Made by a program: the position numbers and the translations under genes
Assembly (NCBI GenBank): GCA_964626665.1
Contig: CAZVGK010000027.1
Location: 1 to 50,487, forward strand
Origin: an uncultured Gemmatimonadota bacterium
GTDB taxonomy: Bacteria; SM23-81; DAOVCL01
DNA length: 50,487 bases
Reading direction: 5' to 3'
Notes under the pieces: generated by a model
What the model saw: the letters and a program-made list of their open reading frames with translations, nothing else
Databases searched by the model: none
Told to the model about the DNA's origin: nothing
Shown: piece by piece, positions 1 to 50,487 of the stretch
How the letters are laid out: the number at the start of each line of letters is the position of its first letter
Position numbering within the stretch: position 1 is the stretch's first letter

Positions 1-163
1 TGATAAGCCTACCTTCTGCAGTTTCGGGCTCTAGGCTTTAATATACAAGGGACAATTCTTTAGATCTGTCCGCAGGGGCTTCGTCACCCCGAAACTCTTC
101 ATGGCTCCTCACTATGGCCAAGGGAATACCAATGTGCAAACTATAATTTGATCTGAGTAATAA

Positions 164-202
164 CTTTACAAAAAAACCGCCGAGGCCAAAGGCCCTAGCG
201 GT
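164..202 (-). terminator. Intrinsic terminator downstream of the TA operon (copy 1 of a 39-bp direct repeat)
   Basis: On the minus strand, hairpin ACCGCTAGGGCC-TTT-GGCCTCGGCGG is followed by T7; 36/39 identical to 1376-1414. Confidence 0.7.
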
Positions 203-479
203 TTCTGAGCGATCAGATCCCCTGATTTGACTGCAATTTCTTTCATCAGTGCTCCCACCCTGACAGGCCTTGGCCACGAACCACGATTCCCTTTCGTCTC
301 TCAGCGACCCCGCGCTTTCTCATTTTCCATTTTCTTATTTTCGATTTTCGCCTTTCGTTTCTCGTCTCTACTTGATCAGCATTATCTTCTTGGTCTGGGT
401 GAACTCCCCAACTTCTGGCCACTAGAAGTATTTACTAAAACCAGTTCCGTTCCCTTCTCACTATATCTCTTATAGCCAA

Positions 480-971
480 TTAGCTTTTAAAAATCCCTTC
501 AATCCCTTTTATTTTGGTCTTATCCTTTCTTTCTATTTGCCTAATTAGGTCCAGTACTTGTTCCTTTGATAAATTTCCTGAAACCCATAGGGCTTTAAGT
601 ATCGAATGGAGGGACACTACTCTTACCTTTTGGGACTTTGCAAAATCTAACGACAGTCTATCAATGGTCGCAAAAATGTAATTCCTTGATTTGCAGATGG
701 TTATGGACTCAAGCTCACCTCGTCCGAGCCTTGGTTCCTTGAGTAACAAATCCGTGAACTCCCCCGTCTCTTCACTCGTGGGAATTATGAGACGACATCC
801 ACTAAATATCCTATTGGGGAAGTCATAACCATACCGTAGGGGGACTAATAATTCTTCGTAAACCCTTGGAGTTATACAAAGTTCCCTTTTGCCAAAAAGT
901 TGAGACAGGAGATCTATCCTCTCCACCTTCGCAAATACACTGGCGATATCGGTGTCCAGGATAATCTTCAC
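480..971 (-). CDS. PIN-domain protein (DUF3368-like putative toxin)
   Basis: N-terminal IILDTD, central LGRGELESI and later FATID acidic PIN motifs; abuts a UPF0175 gene. Confidence 0.8.
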   Translation of the reverse strand: MKIILDTDIASVFAKVERIDLLSQLFGKRELCITPRVYEELLVPLRYGYDFPNRIFSGCRLIIPTSEETGEFTDLLLKEPRLGRGELESITICKSRNYIFATIDRLSLDFAKSQKVRVVSLHSILKALWVSGNLSKEQVLDLIRQIERKDKTKIKGIEGIFKS

Positions 972-1274
972 CTATTTCTCCAAAATCAAATTAACTCCCT
1001 GATTCATCTCCTTATCTGAAGGAGGTTCCACCGTTCTTGGTGTTCCTCTCTCAGCTAATGCTGCTTTAAAACCTTCTAAAGAAATTCCGGTGATTTCAGC
1101 CGCTTTAGATAGCGAAACATCGCCCCTTCTGTATAGCTCGATTGCAGATTCTAACCTCAAGTCATATCTTGTCTCGAGCAGAGTCCTTACAGAATCGGTT
1201 AAAAGTTCCTTTTTGTTTTTGTAAACTTTTCTTCTGATCAGAGCATCCACCTCAGCATCAATCAGATTTTTCAT
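972..1274 (-). CDS. UPF0175-family putative antitoxin
   Basis: AIELYRRGDVSLSKAAEITG motif; ATG at 1274 preceded by GGGAGG; upstream of the PIN gene. Confidence 0.8.
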   Translation of the reverse strand: MKNLIDAEVDALIRRKVYKNKKELLTDSVRTLLETRYDLRLESAIELYRRGDVSLSKAAEITGISLEGFKAALAERGTPRTVEPPSDKEMNQGVNLILEK

Positions 1275-1320
1275 AAGTTCCTCCCAGGACAAAATTTGAT
1301 TTTTATCTCAAACCCCTTTA

Positions 1321-1349
1321 AAAATAAGTTTATCTCTCCAATCTGTCAA
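1321..1349 (-). promoter_or_regulatory. sigma70-type promoter of the TA operon
   Basis: TTGACA-N17-TATTTT on the minus strand. Confidence 0.6.
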
Positions 1350-1375
1350 CCTTTATTTTCCCCCTCTGATGTTTG

Positions 1376-1414
1376 CTTTACAAAAAAACCGCTGAGGCCA
1401 AAGGCCTCAGCGGT
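1376..1414 (-). terminator. Intrinsic terminator downstream of the lipoprotein gene (copy 2 of the 39-bp repeat)
   Basis: Perfect hairpin ACCGCTGAGGCC-TTT-GGCCTCAGCGG followed by T7 on the minus strand. Confidence 0.75.
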
Positions 1415-1444
1415 CTAAGAACAGCTACAGTCTCTTCACAGTTT

Positions 1445-1481
1445 CCTCCCCCTTAACGGGGGAGGACTAAGGAGAGGGTGA
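1445..1481. repeat. REP-like palindrome, CCTCCCCC...GGGGGAG-CTAAGGAGAGGGTGA family
   Basis: Near-identical inverted copy at 4893-4930; related copies at 4840-4877 and about 33975-33998. Confidence 0.7.
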
Positions 1482-1586
1482 CTCCACCCTATCCTCTTTC
1501 ACCAGAGGATGAACACAAATCCCACAAATATCCAAGGGGAAAATAGGGACACTTCCTATTTTCTATCCTTCCATTCAATTTTCTAA

Positions 1587-1614
1587 AGGTGGCAGAATCG
1601 GGGTTCTGCCACCT
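1587..1614. repeat. Short palindrome family GTGGCAGAA..TTCTGCCAC / CCGTCAG..CTGACGG
   Basis: Related hairpins at 18280-18305, 22509-22533, 22859-22904, 24807-24830, 27268-27291, 34646-34671 and 12305-12336. Confidence 0.75.
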
Positions 1615-1672
1615 CAACAAAATCTATGGTTTATGTATCTTCTGTGCTGACATATCCTCCTTCTTTCGCCCC

Positions 1673-2950
1673 TTAAAGGCCATTTTTTACGAAAAGGGTG
1701 GTGGTAGTTATTACCTTCTCCCTTCTGGTGAGGCTGGCCATTATTCTCGCCCCGGAAACTGAATTCTCTACCCTTCCCTTGAGGATATAGGGGAACCCAG
1801 TGGGGGAATCCACAAGCTGAAAGAGGAGGTCTTGGGCCAGGTAATCCTTGAGGGTTGCGGTGAGGTCCCTGGCCACCTGCTCACCCCGGGGGGAGAAATC
1901 AGCGACAAAGATATCGATGCCGTAAAGGCCAGAGGAGGATAGGCTTTGCAATAGGCTTTGAGCAGCCCCCATTATACCAGATTGAGGGGATGTAAGGAGA
2001 AAGGTTACCTTGGGAAGTGATGCCCCTCCCCAGACTGATGAGAGATTGTTCCCAGTTCGCCTCCTTAGATTGACCTCTGCCTGGGCCCCTTCCGGCCTCG
2101 AGGGAACTATCCCCCTGACCACTGCGCTTCCCATCCCTTGCCCATCTGTCAGGGCAACCCCGACAATCTCTCCCCGTTGAGAGGTCAAACTCCACCGTAG
2201 CGGCACACCTGGCAGGGGAAGGGAACCATAGAGGACTTTGACCTTGAGGGGATCTTTCTCTGTCCCCTTCCCTCCCAGCTTGATCATTTTTAAGGGATTT
2301 ATGATTTTATACATCTCCCCCATAACCTCTGAGAGGGAGGTCTCTGGAGGAAGGGTAGCTATCCTCAATGGGCCAGCCACCGCCTCCAACTCCTGGTAAA
2401 GAGCTGTTTCTTGGAGGAGAACTTCCTCACATTCAGAGAGGAAATTCCACCTTTTTAGCAAATCTCCCTCCTCCCTGGCTCTCTTCATTAACCATTTCAG
2501 CTCATCATCCCGCCATTTTATCCTCTGGCTTAACCTATCTATGGCCTCCCGCCGAGGAAGGACGGCGACTACCAGGTAGATACCCTGCTCAGGCAGTGGG
2601 GTGGCCTCCACAATCCTTACCCCCTCCAGGATCATATCTACCGTAGATCGGTTGATGATCTGCAGCTTCTCTTTGACCCCCAGTCCAAAGGAGTCCGTGG
2701 TGTAAGATTCGATCCTCACCCTGATCTCCTCAGCGATCTCCCCAAATGAAGCCTCCTTGGCCCTCCTCCTGGCCACAGATAAACCTGGGGAGAGGGGGGA
2801 GGTCCCCACCCCCAAGAGATAGGAGCTGGCCGGATACTTTTCCTTATAACCGGAATAGCGGCTGCGGGACGACCTTTTCCCCAAGTAGGGGGAGAAACAG
2901 GAAAAGAGAAGGAGGGGGATAAGGAGGATAATTTTGCTTTTGCCCTTCAT
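1673..2950 (-). CDS. Lipoprotein with an LPP20-like N-terminal domain
   Basis: Signal peptide with lipobox LFSC after MKGK; YLLGVG...ARRRAKEASFGEIAEEIRVRIES resembles LPP20. Confidence 0.6.
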   Translation of the reverse strand: MKGKSKIILLIPLLLFSCFSPYLGKRSSRSRYSGYKEKYPASSYLLGVGTSPLSPGLSVARRRAKEASFGEIAEEIRVRIESYTTDSFGLGVKEKLQIINRSTVDMILEGVRIVEATPLPEQGIYLVVAVLPRREAIDRLSQRIKWRDDELKWLMKRAREEGDLLKRWNFLSECEEVLLQETALYQELEAVAGPLRIATLPPETSLSEVMGEMYKIINPLKMIKLGGKGTEKDPLKVKVLYGSLPLPGVPLRWSLTSQRGEIVGVALTDGQGMGSAVVRGIVPSRPEGAQAEVNLRRRTGNNLSSVWGGASLPKVTFLLTSPQSGIMGAAQSLLQSLSSSGLYGIDIFVADFSPRGEQVARDLTATLKDYLAQDLLFQLVDSPTGFPYILKGRVENSVSGARIMASLTRREKVITTTTLFVKNGL

Positions 2951-2979
2951 TTTATAGCGCCCCCAAGGATAACAGTCAG

Positions 2980-3141
2980 ATACTACCAAAAACGAATCAA
3001 TTTGTCAAAGATTTTTTTGTCTTTTTCTAAGGTCAAGACCTCAGTGGGTCACCAATCATACCGCTCATAGGCGCTTCCGATTCTTCCCACTTGGGCAAAA
3101 TACCCTTTTTAATTGACAAAGCTATCTTGGGTCTATATTTT
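2980..3141. promoter_or_regulatory. Divergent sigma70 promoters
   Basis: Minus: TTGACA(3008-3003)-N17-TAGTAT. Plus: TTGACA(3113-3118)-N17-TATTTT. Confidence 0.6.
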
Positions 3142-3161
3142 GTCCTCTCAACTGGGGAGGA

Positions 3162-4433
3162 ATGTTGAGCGGCAAGCTTTTTACCCTGATCATCTTCATA
3201 GCGGTTTACCTCTATCTTATCTTCTTTAAAAGAAACCGGGGCTTGGGGGTCTGGGTTGGAATTTTGCTCCTCTGGGTTGGTGGGATGGTGGGGGTGAAGA
3301 TGATGATCAAGGAGATAAATTGGAATGTGTTGGGGATATTTGCCGGTACCCTGATCATTGCTGAGCTCTTCATCCGTTCCCGGGCCCCGGCGCGGTTAAC
3401 CGACAGCCTGGTGAAGAGGTCAAAAACGGTGGGAATGGCCGTCCTCTGGATCTGCATCCTCACCAGTTTCATCTCTGCCTTTGTGGAGAATGTGGCCACT
3501 GTGCTCATTGTTGCCCCTTTAGCCCTGCAATTGGCCAAAAGGATGAAAACCTCCCCCGTTCCCTTCCTCATCGGGATTGCCATCTCCTCTAACCTTCAGG
3601 GGACCGCTACCCTTATCGGCGACCCCCCCAGTATGATCCTGGCCGGCTATGAGAGGATGACCTTCAACGATTTCTTCTTTTATCAGGGGAGGCCAAGTAT
3701 ATTCTTTGCCGTGGAATTGGGGGCGATCACATCGATGTTCTTCCTTTACCTCTTCTATCGGAGAAACAGGGGGAGAGTGACCCCTATCGCCATAGAGAAG
3801 GTGAAAAGTTGGGTCCCAACCATCCTATTGATCTCGATGGTGGCCACCTTGGCCCTCTCCTCCGTCTTGGACCCTGGCTTTACCTACTTGGGGGGAATAG
3901 TCTGCCTAAGCTTTGGGGGGGTGGGTCTGGTCTGGCAGTGGATAAAGGAGAGGGATGAATCTAAGGAGGTGATGAAGGGTTACGACTGGGAGACCACTCT
4001 CTTTCTGGCTGGCATCTTCGTCTTGGTGGGTGCCCTCAAGGAGGCTGGGGTGATCACGGAGATGGCCAACCTGATGAGGTCCTTTATTGGCCCCAGCCCC
4101 TTTTGGAGCTTTACGGTAATCGTTTGGCTCTCCGTCCTCTTCTCCGCCTTCATCGACAATGTCCCCTATATAACCGCGATGATCCCGGTATCCCATCTTT
4201 TGGCCGATTCCCTCTCCCTTCCCCCTACCCTCTTCGTCTTCGGGCTCTTGATTGGTTCCTGTTTAGGGGGGAATATCACCCCCATCGGCGCGTCAGCCAA
4301 CATCACGGCGATGGGGATAGCCAGGAAAAGGGGGTATCAGGTGAGGTTCATCGATTTCGCTCGCCTTGGCCTGCCCTTTACCATATTGGCCACCCTCAGT
4401 GGCTATTTGTTTATCTGGTTTGTTTGGAGATAG
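3162..4433 (+). CDS. ArsB/NhaD (IT superfamily) anion or cation permease
   Basis: Very hydrophobic; SAFVENVATV, GTATLIGDPP, SAFIDNVP and GGNITPIGASAN motifs; GGAGG RBS. Confidence 0.85.
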   Translation: MLSGKLFTLIIFIAVYLYLIFFKRNRGLGVWVGILLLWVGGMVGVKMMIKEINWNVLGIFAGTLIIAELFIRSRAPARLTDSLVKRSKTVGMAVLWICILTSFISAFVENVATVLIVAPLALQLAKRMKTSPVPFLIGIAISSNLQGTATLIGDPPSMILAGYERMTFNDFFFYQGRPSIFFAVELGAITSMFFLYLFYRRNRGRVTPIAIEKVKSWVPTILLISMVATLALSSVLDPGFTYLGGIVCLSFGGVGLVWQWIKERDESKEVMKGYDWETTLFLAGIFVLVGALKEAGVITEMANLMRSFIGPSPFWSFTVIVWLSVLFSAFIDNVPYITAMIPVSHLLADSLSLPPTLFVFGLLIGSCLGGNITPIGASANITAMGIARKRGYQVRFIDFARLGLPFTILATLSGYLFIWFVWR

Positions 4434-4495
4434 AGGATGGCCCTTACAGGGCTACCCGTCCCGAACCGGAACGGGTCGGGAAAGCCCGGGAGAGT

Positions 4496-4523
4496 GAGAT
4501 TGTTTCGCTTTGCTCGCAATGAC
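4496..4523. repeat. GAGATTGCTTC...CTCGCAATGAC / GTCATTGCGAG...GAAGCAATC palindromic repeat family
   Basis: Other copies at 12377-12417, 12431-12530, 18371-18410, 22671-22787, 33713-33805, 33835-33895 and 43187-43250. Confidence 0.8.
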
Positions 4524-5035
4524 TCTGTTCGTTGTACTCTTAGAGCGATTTAATAGTAGGTAGGAAAAGTGCCAGAGGACATCCCCCTATTCATTTCGCC
4601 TATCCTATGTAAGCCAAAGTCTAACTCAATTGCTAACAGTTCATAGGGATCAGTTGTAGGAGCGTTCAATTAAAAGCTCTTACTAATTCAAAAGCATAGG
4701 AATTTCCATTTTTTTCTCTTTAACTATCAAAGAGTTACAAGAAGTTTAATGTTACTGGCCAAAATCCCTGATGGCCGCAGACTTTAGTCTGCTCTCTGTC
4801 GCCACCTACGAGGGCACCATTGCCGTTGTAGTATATAGTCCCCACTCCCTTAGAGGGAGAGGGACAGAGTGAGGGGGGAATAGACAAAATCTTCACCCTC
4901 TCCTTAGTTCTCCCCCATCAAGGGGGAGGGAAGTGTTTAGAAATCTTGCTTATCTGCGTTTATCTGCGTCCCATACAGCTCGCCCGCAGGGCGCTAAGTT
5001 CAATCGCGGATTTCCCATAAAGCTTGGCCTGATCC

Positions 5036-6544
5036 TCATCTCTGGTAGACCAGCTTCCCGCCGCAGATGGTCAGCTCGACCTCAACCCCCTCCAGCCCCC
5101 TGGAGAGAATGTCCTGGGAGAGGACGACCAGGTCGGCCAGCTTCTCCTCCCTGATAGAGCCCTTTATCCCCTCCTCAAAGGAGAAGTAGGCTGGCTCTAT
5201 CGTATACATCCGCAGGGCATCCTTTAGGGAAACCCTCTGCTGGGCAAAGGGGGCGTTTACCAATGATCTCAGCCCATAGAGGGGGGAGAGGGGCATACAG
5301 TCTGAGCCCAAGGCGACCTTCAGCCCCCTTTCCTTAATCAGGCCGAACCTGTTGTTGTTCCTCCATTGGGGGAGGTGATCCTCATACATCCCCCCTGGCT
5401 GGGACCAGTTTCCGATGAAGTTTGGCTGCATGGCCAGGAGTATCCCCATCCTTCCCGCCTCTTCAATCTCCTCCTCGCGGGCCAGCTCAAAATGTTCTAT
5501 GCGGTGACGCAGGGGATTGGAAGCAGCAATTGCCCTTTTGTATGCCTTCAAAACCTGGTGGATGGCCCTTCCCCCTATGGCGTGGATGAGAAACTGGTGT
5601 CCCCCTTCCTCCCCTCTGTGCACCATCTCGTTGAGCCTCCTCTGGGAATGGAGGAGCAACCCCTTATTCCTTCCTCCCCGGTAGGGGGAGAAGAGGGCTG
5701 CCGTCTTGGCCCCAATTGAGCCATCGGCGAAGATCTTTAATCCCCCTAACCGCAGGGTTTGATCCCCGAACCCGGTCTCTAATCCCAACCTGGAAAGCAG
5801 TTCCCCCTGGGCAAAGGGGAGGTTAATAGAGGCTCTGATCTTCAGCTCCCCATCCTGGCGCAGCCTCTGATAGGCCCAGAGATGGGAGGGCTTGGCTATA
5901 TCCTGGACAGAGGTTACCCCCTCCCGTTGGGCCCTGGCTGTGGCCGCCCGCAAACCATTGAGGAACTGATCCCTGGAAGGGGGGAAGATATCATCGAGGT
6001 TAAGGCAGACATCCTCAAGGAGGATCCCCCTCTCCCTATCCACCCTTTTCCAGCCCTTTCCGATGAGGGCCAGGGCCTGTTGGTTGGCCACCGCCTGGTG
6101 GCCGCATATCCTGCGGAAGATGAGGGGATTTTGGGGGGCCACTTTGTCAAGTTCCTCCTTGGTGGGGGGCCTTTTCTCCTTCCATCTGCTCTCATCCCAG
6201 TTTACCCCAATGATCACCTCCCCGGGGGGGGAGGCCTTTACCCTTTCATAGGCTAGCTCCAGGGCATCCGCCAAACTATGGGTACGGGAGAAATCGGGCC
6301 TCATCTCCTCCAGACCCATCCCGACCAGATGGGTGTGGGAATCGATAAATCCCGGAAGGATAGTTCTCCCCCTGAGGTCCCAGATCTTCGTCTCCTCTTT
6401 CGTCCTCCTTTTTAGTTCCTCATATCTCCCCACCCCGGCGATCTTCTCCCCCTCGATGAGAACCGCCTCTGCCTCCTCCTTGGCCTCCATAGTGAGGACC
6501 TTCCCGCGCAGAAGGAGAGAGCCACTCTGGCTATAATCAGTCAC
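5036..6544 (-). CDS. YtcJ-like metal-dependent amidohydrolase (Amidohydro_3)
   Basis: PGFIDSHTH, KIFADGSIG, HAIG, RHRIEH, GSD and KLADLVVL motifs; probable GTG start after GGAGG. Confidence 0.85.
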   Translation of the reverse strand: MTDYSQSGSLLLRGKVLTMEAKEEAEAVLIEGEKIAGVGRYEELKRRTKEETKIWDLRGRTILPGFIDSHTHLVGMGLEEMRPDFSRTHSLADALELAYERVKASPPGEVIIGVNWDESRWKEKRPPTKEELDKVAPQNPLIFRRICGHQAVANQQALALIGKGWKRVDRERGILLEDVCLNLDDIFPPSRDQFLNGLRAATARAQREGVTSVQDIAKPSHLWAYQRLRQDGELKIRASINLPFAQGELLSRLGLETGFGDQTLRLGGLKIFADGSIGAKTAALFSPYRGGRNKGLLLHSQRRLNEMVHRGEEGGHQFLIHAIGGRAIHQVLKAYKRAIAASNPLRHRIEHFELAREEEIEEAGRMGILLAMQPNFIGNWSQPGGMYEDHLPQWRNNNRFGLIKERGLKVALGSDCMPLSPLYGLRSLVNAPFAQQRVSLKDALRMYTIEPAYFSFEEGIKGSIREEKLADLVVLSQDILSRGLEGVEVELTICGGKLVYQR

Positions 6545-6806
6545 AGCACCTCCCCAGGGCAATCCATTGGGTTGCCCCTACCCTGGCATCTATCAAGACA
6601 AAGAGTATCACATCGGGACAAAAAGCGGAAGCCCGGTCCCACTCCTCTCGTCCAAATATGTTCAAGCGCATTCCTCCATTCAACCTTTGCCAAACAAAAA
6701 AATCCTAACTATGCTTGGAATGAGACCCCCATCGTGGATGATTGTATTCTTTCAGAGGGATGCTGTGTCGATGGAATCTTTCACGGTTTCGTCTCACGGT
6801 TAAGTA

Positions 6807-7697
6807 TTACTTTCCCTCCAAATGGAAGATGTGCACCCAATCCCTCTTTTCTGGAGGCAAAAGCCTGAAGGCAATCCCTGCGACCTCCTCTTTCGTCGTC
6901 CCCCCGGCGATGATCATTCCCTGGAGGATGGCAAACCAGGCATCGGCCAATCCAATCCCATGTAAATCCCTCTTGTATCTTCGGGCGTAGACTCTTCCCA
7001 TCTCCTGTTGATAGAAGGACATTAGATAGGGGGCTTTATAGATCAAATCCTCGATCTCCTCCCAGTATCTCTCTCGATTTCCCTTTGTCTTTAAGTAGGA
7101 TTTCAACCTTTCAATGTCACTAACTTTGCGTTCCTCTGCGGAGAAGGGCAGGGAGGTGATGATGCCAAATCTTGACTTGGCTTCTCTGTAAGCGTCAAAG
7201 AGACTCCGGCGAATACCACTACCAAAGGTGTATGGGTATCGGGATATGAAACCGTCATATACGATCTGACCCTTAAATGGCATAAGAACAGCTTTGACCA
7301 TCAGAGGGAGGGGCTCACCTCCCAGCACCTCCTCAAATTCATTGGTCAAGGCCAAAACCCCATAAGCTTTTGGCGGCTTCTCCCACTCCAGGAAGATAGC
7401 ATACTTCTTCAGATACCTGAGAAGATAGAAATCCTCCCGGATAGAATTCTTCCAGCCCAGGACTATTTCTCTCTCCTCCGAGGAGAAACCGAAGGGGTTC
7501 TCCTTGACGAAGGAGTCGATCAAATTGGATTGCTCCCAAAGTCGCTCCCTGACCTTGAATGCCTTTTCCATTGGCAATGTCTTAAACTCCTCTAAGGTAG
7601 AGATATCATCGATTATTCCCCCCTTTTGGTTGGTATAAAACAAAAGTGCCGGATGTAATCTGTAATATAGTTCCAAATCCTCCTTAGATAACCTCAT
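6807..7697 (-). CDS. Hypothetical protein
   Basis: 296-aa ORF with ATG start and purine-rich RBS; no motif recognised. Confidence 0.65.
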   Translation of the reverse strand: MRLSKEDLELYYRLHPALLFYTNQKGGIIDDISTLEEFKTLPMEKAFKVRERLWEQSNLIDSFVKENPFGFSSEEREIVLGWKNSIREDFYLLRYLKKYAIFLEWEKPPKAYGVLALTNEFEEVLGGEPLPLMVKAVLMPFKGQIVYDGFISRYPYTFGSGIRRSLFDAYREAKSRFGIITSLPFSAEERKVSDIERLKSYLKTKGNRERYWEEIEDLIYKAPYLMSFYQQEMGRVYARRYKRDLHGIGLADAWFAILQGMIIAGGTTKEEVAGIAFRLLPPEKRDWVHIFHLEGK

Positions 7698-7849
7698 TCT
7701 TTATCCCCTTGTAACAGTTCACAGGGACCAACAGTCAGCAGTCAGCTAATTATCAGTTGTCAAGAATTTTCCCTGACCTCTGGAGACTATTCACTGTAAA
7801 CCGACCCCTGTAAACTGTTTCCTGACCTCTGGAAACTGGTAGCTATTTT

Positions 7850-8269
7850 TTACTCCCCTAATATTTGCACGATGACTTCGCGGTGGCGCGGGCGGTTATC
7901 AAAGTCGAGGAGGATGATCTGCTGCCAGGTGCCCAGCATCATTTCCCCCCCCACAAAGGGAACGGTGTAGGATGTGCCCACTAAGGATGATCTTAGATGG
8001 GCATAACCGTTGGCATCCCCCCAGGTGGCATCATGATGATAGCTGCGGTTAGAGGGGACAAGCTTCTCCCACAGCTCGGGCAGGTCCCGTAATAGCCCCT
8101 CTTCATATTCTATGGTGGTTATCCCCGCGGTGGAGCCCCCAATAAAGCAGGTGAGGATACCATTTTTCAGGTCGGATGACCGCAGGGCCTGGGAGACCTG
8201 AGGGGTAATATCCAGGATATCCGTGTGTCCTTTGGTCTCCACCTGAAAGGAATGGGTGCTAACTTCCAT
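7850..8269 (-). CDS. yjbQ: YjbQ/UPF0047 family protein
   Basis: STAGITTIE, HD...NGYAHLRSSL and LGTWQQI motifs. Confidence 0.9.
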   Translation of the reverse strand: MEVSTHSFQVETKGHTDILDITPQVSQALRSSDLKNGILTCFIGGSTAGITTIEYEEGLLRDLPELWEKLVPSNRSYHHDATWGDANGYAHLRSSLVGTSYTVPFVGGEMMLGTWQQIILLDFDNRPRHREVIVQILGE

Positions 8270-9571
8270 TTAAACCCCCTCCCGGTAGCAAATCTCCCCC
8301 CCAACAATGGTGGCCACCGCCTTCCCTTGCAGGGTCCAACCCCCAAAGGGGGTATTTCTGGATTTCGATCTGAACTTAGCCGGTCCCACTTGCCACTCCT
8401 TCTCCAAGTCTATGATGGTAACATCTGCCGGGCTCCCTACCCTGAGGTTGCCTCCTTTTATGCCGAGAATTTTAGCGGGGTTGGCGGACATCAGGGAAAT
8501 GATGGTCTGAAGATTCAAGATGCCTTTGTGATATAGCTCTGTTAAAATAAGGCCCAGGGAGGTTTCCAGGCCAATGATACCAAAGGGGGCGGCGTCGAAC
8601 TCCACATCCTTCTCCTCGGTGGAGTGGGGAGCATGGTCGGTGACGATGCAATCTATCGTCCCGTCAGTTAACCCTTTTCGCAAGGCTTCTATATCTTCCT
8701 TTCCCCTTAAGGGAGGGTTCATCTTGAGGTTGGGATCGAAGCTTGCCCTAATCAGCTCATCGGAGAGGATGAGGTGGTGCGGGGTAACCTCGGCTGTTAC
8801 CCTTACCCCCCTTTTCTTTGCCTCCTTGACCAGCTCTAAGGACCCAGCGGTGCTTAGGTGGGCCAGGTGTAGCCTTCCTTGGGTAAACTGGGCCAGAAGG
8901 ATATCCCTGGCTACCGTCACTTCCTCGGAGATGGAGGGGATTCCAACCAGGCCGAGCAGGGTGGAGGTAGAGGACTCGTTCATCCCTCCCCCTGAACTTA
9001 AATCCCTATCCTCACAATGGGAGCAGATGGGGATGCCCAGGGCCTTGCTGTACTCCAAGGCCCTCCTCATAATCTGGGAGTTGCTGATTGGATTCCCATC
9101 GTCGGAAAGGGCCACCGCCCCTGCCCTGACCAGATCGGCTGCCTCGGTAAGTTCCTCCCCCTTTAGCCCTTTGGTCACTGCGGCTATGGGATAGATGCGG
9201 CATTTGGCCTGCTGGGCCCTCTCCAGCACAAACCTGACCCCCTCCTGGCTCTCTATGGGCGGTTGAGTGTTAGCCATACAGGCCACCCCGGTGAAACCTC
9301 CGGCGGCCGCCGCCTGGGAACCGGAGAGGATAGTCTCCTCATCCTCCCTCCCTGGCTCTCTCAGATGAGTGTGAATGTCTATCAGGCCAGGGACAACAAG
9401 TTCCCCTTGGGCAGAGATAACCTCTTGAGCTTTTACCCCAATCCTCTGGTTTGCTAGGGATATCCTCTCCACCAAGCCATCCTTGATAAGGAGATCGGCA
9501 ACCCGATCTATGCCAGATGCCGGATCAACTATCCTCCCCCCCTTGATGAGCAAGGAACCCTTAGCCCTCAT
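8270..9571 (-). CDS. pyrC: Dihydroorotase (type I)
   Basis: PGLIDIHTHLREPG, EVTPHHL, KMNPPLR, TDHAPH and SKSRNTPF; follows pyrB. Confidence 0.95.
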   Translation of the reverse strand: MRAKGSLLIKGGRIVDPASGIDRVADLLIKDGLVERISLANQRIGVKAQEVISAQGELVVPGLIDIHTHLREPGREDEETILSGSQAAAAGGFTGVACMANTQPPIESQEGVRFVLERAQQAKCRIYPIAAVTKGLKGEELTEAADLVRAGAVALSDDGNPISNSQIMRRALEYSKALGIPICSHCEDRDLSSGGGMNESSTSTLLGLVGIPSISEEVTVARDILLAQFTQGRLHLAHLSTAGSLELVKEAKKRGVRVTAEVTPHHLILSDELIRASFDPNLKMNPPLRGKEDIEALRKGLTDGTIDCIVTDHAPHSTEEKDVEFDAAPFGIIGLETSLGLILTELYHKGILNLQTIISLMSANPAKILGIKGGNLRVGSPADVTIIDLEKEWQVGPAKFRSKSRNTPFGGWTLQGKAVATIVGGEICYREGV

Positions 9572-10490
9572 GCCTCCCTCCGCTTAACAGGTAGAGAACG
9601 GCCATCCTCACGGCCACCCCATTGGTCACCTGATCTAAGATCACCGAATAGGGCCCATCGGCCACCTCAGGAGTTATCTCCACCCCCCGGTTAATAGGTC
9701 CAGGGTGCATAATAATGAATTCTTGCTTCAGTTTGGCCAACCTCTGGGCAGTTATCCCCCACTCGTTAGTATATTCCCTGAGGGAGGGGAGAAGCCCTGC
9801 CTGTTGGCGTTCTAATTGTAGCCTGAGCACATAGATCACATCTGCCCCCTGAAGGGCCTGGTCAAGGTCGTAATATACATCTACCCCCATCTCCTCCACC
9901 TTGAGGGGCATCAGGGTAGGGGGGCCACAAACGGCCACTGAGGCCCCCATTGTCTTTAACCCCCAGATGTTGGACCTGGCTACCCGGCTATAGGCGATGT
10001 CCCCCACGATAACCACCCGCAGCCCTTGCAACTCGCCAAACCTCTCCCTTAAGGTGAAGAGGTCGAGCAGGGCCTGGGTGGGATGTTCATGGGCCCCATC
10101 TCCGGCATTGATGACCGAACTCTGCAGCTCGCGGGCCAAAAAATGGGCGGCCCCGGGGGATGAATGTCTGATCACTACCATATCAACCTTCATCGCCTCA
10201 ATGTTTTTGGCTGTATCCTTGAGGGTCTCCCCTTTGAGCACACTGCTGGTCGCCGAGGAGAGGTTTACCACCTCCGCGGAGAGCCTCTTCTCGGCTAGCT
10301 CAAAGGAGATGCGGGTTCTGGTGCTTGGTTCAAAGAAAAGGTTCGCTATCGATATCCCCCGCAGGGTAGGAACCTTCCTGATGGGCCTTTCCAAGACCTC
10401 CTTGAAGGGCCCGGCGGCATCTAAGATGAGCTTTATCCTCTGGGCCAGCATTCCCTCCAGCCCCAAAAGGTGCTCCCTCTGCGCGCTCAA
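9561..10490 (-). CDS. pyrB: Aspartate carbamoyltransferase catalytic subunit
   Basis: FFEPSTRTR, HEHPTQALLD, RLQLER and MHPGPINRG. Confidence 0.97.
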   Translation of the reverse strand: MSAQREHLLGLEGMLAQRIKLILDAAGPFKEVLERPIRKVPTLRGISIANLFFEPSTRTRISFELAEKRLSAEVVNLSSATSSVLKGETLKDTAKNIEAMKVDMVVIRHSSPGAAHFLARELQSSVINAGDGAHEHPTQALLDLFTLRERFGELQGLRVVIVGDIAYSRVARSNIWGLKTMGASVAVCGPPTLMPLKVEEMGVDVYYDLDQALQGADVIYVLRLQLERQQAGLLPSLREYTNEWGITAQRLAKLKQEFIIMHPGPINRGVEITPEVADGPYSVILDQVTNGVAVRMAVLYLLSGGRHEG

Positions 10491-11026
10491 ACCTCTTCCC
10501 CCTCTACCAAGACCACCTCGTCTACCCCATCCTCCTCCTGCACCTTCACTACCACCTCCTGCTGCTTGGCTGTGGAGATCCTCTTGCCTATGTAGTCAGC
10601 CCGAATGGGGAGTTCCTTATGCCCTCGATCAATAAGCACGGCCAGTTGAATGGCCTTTGGACGGCCAAAATCTATTATCTCATCCAAAGCTGCTCTTACC
10701 GTCCGGCCACTGAAGAGAACATCATCCGTCAGAATGACGACCTTTCCCCGGACATCAAAGGGGATCTCCGTCCTCCCCACCACGGGCTGCTCGGCTTTGG
10801 TCTGAAAATCGTCCCGATAGAGGTTGATGTCCAAGCTACCCACAGGGATAGCAACTTTTTTGTTCTCCTCTATTATCTTGGCCAATCTCTGAGCCAAATA
10901 GACCCCCCTGGTCCTAATCCCAATGATTACCAGGTCCTTGGCTCCCCTGTTTACTTCGATGATCTTATGGGCCATCCGTATCAGGGTGCGTTTCATATCC
11001 TTCTCATTGAGGATTTTCCTACCCAT
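10487..11026 (-). CDS. pyrR: Bifunctional pyr operon regulator / uracil phosphoribosyltransferase PyrR
   Basis: GIRTRG, LDINLYRDD, DDVLFSGRTVRAAL and DRGHKELPIRADYIG; start placed at MGRKIL because the longer ORF crosses a terminator. Confidence 0.95.
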   Translation of the reverse strand: MGRKILNEKDMKRTLIRMAHKIIEVNRGAKDLVIIGIRTRGVYLAQRLAKIIEENKKVAIPVGSLDINLYRDDFQTKAEQPVVGRTEIPFDVRGKVVILTDDVLFSGRTVRAALDEIIDFGRPKAIQLAVLIDRGHKELPIRADYIGKRISTAKQQEVVVKVQEEDGVDEVVLVEGEEV

Positions 11027-11039
11027 ATTGGCTTCCCTT

Positions 11040-11158
11040 AAAAAAAGACCTCCCCCTAAGGCTAATGGAGGAGGCCTGCTCATTGGAGATTTCCCACTCT
11101 AATCTGGTCATAAGCATTGGATTTATTCCATAATAAAGCCTAACTTTTCCCCTGTCAA
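11040..11158 (-). promoter_or_regulatory. pyrR promoter plus attenuator-like leader
   Basis: TTGACA-N17-TATTAT (11158-11130), then a stem-loop, then terminator GGCCTCCTCC-N10-GGGGGAGGTC-T7 (11076-11040) just before the RBS. Confidence 0.7.
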
Positions 11159-11239
11159 GTCTTTTCTTTGGTCCTATCCCAAAAATCCCCGTTGGTTCCA
11201 GATCTGCAAGGGGTTTAAGCCTTGCCCCCTGCCCACGGT

Positions 11240-12166
11240 TCACGAGTGCGGGGCGAGGGGGGATGATCTTTTTCCCTCGATCTTAACACCTCCAAACCAG
11301 CGGCTTATCCGTGGCCCGATAAAGGCACAGATAATGCCCACAGCCACCCCGGCCAATGAGTCCACGGCATAGTGGTAGCGGGTATAGACTACAGCTACAG
11401 CCAGGCTGAGCACAATGGGCAGCAGAATCCAGAATACGGTCTTCTCATATCTTTTAGCGGAGAAGAGAATGGCAAAGGCGGCGGCAACATGAGAACTGGG
11501 TAAACACCCCCCATGGATTGAGCCCACAGATTGGATTTTTCTCACCAGGCTCAAGAAGAATCCTCCCTGCAAGGGAGCAGAATGTAAGTCGACCATCGTC
11601 TCCCAGGGCCCTCTGGCCGGAAAGAAAAGAAAGCCGATAAAGGAGATGTAGTAGGCTAAGAGAACATTGAAGAGGAACTTATTGAATTCCTCTTTCTTCC
11701 CTCTAAAGTAGAGGGGGAATCCCCCAATGGGGATGAGCAGAAAATACATAAAGTAGGAGAACTCCATATATTCGGTAAGCCAAGGATGGGCGATCTGGCC
11801 GAACCAGACTGTGGGATGCACCCCAAATAGGAGGTGATCCCATCTCATTAGGGGGACTTCCACCCAGTAGGGAAAGAGGATAGTGGTTATTCTCCCCAAT
11901 TCTTCAAACATAGGGGTAAGCAATAACACCGGATACCAATTCCGCAGAAATATCAGTATGGGGGAGTTGAACCTTTTTGATCTCCGTACAAAGAGGTAGA
12001 TAAGCAAAGAGGAGAGGTAATGGATGCAGACATCCCATCCCCAATGCCTTAGGTTGGGGTGAAAGAGAAGGATAAGTGTCCCCATAAGGATGAGGTAGGA
12101 GATGGTGGCGATATCTATGGGGCGAAGTGAGGTTCTCCCCTTGGTGGTCTTATTTATCCCGATCAA
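11240..12166 (-). CDS. PAP2-family membrane phosphatase / phosphotransferase
   Basis: PARGP, LPSSHVA and RYHYAVD motifs, multiple TM segments; start moved downstream of promoter TTGACA-N17-TATCCT (12227-12199). Confidence 0.85.
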   Translation of the reverse strand: MIGINKTTKGRTSLRPIDIATISYLILMGTLILLFHPNLRHWGWDVCIHYLSSLLIYLFVRRSKRFNSPILIFLRNWYPVLLLTPMFEELGRITTILFPYWVEVPLMRWDHLLFGVHPTVWFGQIAHPWLTEYMEFSYFMYFLLIPIGGFPLYFRGKKEEFNKFLFNVLLAYYISFIGFLFFPARGPWETMVDLHSAPLQGGFFLSLVRKIQSVGSIHGGCLPSSHVAAAFAILFSAKRYEKTVFWILLPIVLSLAVAVVYTRYHYAVDSLAGVAVGIICAFIGPRISRWFGGVKIEGKRSSPLAPHS

Positions 12167-12441
12167 CAATTCCTTCCAAAGTGACAAAATCAGGCTATAG
12201 GATAATGAGGATAACACCTTTTGTCAAGGGTGGAGGGATAAAATGTGAGGGAATAATAAAAACCGCTGAGGCGGCCCAATAACCGCCTCAGCGATTCTAT
12301 TCAAAGAGCTGTCAGGAGTTACCTCCTGACAGCTCTCAAATGATAAAGGCGAGGGGAGAAAATCCTCTGGTGGCTGGAGATTGCTTCGTCCCGATTTTCA
12401 TCGGGACTCGCAATGACAGACAAAGAGATTGTCATTGCTCA

Positions 12442-12503
12442 CCCTGTTAGGTATCAATAACATCTTGGCAAGAGCCAAAGATTATGGGACTTATCTAACA
12501 GGG
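12442..12503. mobile_element. 62-bp inverted-repeat mini-element inserted in a GTCATTGCGAG repeat
   Basis: Ends CCCTGTTAGGTA / TATCTAACAGGG; removing it plus CTCA restores GTCATTG|CGAGGAGCG. Confidence 0.65.
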
Positions 12504-12837
12504 CGAGGAGCGTAGCGACAAAGCAATCTCATTCTACCCAGCTTTAGCTGGGGTAGGTAGGGCTTTAGCCCGTTTGGAGTGCTGTGGCCCCTGTCACAGC
12601 CTTAATCCAAAAGTGTGCTGTCAGGAGTCACCTCTTCCGCCAGGAATCTCGTCGGAACGGGGCTGACAGTTCTTGAAAAATAAATGGGTGGGGGGAAATC
12701 CCTTAAATCCTGTCATCCCGTCAGAAAAATTCCCACGGGGGCGGCTAAATTTTTGTTTGACAATCATCCTGAGATTCTCTATTTTAAATATGGTTTTAGT
12801 ATCTATCCAGTTTCACCCTATAAATTGGAGGGATAAT

Positions 12838-13104
12838 ATGGGACAGCAAAAAGTTAAGACAAACCTCATCTTTCCTGAAGACCTGCTTAAAACCATAGAC
12901 AGACTTGTTGGTGCTCGGAAACGAACCAAATTCATTGTTGAGGCCACCCAGGAGAAATTAGAACGACTCAGATTCTCTCAGGCCTTAGACAAGGCGGGCG
13001 GTGCTTGGAGAGATAATAACCATCCCGATCTCAAAACCCAGGGTGACATCAACCAATATCTGAGAGAAATCCAAGTGGCCACCAACCAGAGGTTAAAAAA
13101 ATAA
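12838..13104 (+). CDS. Ribbon-helix-helix antitoxin-like protein (no toxin downstream)
   Basis: KTNLIFPEDLLKTIDRLVGARKRTKFIVEA and GAWRDNNHPDL; GGAGG RBS; promoter TTGACA-N17-TATTTT at 12757-12785. Confidence 0.7.
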   Translation: MGQQKVKTNLIFPEDLLKTIDRLVGARKRTKFIVEATQEKLERLRFSQALDKAGGAWRDNNHPDLKTQGDINQYLREIQVATNQRLKK

Positions 13105-13109
13105 TTATT

Positions 13110-13245
13110 CACCACGGATAACCACGGACTATGCACAGAAAAACAGGGATCAGTAATCAGTTTACCAGGATCGGGAACCAGGAATAACCAGCATAAACTT
13201 CATTTTTAATTCTTAATTGCTTTTTCCCGTGAAATTCCGTGGTAA
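13110..13245. repeat. About 135-bp MITE-like dispersed repeat (ACCACGGA...TCCGTGGT ends)
   Basis: Homologous copies at about 24868-25015 and 25824-25925; shared motifs include CAGGGATCAGT, CCAGCAT and TTCTTAATTGCTTT. Confidence 0.75.
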
Positions 13246-13361
13246 ATTATCTATTCGTGTAGATTCGTTTATTCGTGTCATTCGTGTTCCAGAGATTCAG
13301 TGAAATCTGTGGCTGTGTTTGTTGCGGCTTTGCTGTGCCATGTAATCTGCGGATGGAATTG

Positions 13362-13394
13362 AGAAGGGGAGCAGGTTCTCTGCTCCCCTTCTTT
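13362..13394. terminator. Hairpin between convergent genes, probable terminator
   Basis: Perfect stem AGAAGGGGAGCAG / CTGCTCCCCTTCT. Confidence 0.6.
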
Positions 13395-13441
13395 CATCTG
13401 CCAGAAGGAAAGGTGACCCTCATCTTGCCTGATTGAGTTCC

Positions 13442-16400
13442 TTATTTCAGAAGGACCATCTTCTTAATCTCTGTATAGCTACCTGCCTGCAGTCTGTAGA
13501 AGTAGATGCCGCTGGAGACTTCCTTGCCCAAACCATCCCTTCCCTCCCAGCTTACTGAGTAGTAGCCAGGGGCCTGCTCCCTATTTACCAGGGTTCTCAC
13601 CAATTGCCCCCCTATGTTGTAGATCTTCAAACTGAACGCTGATTGCTGACCTGTGCTCGGAACGGCACCGCTGACCGCTGGAATGGCGTAGCGGATGAGG
13701 GTGGTGGGGTTAAACGGATTGGGGTAGTTCTGGGATAAGGCAAATGACTTGGGTATTCCGAGCCGATCGGTTACCTCGTCAACCCCAACACTTGTGTATG
13801 CCATCGCCACATTGGAGAAGCCTGACCAGTTGGGAACCTCATCCGCGGCCTTCATCACAAAGTAGTAAGTGGTGTTGGAAACTAAACCTGTGACCACGCA
13901 GGAGTCCTGCGAACCTGCCGAGGAAGGTGAGGGTTCGTTGAGAACGGTATCCGCGGAAGTCCACCAACTGGCTGTATCGGTCCCCACTGAGGAGGTAGAA
14001 TAGCGAATATCATAACTGGAGGCAGTTCCCGTGTTTCCATCGTCTCCTGGTGCTGTCCATTTCAGGGTAATAGAGGAAGATGAGGAGTCGGTGGCTGTGA
14101 GGTCGGTTATAGCTGCAGGGGGAGTGACATCAGCCACGACATTGAGTAAAATCGCAACATTACTCTGGCCATAATTTGCCAGGGAAAGATCCATTGCACC
14201 ATTTCCGTTCAGATCGGCTGTCTGGATGGAGTAGGGTCCACCGGCAACAGAATAAGTAGTAGCAGAAGCAAAGGTCCCATCGCCGTTGTTCAGCAACACC
14301 GCCGCCTTGCTTAGGCCATACAAACCTGCAGCCAGATCAACATCCCCATCGCCGTCCAGATCACCACTACAGACTGAGTAAGGGCCAGTACCGACGTAGT
14401 AATTAGTCTGCGCCAAAGGGGCTCCACTTCCATCATTAAGCAGAACAGAAACGCTGTCTGAGCTATAGTTCCCAATAGCTATGTCAGAATAACCATCTCC
14501 ATTAAAATCGGCCCCACATATAGCGAATGGCCAAGCTCCTGCAGGATAAAGAGTGGGAGAGCCAAACTGTCCTAACCCAGTGTTTAAAAGCACCGAAACA
14601 TAGTTATACCCATATCCGAGTGGAATTGCCAGGTCGATTGCCCCGTCATTGTTTATATCAATTGGGCAAACCCCATAGGGGAATCCGCCGGCATTATAGT
14701 TTGCGGGCGAAGCGAAAGTTCCATCTCCATTTCCCAACAACACTGAAATATTAGAGGAGTTCAGGTTTGCCGAGAGCAGGTCAATTATTCCATCTCCATT
14801 GACATCGCTGCAGGAGACAGCCCAAGGGCCATCCCCAACGGCATACCTGGTTGTGGAAAGGAAACCTCCAGTTCCATCGTTAAGCATGACAGCAACGCTA
14901 TCTAAGGCGTTATTGGTTACTGCTAAGTCATCGAATCCATCTCCGTTGAAGTCGCCATCGCATATAGAATGTAGCATATCACCGGCATTATAGTTAGTGG
15001 GAGAGGGGAAAGTTCCGTCCCCATTGTTTGAAAGCACTGAGACATTTTGACCGATATAGTTTGCGGTAGCTAAATCTACATCTCCATCTTTGTCCAGATC
15101 ACCATCGGTTATGCAATATGGATTAGTATTGGTACCGGTTGTATAGTTAGATGGGCTACCAAATGTTCCAGCGGTGGGAGTGGTCACCACTACAGTGAAA
15201 CTCCATACATAACCCCCCAAGGATGCCAGCCTTGAGGACTTAATCCCTGTGGATAGTATAACAGTTACCATCTCGCCGTCGTGGAAATCTGTAGTGGGAT
15301 CGAAGGTGACTGTCTTCGTGCCAGAATTATAGCTGATTGTCCCGGAATGGGGGCCTGAGTCAGAGCTATAGACCACCACTGTGGAGCTATTGAGAGTGCT
15401 GGCGTTCATATTCTCATCGAAGGTGGCAGAAATGTTTGTGCCTTTGGCCACATTCAGAGCATTCATAGCTGGCAAGATAGAAACCACCTTGGGGGGTTTA
15501 ACGGTACCTTCTCTGGTAAGTGAGGGATCACCGTAGAGGTTGAAATCGAACATATTCCAGTATTCATGGTAGGAAGTCCAGCCGTAGTTTTGATTGCAAA
15601 AGAGTTTAGAGTCATAGAGGGCGTCACCAACCTTCTCAGATCCATTGGGGCCATTGATCATATAATGATTAAACTCGTAGCACATTGATTCGCCACCGCC
15701 CAAAGGTAAAGTCCACCCCATCACGCCCCAGGATATTCGGGAGGCACTGACGATCCCGGCAGAAGAGCCAAGTGAGGATTTGGTTAACAGATCAACTCCC
15801 AAACGACCCCAGGAATTAGATTCTGGGTACCCTACCAGACAGGACATAGCGAAAACGATTGATGGATGATCATCGTCTATGTTAGAAGAAGTGCTAATGA
15901 AATCGTACCAGGACATCTCGTCAGGGGTCTGCGTTTCAGGAACATTATCTCCATCGTCCGAATTCCAGACCTTCCCGGATGCACTGTTTGACCAGCCGTG
16001 GCCCACCCAGTTTACCACCCCATATTGGCCGTTTCGCCAGTCGCTAGCAAAGGCTGTTGTAGTAAGTGAATCCCAGGAGGAATAAGAGGAGGGAGCTAAT
16101 CCCTTATGTTCGCTATAGTGCTTTTTTGTCCAGCCACTCATGAAGTTGGTCTCGATCAGGTCTAATAAATAGGCGCCATCTGTTACCCCCGCGCCGCTAT
16201 AGTCTTCGTTAGCATACCATAAGATTGCCCCGGCATGCAGAGCCTGGTCCTTCCAGGTTCCGGTATTCCGTTCAAAGGTGGCTAATTTATTAAGGGTAGT
16301 AGTTAACTGGGTGGTATTAGTGGTGGGTATCCGTCCCACATAGACCTCGGCGGCGAAATCGGGCACATCCTGCCCGTATTCCCCGTAGAATCCATCACCA

Positions 16401-17488
16401 TCCCAGTCCCAGGAGATATTGTCTGCCCAGGTCAGATCGGCATAATAGTAATCAGTCGGTACCTCACCCATCAGACTTTCCGGATAGGCAGGGAAAAACG
16501 AATGGTTGCTTGGATCCGGGTAGCAATAACGCATAGGAACAACGCTGTAGTCGCCCACCAGAAGCACATACTTGATTCCCCAGGTGGGGTAATAAGTTCT
16601 CAGGAAGTTACGGATCTTTGCGGCAAGATCGCTCCCCGGCCGGTTGGTGATCAGGGTGTCTGTAGTGAGCACGGTCTTCACCTTGTATCCCAGAGAATCT
16701 TGCTTCCAACTGATGAAGTTGGAGGAGGTTATCCCACTTTGTAGTGCACTGGTGGTGATGATCACATAGTCGTAGGATTGCCCCTTAGGACGGGTGCCTC
16801 TGGGCTGGTACCACCTCTTCCCCTCCAGAAAGTTAAAAAATAATCTTGACGCACGCTCATCAGCTATTGTATCCCACTTTAACCGCTCCATCCTCTTGGC
16901 TTCAGCACTGCCTGGGAGGGGCAGGCTGTACTCCACTGAGACCTGAGCGCCGTCATAATGGATTAACCTTCCCGATTGAGGGTGATAGCCAAAGGGACAG
17001 AAGGAGACCGAGGCATAGGAATACTTTCGCAGACTGCCAGATCCGGTAAGTTTTCCCCTCTCCTTTGGGTAGGCCTGATCTGAGGAATAGATTGCCTGGT
17101 TATTTCTCTTCCATTCCTCTTGCAGCTTTTTCATCAGATCTGAGTTATGGAGTGAAGGCATAATGGGGGGACAGGGGACAATCTTGTAGATTCCAGGAAG
17201 TTGGCTTGTACCCATCCCTTTGACCTCTACCGATAGAACCCTGGCGCCAGGCGGCAGGGCAATCAGGAAGCTCTTGGCTGGAAGCATCGGCTTGCCCGGT
17301 CCCATCAGGTAGCCGAATCCGTCCATCTCGATCCGCTGGCCCTTGTCCACATTGACAATTTGATATTCACCGGCTGTCAGGGTTACGGTCAGATTCTCAG
17401 CGGTTGCTATCGAAACTATAGAAAAGGCTATAGAGAAACTGAGGACCGCCAGGAGAACCTTCAACAAAACAGTATTTTTGGTGTACAT
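13442..17488 (-). CDS. Secreted C25 (gingipain-like) cysteine peptidase with Ig-like, FG-GAP/VCBS, FN3 and FlgD-Ig/T9SS-like C-terminal domains
   Basis: Signal peptide; propeptide PGKPMLP; YVLLVGD, TDYYYADL and VGRIP; catalytic GHG...SC; LYGDPSL; repeated DxNGDGxxDL; WTAPGDDG; QNYPNPFNP...SGIYFYRL. Confidence 0.85.
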   Translation of the reverse strand: MYTKNTVLLKVLLAVLSFSIAFSIVSIATAENLTVTLTAGEYQIVNVDKGQRIEMDGFGYLMGPGKPMLPAKSFLIALPPGARVLSVEVKGMGTSQLPGIYKIVPCPPIMPSLHNSDLMKKLQEEWKRNNQAIYSSDQAYPKERGKLTGSGSLRKYSYASVSFCPFGYHPQSGRLIHYDGAQVSVEYSLPLPGSAEAKRMERLKWDTIADERASRLFFNFLEGKRWYQPRGTRPKGQSYDYVIITTSALQSGITSSNFISWKQDSLGYKVKTVLTTDTLITNRPGSDLAAKIRNFLRTYYPTWGIKYVLLVGDYSVVPMRYCYPDPSNHSFFPAYPESLMGEVPTDYYYADLTWADNISWDWDGDGFYGEYGQDVPDFAAEVYVGRIPTTNTTQLTTTLNKLATFERNTGTWKDQALHAGAILWYANEDYSGAGVTDGAYLLDLIETNFMSGWTKKHYSEHKGLAPSSYSSWDSLTTTAFASDWRNGQYGVVNWVGHGWSNSASGKVWNSDDGDNVPETQTPDEMSWYDFISTSSNIDDDHPSIVFAMSCLVGYPESNSWGRLGVDLLTKSSLGSSAGIVSASRISWGVMGWTLPLGGGESMCYEFNHYMINGPNGSEKVGDALYDSKLFCNQNYGWTSYHEYWNMFDFNLYGDPSLTREGTVKPPKVVSILPAMNALNVAKGTNISATFDENMNASTLNSSTVVVYSSDSGPHSGTISYNSGTKTVTFDPTTDFHDGEMVTVILSTGIKSSRLASLGGYVWSFTVVVTTPTAGTFGSPSNYTTGTNTNPYCITDGDLDKDGDVDLATANYIGQNVSVLSNNGDGTFPSPTNYNAGDMLHSICDGDFNGDGFDDLAVTNNALDSVAVMLNDGTGGFLSTTRYAVGDGPWAVSCSDVNGDGIIDLLSANLNSSNISVLLGNGDGTFASPANYNAGGFPYGVCPIDINNDGAIDLAIPLGYGYNYVSVLLNTGLGQFGSPTLYPAGAWPFAICGADFNGDGYSDIAIGNYSSDSVSVLLNDGSGAPLAQTNYYVGTGPYSVCSGDLDGDGDVDLAAGLYGLSKAAVLLNNGDGTFASATTYSVAGGPYSIQTADLNGNGAMDLSLANYGQSNVAILLNVVADVTPPAAITDLTATDSSSSSITLKWTAPGDDGNTGTASSYDIRYSTSSVGTDTASWWTSADTVLNEPSPSSAGSQDSCVVTGLVSNTTYYFVMKAADEVPNWSGFSNVAMAYTSVGVDEVTDRLGIPKSFALSQNYPNPFNPTTLIRYAIPAVSGAVPSTGQQSAFSLKIYNIGGQLVRTLVNREQAPGYYSVSWEGRDGLGKEVSSGIYFYRLQAGSYTEIKKMVLLK

Positions 17489-17590
17489 TTCCCCCCTCCT
17501 CAATTTTAAGAATTTTGACACAGCTTATCATCGTACTTCCAAATTTTTCTTCTCCTTTACCACCCCCTCGCACTTTATTTTTGCAAAAAT

Positions 17591-17741
17591 AAAAAAGGCC
17601 CATCTCTCATCCCACGGGCAAAGAAGGGCCTTCACATAAAACACAAATTTGGCATAACATCACCCCCTTAAGGGTTGGGTGTTAATCAAATCATCTCCAT
17701 TGCAACACATATAAAATAACAATTTTGAAAGGGTTTGTCAA
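17591..17741 (-). promoter_or_regulatory. Protease promoter and structured leader with an intrinsic terminator
   Basis: TTGACA-N17-TATTTT (17741-17713); hairpin at about 17685-17655; GGCCC...GGGCC stem plus T6 (17632-17591) about 100 nt before the ATG. Confidence 0.6.
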
Positions 17742-17756
17742 CAATTTTTGCGGGGC

Positions 17757-18203
17757 TCAGGAACCTGCCTTCTTTTCCAATATCCCCTCTGTCAAGGAGA
17801 GGGCAACTCCGGAGAGCATCACCTCCACCCCCAACTTGGTAAAATCACCCGATATGAGATCGCTCTTCACATTGGCATAGAGGGAGCAGGCTGCTCCCCT
17901 CTCCACCACCAATCCGGATAGTTTCCCCCCTGATTCGGCGACAAAGGTCACCTCCCCTAATTCTTCGCTGACCACATAGCCCGAGCAGAAATGAAGTTGC
18001 AGGTGGGAGGTGGGGGTATAGACAACTATGAGGGCCCCCTTCTCTTGGCCGAGTTTCGCCTGGGGATAGATCTCCAAGATCAGGGTTCTCCCCTCTTCTT
18101 GATTGACCAATTTTAGCCTGTAGTGATCTACCTCCCAGGGGTATTCGCCCACCCTGAGGACTTCAGCGATCCTTTGGATGTCCTTTTCTTTAAAGCTGAA
18201 CAT
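17757..18203 (-). CDS. Hypothetical protein
   Basis: 148-aa ORF with host-like codon style; no motif recognised. Confidence 0.65.
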   Translation of the reverse strand: MFSFKEKDIQRIAEVLRVGEYPWEVDHYRLKLVNQEEGRTLILEIYPQAKLGQEKGALIVVYTPTSHLQLHFCSGYVVSEELGEVTFVAESGGKLSGLVVERGAACSLYANVKSDLISGDFTKLGVEVMLSGVALSLTEGILEKKAGS

Positions 18204-18531
18204 CTATAATTCAATTCACCTTTCCCAGATGGTAGAACCCCAATCCATCGGATTCCACTTGGGTTTAGGTTCAAAGTGAGGTGGCAGAATCCCGATTCTG
18301 CCACCCTCCTTATTTTGCTGGTAGGTGAGGGCACCTGACGGCTCGTGGGGAGCCCCTCATTCAGTAGTTTGAGATTGCTTCATCCCGATTCCATCGGGAC
18401 TCGCAATGACATTCTATTTTGCGCTCCTGATGGTGCGGCTGCCTTTCTTCTTGGACTCCGCTAAGGCGGAGTGCCTACAGCTATAAGTCTCCCACTGCAA
18501 GGGGATATAGAGGATTTTCGTTCTGAGCCCC

Positions 18532-18744
18532 TTACCCTTTCAGCTCCTTCTTCTCCTGCCCCTTGTCTTCCTCTCCCTCCTCTATTTTCACCTCGTCCTC
18601 AATGTCTTTAGCCGCCTTCTTGAATTCCCTAATCCCCTTTCCCAGGCCCCTAGCTACCTCGGGGATTCGCTTGGCCCCAAAGAGGAGCAAGACCACGAGC
18701 AGTATTAAGATTATCTCCTGCGGTCCCAGGCCGAACATTTTCAT
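18532..18744 (-). CDS. tatA: Twin-arginine translocase TatA/TatE subunit
   Basis: [36 protein letters not shown]. Confidence 0.95.
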
Positions 18745-18834
18745 CGCCTCCCTTGGTTAATGACTTCGCTGGCCGGTTCTCCATAGGGTTTCACCGGCCT
18801 TTCCGACCTATCGGGGTTCCGATAGGTAAATTTG

Positions 18835-19101
18835 CTACAAGTACCACCATTTAAAATAGTAGATGGCCACAAATATGCCTATTATGCTCAAAAAATTTAT
18901 GTAGAGCTTCAAGCCAAAGGTGAGGGAAATAACCCATAAGTCCACCTTCACCGGCGAAAATCCCAAGGTTACCGATTTCTGGAGGAGGGTTTTCACCACT
19001 CCCGGCGGAAGTATGTAAGCTAAGATCGCGCCTAACAATCCCCCGATTACTGCCCCGGTAATTATGGCTATAAAGAGAATGGTGAGCTTATCTTTCCTCA
19101 T
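18835..19101 (-). CDS. DUF4321-like small membrane protein
   Basis: Two hydrophobic segments with [23 protein letters not shown]; start MRKDK. Confidence 0.7.
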
Positions 19102-19399
19102 TTCTACTCCCGATGATAGATTGGAAGATCTTTCTCCCATCCTTTGAGCCGAGCAGGGGTTCCACACATCTCTCCGGATGGGGCATCATCCCTAAGACAT
19201 TGCCGTTATCATTTCATTCTCTACCTTCAAATATACATATTTGCAGATAAAACGCAAGCTTTCATTTTGCAGCATCACCCCGGGGAGCAAGCCGGCCTCG
19301 TGGTGGATTTGAAATCCGTTGCAGATACCCAAGGTGAGCCTTTCTTCCTGGGCGAACTTCTTCAGGTTTTAAGGTGATGTGTATCTTGGGCTTAAACAT
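19088..19399 (-). pseudogene. purQ: Fused, doubly deleted purS-purQ remnant
   Basis: [12 protein letters not shown] (PurS-like N-terminus), then [18 protein letters not shown]...[13 protein letters not shown], then in another frame [23 protein letters not shown] (PurQ motifs). Confidence 0.88.
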
Positions 19400-20696
19400 C
19401 TTCACTTAGTCCCGCCCTTTGAAATATCCCCTCTACCTTCTCTAAGTAAGGCCCTAACTGGAAGCAGGCCTCGATCCGGTCCTTTCCCAAGGTCCTGTTT
19501 ACTGCCTTCTCCTGTAAGGCCAGTGGTTGCAGCTCTCCCCCCCCCACCCAGACCCTCCTGGTCAGATCTTGGACGATCCGATAAGCCTCCTCCCTGCCCA
19601 TCCCCTCCCGCACCAGCTCCAGCATCAATTTCTGGGAGAAGATAAGGCCCTGGGTGTGGCTTAGGTTCTCCAGCATTCTTTGGGGATAAACCGTTAGGTT
19701 CTCTAAGATAAAAAAGAAATTGTTTAAGATGTAGTCGACCAGGATGGTGCTATCCGGGAAGATGACCCTTTCCGTGGAGGAGTGGGATATGTCCCTCTCC
19801 CCCCAGAGGGGGATATTCTCTAAACCCGCCAAGCAGTTTGCCCGCACCACCCGGGAGAGGCCGCAGATCCTCTCACAGAGTATGGGATTGCGCTTGTGGG
19901 GCATAGCGGAAGAACCCTTTTGCCCTCCTAAAAATGGCTCCGCAACCTCCCTGATCTCTGGGCGCTGCAGGTTTCTGATCTCAGTGGCGAACTTCTCCAA
20001 AGAGGAAGAGATGATGGCCAGGGTGGTTAAATACTCTGCATAGCGGTCGCGCTGGATTATCTGAGTGGTTATCCCGGCGGGCTTGAGGCCCAGCCTTTCA
20101 CAGACCTCTTCCTCTACCTGAGGGTCAAGGTGGGCATAGGTCCCTACCGCACCGGAGAGCTTCCCCACCAAGATCCCCTCAATGGCCCTCTTCATCCTGG
20201 CCAAGTTCCGCAAGGTTTCCTGGTGCCAGACGGCCAGCTTGAGGCCGAAGCTGATCGGCTCAGCCCAAACGCCATGGGTGCGGCCCAGCATAGGGGTGGA
20301 CTTAAACTCCTCAGACCTCTTCCTTAATATGGCCAGAAGCCTTTCCAGATCGGCGACTATTATCCCCCCAGCCTCCCGCAGCAGGAGGGCTAAGGAGGTA
20401 TCGAGGATATCTGAGGAAGTGAGCCCCAAGTGGATATATCTGGACATTTCTCCGATGTTCTCGGAGAGGTTGGTGAGAAAGGCGATCAGGTCATGGTGCA
20501 CCTCGGATTCGATCTCGGCAATTCTCTGGGGCTGAAATTTAGCCCTTTCCCTGATTGCTTTGGCAGCCCCTTTGGGTATGTAACCCAAATGGGCCTGGAC
20601 ATCGCAGACCGTGATCTCCACTTCCAGCCATTTTTTGAATTTATTCTGGGGGAGCCAAATTCTCCCCATCTGGGGAAGGGTATACCTGGCGATCAT
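19392..20696 (-). CDS. purB: Adenylosuccinate lyase
   Basis: MIARY start (ATGA overlap with the degP stop); HLGLTSSD, GRTHG, GSSAMPHKRNP and ERDISHSSTER. Confidence 0.97.
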   Translation of the reverse strand: MIARYTLPQMGRIWLPQNKFKKWLEVEITVCDVQAHLGYIPKGAAKAIRERAKFQPQRIAEIESEVHHDLIAFLTNLSENIGEMSRYIHLGLTSSDILDTSLALLLREAGGIIVADLERLLAILRKRSEEFKSTPMLGRTHGVWAEPISFGLKLAVWHQETLRNLARMKRAIEGILVGKLSGAVGTYAHLDPQVEEEVCERLGLKPAGITTQIIQRDRYAEYLTTLAIISSSLEKFATEIRNLQRPEIREVAEPFLGGQKGSSAMPHKRNPILCERICGLSRVVRANCLAGLENIPLWGERDISHSSTERVIFPDSTILVDYILNNFFFILENLTVYPQRMLENLSHTQGLIFSQKLMLELVREGMGREEAYRIVQDLTRRVWVGGGELQPLALQEKAVNRTLGKDRIEACFQLGPYLEKVEGIFQRAGLSEDV

Positions 20697-21820
20697 CTCT
20701 TCTCCTCGGGGAGAATCTCCACCTTGAGTCGTTTCTCCAAGGTCTTCCCCTTCCGCCAAACTTTAAGCTTAAACTCATCGCCAGCCTGGGCGGTATAGAA
20801 GACCTCCCTGATCTCCTTCTCTCCTCTTATCGGGTGATCATTTACTTCGGTGATCACATCCCCTACCTCCAGGCCAGCCTTCTCCCCGGGGCTTCCTTGA
20901 TCGATTTGGGAGATGATTACCCCTTGGGCTTGGGAGAGCCCCAAGCTCTCAGCAATGAGCCTATCCACCCTCTGTACCCGCAGCCCTGTCCAGACCTGCC
21001 TCACCCGGCCATACTTGAGCAGTTCCTTAATCACCCTTTTGGCCGTGTTTATGGGGATGGCAAAGCCAATCCCCAAGGAGCCGCCGCTCTCCGTGAAGAT
21101 GAAGGCGTTTATCCCAATGACCTCGCCGGCGGCGTTTACCAGGGGGCCACCGCTATTACCGGGGTTTATGGCCGCATCTGTCTGGATCATCCCCTGGTAG
21201 ATGTGGCCGCCTCGGGGTTCAAAATCCCTGTTTACCGCGCTGATTACCCCCACCGTTACCGTGGGTTTGCTATCCGAAATGAGGAAACCAAAGGGGTTGC
21301 CAATGGCTATGGCCCATTCTCCGATAATGATGCCATCTGAGTCTCCTAAGTGGACCACGGGGAGGTCCTTTGCCCTTATCTGCAAAACGGCCAGATCTGT
21401 AGCCGGGTCAGAACCTTTTAGCTCCCCAGTGAGTTGGCGGCCATCTGGAAGGCTGACCACTATCTGGGTGGCATTCTCCACCACATGTTGATTGGTGAGT
21501 ATATGCCCTGCTTTATCGATGATAAAACCTGAGCCCATAGATTTTATCCTCTGCCTATACTCCCTGCGGAGTTCAGGGAAAAACCGGTCAATGAAAGGAT
21601 CGCGGAAGGGGAAAGGGCTGGTGCGATAAACCCTGATCTGGGTTACGGATATGCTGATCACTGCTGGGCCAACCTTTTGCGCTGCCCTCACGATGGCGTT
21701 TCTCCTTGAGCTGTAGAGTGAGCAGTCTACCTGATAGGGGAGAGGCCCTGCCCTCAGCCCATAGGGGAGAAATAGGACGAACACCAAGAGGAGAAGGGAG
21801 ATTAGAAGCCTTTTTTTCAT
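20693..21820 (-). CDS. HtrA/DegP-family serine protease with one PDZ domain
   Basis: Signal peptide; GSGFII, TNQHV, DLAVL and QTDAAINPGNSGGPL; C-terminal PDZ. Confidence 0.93.
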   Translation of the reverse strand: MKKRLLISLLLLVFVLFLPYGLRAGPLPYQVDCSLYSSRRNAIVRAAQKVGPAVISISVTQIRVYRTSPFPFRDPFIDRFFPELRREYRQRIKSMGSGFIIDKAGHILTNQHVVENATQIVVSLPDGRQLTGELKGSDPATDLAVLQIRAKDLPVVHLGDSDGIIIGEWAIAIGNPFGFLISDSKPTVTVGVISAVNRDFEPRGGHIYQGMIQTDAAINPGNSGGPLVNAAGEVIGINAFIFTESGGSLGIGFAIPINTAKRVIKELLKYGRVRQVWTGLRVQRVDRLIAESLGLSQAQGVIISQIDQGSPGEKAGLEVGDVITEVNDHPIRGEKEIREVFYTAQAGDEFKLKVWRKGKTLEKRLKVEILPEEKR

Positions 21821-21821
21821 C

Positions 21822-22478
21822 TTAGCCCCTGCTCTGGCTTTTGACCTTCTCCCAATCGGCCAAGAATCTTTCCATCCCCACATCGGTAAGGGGGTGTTTA
21901 ACCAGTTTCTCTATGACCTTAAAGGGGATGGTGGCGATATGCGCACCAGCTAAAGCCGCCTCCACCACATGCAGGGGGTGGCGGATGCTGGCCACAATCA
22001 CCTCCGTGGTGAACTCATAGTTACGGAAGATGGTCACTATCTCCCTCACCAGATCCATCCCTCGGTAGCTTGTATCGTCTATCCTCCCGATGAAGGGGGA
22101 AACGAAGTTGGTTCCAGCCTTGGCGGCCAGCAGGGCCTGAAGGGAGGAGAAGACCAGGGTGACATTGGTCATTATCCCCTCTGCCCTGATCAACTTTACC
22201 GCCTTTAGCCCCTCTGTAGTTATGGGCACCTTGATGGTGATGTTAGGAGCAATTTTAGCTAATCCCTTTGCCTCTCTGAGCATACCAGGGGGATCGTTGC
22301 TCACTACCTCGGCGCTTACCGATCCCTTGACGATAGAGCAGATCTCCTTCAGGATGTCTCGGTAATCCCCCTTCTCCCGGGAGAGGATGGTGGGATTGGT
22401 GGTTACCCCATCCAGGATCCCCATACTTGCCGCCTCCCTTATTTGTTCGACATTTGCCGTGTCAATGAAAATCTTCAC
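21822..22478 (-). CDS. tal: Transaldolase (short TalC/FSA-like family)
   Basis: FIDTAN, GVTTNP and IKVP; SAEV (Glu) and SPFIGR (Phe) indicate transaldolase rather than FSA. Confidence 0.9.
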
Positions 22479-22952
22479 TTAGGCCTCCTTTTTGCCTTAT
22501 TTTTCTGTGCCGTCAGGGCTCCCGCCCTGACGGGTCTGTTTAATCTCCTAACTCTACCTGACCTCCATCCCTGACCGTTTGCCTCCCCCTATTGTGGGAG
22601 AGGTTTCCAGACCTCGATTATCGGCATCAGGAGGTGCCTCCCACATTACAGCTCAAACATCTCCCTGTCGGTCATTGCGAGCGACAGCGAAGCAATCTCA
22701 TAGGGATTGCTTCATCCGCCAAGAAGCATGGCGGATTCGCAACGACTTCTTCGGATTGCTTCGGCACTTTCAGTGCCTCGCAATGACGGACCTTATTTTG
22801 CTGTGCCGTCAGGGCTCCCGCCCTGACAGATCTCCTTAACCATCTGATTTTACCTGAGCGGTCAGATCCCCTGATCTGACCGTGGCAGAACTGGGTTCTG
22901 CCACCTCGATTATGAGGATCTTGTAGTGGCAATTCATGAATTGCCACTACTA

Positions 22953-23696
22953 TCAATACCATACCCCCACCAGGCAAAGTCCCTTGGCTGGGGCGGTGGG
23001 GCCGGCGTTTTCTCTATCCTTGCTTTCTAAGATCTCCTTGAAATCTTTGACGGTGATCTTTCCCCTTCCTACATTCAAAAGTGTTCCGGCCATAATCCTC
23101 ACCATATTGTGCAGGAACCTATTGGCCTCAATGATGAAGATGACCTCCTTGCCCCTTCTTCTCACCTGAGCTACAAAGACCTGACAGACTTTATTCTTTT
23201 CCCCCTTCTCCTGATGGCAGAAGGCAGAGAAGTCCTTCTCGCCAAGGAGGCTATTGGCAGCAGTATCCATCTGAGCGACGTCCAAACTATAGGGAACTTC
23301 CCAGACGAAGTTCCTCCTCAGGGCAGTTCTGCCCATATAGTAGCGGTATCTGTATCTGCGGCGCTGAGCATCAAAGCGGGCATTAAACCTTAGAGGAACC
23401 TCTCTTACCCCCTTGATGACGATATCTCGGGGAAGGAGGGAGTTTAAACCATCTCTAATTGCCTTTCCCTGAAGGCCGCTTTTGGTGCAAAAATTGGCCA
23501 CCTGTCCTAAGGCATGAACACCTACATCTGTTCTGCCAGCTCCGGTGAGCTTTACCTCTTCACCTATGATCTTTTTCAAAGAGCCCTCTATCTCTCCCTG
23601 GACTGTCCTCAACCGAGGCTGTCTCTGCCAGCCAGAGAATCCCGTCCCCTCATACTCTATCCTCAGCTTGATGTTTCTCAGTTCCCCTTTGGACAT
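22953..23696 (-). CDS. truA: tRNA pseudouridine(38-40) synthase
   Basis: YEGTGFSGWQRQ, GAGRTDVGVHA, FNARF, FLHNMVR and TAPAKGL. Confidence 0.97.
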   Translation of the reverse strand: MSKGELRNIKLRIEYEGTGFSGWQRQPRLRTVQGEIEGSLKKIIGEEVKLTGAGRTDVGVHALGQVANFCTKSGLQGKAIRDGLNSLLPRDIVIKGVREVPLRFNARFDAQRRRYRYRYYMGRTALRRNFVWEVPYSLDVAQMDTAANSLLGEKDFSAFCHQEKGEKNKVCQVFVAQVRRRGKEVIFIIEANRFLHNMVRIMAGTLLNVGRGKITVKDFKEILESKDRENAGPTAPAKGLCLVGVWY

Positions 23697-23718
23697 TATT
23701 TAAAATCCGGATTATCTT

Positions 23719-23803
23719 CAACCGCACTTTAGTGCGGGTTAAGGCCCTTTAGGGTCATTTGTAGGGGCTAAAGCCCCAAGGGCCCCGGCTAAAGCCGGGT
23801 AGA
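23719..23803. repeat. REPIN-like triple-hairpin element, TCTACCGCACTTTAGTGCG...GGGCTAAAGCCC...GGGTAGA family
   Basis: Copies at 31642-31733, 32107-32193 and 43049-43178, partial at 12533-12571; inverted TCTAC/GTAGA termini in the fuller copies. Confidence 0.75.
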
Positions 23804-23910
23804 AGTGTAGGGGTTGCATTTATGCGATTACCTATTCGTGGGGATTTGTCCATTCGTGTTCTATAGATTCAGTGAAATCCATGTGATCTGTGGCTATTGC
23901 ATATTTTGGC

Positions 23911-24708
23911 TTAAAGAAGAATCCCACCTATGAGGATTATCCCACTTAAGGAGAGGGCGAGAAGGTCCTTCCCTCCAAATTTGAGCCTACTGTAAGAGGT
24001 CCTTCCCTTTCCCCCCCGATAACAGCGGGCCTCCATAGCCAAAGCCAATTCATCTGCTCTCCTGAAGGTGGAGAGGAAAAGGGGGACTATGAGGGGGATG
24101 AGAGACCTTACCCTCTGAGGGATGTTGCCTCCAAAATTGGCCCCCCGGGCTAACTGGGCCTTCTTTAGAGTTTCCGCTTCCTCAATTAGAAGAGGCACAA
24201 ATCTCAAGGAGATCATCAGCATCATAGCCAATTCCTGAGAGGGGAATCCCAACTTCTTCAAGGGCCGAAGCAGTGACTCAATCCCATCGGTGAGTTCAAC
24301 CGGAGAGGTGGTTAAGGTCAAGAGGGCAGCCAGAAGAATGAGTATCCCCAGCCTGAGGCAGAAAAATATCCCCTTGACCAACCCCTCATAGGTGGCACCC
24401 AGCCGGTCAAAGGGGAAGAGGGAGATTGGCCTGCCCTGGGAGAAGAAGAGGTGGAGGATGATTGTAATGACAAAGAGCCAGATAAAAGACCTCAAGTTCC
24501 GCAGAGGGTAGAATGGAGGAAGTCGAGAGAGCAAGACAATTAAGGCCAAAATAAGGAGAAGGCCGAGATAATCCCAGATTGCCCTGACCAACATCACCGA
24601 GCTCACCAGCAGAAGGAAACAGAGCAACTTTGCTCGGGGGTCAAGTTGGTGAACAACTGATCCGGTGGGCACATACTGCCCCAAGGTTATATCCGCAAAA
24701 AAGGCCAT
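23911..24708 (-). CDS. ecfT: Energy-coupling factor transporter transmembrane component T
   Basis: ITLGQY...HQLDPRAK, LTTSP, LRFVP, AQLARG and AMEARCY. Confidence 0.92.
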   Translation of the reverse strand: MAFFADITLGQYVPTGSVVHQLDPRAKLLCFLLLVSSVMLVRAIWDYLGLLLILALIVLLSRLPPFYPLRNLRSFIWLFVITIILHLFFSQGRPISLFPFDRLGATYEGLVKGIFFCLRLGILILLAALLTLTTSPVELTDGIESLLRPLKKLGFPSQELAMMLMISLRFVPLLIEEAETLKKAQLARGANFGGNIPQRVRSLIPLIVPLFLSTFRRADELALAMEARCYRGGKGRTSYSRLKFGGKDLLALSLSGIILIGGILL

Positions 24709-25074
24709 CTCTCCTTGTAATAGTTCACCACCAATACACACGGAATCCCACTGAAGTGGATGCTGAAAGGCGAGTACCAGGGCCCCAACCCCGCCACCTA
24801 CCTTTTCCGTCAGAATCGGGGTTCTGACGGCTCGGTGGGGAACCTATCGGGTGAAGGCACCATAGTCCACCGCGGATACCCACGGAATACACACAAAAAG
24901 CAGGGGCCAGTAATCAGTTTACAGGGATCAAGATCAGGGATAGCCAGCATGAGTTTCATTTTTAATTCTCAATTCTTAATTCTTAATTGCTTTCCCCCGT
25001 GGAAGTCTGTGGTAAACTTGCTGACTTTCCTCTTTATCTAATCGACTAGGCGACAAAACCTCGGGACCTGCCAC

Positions 25075-25464
25075 TCAGTCTAAGATCTGAATGTGTTCCA
25101 GGGAGGAGAGGATGACGAAGATCCTTTCGTTGTTGCTCTCCGCATCTACCGGGAGGAGAAAGAAACCCGTTCTCTTAGGATCATAACCCTGGGTGTAGCC
25201 GAAGAGGATCTCTCCGTCCGTGAACTTCACCTGCACTTTCTTCCCTGGTAGGGATTTAGAGGGGAAGACCTTCTTCTCCATCTTCTCCATCCTCCCTCCA
25301 AAATCCTTGACGAAGAAGATGGCCTTCAGTTGGGAGGTATCCACCTGATGGCTTATCTCCTGGAGGTTCAAGATGTGAAATGAGGGATGGCGAGGGGAGA
25401 AGTCAGTGGTAGTTCCCTTCTCAATCTTCCCATCCTTGAAATGTATGACGATCTTTATCTCCAA
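25075..25464 (-). CDS. Hypothetical protein with an internal two-fold repeat (DUF6982-like)
   Basis: KIVIHFKDG...G mirrors KVQVKFTDGE..G; LKAIFFVKDF; SNNERIFV. Confidence 0.6.
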   Translation of the reverse strand: MEIKIVIHFKDGKIEKGTTTDFSPRHPSFHILNLQEISHQVDTSQLKAIFFVKDFGGRMEKMEKKVFPSKSLPGKKVQVKFTDGEILFGYTQGYDPKRTGFFLLPVDAESNNERIFVILSSLEHIQILD

Positions 25465-25480
25465 GGTTCAACTCTCCCGA

Positions 25481-25789
25481 TCAGGTGATTTCTTCCGATT
25501 GCTCTCCCTTTCGTAAATCCTCCTCCAACTCCTTGATCCTAGAAATCTTCTCCTTCACCTCAGAATCGCCGGCGATCCTGGTGGTTCCCTTCTCCACCAA
25601 AAGCTTGTAGACAAGGCCACCGAGTTGCGTGAATTCCTTGGCTATCTCCCTCTTCAAGGTATATATCTCCCATCTCTCCTTGCCCTTCTTGGTATACTCC
25701 TCCGCCTTTTCCCGTCCGGATTCAAATATCTCCATTGCAGTTTTTCTCGTCTTTTCCCAGATGTTCTCTAAGTTTTCTCCTTTTCCCAA
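25481..25789 (-). CDS. Hypothetical coiled-coil protein
   Basis: Charged helical 102-aa ORF with GGAGGTG RBS. Confidence 0.65.
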   Translation of the reverse strand: MGKGENLENIWEKTRKTAMEIFESGREKAEEYTKKGKERWEIYTLKREIAKEFTQLGGLVYKLLVEKGTTRIAGDSEVKEKISRIKELEEDLRKGEQSEEIT

Positions 25790-25976
25790 TTCTCACCTCC
25801 TATTTTAAATCATTGGAATAATTTACCACGGACTGGCACGGAAAAACAGGGATCAGTCTTCAGAGATTAGGAATAACCAGCATAAATTTCATTCTTAATT
25901 GCTTTTTTTCATGAGATTCCGTGGTGCGGGGTTTTAGTGTTTAACTTCGGACCTGAACTTCCCTCATCACGGTTCC

Positions 25977-27176
25977 TCAGATTACCTTGTATTTCTTCCC
26001 TACCTTGGTGAAGGCCTCTATGGCCCGATCGATCTGCTCCTTGGTATGCGCCGCGGAGAGCTGTACCCTAATGCGGGCCTGGCCTTTGGGGACAACCGGA
26101 TAGGAGAAGCCGATGACATATATACCCTCATTGAGGAGATCATTGGCAAAGCCCTGTGCTAACTGGGCATCGTTTTCGAATTTACCGAACATTATGGGAA
26201 CGATAGGGTGGTCACCTGGCCTGATGTCAAAGCCAGCTTCGCTCATCCTTTGGCGGAAGTAGGCGGTGTTTTCCATCAGTTTGTCCCGCAGTTTGGTGGT
26301 TTGGGAGAGAAGGTCCACTACTCCAAGGAGGGCCCCCACTATGACTGGAGGCAAGGTGTTGGAGAAGAGATAGGGGCGGGACTTCTGTCTCAGCCACTCG
26401 ATCAGTTCCTGGCGGCCGGAGACACAGCCCCCAGAGGCTCCCCCCAAGGCCTTGCCAAAGGTAGTGCTGATCAGATCAACCCGGCCCATTACCCCCCTAT
26501 ATTCATGAGTTCCCCGACCGGTCTTGCCCATAAAGCCCGTGGCGTGGGAGTCATCCAGTAAGACTAAGGCATCATATTTTTCAGCCAGATCACAGATCTC
26601 ATCGAGCTTGGCGATGTCCCCGTCCATCGAGAAGACCCCATCGGTGGCAATCATCCTATATCTGGCCCCCTGGGCCTTTTTTAATTGGGCCTCCAGATCG
26701 GCCATATCGGAGTGGTCGTAGATGAATCGTTGGGCCTTGCAGAGCCTGATGCCATCGATGATGGAGGCATGGTTTAACCTGTCGGGGATCACCGCATCAT
26801 CTTTGGTGAGAAATGGCTCGAAGACCCCACCATTGGCATCAAAGCAGGCCGCATAGAGCAGGGTATCCTCTGTGCCTAAAAAGCGAGAGACCTTCTCCTC
26901 AGCCAGCTTGTGGATCTTCTGAGTGCCACAGATGAACCTCACTGAGCTCATCCCATACCCCCACTCATCAAGGGCCCGATGGGCAGCCTCAATAACCTGG
27001 GGATGGGATGAGAGGCCCAGGTAGTTGTTGGCGCAGAAGTTCAAAACTTTCCTCCCCCCTTCTACCTCTATCTCTGCCCCTTGAGGAGTAGTAATTACCC
27101 TCTCCTCCTTGTAGAGGCCAGCCTCCCGAATGGATTGCAGCTCTTTCTTCAGATCATCTTTGATCTTTCCATACAT
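25977..27176 (-). CDS. kbl: Glycine C-acetyltransferase (2-amino-3-ketobutyrate CoA ligase)
   Basis: [40 protein letters not shown] and ARIRVQLSA. Confidence 0.95.
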
Positions 27177-27578
27177 TCTTACCCTCCTGGTTAAGTAGTT
27201 CACCACTGAGTTTTATGGAATTCTGCTGATAGGGCAGCCCCCCCGAGAAAATAGATATTTGCCTGAGCCGTCAGATGCCCTCATCTGACGGCAATCCTTT
27301 TTCTGTGCTACAATCTTGCAAGATATTGTTTTTTAACAAAATTTCCCGTAGCAACCGCAAAGCCTCTAAGATCGCAGAGAAAATAAAAAGCAAAAGAGAG
27401 ATGAAATAAAACGATTAGTTAAAAAATCTTTAAACTTTGTGTCCTTTGCGACTTTGCGGTAAATTATTTTATTGCGGCTTTGCCACGCTGAGCTACTCTG
27501 TGGTGGGTTTAATTTCCATAAATCCTGCTAATCTGCATCCCATAAAGCCTCGCTGATTATGGCTTGGTTCTCAGGGTC

Positions 27579-28700
27579 TCACCTCTTCCTTTCCGCCATT
27601 CTGACCTGAGCCTTTCTTAGCTCCTCCTCCTGCGGAAAGAGGACTATCTTCGCTGAGCGACGGGGAAGGGCCAAGCTGGCCTCGAATCCTTTTTCATAAT
27701 CCTCTAATTTGAACATATGTGTAATCACCGGAGATATATCCAACCTTCCGGAGGAGAGAAAGTTGCGCACCCGATACCAGGTATCGAATATCTTCCTGCC
27801 GCTGATTCCCTGGATCTGTGCCCCCTTGAAGACGATCCCGTTGTTGTAGTCTATTTGGAGGGTTGATTGGGTGGCTATGCCAAAGGCGGTAAACCTCCCC
27901 CCTCGCCGTAGCATCTGCAGGCCCTCCTCTACCCCCTGTTTGCTTCCAGTAAGCTCCAGAACTATGTCTGCCCCATAACCGGCGGTGTGTTCCTTGATAT
28001 AGGCAATTCTGTCCTCATCCTTCCTCTTGGCGTCGATAACATAGTCGGCCCCCATTTTCCTCCCGATTTCCATATTATGCTCGGACATCCCCACCAGAAA
28101 GATTTGGGTAACCCCTGAGCAACGGGCCACCCCCACAGCGAAAAGGGCGATGGGCCCATCGCCAATGAGCACCATTGACCTTCCAGCCACATCGTTGTCC
28201 TCCCCTAAGACAGCATAAACTGCGTTGCCCAGGGGTTCCTGCAGGGTGGCAAGTTCGGGGGGAATGGAACGATTGTTGACCCAACAGACGCTCTCCGGGA
28301 TGGCAAAGTATTCGGCAAAGGCCCCATCACAATCAACCCCCAAGATCTTCATCCTCTCCCCTAAATGGGATTGCCCCAAAAGGGTTTGCAGATCCCTGGG
28401 GTGATAGATATGGGTTTCGGCAGAGACATAATCGCCCACCTTGATCTGCCGCACCTCCGTTCCTACTTCCATCACCTCGCCGGCCACCTCATGGCCTAAG
28501 ATCTGAGGGAGGTTTTTAGCACCTATCCGCTCCTGGGACCAGGGATCCCAATTGTAGATGTGCACATCTGTCCCACAGATGGAAGTGGCCTCAACCTTGA
28601 CCAGAACCTCATCCGGCTTCGGCTGGGGAAGGTCAACCAGCCTGAGCTCTGCCCCAGGCGCCGGCTGGGTTTTTACCACAGCCTTCATCTTCTGACCCAT
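27579..28700 (-). CDS. tdh: L-threonine 3-dehydrogenase-like MDR enzyme
   Basis: SICGTDVHIYNWD, GHE, VSAETH, EPLGNAV and GRKIFDTW; next to kbl; structural-Zn cysteines absent. Confidence 0.85.
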   Translation of the reverse strand: MGQKMKAVVKTQPAPGAELRLVDLPQPKPDEVLVKVEATSICGTDVHIYNWDPWSQERIGAKNLPQILGHEVAGEVMEVGTEVRQIKVGDYVSAETHIYHPRDLQTLLGQSHLGERMKILGVDCDGAFAEYFAIPESVCWVNNRSIPPELATLQEPLGNAVYAVLGEDNDVAGRSMVLIGDGPIALFAVGVARCSGVTQIFLVGMSEHNMEIGRKMGADYVIDAKRKDEDRIAYIKEHTAGYGADIVLELTGSKQGVEEGLQMLRRGGRFTAFGIATQSTLQIDYNNGIVFKGAQIQGISGRKIFDTWYRVRNFLSSGRLDISPVITHMFKLEDYEKGFEASLALPRRSAKIVLFPQEEELRKAQVRMAERKR

Positions 28701-28714
28701 AGATTCTCCTCCAT

Positions 28715-31155
28715 TTAGGGATAAAGGAGCTTCTCTATCTCCTGTTTATTAACTCTTGGCTTGGACCCTCTCCAAACTTCCTCCAACCCCTTTTGGAAGG
28801 AGGCGTCCGGGGAGGTTTCCTTTATGGCTTCCCCCATATACTCCTGGGCCCTTTCCCCTGATCTCTGAGAGAGGGAGATAAGCCCCAGCAGGGCATAGGT
28901 CTTAGCTTTATCCTCTCCCTCTAAGGCCTTTTTGGTGGCCACTGCGGCCTCCCCGAGCTCCCCCTTCCGGTAGAGGATGAAGCCCAAATCCCTCCAGAAA
29001 ATGGGCTTAGAGTCAAGGGATATAGCCTTTCTCATCAATTGCAAGGCCTTCTCTGGTTTCTTATCCTGGAGGGTATAGCAAAGGGCCAACCCATCCAGCG
29101 CCTCCGCATCCGCTGGATCATACCTGAGGGTCTCCTCCAGTTCCCCCGCAGCCTCCCCATACCTCTGAGCCTGATAGAGGGCTAAGCCCAGATAACGGTG
29201 CAAGATAGGCTCATCTGGTTTGGTTTGTAAGGCCTTCCTCAGGGGCAGCAAAACAATTTCCCAATTTTCCTTTCCCTTGGCCAAGAGGAGCACTCTCTGG
29301 GCAGCTATGGAGACCCGCTGTTTAGTCTCCTTTAACCGCTGGGAGAGCTCATTGGCCTTTTTTCTCGCCCCGACCCCTTGCAATTCCCTTTCCCTCTCCT
29401 CTATGAGCTTGAGGGTGCGACCAGAGTGGGAGAGGGCCTCTCCCAACCAGGTTATTTCCTCAGCCTTCCCCTCATTTAGTTGGGCAAGGAGGAAGTTGTG
29501 ATCGAAGTTGTTCTCCATCCCCCTGGCCATCTTTAGTTCAGGGATGGCCTCCTTGTATTTCTTCTCTCCCATTAAGGCCAAGCCCTTGTAGAAATGGAGT
29601 CGGGGATAGAATGGGGAATGGTCTTCAATCTTTTGATAACATTTAAGAGCAGAGGGGGAATCTCCTATCTTCAACCACTGGTATCCCAATTTGTAGAGAG
29701 CCAAAAGGTTCCCCCGATCCCAAGTTGCTGCCTCTTGGTAGTAGGCTATGGCCCTGCGGGGCCGATCTCTCTCTATTTCTAAGTCGCCAAAGAAGAGGGC
29801 GCGCGAGGAGCGGACCTGGTTAATCTGATAGCTGAGGAGGATGGGAGAACCCAAAATTAAGAGGAGGACAAGGGAAAGAAGTCCCATCCTTTCCCACTTT
29901 GGTAGCCGCCATCTCTTTACTCCCCTTTCCGCAAGGGAGGCGGTGATTGCTAAGAAGAGCCAAAAGAGCAAGCCCACCGGGACTGTTCTCAGGGTGAGAT
30001 TGGCCAAGTTGTCCAATAGGATGGCCAGCCCCCCGGCCCAGAGGCCCAACCTGAGATGCCCAAGCCAACCATCCCCCTTTTCAAAGAGCTTGGCCCCCTG
30101 TTTCAGGAAGCCGATTACCAACCAGAAGAAAGTCCCCACTCCCAAAAGGCCCGTCTCTACGGCCAACTCCAGAAGCTCAGAATGGGCATGGCCGACATAG
30201 AGCTCCCTTATCTCCAAAAACTCCGGATCGGGGTTGAATTTGGGGATGACCGTAGAGAATGTCCCCCAGCCATAGCCAATGAGGGGGGCCTGAGAGAAGG
30301 CCCTCAGACTGGCTATCCACCCCTGAAGCCTGGCCTGAAAGCTGGGGACCCGCCAAAAGTGAAGCAGCGTCTCCAGCCTCTCCGTAATGGCTTGAGGGGC
30401 AAAGAAAAAAAAAGAGCCAAAAATATCAGGGGAATAAAGACATATTTTAATCCCCACCCTTCCCTCTTCCTGTAACCAAACCAGAGGGCTAACCCTCCCC
30501 CGAAGAAGGCAAGCCAGGCCGTTCGGGTCAGGGTGAGAGCCAGAGAGCCGAGGAGGAGAAGGGAGAGGGCAGCAAGAATCATCCTTTTTAATTTACCTTT
30601 TTCTCCAATTATCAAAGCGATATTCAGGGGTAGAATTCCAGCCAAGAAGCCGGCAAAGAAATTGGCATTGCCAAAGGTTGAGGGTGTCCTGGTTAGATTT
30701 GGCTCCTGCCAGGAGAAGACCCGAATGCCAAAATGTTGAAAACAACCGAAGAGGGAGGCTAAGAATGACGTCCCTAAAAGAAGGTAGATTGTCGCTTTTA
30801 TCTTCCTCTCCCCTCTGATCTTCTGGGAGCCAATGAAGAAGAGAATGAAGAAGGGGAGGATCCAGAGCAGTCCCCTCTGGCTGATGAACTTATATTTAGA
30901 GAAGAAGGAGGAGATTAAAATAGCCCCTAAGAGGGCAATCACCGGGAGGTTGAGGGGGTTCCCCCTCAACGAGACCTGAGAGCTGAAAGCCAATTCAAGA
31001 AGCCAGAAAAGCAAGAGAAGATATGTGCCCCCCCAGAGGATAACCGGCTTAATGATGGTGGCATCGGCGGTGTTTATTATTATGGCCAAGGGAAGCAGGA
31101 TAATAAGAAGCCAGAAGATGGCCAAAATTGGTTTGTCTAAAATAGTCCCCTTCAT
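28715..31155 (-). pseudogene. O-antigen-ligase-family (Wzy_C) membrane protein with C-terminal TPRs, split by a frameshift
   Basis: ORF 30313-31155 has STFGNANFFAG and TLTRTAW; ORF 28715-30457 has GYGWGTF, HAHSELLELAVETG and TPRs; the frames join at T9 (30405-30413). Confidence 0.8.
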
Positions 31156-31174
31156 TCTCCTCCTGGTTGAGTTT

Positions 31175-31203
31175 AAAATACTCCCTTACTCCCGACTTGT
31201 CAA
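31175..31203 (-). promoter_or_regulatory. sigma70 promoter of the ligase/TPR-tdh unit
   Basis: TTGACA-N17-TATTTT. Confidence 0.6.
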
Positions 31204-31439
31204 CAAAAAATCGGACTAATCCATCACGACGGATCACCACGGAGCAACATAGCGCGGCAAAACCGCAACCAAATAATTCACCGCAAAGCCGCAAAGGACG
31301 CAAAGTTTAAAGATTTTTAACTAGCAGATAGACGCAGTTTTATAAGGGAGTTTTTATAAATCCTGAGAATACGCGTTAATAGCGTCCCATAGATAATAAT
31401 AACCTCCCGTGGGTTTCAAACCAAGGGTAGGTCTGAGGT

Positions 31440-31545
31440 GTGGGAGACATCTCCTGATGTCGGTAATCGAGGTGGTGGGGGCGAGGCTGTGGTTGCCAGG
31501 GGGGATGCTCAAAAAAAATGGGAAGTGTCCCTATTTTCCTATTTT
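31440..31545. repeat. About 105-bp composite repeat (GTGGGAG..ATCTCCTGATG + GGGAAGTGTCCCTATTTT)
   Basis: Direct copy at 32197-32302; sub-parts at 22593-22645, 1540-1563 and 34548-34577. Confidence 0.75.
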
Positions 31546-31897
31546 CACTATTTTTCCCGTAGGGGTGAGCGATCAATTTCTTGGGGGTTAGCCTCTTGGG
31601 GTGGGGGGAATCGATTGCAATTAACCTCTGATCCCTGGGTTTCTACCGCACTTTAGTGTGGGTTAAGGGCCTTCAAGCCCTGCCATTGGGCTAAAGCCCA
31701 AGAGAGGTTACCCCCCGCTTTTGCGGGGGTAGAAAAGCCGTAGGGACAGGGCTTCAGCCCTGTCCGAGCATGGCTGAACCTCCCGCAGGTTTCAAACCTG
31801 CGGGAGGTTGCATTCCATAGACAGGGAAAGGGGGGGGAAGTCTTGACTGGGGAGATGTGATTTAGTATCTTTAAATGTTCATAAAGAAAGGCTCCTG

Positions 31898-32005
31898 ATG
31901 ATGGAAAACCTTGCCTTCAAAAAAAAACAAGATAGGGCGGGGGAGAACCGGGAGGAGAAAAGCGATAGCTCTTCAGCATATTCAAAACTGGAGTCCAAGA
32001 GGTAA
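31898..32005 (+). other. Candidate 35-aa small ORF or sRNA transcription unit
   Basis: Promoter TTGACT-N17-TATCTT (31843-31871); AGAAAGG before ATG; ORF MMENLAFKKKQDRAGENREEKSDSSSAYSKLESKR*; terminator 32011-32057. Confidence 0.4.
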
Positions 32006-32010
32006 GAACG

Positions 32011-32057
32011 GCCGATCTGCCAAGGCATCCGTTTGAATGCAGGTCGGTTTTTGTTTT
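32011..32057 (+). terminator. Intrinsic terminator
   Basis: Stem GCCGATCTGC / GCAGGTCGGT followed by TTTTGTTTT. Confidence 0.65.
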
Positions 32058-32301
32058 AACCAAGAGGCTCAGTGCCGGTAGGGCTCCTGCCCTACCAGGC
32101 AACGGTTCTACCGCACTTTAGTGCAGCTCCATTACTCAATCACAACGGGCTAAAGCCCGGAAGAGGTTACCTCCCGCTTTTGCGGGGGTAGAAATTGTGG
32201 GAGGCATCTCCTGATGCCGATGATCGAAGTGGTAGGGGACAAGATTGTGGCTCCCCTGTGGGATGCTCAAAAATGGGAAGTGTCCCTATTTTTCCTATTT
32301 T

Positions 32302-33543
32302 TCAGCGGAAAATCCTGTGCACCAGGGTCGGCTTCCCCGGTTCCTTTACCCTGGCAAGCAAAAGGAGAAATCCTGATAGGCCAATGACTATCGAGATCAA
32401 AAAGGCAATCTTAGGCTGGAAGGACCAGATGATCCCCCCCAGGGCCGCGGCGGGCATCACCACAACCCCCCGCAGGGCATAATAGATTCCTACGACCTCT
32501 CCCCGAATCTCCTGGGGGGCTAAGTCCACAATGAGTGCCTTGCGTGGCGGTTCCCCGATCTCCCGCAGTCCAGCAACAAAAAAGGCGAGGATAAGCCAGG
32601 TGAAACTTTGGGAGAAGAGGAGAACCAAGGGGAACATTGGTAGGAAGAAGAAGGAAAGGGCCACAAAGGGGAGGCGGCTTTTGCGATCAGCCAACCTTGC
32701 AATGGGGATGTAGCTAAGGATGGAGATAGCCATCTGCAGGCCGGCGAGCAGGCCGTATTGGAAGGCCGTTGCCCCAATGTGGTCCATCACCCAGAAGATG
32801 ACAAATATCTTCACCAGCCGATCTCCAAACCTCACCAAGCAATCCGCGCTGAGGAGGGATTTCAGGGAAGGGTTGAGAGCTCTCCATCTGGACAGAACAG
32901 ATCCCCTATTGCCTTTCCTCCCTGCTGGGGTAAATGTCTCGGCATAGTATCTTTTCTGCACGAATACGGCCAGCACGGTGAGGGCTAAGCTGGCGGCCAA
33001 CCCCAGTCGGATCCCCCCCCTAACCCCATAGCTCCCTAAGAGGAACCCACCAATGGGTGGAGCTATGACAATGGGCAACCTCTTCAGGATCGATTGCACC
33101 GTGAAGCCCATAGCCCTTTTCTCCCGGGGGAGAGAGTCTCCAATAAGGGCAAAGATAGCGGGTTGCGCCAAACTTAATCCCATAGCGAAGGGTAGGCCAA
33201 GGAAGATGAGCGGCCAGTGGGGGGCGATTAGATAGAGAAAGTAGCCCAGGAGCCCAATGCTGGTGAAGAGGACCAGGGCTTTCTTCCTCCCGATGCGGTC
33301 GGTGATGCGGCCCCCTGGATACTGGTAGATGGTATCGATGGCCTCCTGGAGGGTTCCGAATAGCCCCACCAAGCCTATGCTTGCTCCCAAGGCCTGCAGA
33401 TATTTGGGGAGGAACTTTGCCCAGAGGTTTTCGCCCCAGCCTAAGAGGAAGGTGGAGGAGGCCAGGACAATGATGTTTCTCTCCAGGGCAAAGAACCCCC
33501 GAAACCGTGATACCCCTGGGGCAGTTGGTCTATTCTCTTTCAT
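32302..33543 (-). CDS. MFS transporter
   Basis: Motif A GGRITDRIGRKK; about 12 TM segments; promoter TTGATA-N17-TAAATT (33585-33557). Confidence 0.9.
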   Translation of the reverse strand: MKENRPTAPGVSRFRGFFALERNIIVLASSTFLLGWGENLWAKFLPKYLQALGASIGLVGLFGTLQEAIDTIYQYPGGRITDRIGRKKALVLFTSIGLLGYFLYLIAPHWPLIFLGLPFAMGLSLAQPAIFALIGDSLPREKRAMGFTVQSILKRLPIVIAPPIGGFLLGSYGVRGGIRLGLAASLALTVLAVFVQKRYYAETFTPAGRKGNRGSVLSRWRALNPSLKSLLSADCLVRFGDRLVKIFVIFWVMDHIGATAFQYGLLAGLQMAISILSYIPIARLADRKSRLPFVALSFFFLPMFPLVLLFSQSFTWLILAFFVAGLREIGEPPRKALIVDLAPQEIRGEVVGIYYALRGVVVMPAAALGGIIWSFQPKIAFLISIVIGLSGFLLLLARVKEPGKPTLVHRIFR

Positions 33544-33723
33544 AGCTCTCAGGGGGAATTTACATCATTCTGGGCTGTTTATCAAGGGATTTCCCATTTC
33601 AAGTGATGATGACGACAATCTATTCAGCGCCTACCCGAATTTGTCATCCCCGCATGCTATTCGAGGGAACCCATTGCTGATTTTACTACTGAGGCCACCA
33701 AGTGAATTGCATGACATTGCGAG

Positions 33724-33785
33724 CCCTGTTAGATATAAATGAAGCTTCACTGAACTCCGAGATTGGTAGAAATTATCTAACGGGG
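33724..33785. mobile_element. 62-bp inverted-repeat mini-element flanked by CGAG direct repeats
   Basis: CGAG[CCCTGTTAGATA...TATCTAACGGGG]CGAG inside a GACATTGCGAG..GAAGCAATC repeat. Confidence 0.7.
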
Positions 33786-34072
33786 CGAGCGGAGCGAAGC
33801 AATCCCAAACTACTGAATGAGGAGCTAAAACTACGAGATTGCTTCGCCTGCCTGTGCGTTGCACACAGACAGGTCGCTCCGCTCCTCGCAATGACACTTA
33901 AAATACCGGTTTGCAAACAACAATGTGCTCTGAGTAGTATGTTCCGATTTGGATAACCTCATCAGCAAATTTTACCCTCTCCTCCAGGGGAGAGGGAACT
34001 ATGAGGAGGTCGTTCATCCCCGTTCACAGAGCGGGCATTCTGACAGGTTTTCGTAAAAAAAGGAGGAGTGAA

Positions 34073-34579
34073 ATGGTGAGCTTAAAGGTAAGGGCTTTGT
34101 CTCTTTTGTTTGTCCCGGTGTTCTGGGCTTTGTTTGTTGGGGTGGCTTTGCCTGCTCAAGAGGTTAATTTAAAACAGAAGGCCGCTGCGGAGTTCCAGAG
34201 GGGAGACTACCCTAAGGCGATTTCACTTCTCAAACAGGCGGTGGCTGAAAGTCCAAATGATGCGGAGGTCTATTATTATCTTGGTTATTACACCCATTAT
34301 CTTTGTTACGACTCCCGTCCTCTGACAGGATATAGTGAAAGGAAGTCTGACGAGATATTGGGTTATTTGCATAAGGCCGTAGAGTTGAATCCAGGATATG
34401 GAAATGCCTACTACTTCATCGGAGCTGAATATGGCGTCCGCGCCTGGAATGCTATGCGAAGAAGGGACATTAATAAAATGCGTAAGGAGATACGCACTGG
34501 GCGCGAGCAAGGAGGATACCCTGATTGGCTGATTGGGAAAATAGAAAATAGGAAAATAGGGACACTTCCTATTTTTTAA
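34073..34579 (+). pseudogene. Secreted TPR protein, probably 3'-truncated by a repeat
   Basis: Signal peptide and two TPRs; last codons (GKIENRKIGTLPIF) are read from the AAAATAGGGACACTTCCTATTTT repeat. Confidence 0.6.
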
Positions 34580-34711
34580 GGGAATTGGGAGATGTCCCCA
34601 TTTCCCACACCCCCGAGGGGGCAGAAGCCCCCTTCTGCCACTCTTGCCGTCAGAATCGGGGTTCTGACGGCTCAGGGGGAAGACAGCAAGGCTCTTTCAG
34701 CGAATGTTCTA

Positions 34712-35761
34712 CTATGGAGAACTCCCCCGGAAACCTATCCCCTTGACCCTCATTCGCCCCGGCTTGCCCAGTTCCCCTTCCACCACAAACTTAAGGGGGA
34801 GAAACCTTTCCACTACCCAGATGTTGGTCAGGAGATGCTGGGTGATTAGGGAGGTAGTGAAGGAGGATGCTCCATCGGCTAAGGCCATATAGATGATCAA
34901 CTGATCTGCCAGATGGGGATCGATCAACCCGCCACTATCCATAAAGGAGAAGAAGGCCTCTGCCACCTCATCTGCTATCTCCTCCGCCCTCTTCCCCCTC
35001 TCTCCCAACCCTTCGAAGCCAGCAATTATCCCGCCAAACTCAGCAGTAAGCAGGAGAGAAGTCCCCTTTCCCACTGAAGGGGCCTTGATGGTCTCTGCCT
35101 TGGCCATATATCCCCTCTCCTTTAGCCTCTGGCGAAGTCTGAGGGTCTCCCTTTGAGCGATGGAGGGGGAAAGGTTGGAGATAGTGCAGAGGCCCTTGAG
35201 CCTCTGCAATTCTCCCCTTTTCTCCCAGCCAAATGGTTGAAGGGTAGAAGCCGGTTCAATCCCAACCTCTATTCTGCCCTGCCCTCGCGGATACCAACCC
35301 CACCTTTTTATCTTCAACTCTGCTTTGATTCCCATCCCCCTCAAGGCGGGGAGGAAGACATCCCTTATATAGTCGGTGGGAGGGCTCCAGGCGGTGTGGG
35401 TTCCCCCCTCTAAGGAGACTTCAGACCTTCCCTGAGAGAAGCCCAGAGGCGGGAGGATGGTCTGAAGGACCATCCCCGTCGATCCAGCGGTGGGGATCCG
35501 GAAGGAATACCTCCCAGCTTTTATCCTGCCCGGATAAAACCGCAGGAGGGGAGAATCTATCTCCCCTCCTTCTATATTTCCCTGTGAGACTTGGCATACC
35601 GCCTGGGCGGAGACCAGATGTTGGGGCCGCAACCCCGGCCTTCCCCTCTTTGCCCTTATGTTGTAAATCTCCACTGGTCCCCCTAAGAGGGCAGCCAGGC
35701 TCAGGGCAGTCCTCAATATCTGCCCTCCCCCTTCCCCAGAGGAGCCGTCTATCTTAACCAT
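34712..35761 (-). CDS. rtcA: RNA 3'-terminal phosphate cyclase
   Basis: IDGSSGEGGGQILRT, RPGLRPQH, GGTH, GWYPRG, DPHLADQL and HLLTN. Confidence 0.95.
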   Translation of the reverse strand: MVKIDGSSGEGGGQILRTALSLAALLGGPVEIYNIRAKRGRPGLRPQHLVSAQAVCQVSQGNIEGGEIDSPLLRFYPGRIKAGRYSFRIPTAGSTGMVLQTILPPLGFSQGRSEVSLEGGTHTAWSPPTDYIRDVFLPALRGMGIKAELKIKRWGWYPRGQGRIEVGIEPASTLQPFGWEKRGELQRLKGLCTISNLSPSIAQRETLRLRQRLKERGYMAKAETIKAPSVGKGTSLLLTAEFGGIIAGFEGLGERGKRAEEIADEVAEAFFSFMDSGGLIDPHLADQLIIYMALADGASSFTTSLITQHLLTNIWVVERFLPLKFVVEGELGKPGRMRVKGIGFRGSSP

Positions 35762-36323
35762 TGCCTCTGCTTCCGGGCTTAACTAAGGGTATTCCCTTCC
35801 GGCAGAGGGGGCAATCCTGGGGAGGATAGTTAATTATATCCAGGGAGACCAGGGACTGCAAGGCAGGGTCTGCCTTCCCCTTGCTTCTGTCCACCAGCGC
35901 CCCTCTGCCCACAACCCTTCCTCCTGTCTCCTGCACCAGCCTGGTTACCTCCTGGAGGGATCCCCCGGTGGTGACCACATCCTCCACCACCACCGCCCTC
36001 TCCCCCTTTTGGAGCTGGAACCCTCGCCGCAGCCTCATCTTCCCCGCAACCCTCTCGGCAAAGATGGCCCTGGCCCCTAAGACCCGCGCCAACTCATACC
36101 CCACTATTATCCCCCCGATGGCCGGGGAGAGGACGACCTTAACCTTTAAACCCTCAAATCTATGAGCCAGCTCTCTACATAACCCCTGGGCCAAATCCGG
36201 ATGCTGCAGGAGGAGGGCGCATTGGAAGTAGGTGGGGGAGTGGAGGCCGGAGCTGAGAAGAAAGTGGCCCTCAAGCAAAGCACCACTTTCCCTAAACAGG
36301 GAGAGAATCTCCTCAGCTTCCAT
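35754..36323 (-). CDS. pyrE: Orotate phosphoribosyltransferase
   Basis: GHFLLSSGLHS and VVEDVVTTGGS; C-terminal CPLC..KPGSR. Confidence 0.95.
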   Translation of the reverse strand: MEAEEILSLFRESGALLEGHFLLSSGLHSPTYFQCALLLQHPDLAQGLCRELAHRFEGLKVKVVLSPAIGGIIVGYELARVLGARAIFAERVAGKMRLRRGFQLQKGERAVVVEDVVTTGGSLQEVTRLVQETGGRVVGRGALVDRSKGKADPALQSLVSLDIINYPPQDCPLCRKGIPLVKPGSRGNG

Positions 36324-37068
36324 CAGTTGCCCTCCTACAGACCCACATTACCCGTTGGGTGTCCTTACGGGGTTTGCTGAAGCTCAAGCATTTGAACCTG
36401 TCCAGAATATCCAACCCTTTTCGCTTCAAGGCTTTGGCCACACTCTTGGGGTCATACCCCCTCTCCCGGTGAACCTCCTTGAACTTCCGATAGAGATTGC
36501 CCTTCTTCTGGAATACGGTCACCTCCAAGCTAGCCAGCCTGATCCCCTCATCCCAGGAGTAGTCCCAGATCACGGCCAGATCTCCCATATCCTCACCCGT
36601 CTTCCTGTTATCCCAGCCAGAGGTGAGGCCAAAGATGGTGTTCATATCGAAGATGAACATCCCCCCAGGGTTTAAAGCCTGGTGGACATTGCCAAATACG
36701 GTCTCCAACTCATCATACCTTAAGATGTAGTTTATGCTGTCGAAGAGGCAGGTGACCAGATCAACCTTGCGCGGCAGGCGAAAGTCCCTCATATCCTGAT
36801 GCAGATAGGGGATTCCCAACCCATCCTTCCTCGCCTTCTCCTTGGCCTTCTCCAACATTGGGGCAGAGCGGTCCAGCCCCATAACCTCAAATCCACCCTT
36901 AGCTAGTTCCCTGGCCAGCTCTCCGGTGCCACAGGCTAAATCCAGGACCTTCTTCCCTGGAAAGCGATACCTCTCCAAGAGCTGGTGAAGATAAGGGAGG
37001 ACCTTTTCGCTGAAGTTAAGGCAGCCCACCCGGTCATAAACCTCAGCAAATCTGCTATATGGTTCCAT
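36313..37068 (-). CDS. Class I SAM-dependent methyltransferase
   Basis: FAEVYD, VLDLACGTG, QDMRDF, DSINY and GGMFIFD. Confidence 0.9.
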   Translation of the reverse strand: MEPYSRFAEVYDRVGCLNFSEKVLPYLHQLLERYRFPGKKVLDLACGTGELARELAKGGFEVMGLDRSAPMLEKAKEKARKDGLGIPYLHQDMRDFRLPRKVDLVTCLFDSINYILRYDELETVFGNVHQALNPGGMFIFDMNTIFGLTSGWDNRKTGEDMGDLAVIWDYSWDEGIRLASLEVTVFQKKGNLYRKFKEVHRERGYDPKSVAKALKRKGLDILDRFKCLSFSKPRKDTQRVMWVCRRATDGS

Positions 37069-37921
37069 AACCAAGGTATCTCAGGTCCTTCTTTCTCTTC
37101 CTCCAACCCTCCCTTACCTTCACCCAAAGCTGCAGGAAGACCCTCTTTCCCAGAGCTTCCTCCAACTCCAACCTGGAAAGCTGGCCTACCTTCTTGAGCA
37201 TTCCTCCTCCTTTGCCGATGAGAATGCCCTTTTGTGACCTCTTCTCCACGAAGATCGTGGCCTCGATATAAAGGTTATTGGCCTTCTCCTTATACTCCTC
37301 TACCTTAACCGCAGTCCCATAGGGGACCTCCTGCTTGAGGAGGAGAAAGATCTTTTCCCTGATCAGCTCAGAGGCAATAAACCTCTCCGAGCTCTCCGTC
37401 AACCTGTCCGCAGGGTAGAGGAGGGACCCGGGAGGCAGATAGCTCTCTATTAGTTTCAGAAGTTTGTCCACCCCCTCCCCGGTAAGGGCAGAGATGGGCA
37501 CTATCTCACTAAATACCCCCTGCTTCCAGTATTGGTCGAGCAGGGGGATGAGGTTTTCCTTGTTCTTGAGGAGGTCTACCTTGTTGACCACCAGGATAAT
37601 GGGCATCCCCAGATCCTTCAATTTCCCGGGTTTATCCCTCACATCCACCAGCCAGAGAAGGAGATCCCCCTCCCTGGCCGTGGTCCAGGCGGTTTTAGCC
37701 ATATACTCCTGCAGGGGATATTTGGGCTGGATAAGGCCTGGGGTATCCACAAAGACGGCTTGAAACTCCGGGGTGGTGAGGATGCCCAACAGCCGGTTTC
37801 TGGTGGTCTGGGGTTTGGGGGTGACTATGGCCAGCTTTTCCCCCACTAAGCGGTTGAGGAGGGTGGACTTGCCCACATTTGGTTTACCCAGTATGGGGAC
37901 AAAGCCGGATTTAAACCTCAA
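37055..37921 (-). CDS. era: GTPase Era
   Basis: GKPNVGKST, PQTTR, DTPG, NKVD and ISA; KH domain with SQKGILIGKGG. Confidence 0.97.
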   Translation of the reverse strand: MRFKSGFVPILGKPNVGKSTLLNRLVGEKLAIVTPKPQTTRNRLLGILTTPEFQAVFVDTPGLIQPKYPLQEYMAKTAWTTAREGDLLLWLVDVRDKPGKLKDLGMPIILVVNKVDLLKNKENLIPLLDQYWKQGVFSEIVPISALTGEGVDKLLKLIESYLPPGSLLYPADRLTESSERFIASELIREKIFLLLKQEVPYGTAVKVEEYKEKANNLYIEATIFVEKRSQKGILIGKGGGMLKKVGQLSRLELEEALGKRVFLQLWVKVREGWRKRKKDLRYLGYGTI

Positions 37922-37924
37922 GAC

Positions 37925-38860
37925 CTACCTTCTCCGATGGGCAGATCTGGCCTCCCACTCCACCAGGATGGGACTGGCGATAAAGATGGAGGAGTAGGTC
38001 CCGACGAAGACCCCAATCATCATAGCGAAGGTAAAGTCCCTGATCACCTTACCCCCCAGGAAGTAAAGGGTGAAGATAACCAGTAAGGTGGTGAGGGAGG
38101 TGATAATCGTCCTTGAGAGGGTCTGATTTATGCTGGAGTTTATGGCCTGGCCATACCCGGCTCGGTGCATTAGCCTCAGGTTCTCCCTGATCCGATCGTA
38201 GACCACGATGGTATCATTTAGGGAGTATCCGACGATGGTAAGCAGGGCAGCGATTATGGCCAAGGAGAACTCTTTGTTGAGGAGGGAAAAGATCCCTATG
38301 GTAATGAAGACATCATGAAACAGGGCGACGAGGGCCCCCACGGCAAACTTGAACTCAAACCTGATGGAGATATAGATGAGCATAATCAGGAGGGCCAAGA
38401 AAATGGCCTTAACAGCCTTCCCTTTCAACTCCCTGCCGATCTTGGGTCCCACCTTTTCCTGCTTGAGAACCCAATCGCTCTCCTTAGGGGGGATATAGTT
38501 GGCAAATTTTGCCTTCAGGCTAGCCTTAATGGCATCTCCAACCTTCGTTCCTGTGCCCATTTCCTCCACCCGAACAGCTACATCCGTGGAAGCGCCAAAC
38601 CTTTTGATCTCCGCCCGGCTGAAATCATAACTTTCCCCCTCTAGCTGCACATCCTTGAGGGCATTTCTGATCTGGTCGGCGGGAACTGGTTTGCTGAAGT
38701 GGAGAGCCAAGAGGGTCCCTCCGGAAAAGTCTATGCCATATCTGGGGCCCCCATGAATAATTAAGGAGGCTATCCCGATCAGGATGACAATAAGCGATCC
38801 GGTAATGGCTATTTTCCTCTTTCCGATAAAATTTACATTCGTTCCAGTCAAAAACTCCAT
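37925..38860 (-). CDS. secF: Protein translocase subunit SecF
   Basis: GIDFSGG, VGP, HDV, GYSLNDTIVVYDRIRE and GTYSSIFIA. Confidence 0.97.
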   Translation of the reverse strand: MEFLTGTNVNFIGKRKIAITGSLIVILIGIASLIIHGGPRYGIDFSGGTLLALHFSKPVPADQIRNALKDVQLEGESYDFSRAEIKRFGASTDVAVRVEEMGTGTKVGDAIKASLKAKFANYIPPKESDWVLKQEKVGPKIGRELKGKAVKAIFLALLIMLIYISIRFEFKFAVGALVALFHDVFITIGIFSLLNKEFSLAIIAALLTIVGYSLNDTIVVYDRIRENLRLMHRAGYGQAINSSINQTLSRTIITSLTTLLVIFTLYFLGGKVIRDFTFAMMIGVFVGTYSSIFIASPILVEWEARSAHRRR

Positions 38861-38872
38861 TTCGTCCCCCTT

Positions 38873-40513
38873 TCAGATGGATAGTCTGGCAACTTCCCGG
38901 CCGGTAGTTAAGCTATCGAATATTACCCTGGTGACCACAATGGCGGTAAACATACTGGAGATTATACCCAGCATCAGGGTGATGCCAAAACCCTTTATCG
39001 GGCCAGTGCCCACTAAGTAGAGGATCAAAGCGGTGAAGAAGGTGGTTAGGTTGGCATCCAATATGGTGCGAAACGCCCGAGAGTATCCAGCGTCAATGGC
39101 CACCCGGACGGTCTTTCCTGACCTTAGTTCCTCCCTTATCCTCTCAAAGATGAGCACATTGGCATCCACAGCCATACCTATGGTGAGGATGATCCCAGCT
39201 ATCCCCGGGAGGGTGAGAGCCGCCCGCAGTCCAGCCAGGGCAGCCATAATGAAGATGATGTTCAGAACCAGCGCCAGGTCGGCGATCAGCCCGGCCCCCT
39301 TGTAGTAAAAGACCATAAAGAGAACCACTAAGATCATCCCGATTATGGCCGCATTTGTCCCTTGGTGAATAGAATCTTCCCCCAATGAGGGGCCCACGGT
39401 GCGTTCCTCAATGGTATTTACCGGAGCAGGAAGGGCACCTGCCTTGAGCACAATGGCCAAATCCTTAGCCTCCGTCATCCTCCCGATACCGGTGATTATC
39501 GCCCTCCCATCTGGGATCTTTGACTTGATCCGGGGGGCACTGTAAACCTTACCATCCAGGATGATGGCCAAAAGCCGCCCTATGTTGGCCCCAGTCACCC
39601 GGGAGAAGATTCGCGCTCCCCTCCGATCCAACCTCATATTTACCACCGGCCGGTTGGCTATCTCCGGGTCTAAGCCCCTTCCGATGGTCACCTTGGCATC
39701 GGTGAGATGGGCGCCGGTGAGCTCAGGTTTGCGCTTCAGAAGATATAATTTCTTTACCCGTTCCTCGCGATAATTGTCAAACGCGGAACTCCACTCCAGC
39801 TCCATATCGGGAGGAACCAATGCCTTTACCTCTGGACGGCTGAGCAGGCTGTCCACCCGGGGGATGTCCTCCTCGGCGACTATCACTTGACCATAGCTTT
39901 GATCCATAAATTCCATTAAATAGGAGAGGGGGTGTTCCTCCTCTGAGGTGGAAGTTTCTGCCTCTAAGCTCCCGGCTGGGGACTCCTTAAACATCTCCTT
40001 CAGTTTGGTTTCCTCCCCTTTCTTCTCTTTTTCCCCACCAGAGAGGGCTTTGTCCATTCTATCAAAGAGGCCCTTGGCCTCCTTCCCATTCTCCACCAAT
40101 TTGAACTCCAACAGGGCAGTTCGGCCAATAAGTTCCTTAGCTCTCTCTGGATCCTGCAACCCAGGGAGCTCAATGATCATTCTGTCCTTTCCTGCCCTCT
40201 GGATCAGGGGCTCGGAGACCCCAAATTGATCCACCCGGTTACGGATGATCTCCAGTGCCCTATCCACAGCACCCGGGGCCTCCTTTGCGGAGAGCTTCGT
40301 TTTGTCCACCTCAAGTACCAAATGCATCCCTCCCTTAAGGTCTAAACCCAGCTTCACCGCCCTCTTTTCCAATTTGGCCAACTCCCTTGGATCCATCTTC
40401 CCCTTGGCCGCAGTAGACATAATGGCCAACCTCAATGTGGGGTAAAGATACCAGATGGATAGGAGGAGAACCGCGATGATGATGCCGATCTTTACTCCTT
40501 GTCCTCTTCTCAT
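38873..40513 (-). CDS. secD: Protein translocase subunit SecD
   Basis: LGLDLKGG, RVDQFGVSEP, GALP, VGPSLG and GMAVDANVLIFERIREE. Confidence 0.97.
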   Translation of the reverse strand: MRRGQGVKIGIIIAVLLLSIWYLYPTLRLAIMSTAAKGKMDPRELAKLEKRAVKLGLDLKGGMHLVLEVDKTKLSAKEAPGAVDRALEIIRNRVDQFGVSEPLIQRAGKDRMIIELPGLQDPERAKELIGRTALLEFKLVENGKEAKGLFDRMDKALSGGEKEKKGEETKLKEMFKESPAGSLEAETSTSEEEHPLSYLMEFMDQSYGQVIVAEEDIPRVDSLLSRPEVKALVPPDMELEWSSAFDNYREERVKKLYLLKRKPELTGAHLTDAKVTIGRGLDPEIANRPVVNMRLDRRGARIFSRVTGANIGRLLAIILDGKVYSAPRIKSKIPDGRAIITGIGRMTEAKDLAIVLKAGALPAPVNTIEERTVGPSLGEDSIHQGTNAAIIGMILVVLFMVFYYKGAGLIADLALVLNIIFIMAALAGLRAALTLPGIAGIILTIGMAVDANVLIFERIREELRSGKTVRVAIDAGYSRAFRTILDANLTTFFTALILYLVGTGPIKGFGITLMLGIISSMFTAIVVTRVIFDSLTTGREVARLSI

Positions 40514-40525
40514 CTTTGCTCCCTA

Positions 40526-41236
40526 TTAGCTTACCAGTTCCTTCATCTCCCTTACCGCCCTCTCCAGACCAACGAAGAGGGCGCGGGCGATGATGGAAAA
40601 CCCAATGTTTAACTCCTCAACAACCTCTATCTGGGCCACCCCGCGCACATTCCTGTAGTTCAACCCATGGCCTGCGCCCACCCCTAAACCCAGTTTGTGG
40701 GCCATAGTGGCCATCTCCTCCAGCCTTTCCAACTCCTCGAGCTCAGCGGCGGTATCCTCCGCTCCCGCATATCGGCCCGTGTGGAGCTCCACGAAGTCCG
40801 CATCTAACTTGGCCGCTGCCTTTATCTGCTGGGGCTGCGGATCAATGAATAGGCTAATTACAATGTTCCTTTCCCGAATTGCCTTTAAGATAGGGGGAAG
40901 CGAATGGGCCTTCTCCGCCACATCCAATCCCCCTTCTGTGGTCAGCTCCTCCCTTTTCTCCGGCACCAGGGTGACCATATCAGGCCCGACCTCCTGGGCT
41001 ATAGAGGCCATCTCCTCGGTAGGAGCCATCTCCATATTAAGATGGGTCTTGACCATCTGGCGCAAAAGCCTTAGGTCCCTATCCTGGATATGCCTCCTAT
41101 CCTCCCGGAGATGGACGATGACCCCATCTACCCCGGCCATCTCCACCAGCAGCGCGCCGGCCACCGGATCGGGCTCATTCCCCCTGCGGGCCTGCCTCAG
41201 GGTGGCTATGTGATCAACATTTACGGACAGCCTCAT
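40526..41236 (-). CDS. pdxJ: Pyridoxine 5'-phosphate synthase
   Basis: [42 protein letters not shown] and AGHGL. Confidence 0.97.
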
Positions 41237-42321
41237 CTTCCTACCTTTCTCTGCAAGATCTGGGAGGGGAGGACAAACCTGATGCCCTTTCCCTCCAATT
41301 TAGGCCTCTCCTCTTCGATTAACTGCCAGGTCTGGGCTGATAGCCTACCCACTCCAACTGCCTCCCCCTTCATCCAAGCGAGCCGCGCCAGCCTTCTCAA
41401 TTTGCCCAAAATATATTCTTTCCTCCCCCTCTTGTCAATGAAATCTTCAGAAAAAACGATCATTGGCTTTCCCCTAAGGGATTTGTCCTTAAGCTGATAA
41501 TTTACCACGAGATACTTCCCCTTAAGTTCCTTCTGGATTTTAGGCAAAAGACCCCTAGCGGCCTCAGAGCCAAAGGAGAGATCGAGCCCTTCCGCCTGAG
41601 GAAAGTAATCGATGATCTTCTGCACCCTCCCCCTTATCTGGGTCGGTTCCATATCTGCCCGCACCTCCCATCTTCCCATTCCCCACAAGGGGAGGGAGGG
41701 AAAGGGGAGGGCAATAAAAACCTCCTTCCCGCTGGCCTGCGCCCTCTGTAGCCATTTCCGTTCGCTCCCCGGAAGGAAGGAAAGGGCCAAGGGGAGATCT
41801 GATTTGAGAACCTGAGCCAAAAGGGTAGCCTTCCCCCCTTTAAAATTCTGCAGGATAAGGGCTAACTTCGCCGGCCTGGCGGCAATTAGAGGGTCTCTCT
41901 CCACCAGTAGGAGATGGGTGGCCCTTTTCCCCGACCCGACCCTCAGGGAGAGACTTTTGCCCCTATTTAACTCCACCCCTTCGATAAAATGGGCGTCTGA
42001 TCCCTGAAGCAGATGGTTTAGGCTCTGCTGGAAGTAAAGAAGTGAATAGGTATCGGATATTCTGATCTTTTCCTTTTTGATCCCCCCCTCTCCCCAGAAA
42101 CTGGCCACCTTCCCCTTGTCCACACCAAACTGCACCAGAACCGAATCAATGGCCTCATCAACCACCTCCGGTCTGGGGAATCTGCTCCCCCTCCTCAGGG
42201 AGAGTATCCCCAGGACCAAGAGGAAAAGGGAGAAACCAACCACAAGAAGGGAAGGGAGGTGGAAACGATTCCCTTTACCCTTCCCTCGGTGGCTCTGCGA
42301 GGTCCTTTTAGGCAAAGCCAT
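41233..42321 (-). CDS. Membrane-anchored divergent polysaccharide deacetylase-like protein (YibQ-like, degenerate)
   Basis: N-terminal TM; overall pattern [33 protein letters not shown], but the metal-binding residues are missing. Confidence 0.6.
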
Positions 42322-42364
42322 TAACTAAACTTATCCTCCATGATAGGTCTGTAAGTTTTGGCCT

Positions 42365-42913
42365 TCAAAATTCAGACTCGTCCTTCCAATGGACAATATA
42401 CCAGAAACCTGTATCCTCATCCTTCCTGAATTTGAACTCCGCCTGACCATGGGCCCACTCCCCCATTGCTGGATACTCCTGCCAGAGGACGACCAACTCA
42501 AATCCCACCAGATAGACTATTCTGGTTTCCGAGAAGGGATTATCCCCCTTGGAAGGTTCTATAGAGCTTTCCGGCTCTCCCAACCAGGTGAGGCGGATGC
42601 TCTTATGGAAATATTTAAAGAGGCTCTCCGTGCGCTTCAGATCCTCGGCCTTACCATAGCTCTCCCAGTTCCCCTTCCCATCATCAAACCATGCGAATTG
42701 AAAGTTCTCATCTAAGCATTGCTCGTATGCCTTGAGGTCTCGATTCTCATAGGCGTATCTAAAGTTCTGCAGCACATTATCTGGAGAGACGGGCTTAAGC
42801 AAAGGTTCTCCTCCCTCCCTGCTGTTATCCTGAGCCGGAGAGAAGGGGTTCAAACACCCCATCCCCCAGAGGGGGATGAGGGAAAGGGCAAGTATTAAGA
42901 GTTTCTTTCCCAT
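42365..42913 (-). CDS. Lipoprotein, possibly NTF2-like fold
   Basis: Lipobox GMGC-LNPFSP; SPDNVLQNFRYAYENRD..Y..CL; C-terminal WYIVHWKD. Confidence 0.6.
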   Translation of the reverse strand: MGKKLLILALSLIPLWGMGCLNPFSPAQDNSREGGEPLLKPVSPDNVLQNFRYAYENRDLKAYEQCLDENFQFAWFDDGKGNWESYGKAEDLKRTESLFKYFHKSIRLTWLGEPESSIEPSKGDNPFSETRIVYLVGFELVVLWQEYPAMGEWAHGQAEFKFRKDEDTGFWYIVHWKDESEF

Positions 42914-43372
42914 ACCTGTTGAAGATAACAAAAATTTCTTCCCTGTCAAGGTTTTAACCTGGGCTATTCACAAATTTAGCCCTGTACTACAATCTTGCAA
43001 GATCTTGTTTTTTGGGCAAAGTTCTTTGAGTCGTTTGAGTAGCCAACTTCTACCGCACTTTAGTGCGGGTCCCCTGGGAGTGTGTCAACTCCTGTTGACG
43101 CATGCTGTGACAGGAGCCCCTAGCACTCCAAAAGGGCTAAAGCCCAGGAGAGGTTAGCCCCCGCTTTGCGGGGGTAGAGGGTCTCTGTCATTGCGAGTCC
43201 CGATTAAATCGGGGTGAAGCAATCCCCTGAAGATTGCTTCGCTGGGCTCGCCCTGTTAGATAATCCCTCTTGCTCTTTGTGGATGTTACCATCCACAAAG
43301 GGAGGACTTTCTGGTAGGGCAGGAACCCTACCAGTACAGAAAATAGAAAGTGTCCTTATTCTTCCCCCCTTC

Positions 43373-43496
43373 CACCTAAAAGGTGAAAACCTATAGTTGT
43401 GTAGGTCCTTGTAAAATCCGTGAAAATCTGTGTTCACCCCGTGAAATACGAAAGTATATTTAACGGGGTTCATCCGCCGCTTATGGGTATTTTGGG
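43373..43496. repeat. About 120-bp direct repeat, copy 1 (contains a 32-bp mini-element at 43437-43468)
   Basis: CTAAAAGGTGAAAACCTATAGTTG...TTCA[CCCCGTGAAATACGAAAGTATATTTAACGGGG]TTCA...TATTTTGGG; copy 2 at 48861-49050. Confidence 0.85.
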
Positions 43497-43803
43497 TTTA
43501 TTGAACTGGGCTTACCTGTGCTGGAGGTTTACCAGATCTAATTGCGCGGCAAAAAGGTTGAAAATTGGCTGGCCGCAATGTTAAAATCTCGGGTTGTTCA
43601 CAAACCGATGACGAATTAGCATATCTCTTTCAAACTTAAGGCCTTATGTGTCTGCTTTGTAAGGACAGAGCTAAAGCCCTGCTCCTACAACATAAAGCCT
43701 CTAACAATCGGGGATCTCCCCGCTAATTTATGAAGAGGTCAGCCTACTACACTTTGGGATGGGCGCAGCGGTTTTAGGCTTTGAGGGGGCCATAAAAAAA
43801 GGG

Positions 43804-43832
43804 TTGACAATACCCTACCATTTTACTATTAT
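43804..43832 (+). promoter_or_regulatory. sigma70 promoter of rrf2
   Basis: TTGACA-N17-TATTAT ending 7 nt before the ATG. Confidence 0.65.
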
Positions 43833-43839
43833 ATCGGAG

Positions 43840-44280
43840 ATGAAACTGTCCACTAAGGGGAGATATGCGGTGAGGGCTATGCTAACCCTGGCCTTGAACC
43901 AAGGGGGAAATCCCTTATCCCTGCGGGAGATCTCCCTGCGGGAGGGGATCTCCGATAAGTATTTAGGGCAGATATTTCTCAGGCTGAAAAGGGTGGGACT
44001 GGTCAGGACGGTAAGGGGAGCAAATGGGGGCTACCTCTTAGGTAAGGGGGCAAAGGAGATCACTCTCAGGGAGATCCTGGAAGGGGTAGAGGGCTCCTTA
44101 GCTCCGGTATTTTGCTTAGAGGAGGGGTGCGAACGGGCGGCCAAGTGTGTTGCCCATAGGCTCTGGAGGGAGTTGTATGGCGTCATAAAGGGTTTTCTCT
44201 CCTCCAGGACCCTCTTTGACCTCTGCCAACTTGCCAAAGAGGGGAATCCTTTGACCCCAGATTTGGAAAAGGCTGAATGA
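43840..44280 (+). CDS. Rrf2-family (IscR-like) transcriptional regulator
   Basis: MKLSTKGRYA and VRGANGGY; three cysteines plus His (CLEEGCERAAKCVAH). Confidence 0.9.
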   Translation: MKLSTKGRYAVRAMLTLALNQGGNPLSLREISLREGISDKYLGQIFLRLKRVGLVRTVRGANGGYLLGKGAKEITLREILEGVEGSLAPVFCLEEGCERAAKCVAHRLWRELYGVIKGFLSSRTLFDLCQLAKEGNPLTPDLEKAE

Positions 44281-44440
44281 CACCGCAACAACCACGCGAA
44301 CACTTGCATTTCCTTGCGGTCTCCAATTTCCGGTTCTCTGTCGGGATAAGACTGCAGAGGCAGCACTTCTAGCTGGCTTCATAATAGTAACTTCTTAAAA
44401 TTTGTGCCAAGTTTTGCAGCCAGCAATTGTAAATTGTTCA

Positions 44441-44470
44441 CCCCGTTAGATGATCTTATATCTAACGGGG
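44441..44470. mobile_element. 30-bp inverted-repeat mini-element
   Basis: TTCA[CCCCGTTAGATGATCTTATATCTAACGGGG]CAAG. Confidence 0.6.
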
Positions 44471-44681
44471 CAAGGATTGAAAATTGAAAATATCAAAATG
44501 AAAGCCAAGCTATAAGCTTAACAGGGTGGAAGCAACAATAATTTTTACTTTTACACTTTGCAATTTTCAATTTGAAATTCGGAGCTTCGCCCAGTTTGGG
44601 TTGCTATACCTCGTCGGTTTGCCCGTCCCGGGCCGGGAAGGCGAAGCTTCGTTAGGAAACCTTTTGGATGAAGGGGGAGGA

Positions 44682-45851
44682 ATGTCGCATTTAATATATC
44701 TGGATCACAACGCCACCACTCCAATGGCCCCAGAGGTGCTGGAGGCTATGCTTCCCTATTTAAAAGGAGAGTATGGCAACCCCTCCAGCATCTACAGGTT
44801 GGCCCAGGAGGCCAGGGAGGCGGTGGAATCGGCCAGAGAGGAGGTGGCCGGCCTCTTGGGGGCTCATTCAGCGGAGATTTACTTTACCAGCGGGGGGAGC
44901 GAGGCGAACAACTGGGCGATAAAGGGGATGGCATTCGCCGCGCAGGGAAGGGGCAACCACATCATTACCTCGCAGATAGAGCACCCCTCGGGCTTGAATG
45001 TCTGCCGATATTTAGAGGAGTTAGGATTTCAGGTGACTTGGGGTGCTGTGGATAAGTTTGGGGTGGTGGATGTGGAGCAGATCGCTGACTCCATTAGTGA
45101 GCGAACGATACTGATTACCATTATGTCTGCCAACAACGAGGTGGGAACCATCGAACCGGTGGAGGACATAGCCAAGCTAGCCCAAGAAAGGGGGATCCCC
45201 TTCCATACCGATGCAGTGCAGGTGGTGGGCAAATTGCCCCTAAATGTGGATAAGTTAGGGGTTGACCTGCTTTCCCTCTCCGGCCACAAGTTCTATGGGC
45301 CAAAGGGGATTGGTGTCCTCTACATTAAGAGGGGGACAAAGCTCCCTCCCTTCCATCACGGGGGTCACCATGAAAGGGGGATGAGAGCCGGAACGGAGAA
45401 TGTCCCCGGGATAGTGGGGTTGGGTAGGGCCGCCCAGCTAGCCCAGGAGGAGATAAAGAAGGAGGGGAAGGTAAAGGAGCTGAGGGAGAAACTCTGGCAA
45501 GGCCTTTCATCCCACATAGACGACATCATCCTCAACGGGCACCCGAAGAGGAGGCTTGCTGGCACCCTCAATGTCTGCGTCAAATGGGTGGAGGGTGAAT
45601 CTATGCTTTTAAACCTGGATATGGAGGGCATAGCCGCCTCCAGCGGCTCTGCCTGCACCTCTGGCTCTTTGGAGCCTTCCCATGTCCTCATGGCTATGGG
45701 CATTCCCCCCGAGATGGCCCATGGCTCTCTTCGCTTCAGCCTGGGGAGGGAAACCAGCGAGGAGGAGATAGCCAAGGTAATTGAGGTCCTTCCCCCAATT
45801 GTGGAGAAGCTAAGGGCCATCTCCCCCTTTGGCAAGGGTAAGCCGCTATGA
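44682..45851 (+). CDS. nifS: Group I cysteine desulfurase (NifS/IscS)
   Basis: YLDHNATT, FTSGGSEANN, HTDAVQ, SGHKFYGPKG and SSGSACTS; GGGGGAGG RBS. Confidence 0.95.
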   Translation: MSHLIYLDHNATTPMAPEVLEAMLPYLKGEYGNPSSIYRLAQEAREAVESAREEVAGLLGAHSAEIYFTSGGSEANNWAIKGMAFAAQGRGNHIITSQIEHPSGLNVCRYLEELGFQVTWGAVDKFGVVDVEQIADSISERTILITIMSANNEVGTIEPVEDIAKLAQERGIPFHTDAVQVVGKLPLNVDKLGVDLLSLSGHKFYGPKGIGVLYIKRGTKLPPFHHGGHHERGMRAGTENVPGIVGLGRAAQLAQEEIKKEGKVKELREKLWQGLSSHIDDIILNGHPKRRLAGTLNVCVKWVEGESMLLNLDMEGIAASSGSACTSGSLEPSHVLMAMGIPPEMAHGSLRFSLGRETSEEEIAKVIEVLPPIVEKLRAISPFGKGKPL

Positions 45852-46756
45852 AAGAGGAGAATCTAAGGGAAGAGATCGGGGAGCTGAAGGGGGAGAAGGG
45901 GGCCTTACTCCTGGCCCATAACTATCAATCCCCCCAGGTCCAGGAGATAGCCGATTTTTTGGGCGACTCCTTAGATCTCTCCCGCAAGGCCAGGGACTCT
46001 GATGCGCAGCTTATCTGCTTCTGTGGGGTGAGGTTTATGGCCGAATCGGCAAAGATTCTCTCCCCCGGGAAGACCGTCCTCCTCCCCCGCAAGGAGGCCC
46101 TCTGTGAGATGGCCGCTATGGTGAACCTGCCGGAGCTGAGGGCCTTAAAGGTCAAACATCCGCAGGCTGTGGTGGTGAGCTATGTGAACACCACAGCGGA
46201 GGTGAAGGCCGAATCCGATGTTTGCTGCACATCGGCCAATGCGGTTAAGGTGGTGCAAAACCTGAAAGAGGATGAGGTCATCTTTCTCCCTGACCGGAAC
46301 TTGGCCTCCTGGGTCTCCCGATTTACCTCTAAGAAGATAATTCCTTGGGATGGCTACTGTTATGTCCACGAGAGGTTTACCTCGGAGGATGTAAAGGAGG
46401 CCAGGAGGCTCCATCCTCAGTCGGTGGTTATCGTCCATCCAGAGTGCAGGCCTGAGGTGGTCGACCTGGCCGACAGGGTGGAGAGCACGGGGGGGATGGT
46501 CAGGCTGGCCCAGGAGGTGCAGGCGGAGGAGTTTATCATTGGCACGGAGGAGGGCTTGATCGAGAGGCTGCGGCGGGAGAACCCCGGGAAAAGGTTCTAC
46601 TCCGTGGGGCCGGCCAGGATGTGCCGGGGGATGAAGTATATTAGGCTGGAGGATGTCTACCTATCCCTTAAGGAGGAGAGGTTTAAGGTGGAGCTTCCTC
46701 AGACGATAATAGAGGGGGCGAGAAAAGCTTTGGATAGGATGTTAGAGTATGGTTGA
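45848..46756 (+). CDS. nadA: Quinolinate synthase
   Basis: LAHNYQ, GDSL, FCGVRFMAE, YVNT, CTSAN, HPEC and GTE; three Fe-S cysteines. Confidence 0.96.
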   Translation: MKEENLREEIGELKGEKGALLLAHNYQSPQVQEIADFLGDSLDLSRKARDSDAQLICFCGVRFMAESAKILSPGKTVLLPRKEALCEMAAMVNLPELRALKVKHPQAVVVSYVNTTAEVKAESDVCCTSANAVKVVQNLKEDEVIFLPDRNLASWVSRFTSKKIIPWDGYCYVHERFTSEDVKEARRLHPQSVVIVHPECRPEVVDLADRVESTGGMVRLAQEVQAEEFIIGTEEGLIERLRRENPGKRFYSVGPARMCRGMKYIRLEDVYLSLKEERFKVELPQTIIEGARKALDRMLEYG

Positions 46757-47789
46757 TCTGGTTGCTGTGGCTATGTCCGGAGGGGTGGACAGTGGGGTGG
46801 CTGCCGCCCTCCTAAAAAAGGAGGGTTACGCAGTTGTGGGATTGACTATGTTCCTTTGGGGGAAAGGTCCCCGGTGTTGTTCTCCCGCAGAGGTGAGGGC
46901 CGCTCGCCAGCTCGCCCGCAAGCTGGGTATCCCCCATTATACCATTGATCTGCGGGCCAATTTCCAGAAGGAGGTGGTAGATTACTTTTTAAATGAGTAT
47001 AGAAGGGGGAGAACGCCGAACCCCTGTGCGGTCTGTAACCAGAGGATAAAGTTTGGTTTGCTTCTGAGGAGGGCCCTTTCCCTGGGGGCTAAGTATTTGG
47101 CCACTGGCCACTATGCCCGGCTGCAGGCCCAAGATGGGAGGATCTCCTTGAGGAGGGGGGTGGATGCCCAAAAGGATCAATCTTACTTCTTGGCTAGGTT
47201 AGATCAGGGGATGCTGGGCTTGGTCCTCTTCCCTATAGGGGGACTAAAGAAGCAAGAGGTGAAGAAAATGGCTCGGGAACTTGGTCTCTCCTTAGAGGGG
47301 GAAAAGGAGAGCCAGGAGGTCTGTTTTGTCCCGTCGAAGGAATTGCCCTCCTTCCTCAAGGGGAGGTTGGGAGGGGAGCAAGCTAAGATAATAGACAAAG
47401 AGGGTAATTTTTTGGGAACCACTAAAAACCCTTATGGTTACACCATTGGCCAGAGGAAGGGGTTACAGGTGGCCGGGGGTGAACCTCTCTATGTCTTGGA
47501 GGTGAAGCCTAGCGGGGAGATAGTTTTAGGTGAGGAGAAGGACCTATATGCCCAGGTGCTTTGGGCAACTCAGCCTAATTGGATAGAGGAGGAACCACAG
47601 GGGGAGCTACGGGCCTGGGTGAAGATCAGGAGTCGGCAGGAACCTTCCCCGGCCTTGCTCACCGCCCAGGGAGAGAGGGTAAAGGTGGCATTTGATCTTC
47701 CTCAGAGGGCGATTACCCCGGGGCAGTTGGCCGTATTCTACCAGGGGGATACGGTCTTAGGGAGCGGATGGATAGAGGAGATAGGATGA
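46749..47789 (+). CDS. mnmA: tRNA 2-thiouridine(34) synthase
   Basis: AMSGGVDS, TPNPCAVCN, ATGHY, KDQSYFL, ESQEVCF, YTIGQRKG and ITPGQ. Confidence 0.96.
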   Translation: MVDLVAVAMSGGVDSGVAAALLKKEGYAVVGLTMFLWGKGPRCCSPAEVRAARQLARKLGIPHYTIDLRANFQKEVVDYFLNEYRRGRTPNPCAVCNQRIKFGLLLRRALSLGAKYLATGHYARLQAQDGRISLRRGVDAQKDQSYFLARLDQGMLGLVLFPIGGLKKQEVKKMARELGLSLEGEKESQEVCFVPSKELPSFLKGRLGGEQAKIIDKEGNFLGTTKNPYGYTIGQRKGLQVAGGEPLYVLEVKPSGEIVLGEEKDLYAQVLWATQPNWIEEEPQGELRAWVKIRSRQEPSPALLTAQGERVKVAFDLPQRAITPGQLAVFYQGDTVLGSGWIEEIG

Positions 47790-48748
47790 GAGCAGTGGTT
47801 CTCTACTCTGGGGGACTGGACAGCAAGCTGGTTCTCAGGCTTATCCTGAATCAGGGCCTCCACCCCTTAGCCCTCACCTTCTTCACCCCCTTCACCCCAC
47901 CTCAGCTGACGGAACCTCCCCTCTCCGGGGTGGAATATAGAAATACCATCTTTGGTCAGGAGTATATAGATTTGGTAAAATCCCCCTCCTATGGCTGGGG
48001 GAAAAATATGAACCCCTGCATTGACTGCCGCATCTATACCCTAAAGATTACCAAAGAGGTTATGGATGAGGTGGGGGCTCCCTTTATAGTCACCGGTGAA
48101 GTTCTCGGCCAGAGACCGATGTCCCAAAGAAGGGATACCTTCAGGTTGATAGAGAAAGAGGTCGGGTTGGAAGGGCTGATCCTCAGGCCACTTTCGGCCA
48201 AGCTATTGCCGATTACCGTCCCGGAGAAGGAGGGATGGATAAGGAGGGGGGCTCTGTTGAACATCCGGGGAAGGAGCCGCAAGCCCCAGATGGAACTGGC
48301 CAAGCAGTGGGGGATAGGGGGCTATCCTTCTCCGGCTGGGGGTTGTCGGCTTACCGATCCTAATTTCTCCCACAGGTTAAGGGAGGCCTTGAGTTTCGGG
48401 GAAGATAGCCTGCGGGATATGGAGCTGCTTAAGTTGGGGAGGCACTTTCGGCTCCCCTCCGGGGCAAAGGTGGTGGTAGGGAGGGACGAAGAGGAGAACG
48501 GCAAACTCTCCTCCTTGGCCTCTTCCGATGGTCACCTTTTGGAAGTAGTGGGCTTCCCCGGGCCGCTGACCTTTTTAAGCAAGGGGAAAGGAGAAGAAGA
48601 TTTGAGAAGTGCCGCCTCCCTCTGTGTCCGCTATAGCGATGGGGAGGGGGCGGTAGAGGTGAGAACCAGGAGGAAGGGAAAGGAGATTGACCTCCTACGG
48701 GTTCCTCCTTTGGAGGAGGGGAAAATCCTCGAATACAGGTTAGGATAA
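47786..48748 (+). CDS. ThiI/MnmA-like PP-loop protein with a DUF814-type C-terminus
   Basis: SGGLDS, NPCIDCR, TGEVLGQRPMSQ, LRPLSAK, PAGGC and GRHFR..GRDEEEN. Confidence 0.8.
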   Translation: MRAVVLYSGGLDSKLVLRLILNQGLHPLALTFFTPFTPPQLTEPPLSGVEYRNTIFGQEYIDLVKSPSYGWGKNMNPCIDCRIYTLKITKEVMDEVGAPFIVTGEVLGQRPMSQRRDTFRLIEKEVGLEGLILRPLSAKLLPITVPEKEGWIRRGALLNIRGRSRKPQMELAKQWGIGGYPSPAGGCRLTDPNFSHRLREALSFGEDSLRDMELLKLGRHFRLPSGAKVVVGRDEEENGKLSSLASSDGHLLEVVGFPGPLTFLSKGKGEEDLRSAASLCVRYSDGEGAVEVRTRRKGKEIDLLRVPPLEEGKILEYRLG

Positions 48749-48860
48749 CCTGAGACTACTGGATGACCAATAATCCCGGATTATGCGTTAGGGAACCACA
48801 AGATTATCACAAGATATTCAAAATAAGGAGCTCACAAAAATTGAGTTTAAACCCCTCTTT

Positions 48861-49050
48861 CATCTAAAAGGTGAAAACCTATAGTTGGGTAGATTCTTGT
48901 AAAATCTGTGAAAATCCGTGTTCACCCCGTTAAATAATTTAGAAATAGACATCATCGCATCCCCAAGCTTGCTTTTATTTAACGGACTTCACCCCGTGAA
49001 ATACGAAAGTATATTTAACGGGGTTCATCTGTGGTTTATGCATATTTTGG
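48861..49050. repeat. About 120-bp direct repeat, copy 2, with two tandem mini-elements
   Basis: TTCA[48925-48987]TTCA[48992-49023]TTCA; otherwise homologous to 43373-43496. Confidence 0.85.
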
Positions 49051-49077
49051 GATAATAACCATAATGGGGGGTAAGGG

Positions 49078-50154
49078 ATGAAATCCAAACTTCCAGAGAT
49101 CGGGAAGATATCGCCGGAGGTATTTGAAGAGCTCATTTATCCTCGGTTGGGGGCGGAGAGCAAAAAGATCCTTATTGGCCCCCAGAATGGGGTGGATGTG
49201 GGGATAGTGGAGATTGGGGGGAGGGCGGTAGCCTTAACTACAGATCCTGTTTTCATCGTCCCTGAATATGGTTGGGAGAGGGCAGCCTGGTTTGCCGTGC
49301 ACATATTGGCTTCTGATCTGGTGACCAGCGGTCTTCCCCCCAAATACCTCTCCATAGACCTAAACCTCCCTATGGAAATAACCGAGTCCCAATTAGAAAG
49401 GATTTGGGAGACAATCCACGAGGAATGCCGAAAATTGGGCATCAGCATCGTCTGTGGGCACACGGCGAGGTATGAGAACTGCCACTATCCTATGGTAGGC
49501 GGCGCCACTTTGCTGGCTGAAGGGCCAATGGATCGGTGGGTTTCCCCCAAGTTAGCCTTGGCTGGCGATAGGTTGATCGTCACCAAGGGACCGGCTATTG
49601 AGGCCTCAGGGATATTTGCCACCATTTTCCCTGATCTTCTGGCCGATAAGTTCGGGGAGGACTTTTCTCAGCGAGCCCAGAAGCTCTTCTACCAGATGTC
49701 CGTGGTAAAGGATGCTCTCACCGCGGTGCAGGTAGGGGTGAGGGCCAAGGGGGTGACCGCTATGCATGATGCCACGGAGTGTGGGGTCTGGGGGGGGATA
49801 TATGAGCTGGCGCAGGCAGCGGGCCTGGGGGTGAGGGTAGAGAAGGAGCTCATCCCGGTTGATGAAAAGGTGGAGAAAATATGTGATCTCTTTGGGATCG
49901 ATCCTTATAAGTCCATATCTGAAGGGACCCTAATCATTAGCTGTAAGAAGGAGAAGGCAACTGAGGTAGTGAATGCCCTGGCCTCTCAGGGGATAACCTC
50001 CCAGGTGGTGGGGGAGTTAACGCCACCTGAGGAGGGGATGATCCTCAGCTCGGAGGGTAGGGAGAAACCCCTCGTCCATCCCCGGGTTGATCCCTTCTGG
50101 CAGGCATTCTATCAGGCCCTAAGAGGGAAGCCCAAAGGGGGATCAAGTGTATAG
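49078..50154 (+). CDS. AIR-synthase (PurM/HypE/ThiL superfamily) protein
   Basis: GVDVG, TTDP, SDL, GHT, GDRLIVTK, MHDATECG and ISEGTL. Confidence 0.85.
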   Translation: MKSKLPEIGKISPEVFEELIYPRLGAESKKILIGPQNGVDVGIVEIGGRAVALTTDPVFIVPEYGWERAAWFAVHILASDLVTSGLPPKYLSIDLNLPMEITESQLERIWETIHEECRKLGISIVCGHTARYENCHYPMVGGATLLAEGPMDRWVSPKLALAGDRLIVTKGPAIEASGIFATIFPDLLADKFGEDFSQRAQKLFYQMSVVKDALTAVQVGVRAKGVTAMHDATECGVWGGIYELAQAAGLGVRVEKELIPVDEKVEKICDLFGIDPYKSISEGTLIISCKKEKATEVVNALASQGITSQVVGELTPPEEGMILSSEGREKPLVHPRVDPFWQAFYQALRGKPKGGSSV

Positions 50155-50178
50155 CCGCAAGGTGATAGGGGTGAAATG

Positions 50179-50292
50179 GTGAAATGGGGTCACATCTTTA
50201 CTTTTGACTTTTCGATGCTTTCAGCCATAATATAAGTATCAACCAACCTCTCATTGCAAAAAATCAAGATTAAAGATACGACCCCTTTTCAC
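50179..50292. repeat. Inverted-repeat element enclosing a promoter-like sequence
   Basis: GTGAAATGGGGTCACATCTTTA ... TAAAGATACGACCCCTTTTCAC; internal TTGACT-N16-CATAAT. Confidence 0.55.
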
Positions 50293-50487
50293 CCGACCCC
50301 TTTTCACACTCTTCCAAGGCCAATTTTGCCCCTTTGACTGTCAAACTTGGGTTAATAGAGTTAGTTTTGCTTTCTGCCACCTTAGAAGCTTAGCATACTT
50401 CTCCCTTCTCATCACTTGGAATGTCAGCGCTAGAACGGATCTTCCACTTAAGGATGTGATATTTTTAACATCTAACTATTTGTTTTT

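Follow-up and report, generated by a model that had tools for sequence, protein, structure and literature searches.

The window, a 50,487-nt stretch of DNA from an uncultured bacterium, holds true copies of a gene-less, hairpin-forming repeat of 30-99 bp with 12-base ends, and the presence of a mini-element system was thereby confirmed. Each insertion consists of the element plus exactly 4 nt, placed next to a pre-existing YTNR 4-mer within other, hairpin-rich repeats, as observed by comparing four host repeats with and without an insert, and the family is not lineage-specific but occurs in many phyla. That these are trans-mobilised mini-elements following this 'element + 4 nt at YTNR' rule is highly probable. 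The fuller explanation that we favour, tentatively and at slightly less than an even chance, is that they form a new and widespread family of "TTYA-tagged" hairpin mini-elements resembling REPs and MITEs, which are moved in trans and probably travel as single-stranded hairpins.

The first-pass annotation had placed six elements and a solitary left end in the window, and all were borne out when the sequence was re-read at their coordinates. These elements and their host repeats are:

12430-12527, minus strand: host hairpin repeat H2 (ATTGCTTYG, loop, CTCG CAATGACA), recipient of the family 7 element.
12438-12503, minus strand: family 7 inserted unit, a 62-bp element (12442-12503) with its carried 4-mer (CTCA on the plus strand, TGAG on the minus); flanks CTCA/CGAG, the host's own 4-mer being CGAG at 12504-12507 (CTCG on the minus strand).
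33724-33785, minus strand: family 10 element, 62 bp, with exact direct repeats CGAG at 33720-33723 and 33786-33789 (CTCG on the minus strand), within an H2 hairpin repeat at 33712-33803.
43251-43262, plus strand: solitary left end CCCTGTTAGATA, the remainder having given way to other hairpin repeats, among them TGTGGATGTTACCATCCACA.
43437-43468, plus strand: element B, 32 bp, with 12-bp arms and an 8-bp centre; TTCA/TTCA at 43433-43436 and 43469-43472, in a truncated H1 copy at about 43364-43496.
Around 44441-44470, plus strand: host repeat H3, in which units of the ATTGTAAATTG type form an array.
44441-44470, plus strand: 30-bp element within H3, with 12-bp arms and a 6-bp centre; flanks TTCA/CAAG.
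48775-49051, plus strand: host repeat H1, foldback and MITE-like, about 200 bp without inserts, its ends starting CCCGGATTATGC.
48925-48987, plus strand: element A, 63 bp, with a degenerate right arm (TATTTAACGGAC) and flanks TTCA/TTCA; first in the stack TTCA[A]TTCA[B]TTCA.
48992-49023, plus strand: second B copy, 32 bp, identical to 43437-43468; second in the stack.

Two 12-bp inverted arms (CCCYGTTARATA ... TATYTAACRGGG) enclose an unconstrained, AT-rich centre, and a T-T-Y-A (or C-T-Y-G) tetranucleotide usually precedes the arms on each strand. The three long elements, earlier described as near-equal in length (62, 62, and 63 bp) with unlike interiors, indeed belong to three different families. 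Within the window, CCCYGTTARAT with at most one mismatch matched 14 times against 4.23 ± 2.31 in 100 shuffles, none of which attained that count; two of the matches (13583 and 21192) were isolated and chance-like. Across the 3.17-Mb genome, the proposed search for the ends recovered 113 exact 12-mers versus 3 for the reversed control, and 203 versus 99 with up to one mismatch, with 150 of the 203 making up 75 pairs. The lengths of these pairs were discrete (30-34, 60-63, 67, 74, and 95-99 bp), as had been claimed, and no gene was found inside any element copy in the genome or among the at least 120 loci listed from other genomes. The suggested check for a long, gene-enclosing copy exposed a single long pair (2736 bp), which lies within a 911-aa ORF, and an autonomous copy was likewise absent from G001, G002, and at least 120 loci of other genomes. 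Any enzyme must therefore act in trans, in line with the trans-acting recombinase first proposed, at least as to its mode of action.

Empty and filled copies of the host repeats established the insertion rule. H2, for which a regex found 164 genome-wide matches whose loops measured 9, 15, 17, 21, 28, 35, or 39 nt, reads CTCG CAATGAC when empty, and CTCG[X]CTCG or CTCG[X]CGAG when filled; where the loop is 9 nt long, uninterrupted copies show CTCG only once. Family 7 was inserted between CTCG and CAATGAC in loop variants of four lengths (15, 21, 28, and 39 nt), in every case reading CTCG[X]CGAG or TGAG, and taking out CTCA plus the element at 12442 does restore the host repeat, uninterrupted 15-nt-loop copies of which exist (e.g., C15:50999). 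Family 10 has seven members, five with CTCG/CTCG flanks. The arms of H1 are composed of units of about 9 bp (CACAGATTN), and the insertion point is the TTCA between two right-arm units: empty copies read ...ctgYg TTCA tctgYgg, and filled ones TTCA[A]TTCA, TTCA[B]TTCA, or TTCA[B]TGAA. Seven H1-type copies without insert each have a single 4-mer at the insertion position of B (11 copies in the genome), namely TTCA in five (C4:74288, C10:42611, C14:72152, C23:24927, and one on C17), TCCA at C14:78478, and CTCA at C2:39173. Both A and B keep a single orientation relative to their hosts. The empty form of H4 is GTAAAA TGAA GAATGT and its filled form TTCA[X]TGAA, and a four-helix-bundle gene of Cloacimonadota is empty in L105 (..CTTAA|TTTAAT..) and filled in L138 and L090 (TTAA[X]TAAA). 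The intergenic spacer orthologous to the H1 locus measures only about 60 bp in the same-genus G002 and has a different insert in G001. Public contigs, which as short unitigs carry little information on this point, yielded no single-locus alleles differing by an element when compared with the window.

The second 4-mer takes two forms. In one it exactly repeats the host 4-mer in direct orientation, and its sequence varies among copies of one family; in the other it is TRAA or CGAG, does not duplicate the host 4-mer, and moves along with the element. The earlier claim that the 4-mer is carried rather than being a target duplication thus often holds, as for family 7 and at C26:37201 (TTCG[X]CGAG versus TTCG in five empty hosts), but the 4-bp target duplications seen on many flanks are genuine. 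Exact 4-bp direct repeats flank 34 of 74 elements of this genome and 38-40 of 133-137 elsewhere; 13 different 4-mers are involved, never longer than 4 bp, and they vary within families (TTTA/TTTA in L058 and L102 versus TTGA/TTGA in L124; CTCG versus CTGG in family 14; TTCA versus TCCA in family A). Among 133 non-redundant elements of other phyla, TTYA faces inward at both ends in 52 and at one end in 51, while TRAA faces inward at both ends in none. Direct-repeat TRAA aside, pyrimidines predominate on the variable side in every case (CTTG 7 versus CAAG 0, TCCA 2 versus TGGA 0, and CCCG 2 versus CGGG 0). The flank logo is two-fold symmetric, with R at position -5 of either flank and with outer 4-mer bases that are complementary throughout (13 of 13 direct-repeat types), and only about five bases (R-T-T-Y-A) are common to the target sites. 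Orientation relative to flanking genes, a weak proxy for replication direction, was unbiased (13:12 and 14:11).

Re-insertion at the regenerated 4-mer can give head-to-tail stacks 4 nt apart. Such stacking at one site had been described at the H1 locus, and six stacked junctions in the genome bear it out; since stacks recur at several loci with invariably 4 nt between elements, the concern that 48925-48991 might be an assembly artefact was rejected. The same stack was found in another Zixibacteriota assembly (L150), so that the stacked form was copied as such. The before/after pair seen in two repeat copies is real, but these are paralogous copies of the foldback repeat of about 200 bp, not one locus at two times.

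A scan using one genome per species, the figures of which are lower bounds, located the same ends in at least 120 stretches from at least 83 assemblies under at least 17 phylum-level names. Among the matches listed, the interiors of the elements were AT-rich and unrelated, and 61-62 bp was the commonest length. When 50 carriers were re-searched, exact ends were present in all 50 genomes, with 1-196 each versus 0-2 for the reversed control. Neither this spread nor the genuine 4-bp target duplications on many flanks had been noted in the first-pass annotation.

No transposase linked to the elements was found. Y1_Tnp matches were present at eight loci in this genome, and in 41 of 50 carrier genomes versus 6 of 14 control genomes. 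None of the eight loci was flanked by elements, each having its own, different inverted repeats or hairpins, and none of 20 IS200-like loci of carrier genomes was flanked by elements either. A Y1 match was absent from nine of the 50 carriers (incomplete MAGs), three of which have 10-22 ends, and the incomplete MAG G077 (10 ends) had none of Y1, DDE_Tnp_1, rve, and Resolvase. Four DDE_Tnp_1 loci and one rve locus in this genome have ends that differ from those of the elements, and DDE_5 was absent. In two Cloacimonadota, a variant element adjoins a Y1 gene whose own flanking hairpins differ.

In the explanation we favour, an enzyme encoded elsewhere would bind the folded 12-16-bp stem, cut at the stem foot on the 5′ side and 4 nt past the stem on the 3′ side, and join the hairpin with its 3′ tetranucleotide directly 3′ of a TTYA-like tetranucleotide; a carried TRAA would then pair with the target and lengthen the stem. 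The likeliest candidate would be an HUH/Y1 enzyme acting on single-stranded DNA, as in the IS200/IS605-RAYT group, an identification that we regard as possible but somewhat doubtful. Arguing for it are the tetranucleotide-plus-hairpin architecture, as in REPs and IS200/IS605 ends, the greater frequency of Y1_Tnp in carriers than in controls, the fixed orientation of A and B, and the strand-specific flanks (no TRAA inward at both ends, and a pyrimidine-rich variable side). A further point in its favour is that elements of 29-34 bp are too short for looping two double-stranded ends together yet fold readily. Counting against a HUH/Y1 enzyme are the lack of any element-flanked Y1 gene, the carriers without Y1, and the absence of orientation bias relative to genes. 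Moreover, the proposed scheme as it stands does not yield the exact 4-bp direct repeats that flank a third to a half of copies, and these call for a second route or a different enzyme: such variable repeats mark a staggered double-strand cut, of a kind that HUH enzymes are not known to make, and the two-fold symmetric logo fits a dimer acting on double-stranded DNA.

The repeats and the symmetric logo also favour ordinary MITEs, a rival that is unlikely but the strongest of those considered, in which a DDE (or similar) transposase would bind the 12-bp terminal inverted repeats (TIRs) and cut double-stranded targets with a 4-bp stagger at T-N-N-A or C-N-N-G, leaving 4-bp duplications. Inverted flanks (TTCA...TGAA) would arise later by quasipalindrome correction, or from donor 4-nt overhangs; piggyBac-type cut-and-paste carries 4-nt flank overhangs from the donor. 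Repeats that stop at 4 bp, comprise 13 different 4-mers, and vary within families are as expected, as are the symmetric target context with complementary outer positions in 13/13 repeat types, perfect TIRs, and the lack of strand bias relative to genes, and one host site contains B both as TTCA[B]TTCA and as TTCA[B]TGAA, as secondary conversion would yield. However, no autonomous copy was found here, in G001/G002, or in the at least 120 loci of other genomes, the DDE_Tnp_1 and rve ends differ, and about 93 of 133 elements outside this genome are without direct repeats. Conversion and overhang models also predict an equal mirror product (TRAA inward at both ends, or purine-rich flanks), which was seen in 0/133, and double-stranded ends 6-10 bp apart could not be synapsed in the usual way.

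The model of the first-pass annotation, here extended from tyrosine (Tn916-like) to serine enzymes, in which a site-specific recombinase acts on a circle with the joint right arm - 4 nt - left arm and moves coupling sequences, appears improbable. It would account for the carriage of one 4-mer in many copies, orientation-specific insertion, and exact 4-nt stack spacing. The circle or stack joint TATTTAACGGGG-TTCA-CCCCGTTAAATA is a perfect palindrome with an asymmetric core, giving 13-bp arms around TC when the outer 4-mer bases are included, and the short elements (12-6/8/10-12) have the layout of a recombinase core site. Serine recombinases were detected in four of five small carrier genomes, but in 12 of 14 controls too. 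Known tyrosine recombinases use overlaps of 6-8 bp and serine recombinases 2 bp, neither of which matches 4 bp, and TC on one side with GA on the other is impossible from a 2-bp crossover. Target sites share only R-T-T-Y-A, with no arm-like sequences, and double-strand or heteroduplex coupling predicts a sister product (TRAA inward at both ends) that was again seen in 0/133 elements. Although Phage_integrase gave 16 matches in this genome, nothing ties a tyrosine recombinase to the elements; no recombinase gene was found inside or beside them in at least 120 loci of other genomes, and the XerD-type arm of the genome's candidate dif site is unlike their ends.

Least probable of all is that the elements are not independently mobile but constitute a conserved structural or protein-binding hairpin module spread by larger repeats and recombination between them: most families in this genome do keep one host repeat with conserved flanks, and composites (host + A + B; H4 + a 95-99-bp element; H3 + the 30-bp element, in four copies with identical flanks) were clearly copied as units, but family 7 at one position in four host-loop variants, each also uninterrupted, contradicts host duplication alone for that family, A and B are found in several host variants that are unrelated, in two Cloacimonadota an element breaks up a protein-coding gene, flanks covary like target duplications, and the same ends recur in unrelated contexts across phyla.

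Several known systems resemble the hairpin mini-elements favoured here. Integron attC sites ('59-base elements'), with the core consensus GTTRRRY / RYYYAAC, are likewise about 60 bp and imperfectly palindromic with a free centre, and the arm GTTARAT / ATYTAAC fits that consensus; unlike in attC, the two motifs in the window's elements are in reverse order relative to the palindrome centre, and the elements are dispersed rather than in cassette arrays. The small dispersed repeats (SDR) of heterocyst-forming cyanobacteria, reportedly described by Elhai et al. in 2008 as very small, mobile, and nested within other repeats, are similarly tiny and nested, but differ in sequence and taxa. Bacterial MITEs (Correia, Nezha, Chunjie, and others) also have TIRs, lack genes, show short direct repeats beside many of their copies, are nested in other repeats, and include several families sharing an end pair. 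Unlike these, the present elements are far smaller (down to 29-30 bp), with no parent insertion sequence found, most copies lack a target duplication, and the ends are conserved across phyla.

IS608 inserts 3′ of TTAC and retains its own 3′ TCAA, the donor neither gaining nor losing sequence (PMC3201880; PMC8266576). Such IS200/IS605 elements and their gene-less derivatives share with ours duplication-free insertion directly 3′ of a T-rich tetranucleotide, retention of their own 3′ tetranucleotide with one left in the donor, and a hairpin as the recognition feature; IS608, however, has two different subterminal hairpins, internal guide sequences, and cleavage 19 and 10 nt from the hairpins (PMC3201880), whereas here a single hairpin is formed from both ends with tetranucleotides abutting, and many copies have true 4-bp target duplications. 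REP/REPIN with RAYT (TnpA-REP) and 'tagged palindromic repeats' are also short palindromes in high copy number that lie mostly between genes, have a conserved tetranucleotide directly 5′ of the stem, and cluster and nest with other hairpin repeats; a single-strand-DNA enzyme is presumed to mobilise them in trans (Di Nocera et al. 2013, PMC3733652; PMC8266576). In contrast to REP/RAYT, no Y1 gene was flanked by elements at the 8 loci of this genome or the 20 IS200-like loci of carriers. The tag is TTYA (or CTYG) here versus GTAG or CGTC, and the 12-bp stem is conserved over many phyla versus species-specific REP stems (PMC3733652; PMC8266576); the loop, unlike that of REPs, is long, free, and typically 38 nt, and the boundaries are exact, at the stem foot plus 4 nt.

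A second reading of the window sequence bore out the six gene-less hairpin elements with 12-bp inverted arms, and the extra left end, proposed in the first-pass annotation, with the same positions and flanking 4-mers. The elements were as follows:

12442-12503, 62 bp, long element belonging to family 7
33724-33785, 62 bp, long element
48925-48987, 63 bp, long element, its right arm decayed to TATTTAACGGAC
43437-43468 and, identical to it, 48992-49023, 32 bp, short elements
44441-44470, 30 bp, short element

The window held 14 end matches vs. 4.2 expected, a number reached by 0 of 100 shuffles. In the assembly of this genome (G000; 3.17 Mb, 63 contigs, of which the window is C27, 99.65% complete, 48.9% G+C; the 24 listed public runs containing the locus were salt-marsh metagenomes), the exact 12-mer CCCYGTTARATA occurred 113 times vs. 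3 for its reversed control, and allowing up to one mismatch gave 150 ends that formed 75 pairs, dispersed across at least 40 contigs. Short, palindromic, high in copy number, and mostly intergenic, the elements resembled REPs, while their terminal inverted repeats without coding capacity (12-bp arms, 29-99 bp) resembled those of MITEs. Pair lengths were 30 bp (6 pairs), 32 bp (11), 34 bp (3), 60 bp (1), 62 bp (14), 63 bp (18), 67 bp (4), 74 bp (6), and 95-99 bp (11), the last class including some stacks of the 63-bp A and 32-bp B families read across a decayed inner arm. Interiors clustered into approximately 19 families with unrelated centers. The lengths were indeed discrete, but because each length class consisted of one or a few families, the fixed length initially proposed mostly reflects family membership.

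The search for a long copy enclosing a gene, suggested in the first-pass annotation, returned none among all pairs of this genome. A 2736-bp pair (C25:37540-40275), considered as an autonomous copy, had mismatched ends within a 911-aa ORF and was attributed to chance. The smallest member seen was 29 bp (L038:2629-2657, on contig C200 of the same-genus genome G001), with 12-bp arms around approximately 5 nt and the flanks CTCG/CAAG, and was located within an apparent coding sequence. No Rfam family reached its gathering score in the window. Small dispersed repeats of cyanobacteria were reportedly treated by Elhai et al. in 2008; a cyanobacterial origin was rejected, HIP1 being present just 12 times. 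The window also encoded, at 13442-17521 on the minus strand, a 1359-aa protein with peptidase C25, FG-GAP repeat, Ig-like, and fibronectin III domains that ends in a type IX secretion C-terminal sorting domain.

Larger host repeats contained almost all elements of this genome, and those termed H1 and H2 were located in the window:

H1, 48775-49051 and 43364-43496 (partial), MITE-like foldback of approximately 200 bp with ends beginning CCCGGATTATGC and arms of approximately 9-bp units; approximately 25 copies in the genome
H2, 4499, 12380-12425, 18374-18411, 22696-22790, 33838-33900, and 43184-43223, small hairpin ATTGCTTCG-loop-CTCG CAATGACA with loops of 9, 15, 17, 21, 28, 35, or 39 nt; 164 regex matches in the genome

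H2 is itself a modular repeat: its loops fall into at least seven discrete modules, and several of these are small hairpins. The insertion site in H1 was the TTCA within ...aatctgYg TTCA tctgYgg..., and seven H1-type copies without an insert had a single 4-mer there (TTCA in five, TCCA in one, CTCA in one). Filled forms, with the element in brackets between its flanks, were TTCA[A]TTCA, TTCA[B]TTCA, TTCA[A]TTCA[B]TTCA, and TTCA[B]TGAA. Families 10 and 14 occupied the 9-nt-loop H2 as CTCG[X]CTCG, where X is any element. Family 7, including the copy at 12442, was placed between CTCG and CAATGAC of four H2 loop variants (15, 21, 28, and 39 nt), each of which also exists uninterrupted, and this provided the clearest evidence of independent, site-specific insertion. 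Its arrangement was always CTCG[X]CGAG or CTCG[X]TGAG, such that the second 4-mer is no copy of the target. The filled copy at C26:37201 read TTCG[X]CGAG, and its host variant had TTCG in five uninterrupted copies; a further host repeat, H4, had GTAAAA TGAA GAATGT as its empty form and GTAAAA TTCA[X]TGAA GAATGT as its filled form. Filled and empty sites differed by the element plus 4 nt in every case compared.

Other copies had direct repeats that covaried as target duplications do, specifically TCCA[A]TCCA, for which an empty TCCA host was also present, CTGG[X]CTGG in family 14, where five other copies had CTCG[X]CTCG, and TTTA[B']TTTA. By manual count, the flanks of 74 elements in this genome comprised 34 exact direct repeats, 19 exact inverted repeats, and 21 that were neither. 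A 16-bp terminal inverted repeat with an outer duplication was rejected, in that 4-mers outside the tags (the tetranucleotides abutting the arms) were unrepeated in nine elements inspected, and filled sites exceeded empty ones by X + 4, not X + 8. The stacking at one site described in the first-pass annotation held up, with neighbors in stacks exactly 4 nt apart; under a stricter pattern, five junctions had a spacing of 4, one had a spacing of 9, and spacings of 0-3, 5-8, and 10-12 had none. Families A and B each had a single orientation relative to their hosts in this genome, but many copies descend from copied composites, so that few independent events lie behind this constancy.

Among same-genus genomes, the spacer orthologous to the 48925 stack was a bare stretch of approximately 60 bp in G002 and contained a different insert in G001, indicating that the whole block was a lineage-specific arrival. 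Enrichment of the 12-mer across the phylum sample was limited to this genus (G001, 27 vs. 1; G002, 4 vs. 4; four others, 0). Orphan ends in G001 and G002, considered as parts of larger copies, proved to be ordinary small elements in which the partner arm had one mismatch. Four public runs examined over 30500-50487, as short unitigs, had joints, such as those from 48919 to 49023 (skipping 103) and from 48986 back to 48920 (back 67), which may derive from other repeat copies and therefore prove neither excision nor circles.

We scanned one genome per species with CCCCGTTARATA-N(10-40)-TATYTAACRGGG and recovered at least 120 stretches from at least 83 assemblies, counted by accession prefix. The matches listed, with taxa named from assembly titles, came from Bacteroidota (including the isolate Mucilaginibacter sp. 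OK098), Ignavibacteria, Cloacimonadota (including a single-cell genome), Calditrichaceae, WOR-3, Stahlbacteria, Omnitrophota, Planctomycetota, Nitrospinota, Thermodesulfovibrionales, Latescibacterota, Zixibacteriota, Armatimonadota, Desulfobacteraceae, Bdellovibrionales, Gammaproteobacteria, an actinobacterial MAG, and many candidate-phyla-radiation groups. In 50 of these carriers searched again with the single 12-mer, there were 1-196 ends each vs. 0-2 for the control, including 8-22 in carriers of 0.6-1.0 Mb, 140-196 in high-copy assemblies of Cloacimonadota and Bacteroidota, and two elements in Mucilaginibacter sp. OK098. The elements are real, and their ends are conserved across many phyla, in a family much broader than could be seen from the window. 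Among the matches listed, interiors were AT-rich and unrelated, and conserved positions were confined to the arms. A looser regex applied to the at least 120 fetched loci found 137 elements with a length peak at 61-62 bp, 89 of them being 59-64 bp, under a seed pattern that limits length to at most 64 bp; an unbiased single-end listing, which covered three genomes, likewise had mostly pairs of 58-63 bp. Foreign genomes shared some of the hosts, namely arms of CGCAGAT-type units and CTCG|CAATGAC, and stacks with a 4-nt spacer were present there also (L066, L150, L151). The paired pattern had no matches in IMG/VR viral contigs.

In 133 non-redundant foreign elements (266 ends) among the matches listed, the four bases reading into each arm were T, T, Y, A, with TTTA at 82 and TTCA at 73 of the 266 ends and a purine at -5, and the remaining tags were CTCG or CTTG. 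TTYA was present at both ends of 52 elements, making the inverted repeat effectively 16 bp, at one end of 51, and at neither end of 30. Exact 4-bp direct repeats flanked 38-40 of 133-137 elements, the remainder having inverted or unrelated 4-mers. These direct repeats comprised 13 different 4-mers, were never longer than 4 bp, and always had complementary outer bases (T..A or C..G); one family, seen in three genomes, had TTTA/TTTA in two of them and TTGA/TTGA in the other. Among elements without a duplication, one flank was TRAA (or CGAG/CAAG) and the other was variable and always pyrimidine-rich (CTTG 7 vs. CAAG 0, TCCA 2 vs. TGGA 0, CCCG 2 vs. CGGG 0), and the mirror arrangement, with TRAA reading inward at both ends, was found in none of the 133. 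In two Cloacimonadota, a four-helix-bundle (PF05635) gene was interrupted near its 3′ end by an element, as ...CTTAA[X]TAAA TTTAAT..., and a third genome, in which the gene is intact, read ...CTTAA TTTAAT..., a difference of X + 4 in which the added 4-mer is no duplication. A guide inside the element was rejected, in that inspection showed no covariation of the flanking 4-mer with interior positions beside the arms, as was a strand-specific G-T wobble hairpin, the tag wobble and the CCCT/AGGG wobble being on opposite strands.

The elements may work like REPs/REPINs and IS200/IS605-derived mini-elements, and in part they look like MITEs. They match none of these groups in its defining features: the tag differs from GTAG, no REPtron, parent IS, or subterminal hairpin pair is present, and duplications occur in only a fraction of copies. 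Specifically, REPs have a GTAG (or CGTC) tag at the 5′ foot, whereas the tags here are TTTA/TTCA or else CTCG/CTTG; RAYT genes are flanked by their cognate repeats, whereas elements flanked none of the eight Y1 loci in this genome, each of which has its own, different inverted repeats or hairpins, and none of 20 IS200-like loci taken from carrier genomes. DDE-type MITEs have a fixed-length duplication at all or nearly all copies; exact 4-bp direct repeats flanked 34 of 74 elements here and 38-40 of 133-137 elsewhere. Such MITEs also have a parent with the same ends, whereas no full-length element combining these ends with a transposase was found in G000, G001, or G002 or among the at least 120 loci from at least 83 assemblies, although multi-copy IS may be missing from MAGs. 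According to PMC3201880, IS608 inserts 3′ of TTAC, retains its own 3′ TCAA, and leaves a donor joint without gain or loss. Insertion 3′ of a tetranucleotide without duplication, as in IS200/IS605, is akin to the inverted and 'other' flank classes and contrary to the direct-repeat class; moreover, IS200/IS605 elements have distinct left and right subterminal hairpins, whereas interiors here were unconstrained and the only conserved pairing was that of end with end.

Resemblances to site-specific recombination systems were also weighed. Integron attC sites have RYYYAAC (inverse core) 5′ and GTTRRRY (core) 3′ of the palindrome; the elements have GTTARAT 5′ and ATYTAAC 3′, on both strands. This order of the GTTRRRY-like and RYYYAAC-like motifs is the reverse of that in attC, so the elements do not belong to the attC sites. 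Elements that exploit Xer/dif mimic the dif arms, whereas GTTARAT is unlike the arm TTATGTAAACT of the candidate dif (chromosome dimer resolution) site at C45:13179-13206 (GGTTCGCATAA GAAACA TTATGTAAACT), which was located with a short dif consensus. Tn916-type elements encode a tyrosine integrase and have heterologous coupling sequences of 6-7 bp; here no element copy contained a gene, and the junction was 4 nt.

Three facts must be reconciled by any mechanism: true 4-bp target duplications; an inherited tetranucleotide that is not a copy, many insertions adding X plus TRAA or CGAG and no copy of the target; and polar products, in that a TTYA-like tetranucleotide reads into each arm and the mirror product is absent. 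On balance, we favor a single-strand hairpin route patterned on IS608, which would give the carried tetranucleotide and the polar products and would also fit the tetranucleotide-plus-hairpin architecture and tiny size. This route falls short in that it makes no 4-bp duplications, no cognate Y1 gene was found, and elements showed no preferred orientation with respect to flanking genes (13:12, 14:11), a weak proxy for replication direction. Only tentatively do we propose an HUH enzyme as the mobilizing activity. A double-strand staggered cut, whether by a DDE transposase, with piggyBac-like carried overhangs, or with Tn916-like coupling sequences, can explain the true duplications and the two-fold symmetric target logo and, with heteroduplex flanks, the carried tetranucleotide as well, but predicts mirror sister products at equal frequency, contrary to the observed polarity, and needs synapsis of two ends separated by only 6-40 bp. 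Mobilization by a recombinase, as inferred in the first-pass annotation, is the weakest of these models, given targets without arms, a 4-nt core that suits neither recombinase class, and ends that do not mimic the candidate dif. Beyond the favored single-strand route, we consider it unlikely that the elements constitute a hitherto unrecognized class of ultra-small mobile DNA, found in much of the bacterial domain including candidate-phyla-radiation genomes of 0.6-0.9 Mb, that is moved by a non-classical enzyme and has a 12-16-bp stem, conserved across many phyla, as the only sequence-specific feature in all copies. Such an enzyme might be a nuclease/ligase specific for hairpins that is so far unrecognized, or else a housekeeping enzyme that is conserved. 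Its reaction would leave a 4-bp target duplication in some cases and a carried 'coupling' tetranucleotide of 4 nt in others, and would allow pile-up at one site.

The elements form a family or superfamily of tagged-palindrome mobile elements that are very small and follow an unusual flank rule. It is new in that no description of these ends was found in the literature searched, where a full-text match to an 11-mer in PMC3969353 was an artificial oligonucleotide, but an earlier description may exist. If this reading holds, one mini-element with 12-base ends would extend from Bacteroidota and Planctomycetota to tiny candidate-phyla-radiation genomes, would be among the most widely distributed small repeats, and could serve as a marker of horizontal exchange in uncultured lineages. 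The combination of exact duplications, carried tetranucleotides, and no mirror product would fit no textbook transposition chemistry, and finding the enzyme could therefore reveal new hairpin-DNA cutting and joining. In practice, the elements concern annotators, as they break MAG assemblies, interrupt genes, such as that of the Cloacimonadota four-helix bundle, and remodel intergenic regions.

Besides its eight Y1_Tnp loci, the genome had 16 Phage_integrase hits, four DDE_Tnp_1 loci, and one rve locus; DDE_5 was absent, and the ends of its DDE elements differed from those of the mini-elements. Y1_Tnp was present in 41 of 50 carriers vs. 6 of 14 control genomes, and three carriers with 10-22 ends had none. 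Among five small carriers, DDE_Tnp_1 and rve were present in one and Resolvase in four, and one MAG with 10 ends (G077) lacked all four families searched (Y1, DDE_Tnp_1, rve, and Resolvase); since carriers are MAGs, missing enzyme genes are weak evidence. Apart from four PF05635 genes, no recurrent protein family was located beside elements in the at least 120 foreign loci. PF05635 was present in 46 of 50 carriers vs. 1 of 14 controls that were not taxon-matched, and was rejected as a linked enzyme, being present also in element-free relatives (G003, G006), its cassettes simply frequent hosts.

In two Cloacimonadota (L183:1454-1654 and L187:2060-2880), 64-bp variant elements were located directly beside IS200-like Y1 genes, just downstream of the gene. 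Their ends were CCCCGTAWGATA, or in full CCCCGTAAGATA / CCCCGTATGATA, and their flanks were TTCA/TAAA or, on the other strand, TTTA/TGAA. This shows that the motif family extends beyond CCCYGTTARATA. The Y1 gene beside such a variant was bracketed by different hairpins, GCGAG...CTCGC. The Y1 genes at C5:112879 and C2:27927 were common to this genome and the element-rich G001 and missing from the element-poor G002, the latter gene having an 85% identical orthologue in G001; each was flanked by its own different hairpin family, and they were thus not convincing as partners. Next to the solitary end at 43251, the window has at 43275-43300 the hairpin TGTGGATGTTACCATCCACA, a member of the hairpin family flanking the C2:27927 Y1 gene (C2:27500-28400, L014). 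Finally, C21:24600-31000 (L009, L010) contained two near-identical 224-aa RAYT-like Y1 genes 3 kb apart, each bracketed by AAAATAGGGACACTTCCTATTTT-type hairpins, an arrangement that looks like a REPtron of another repeat family.
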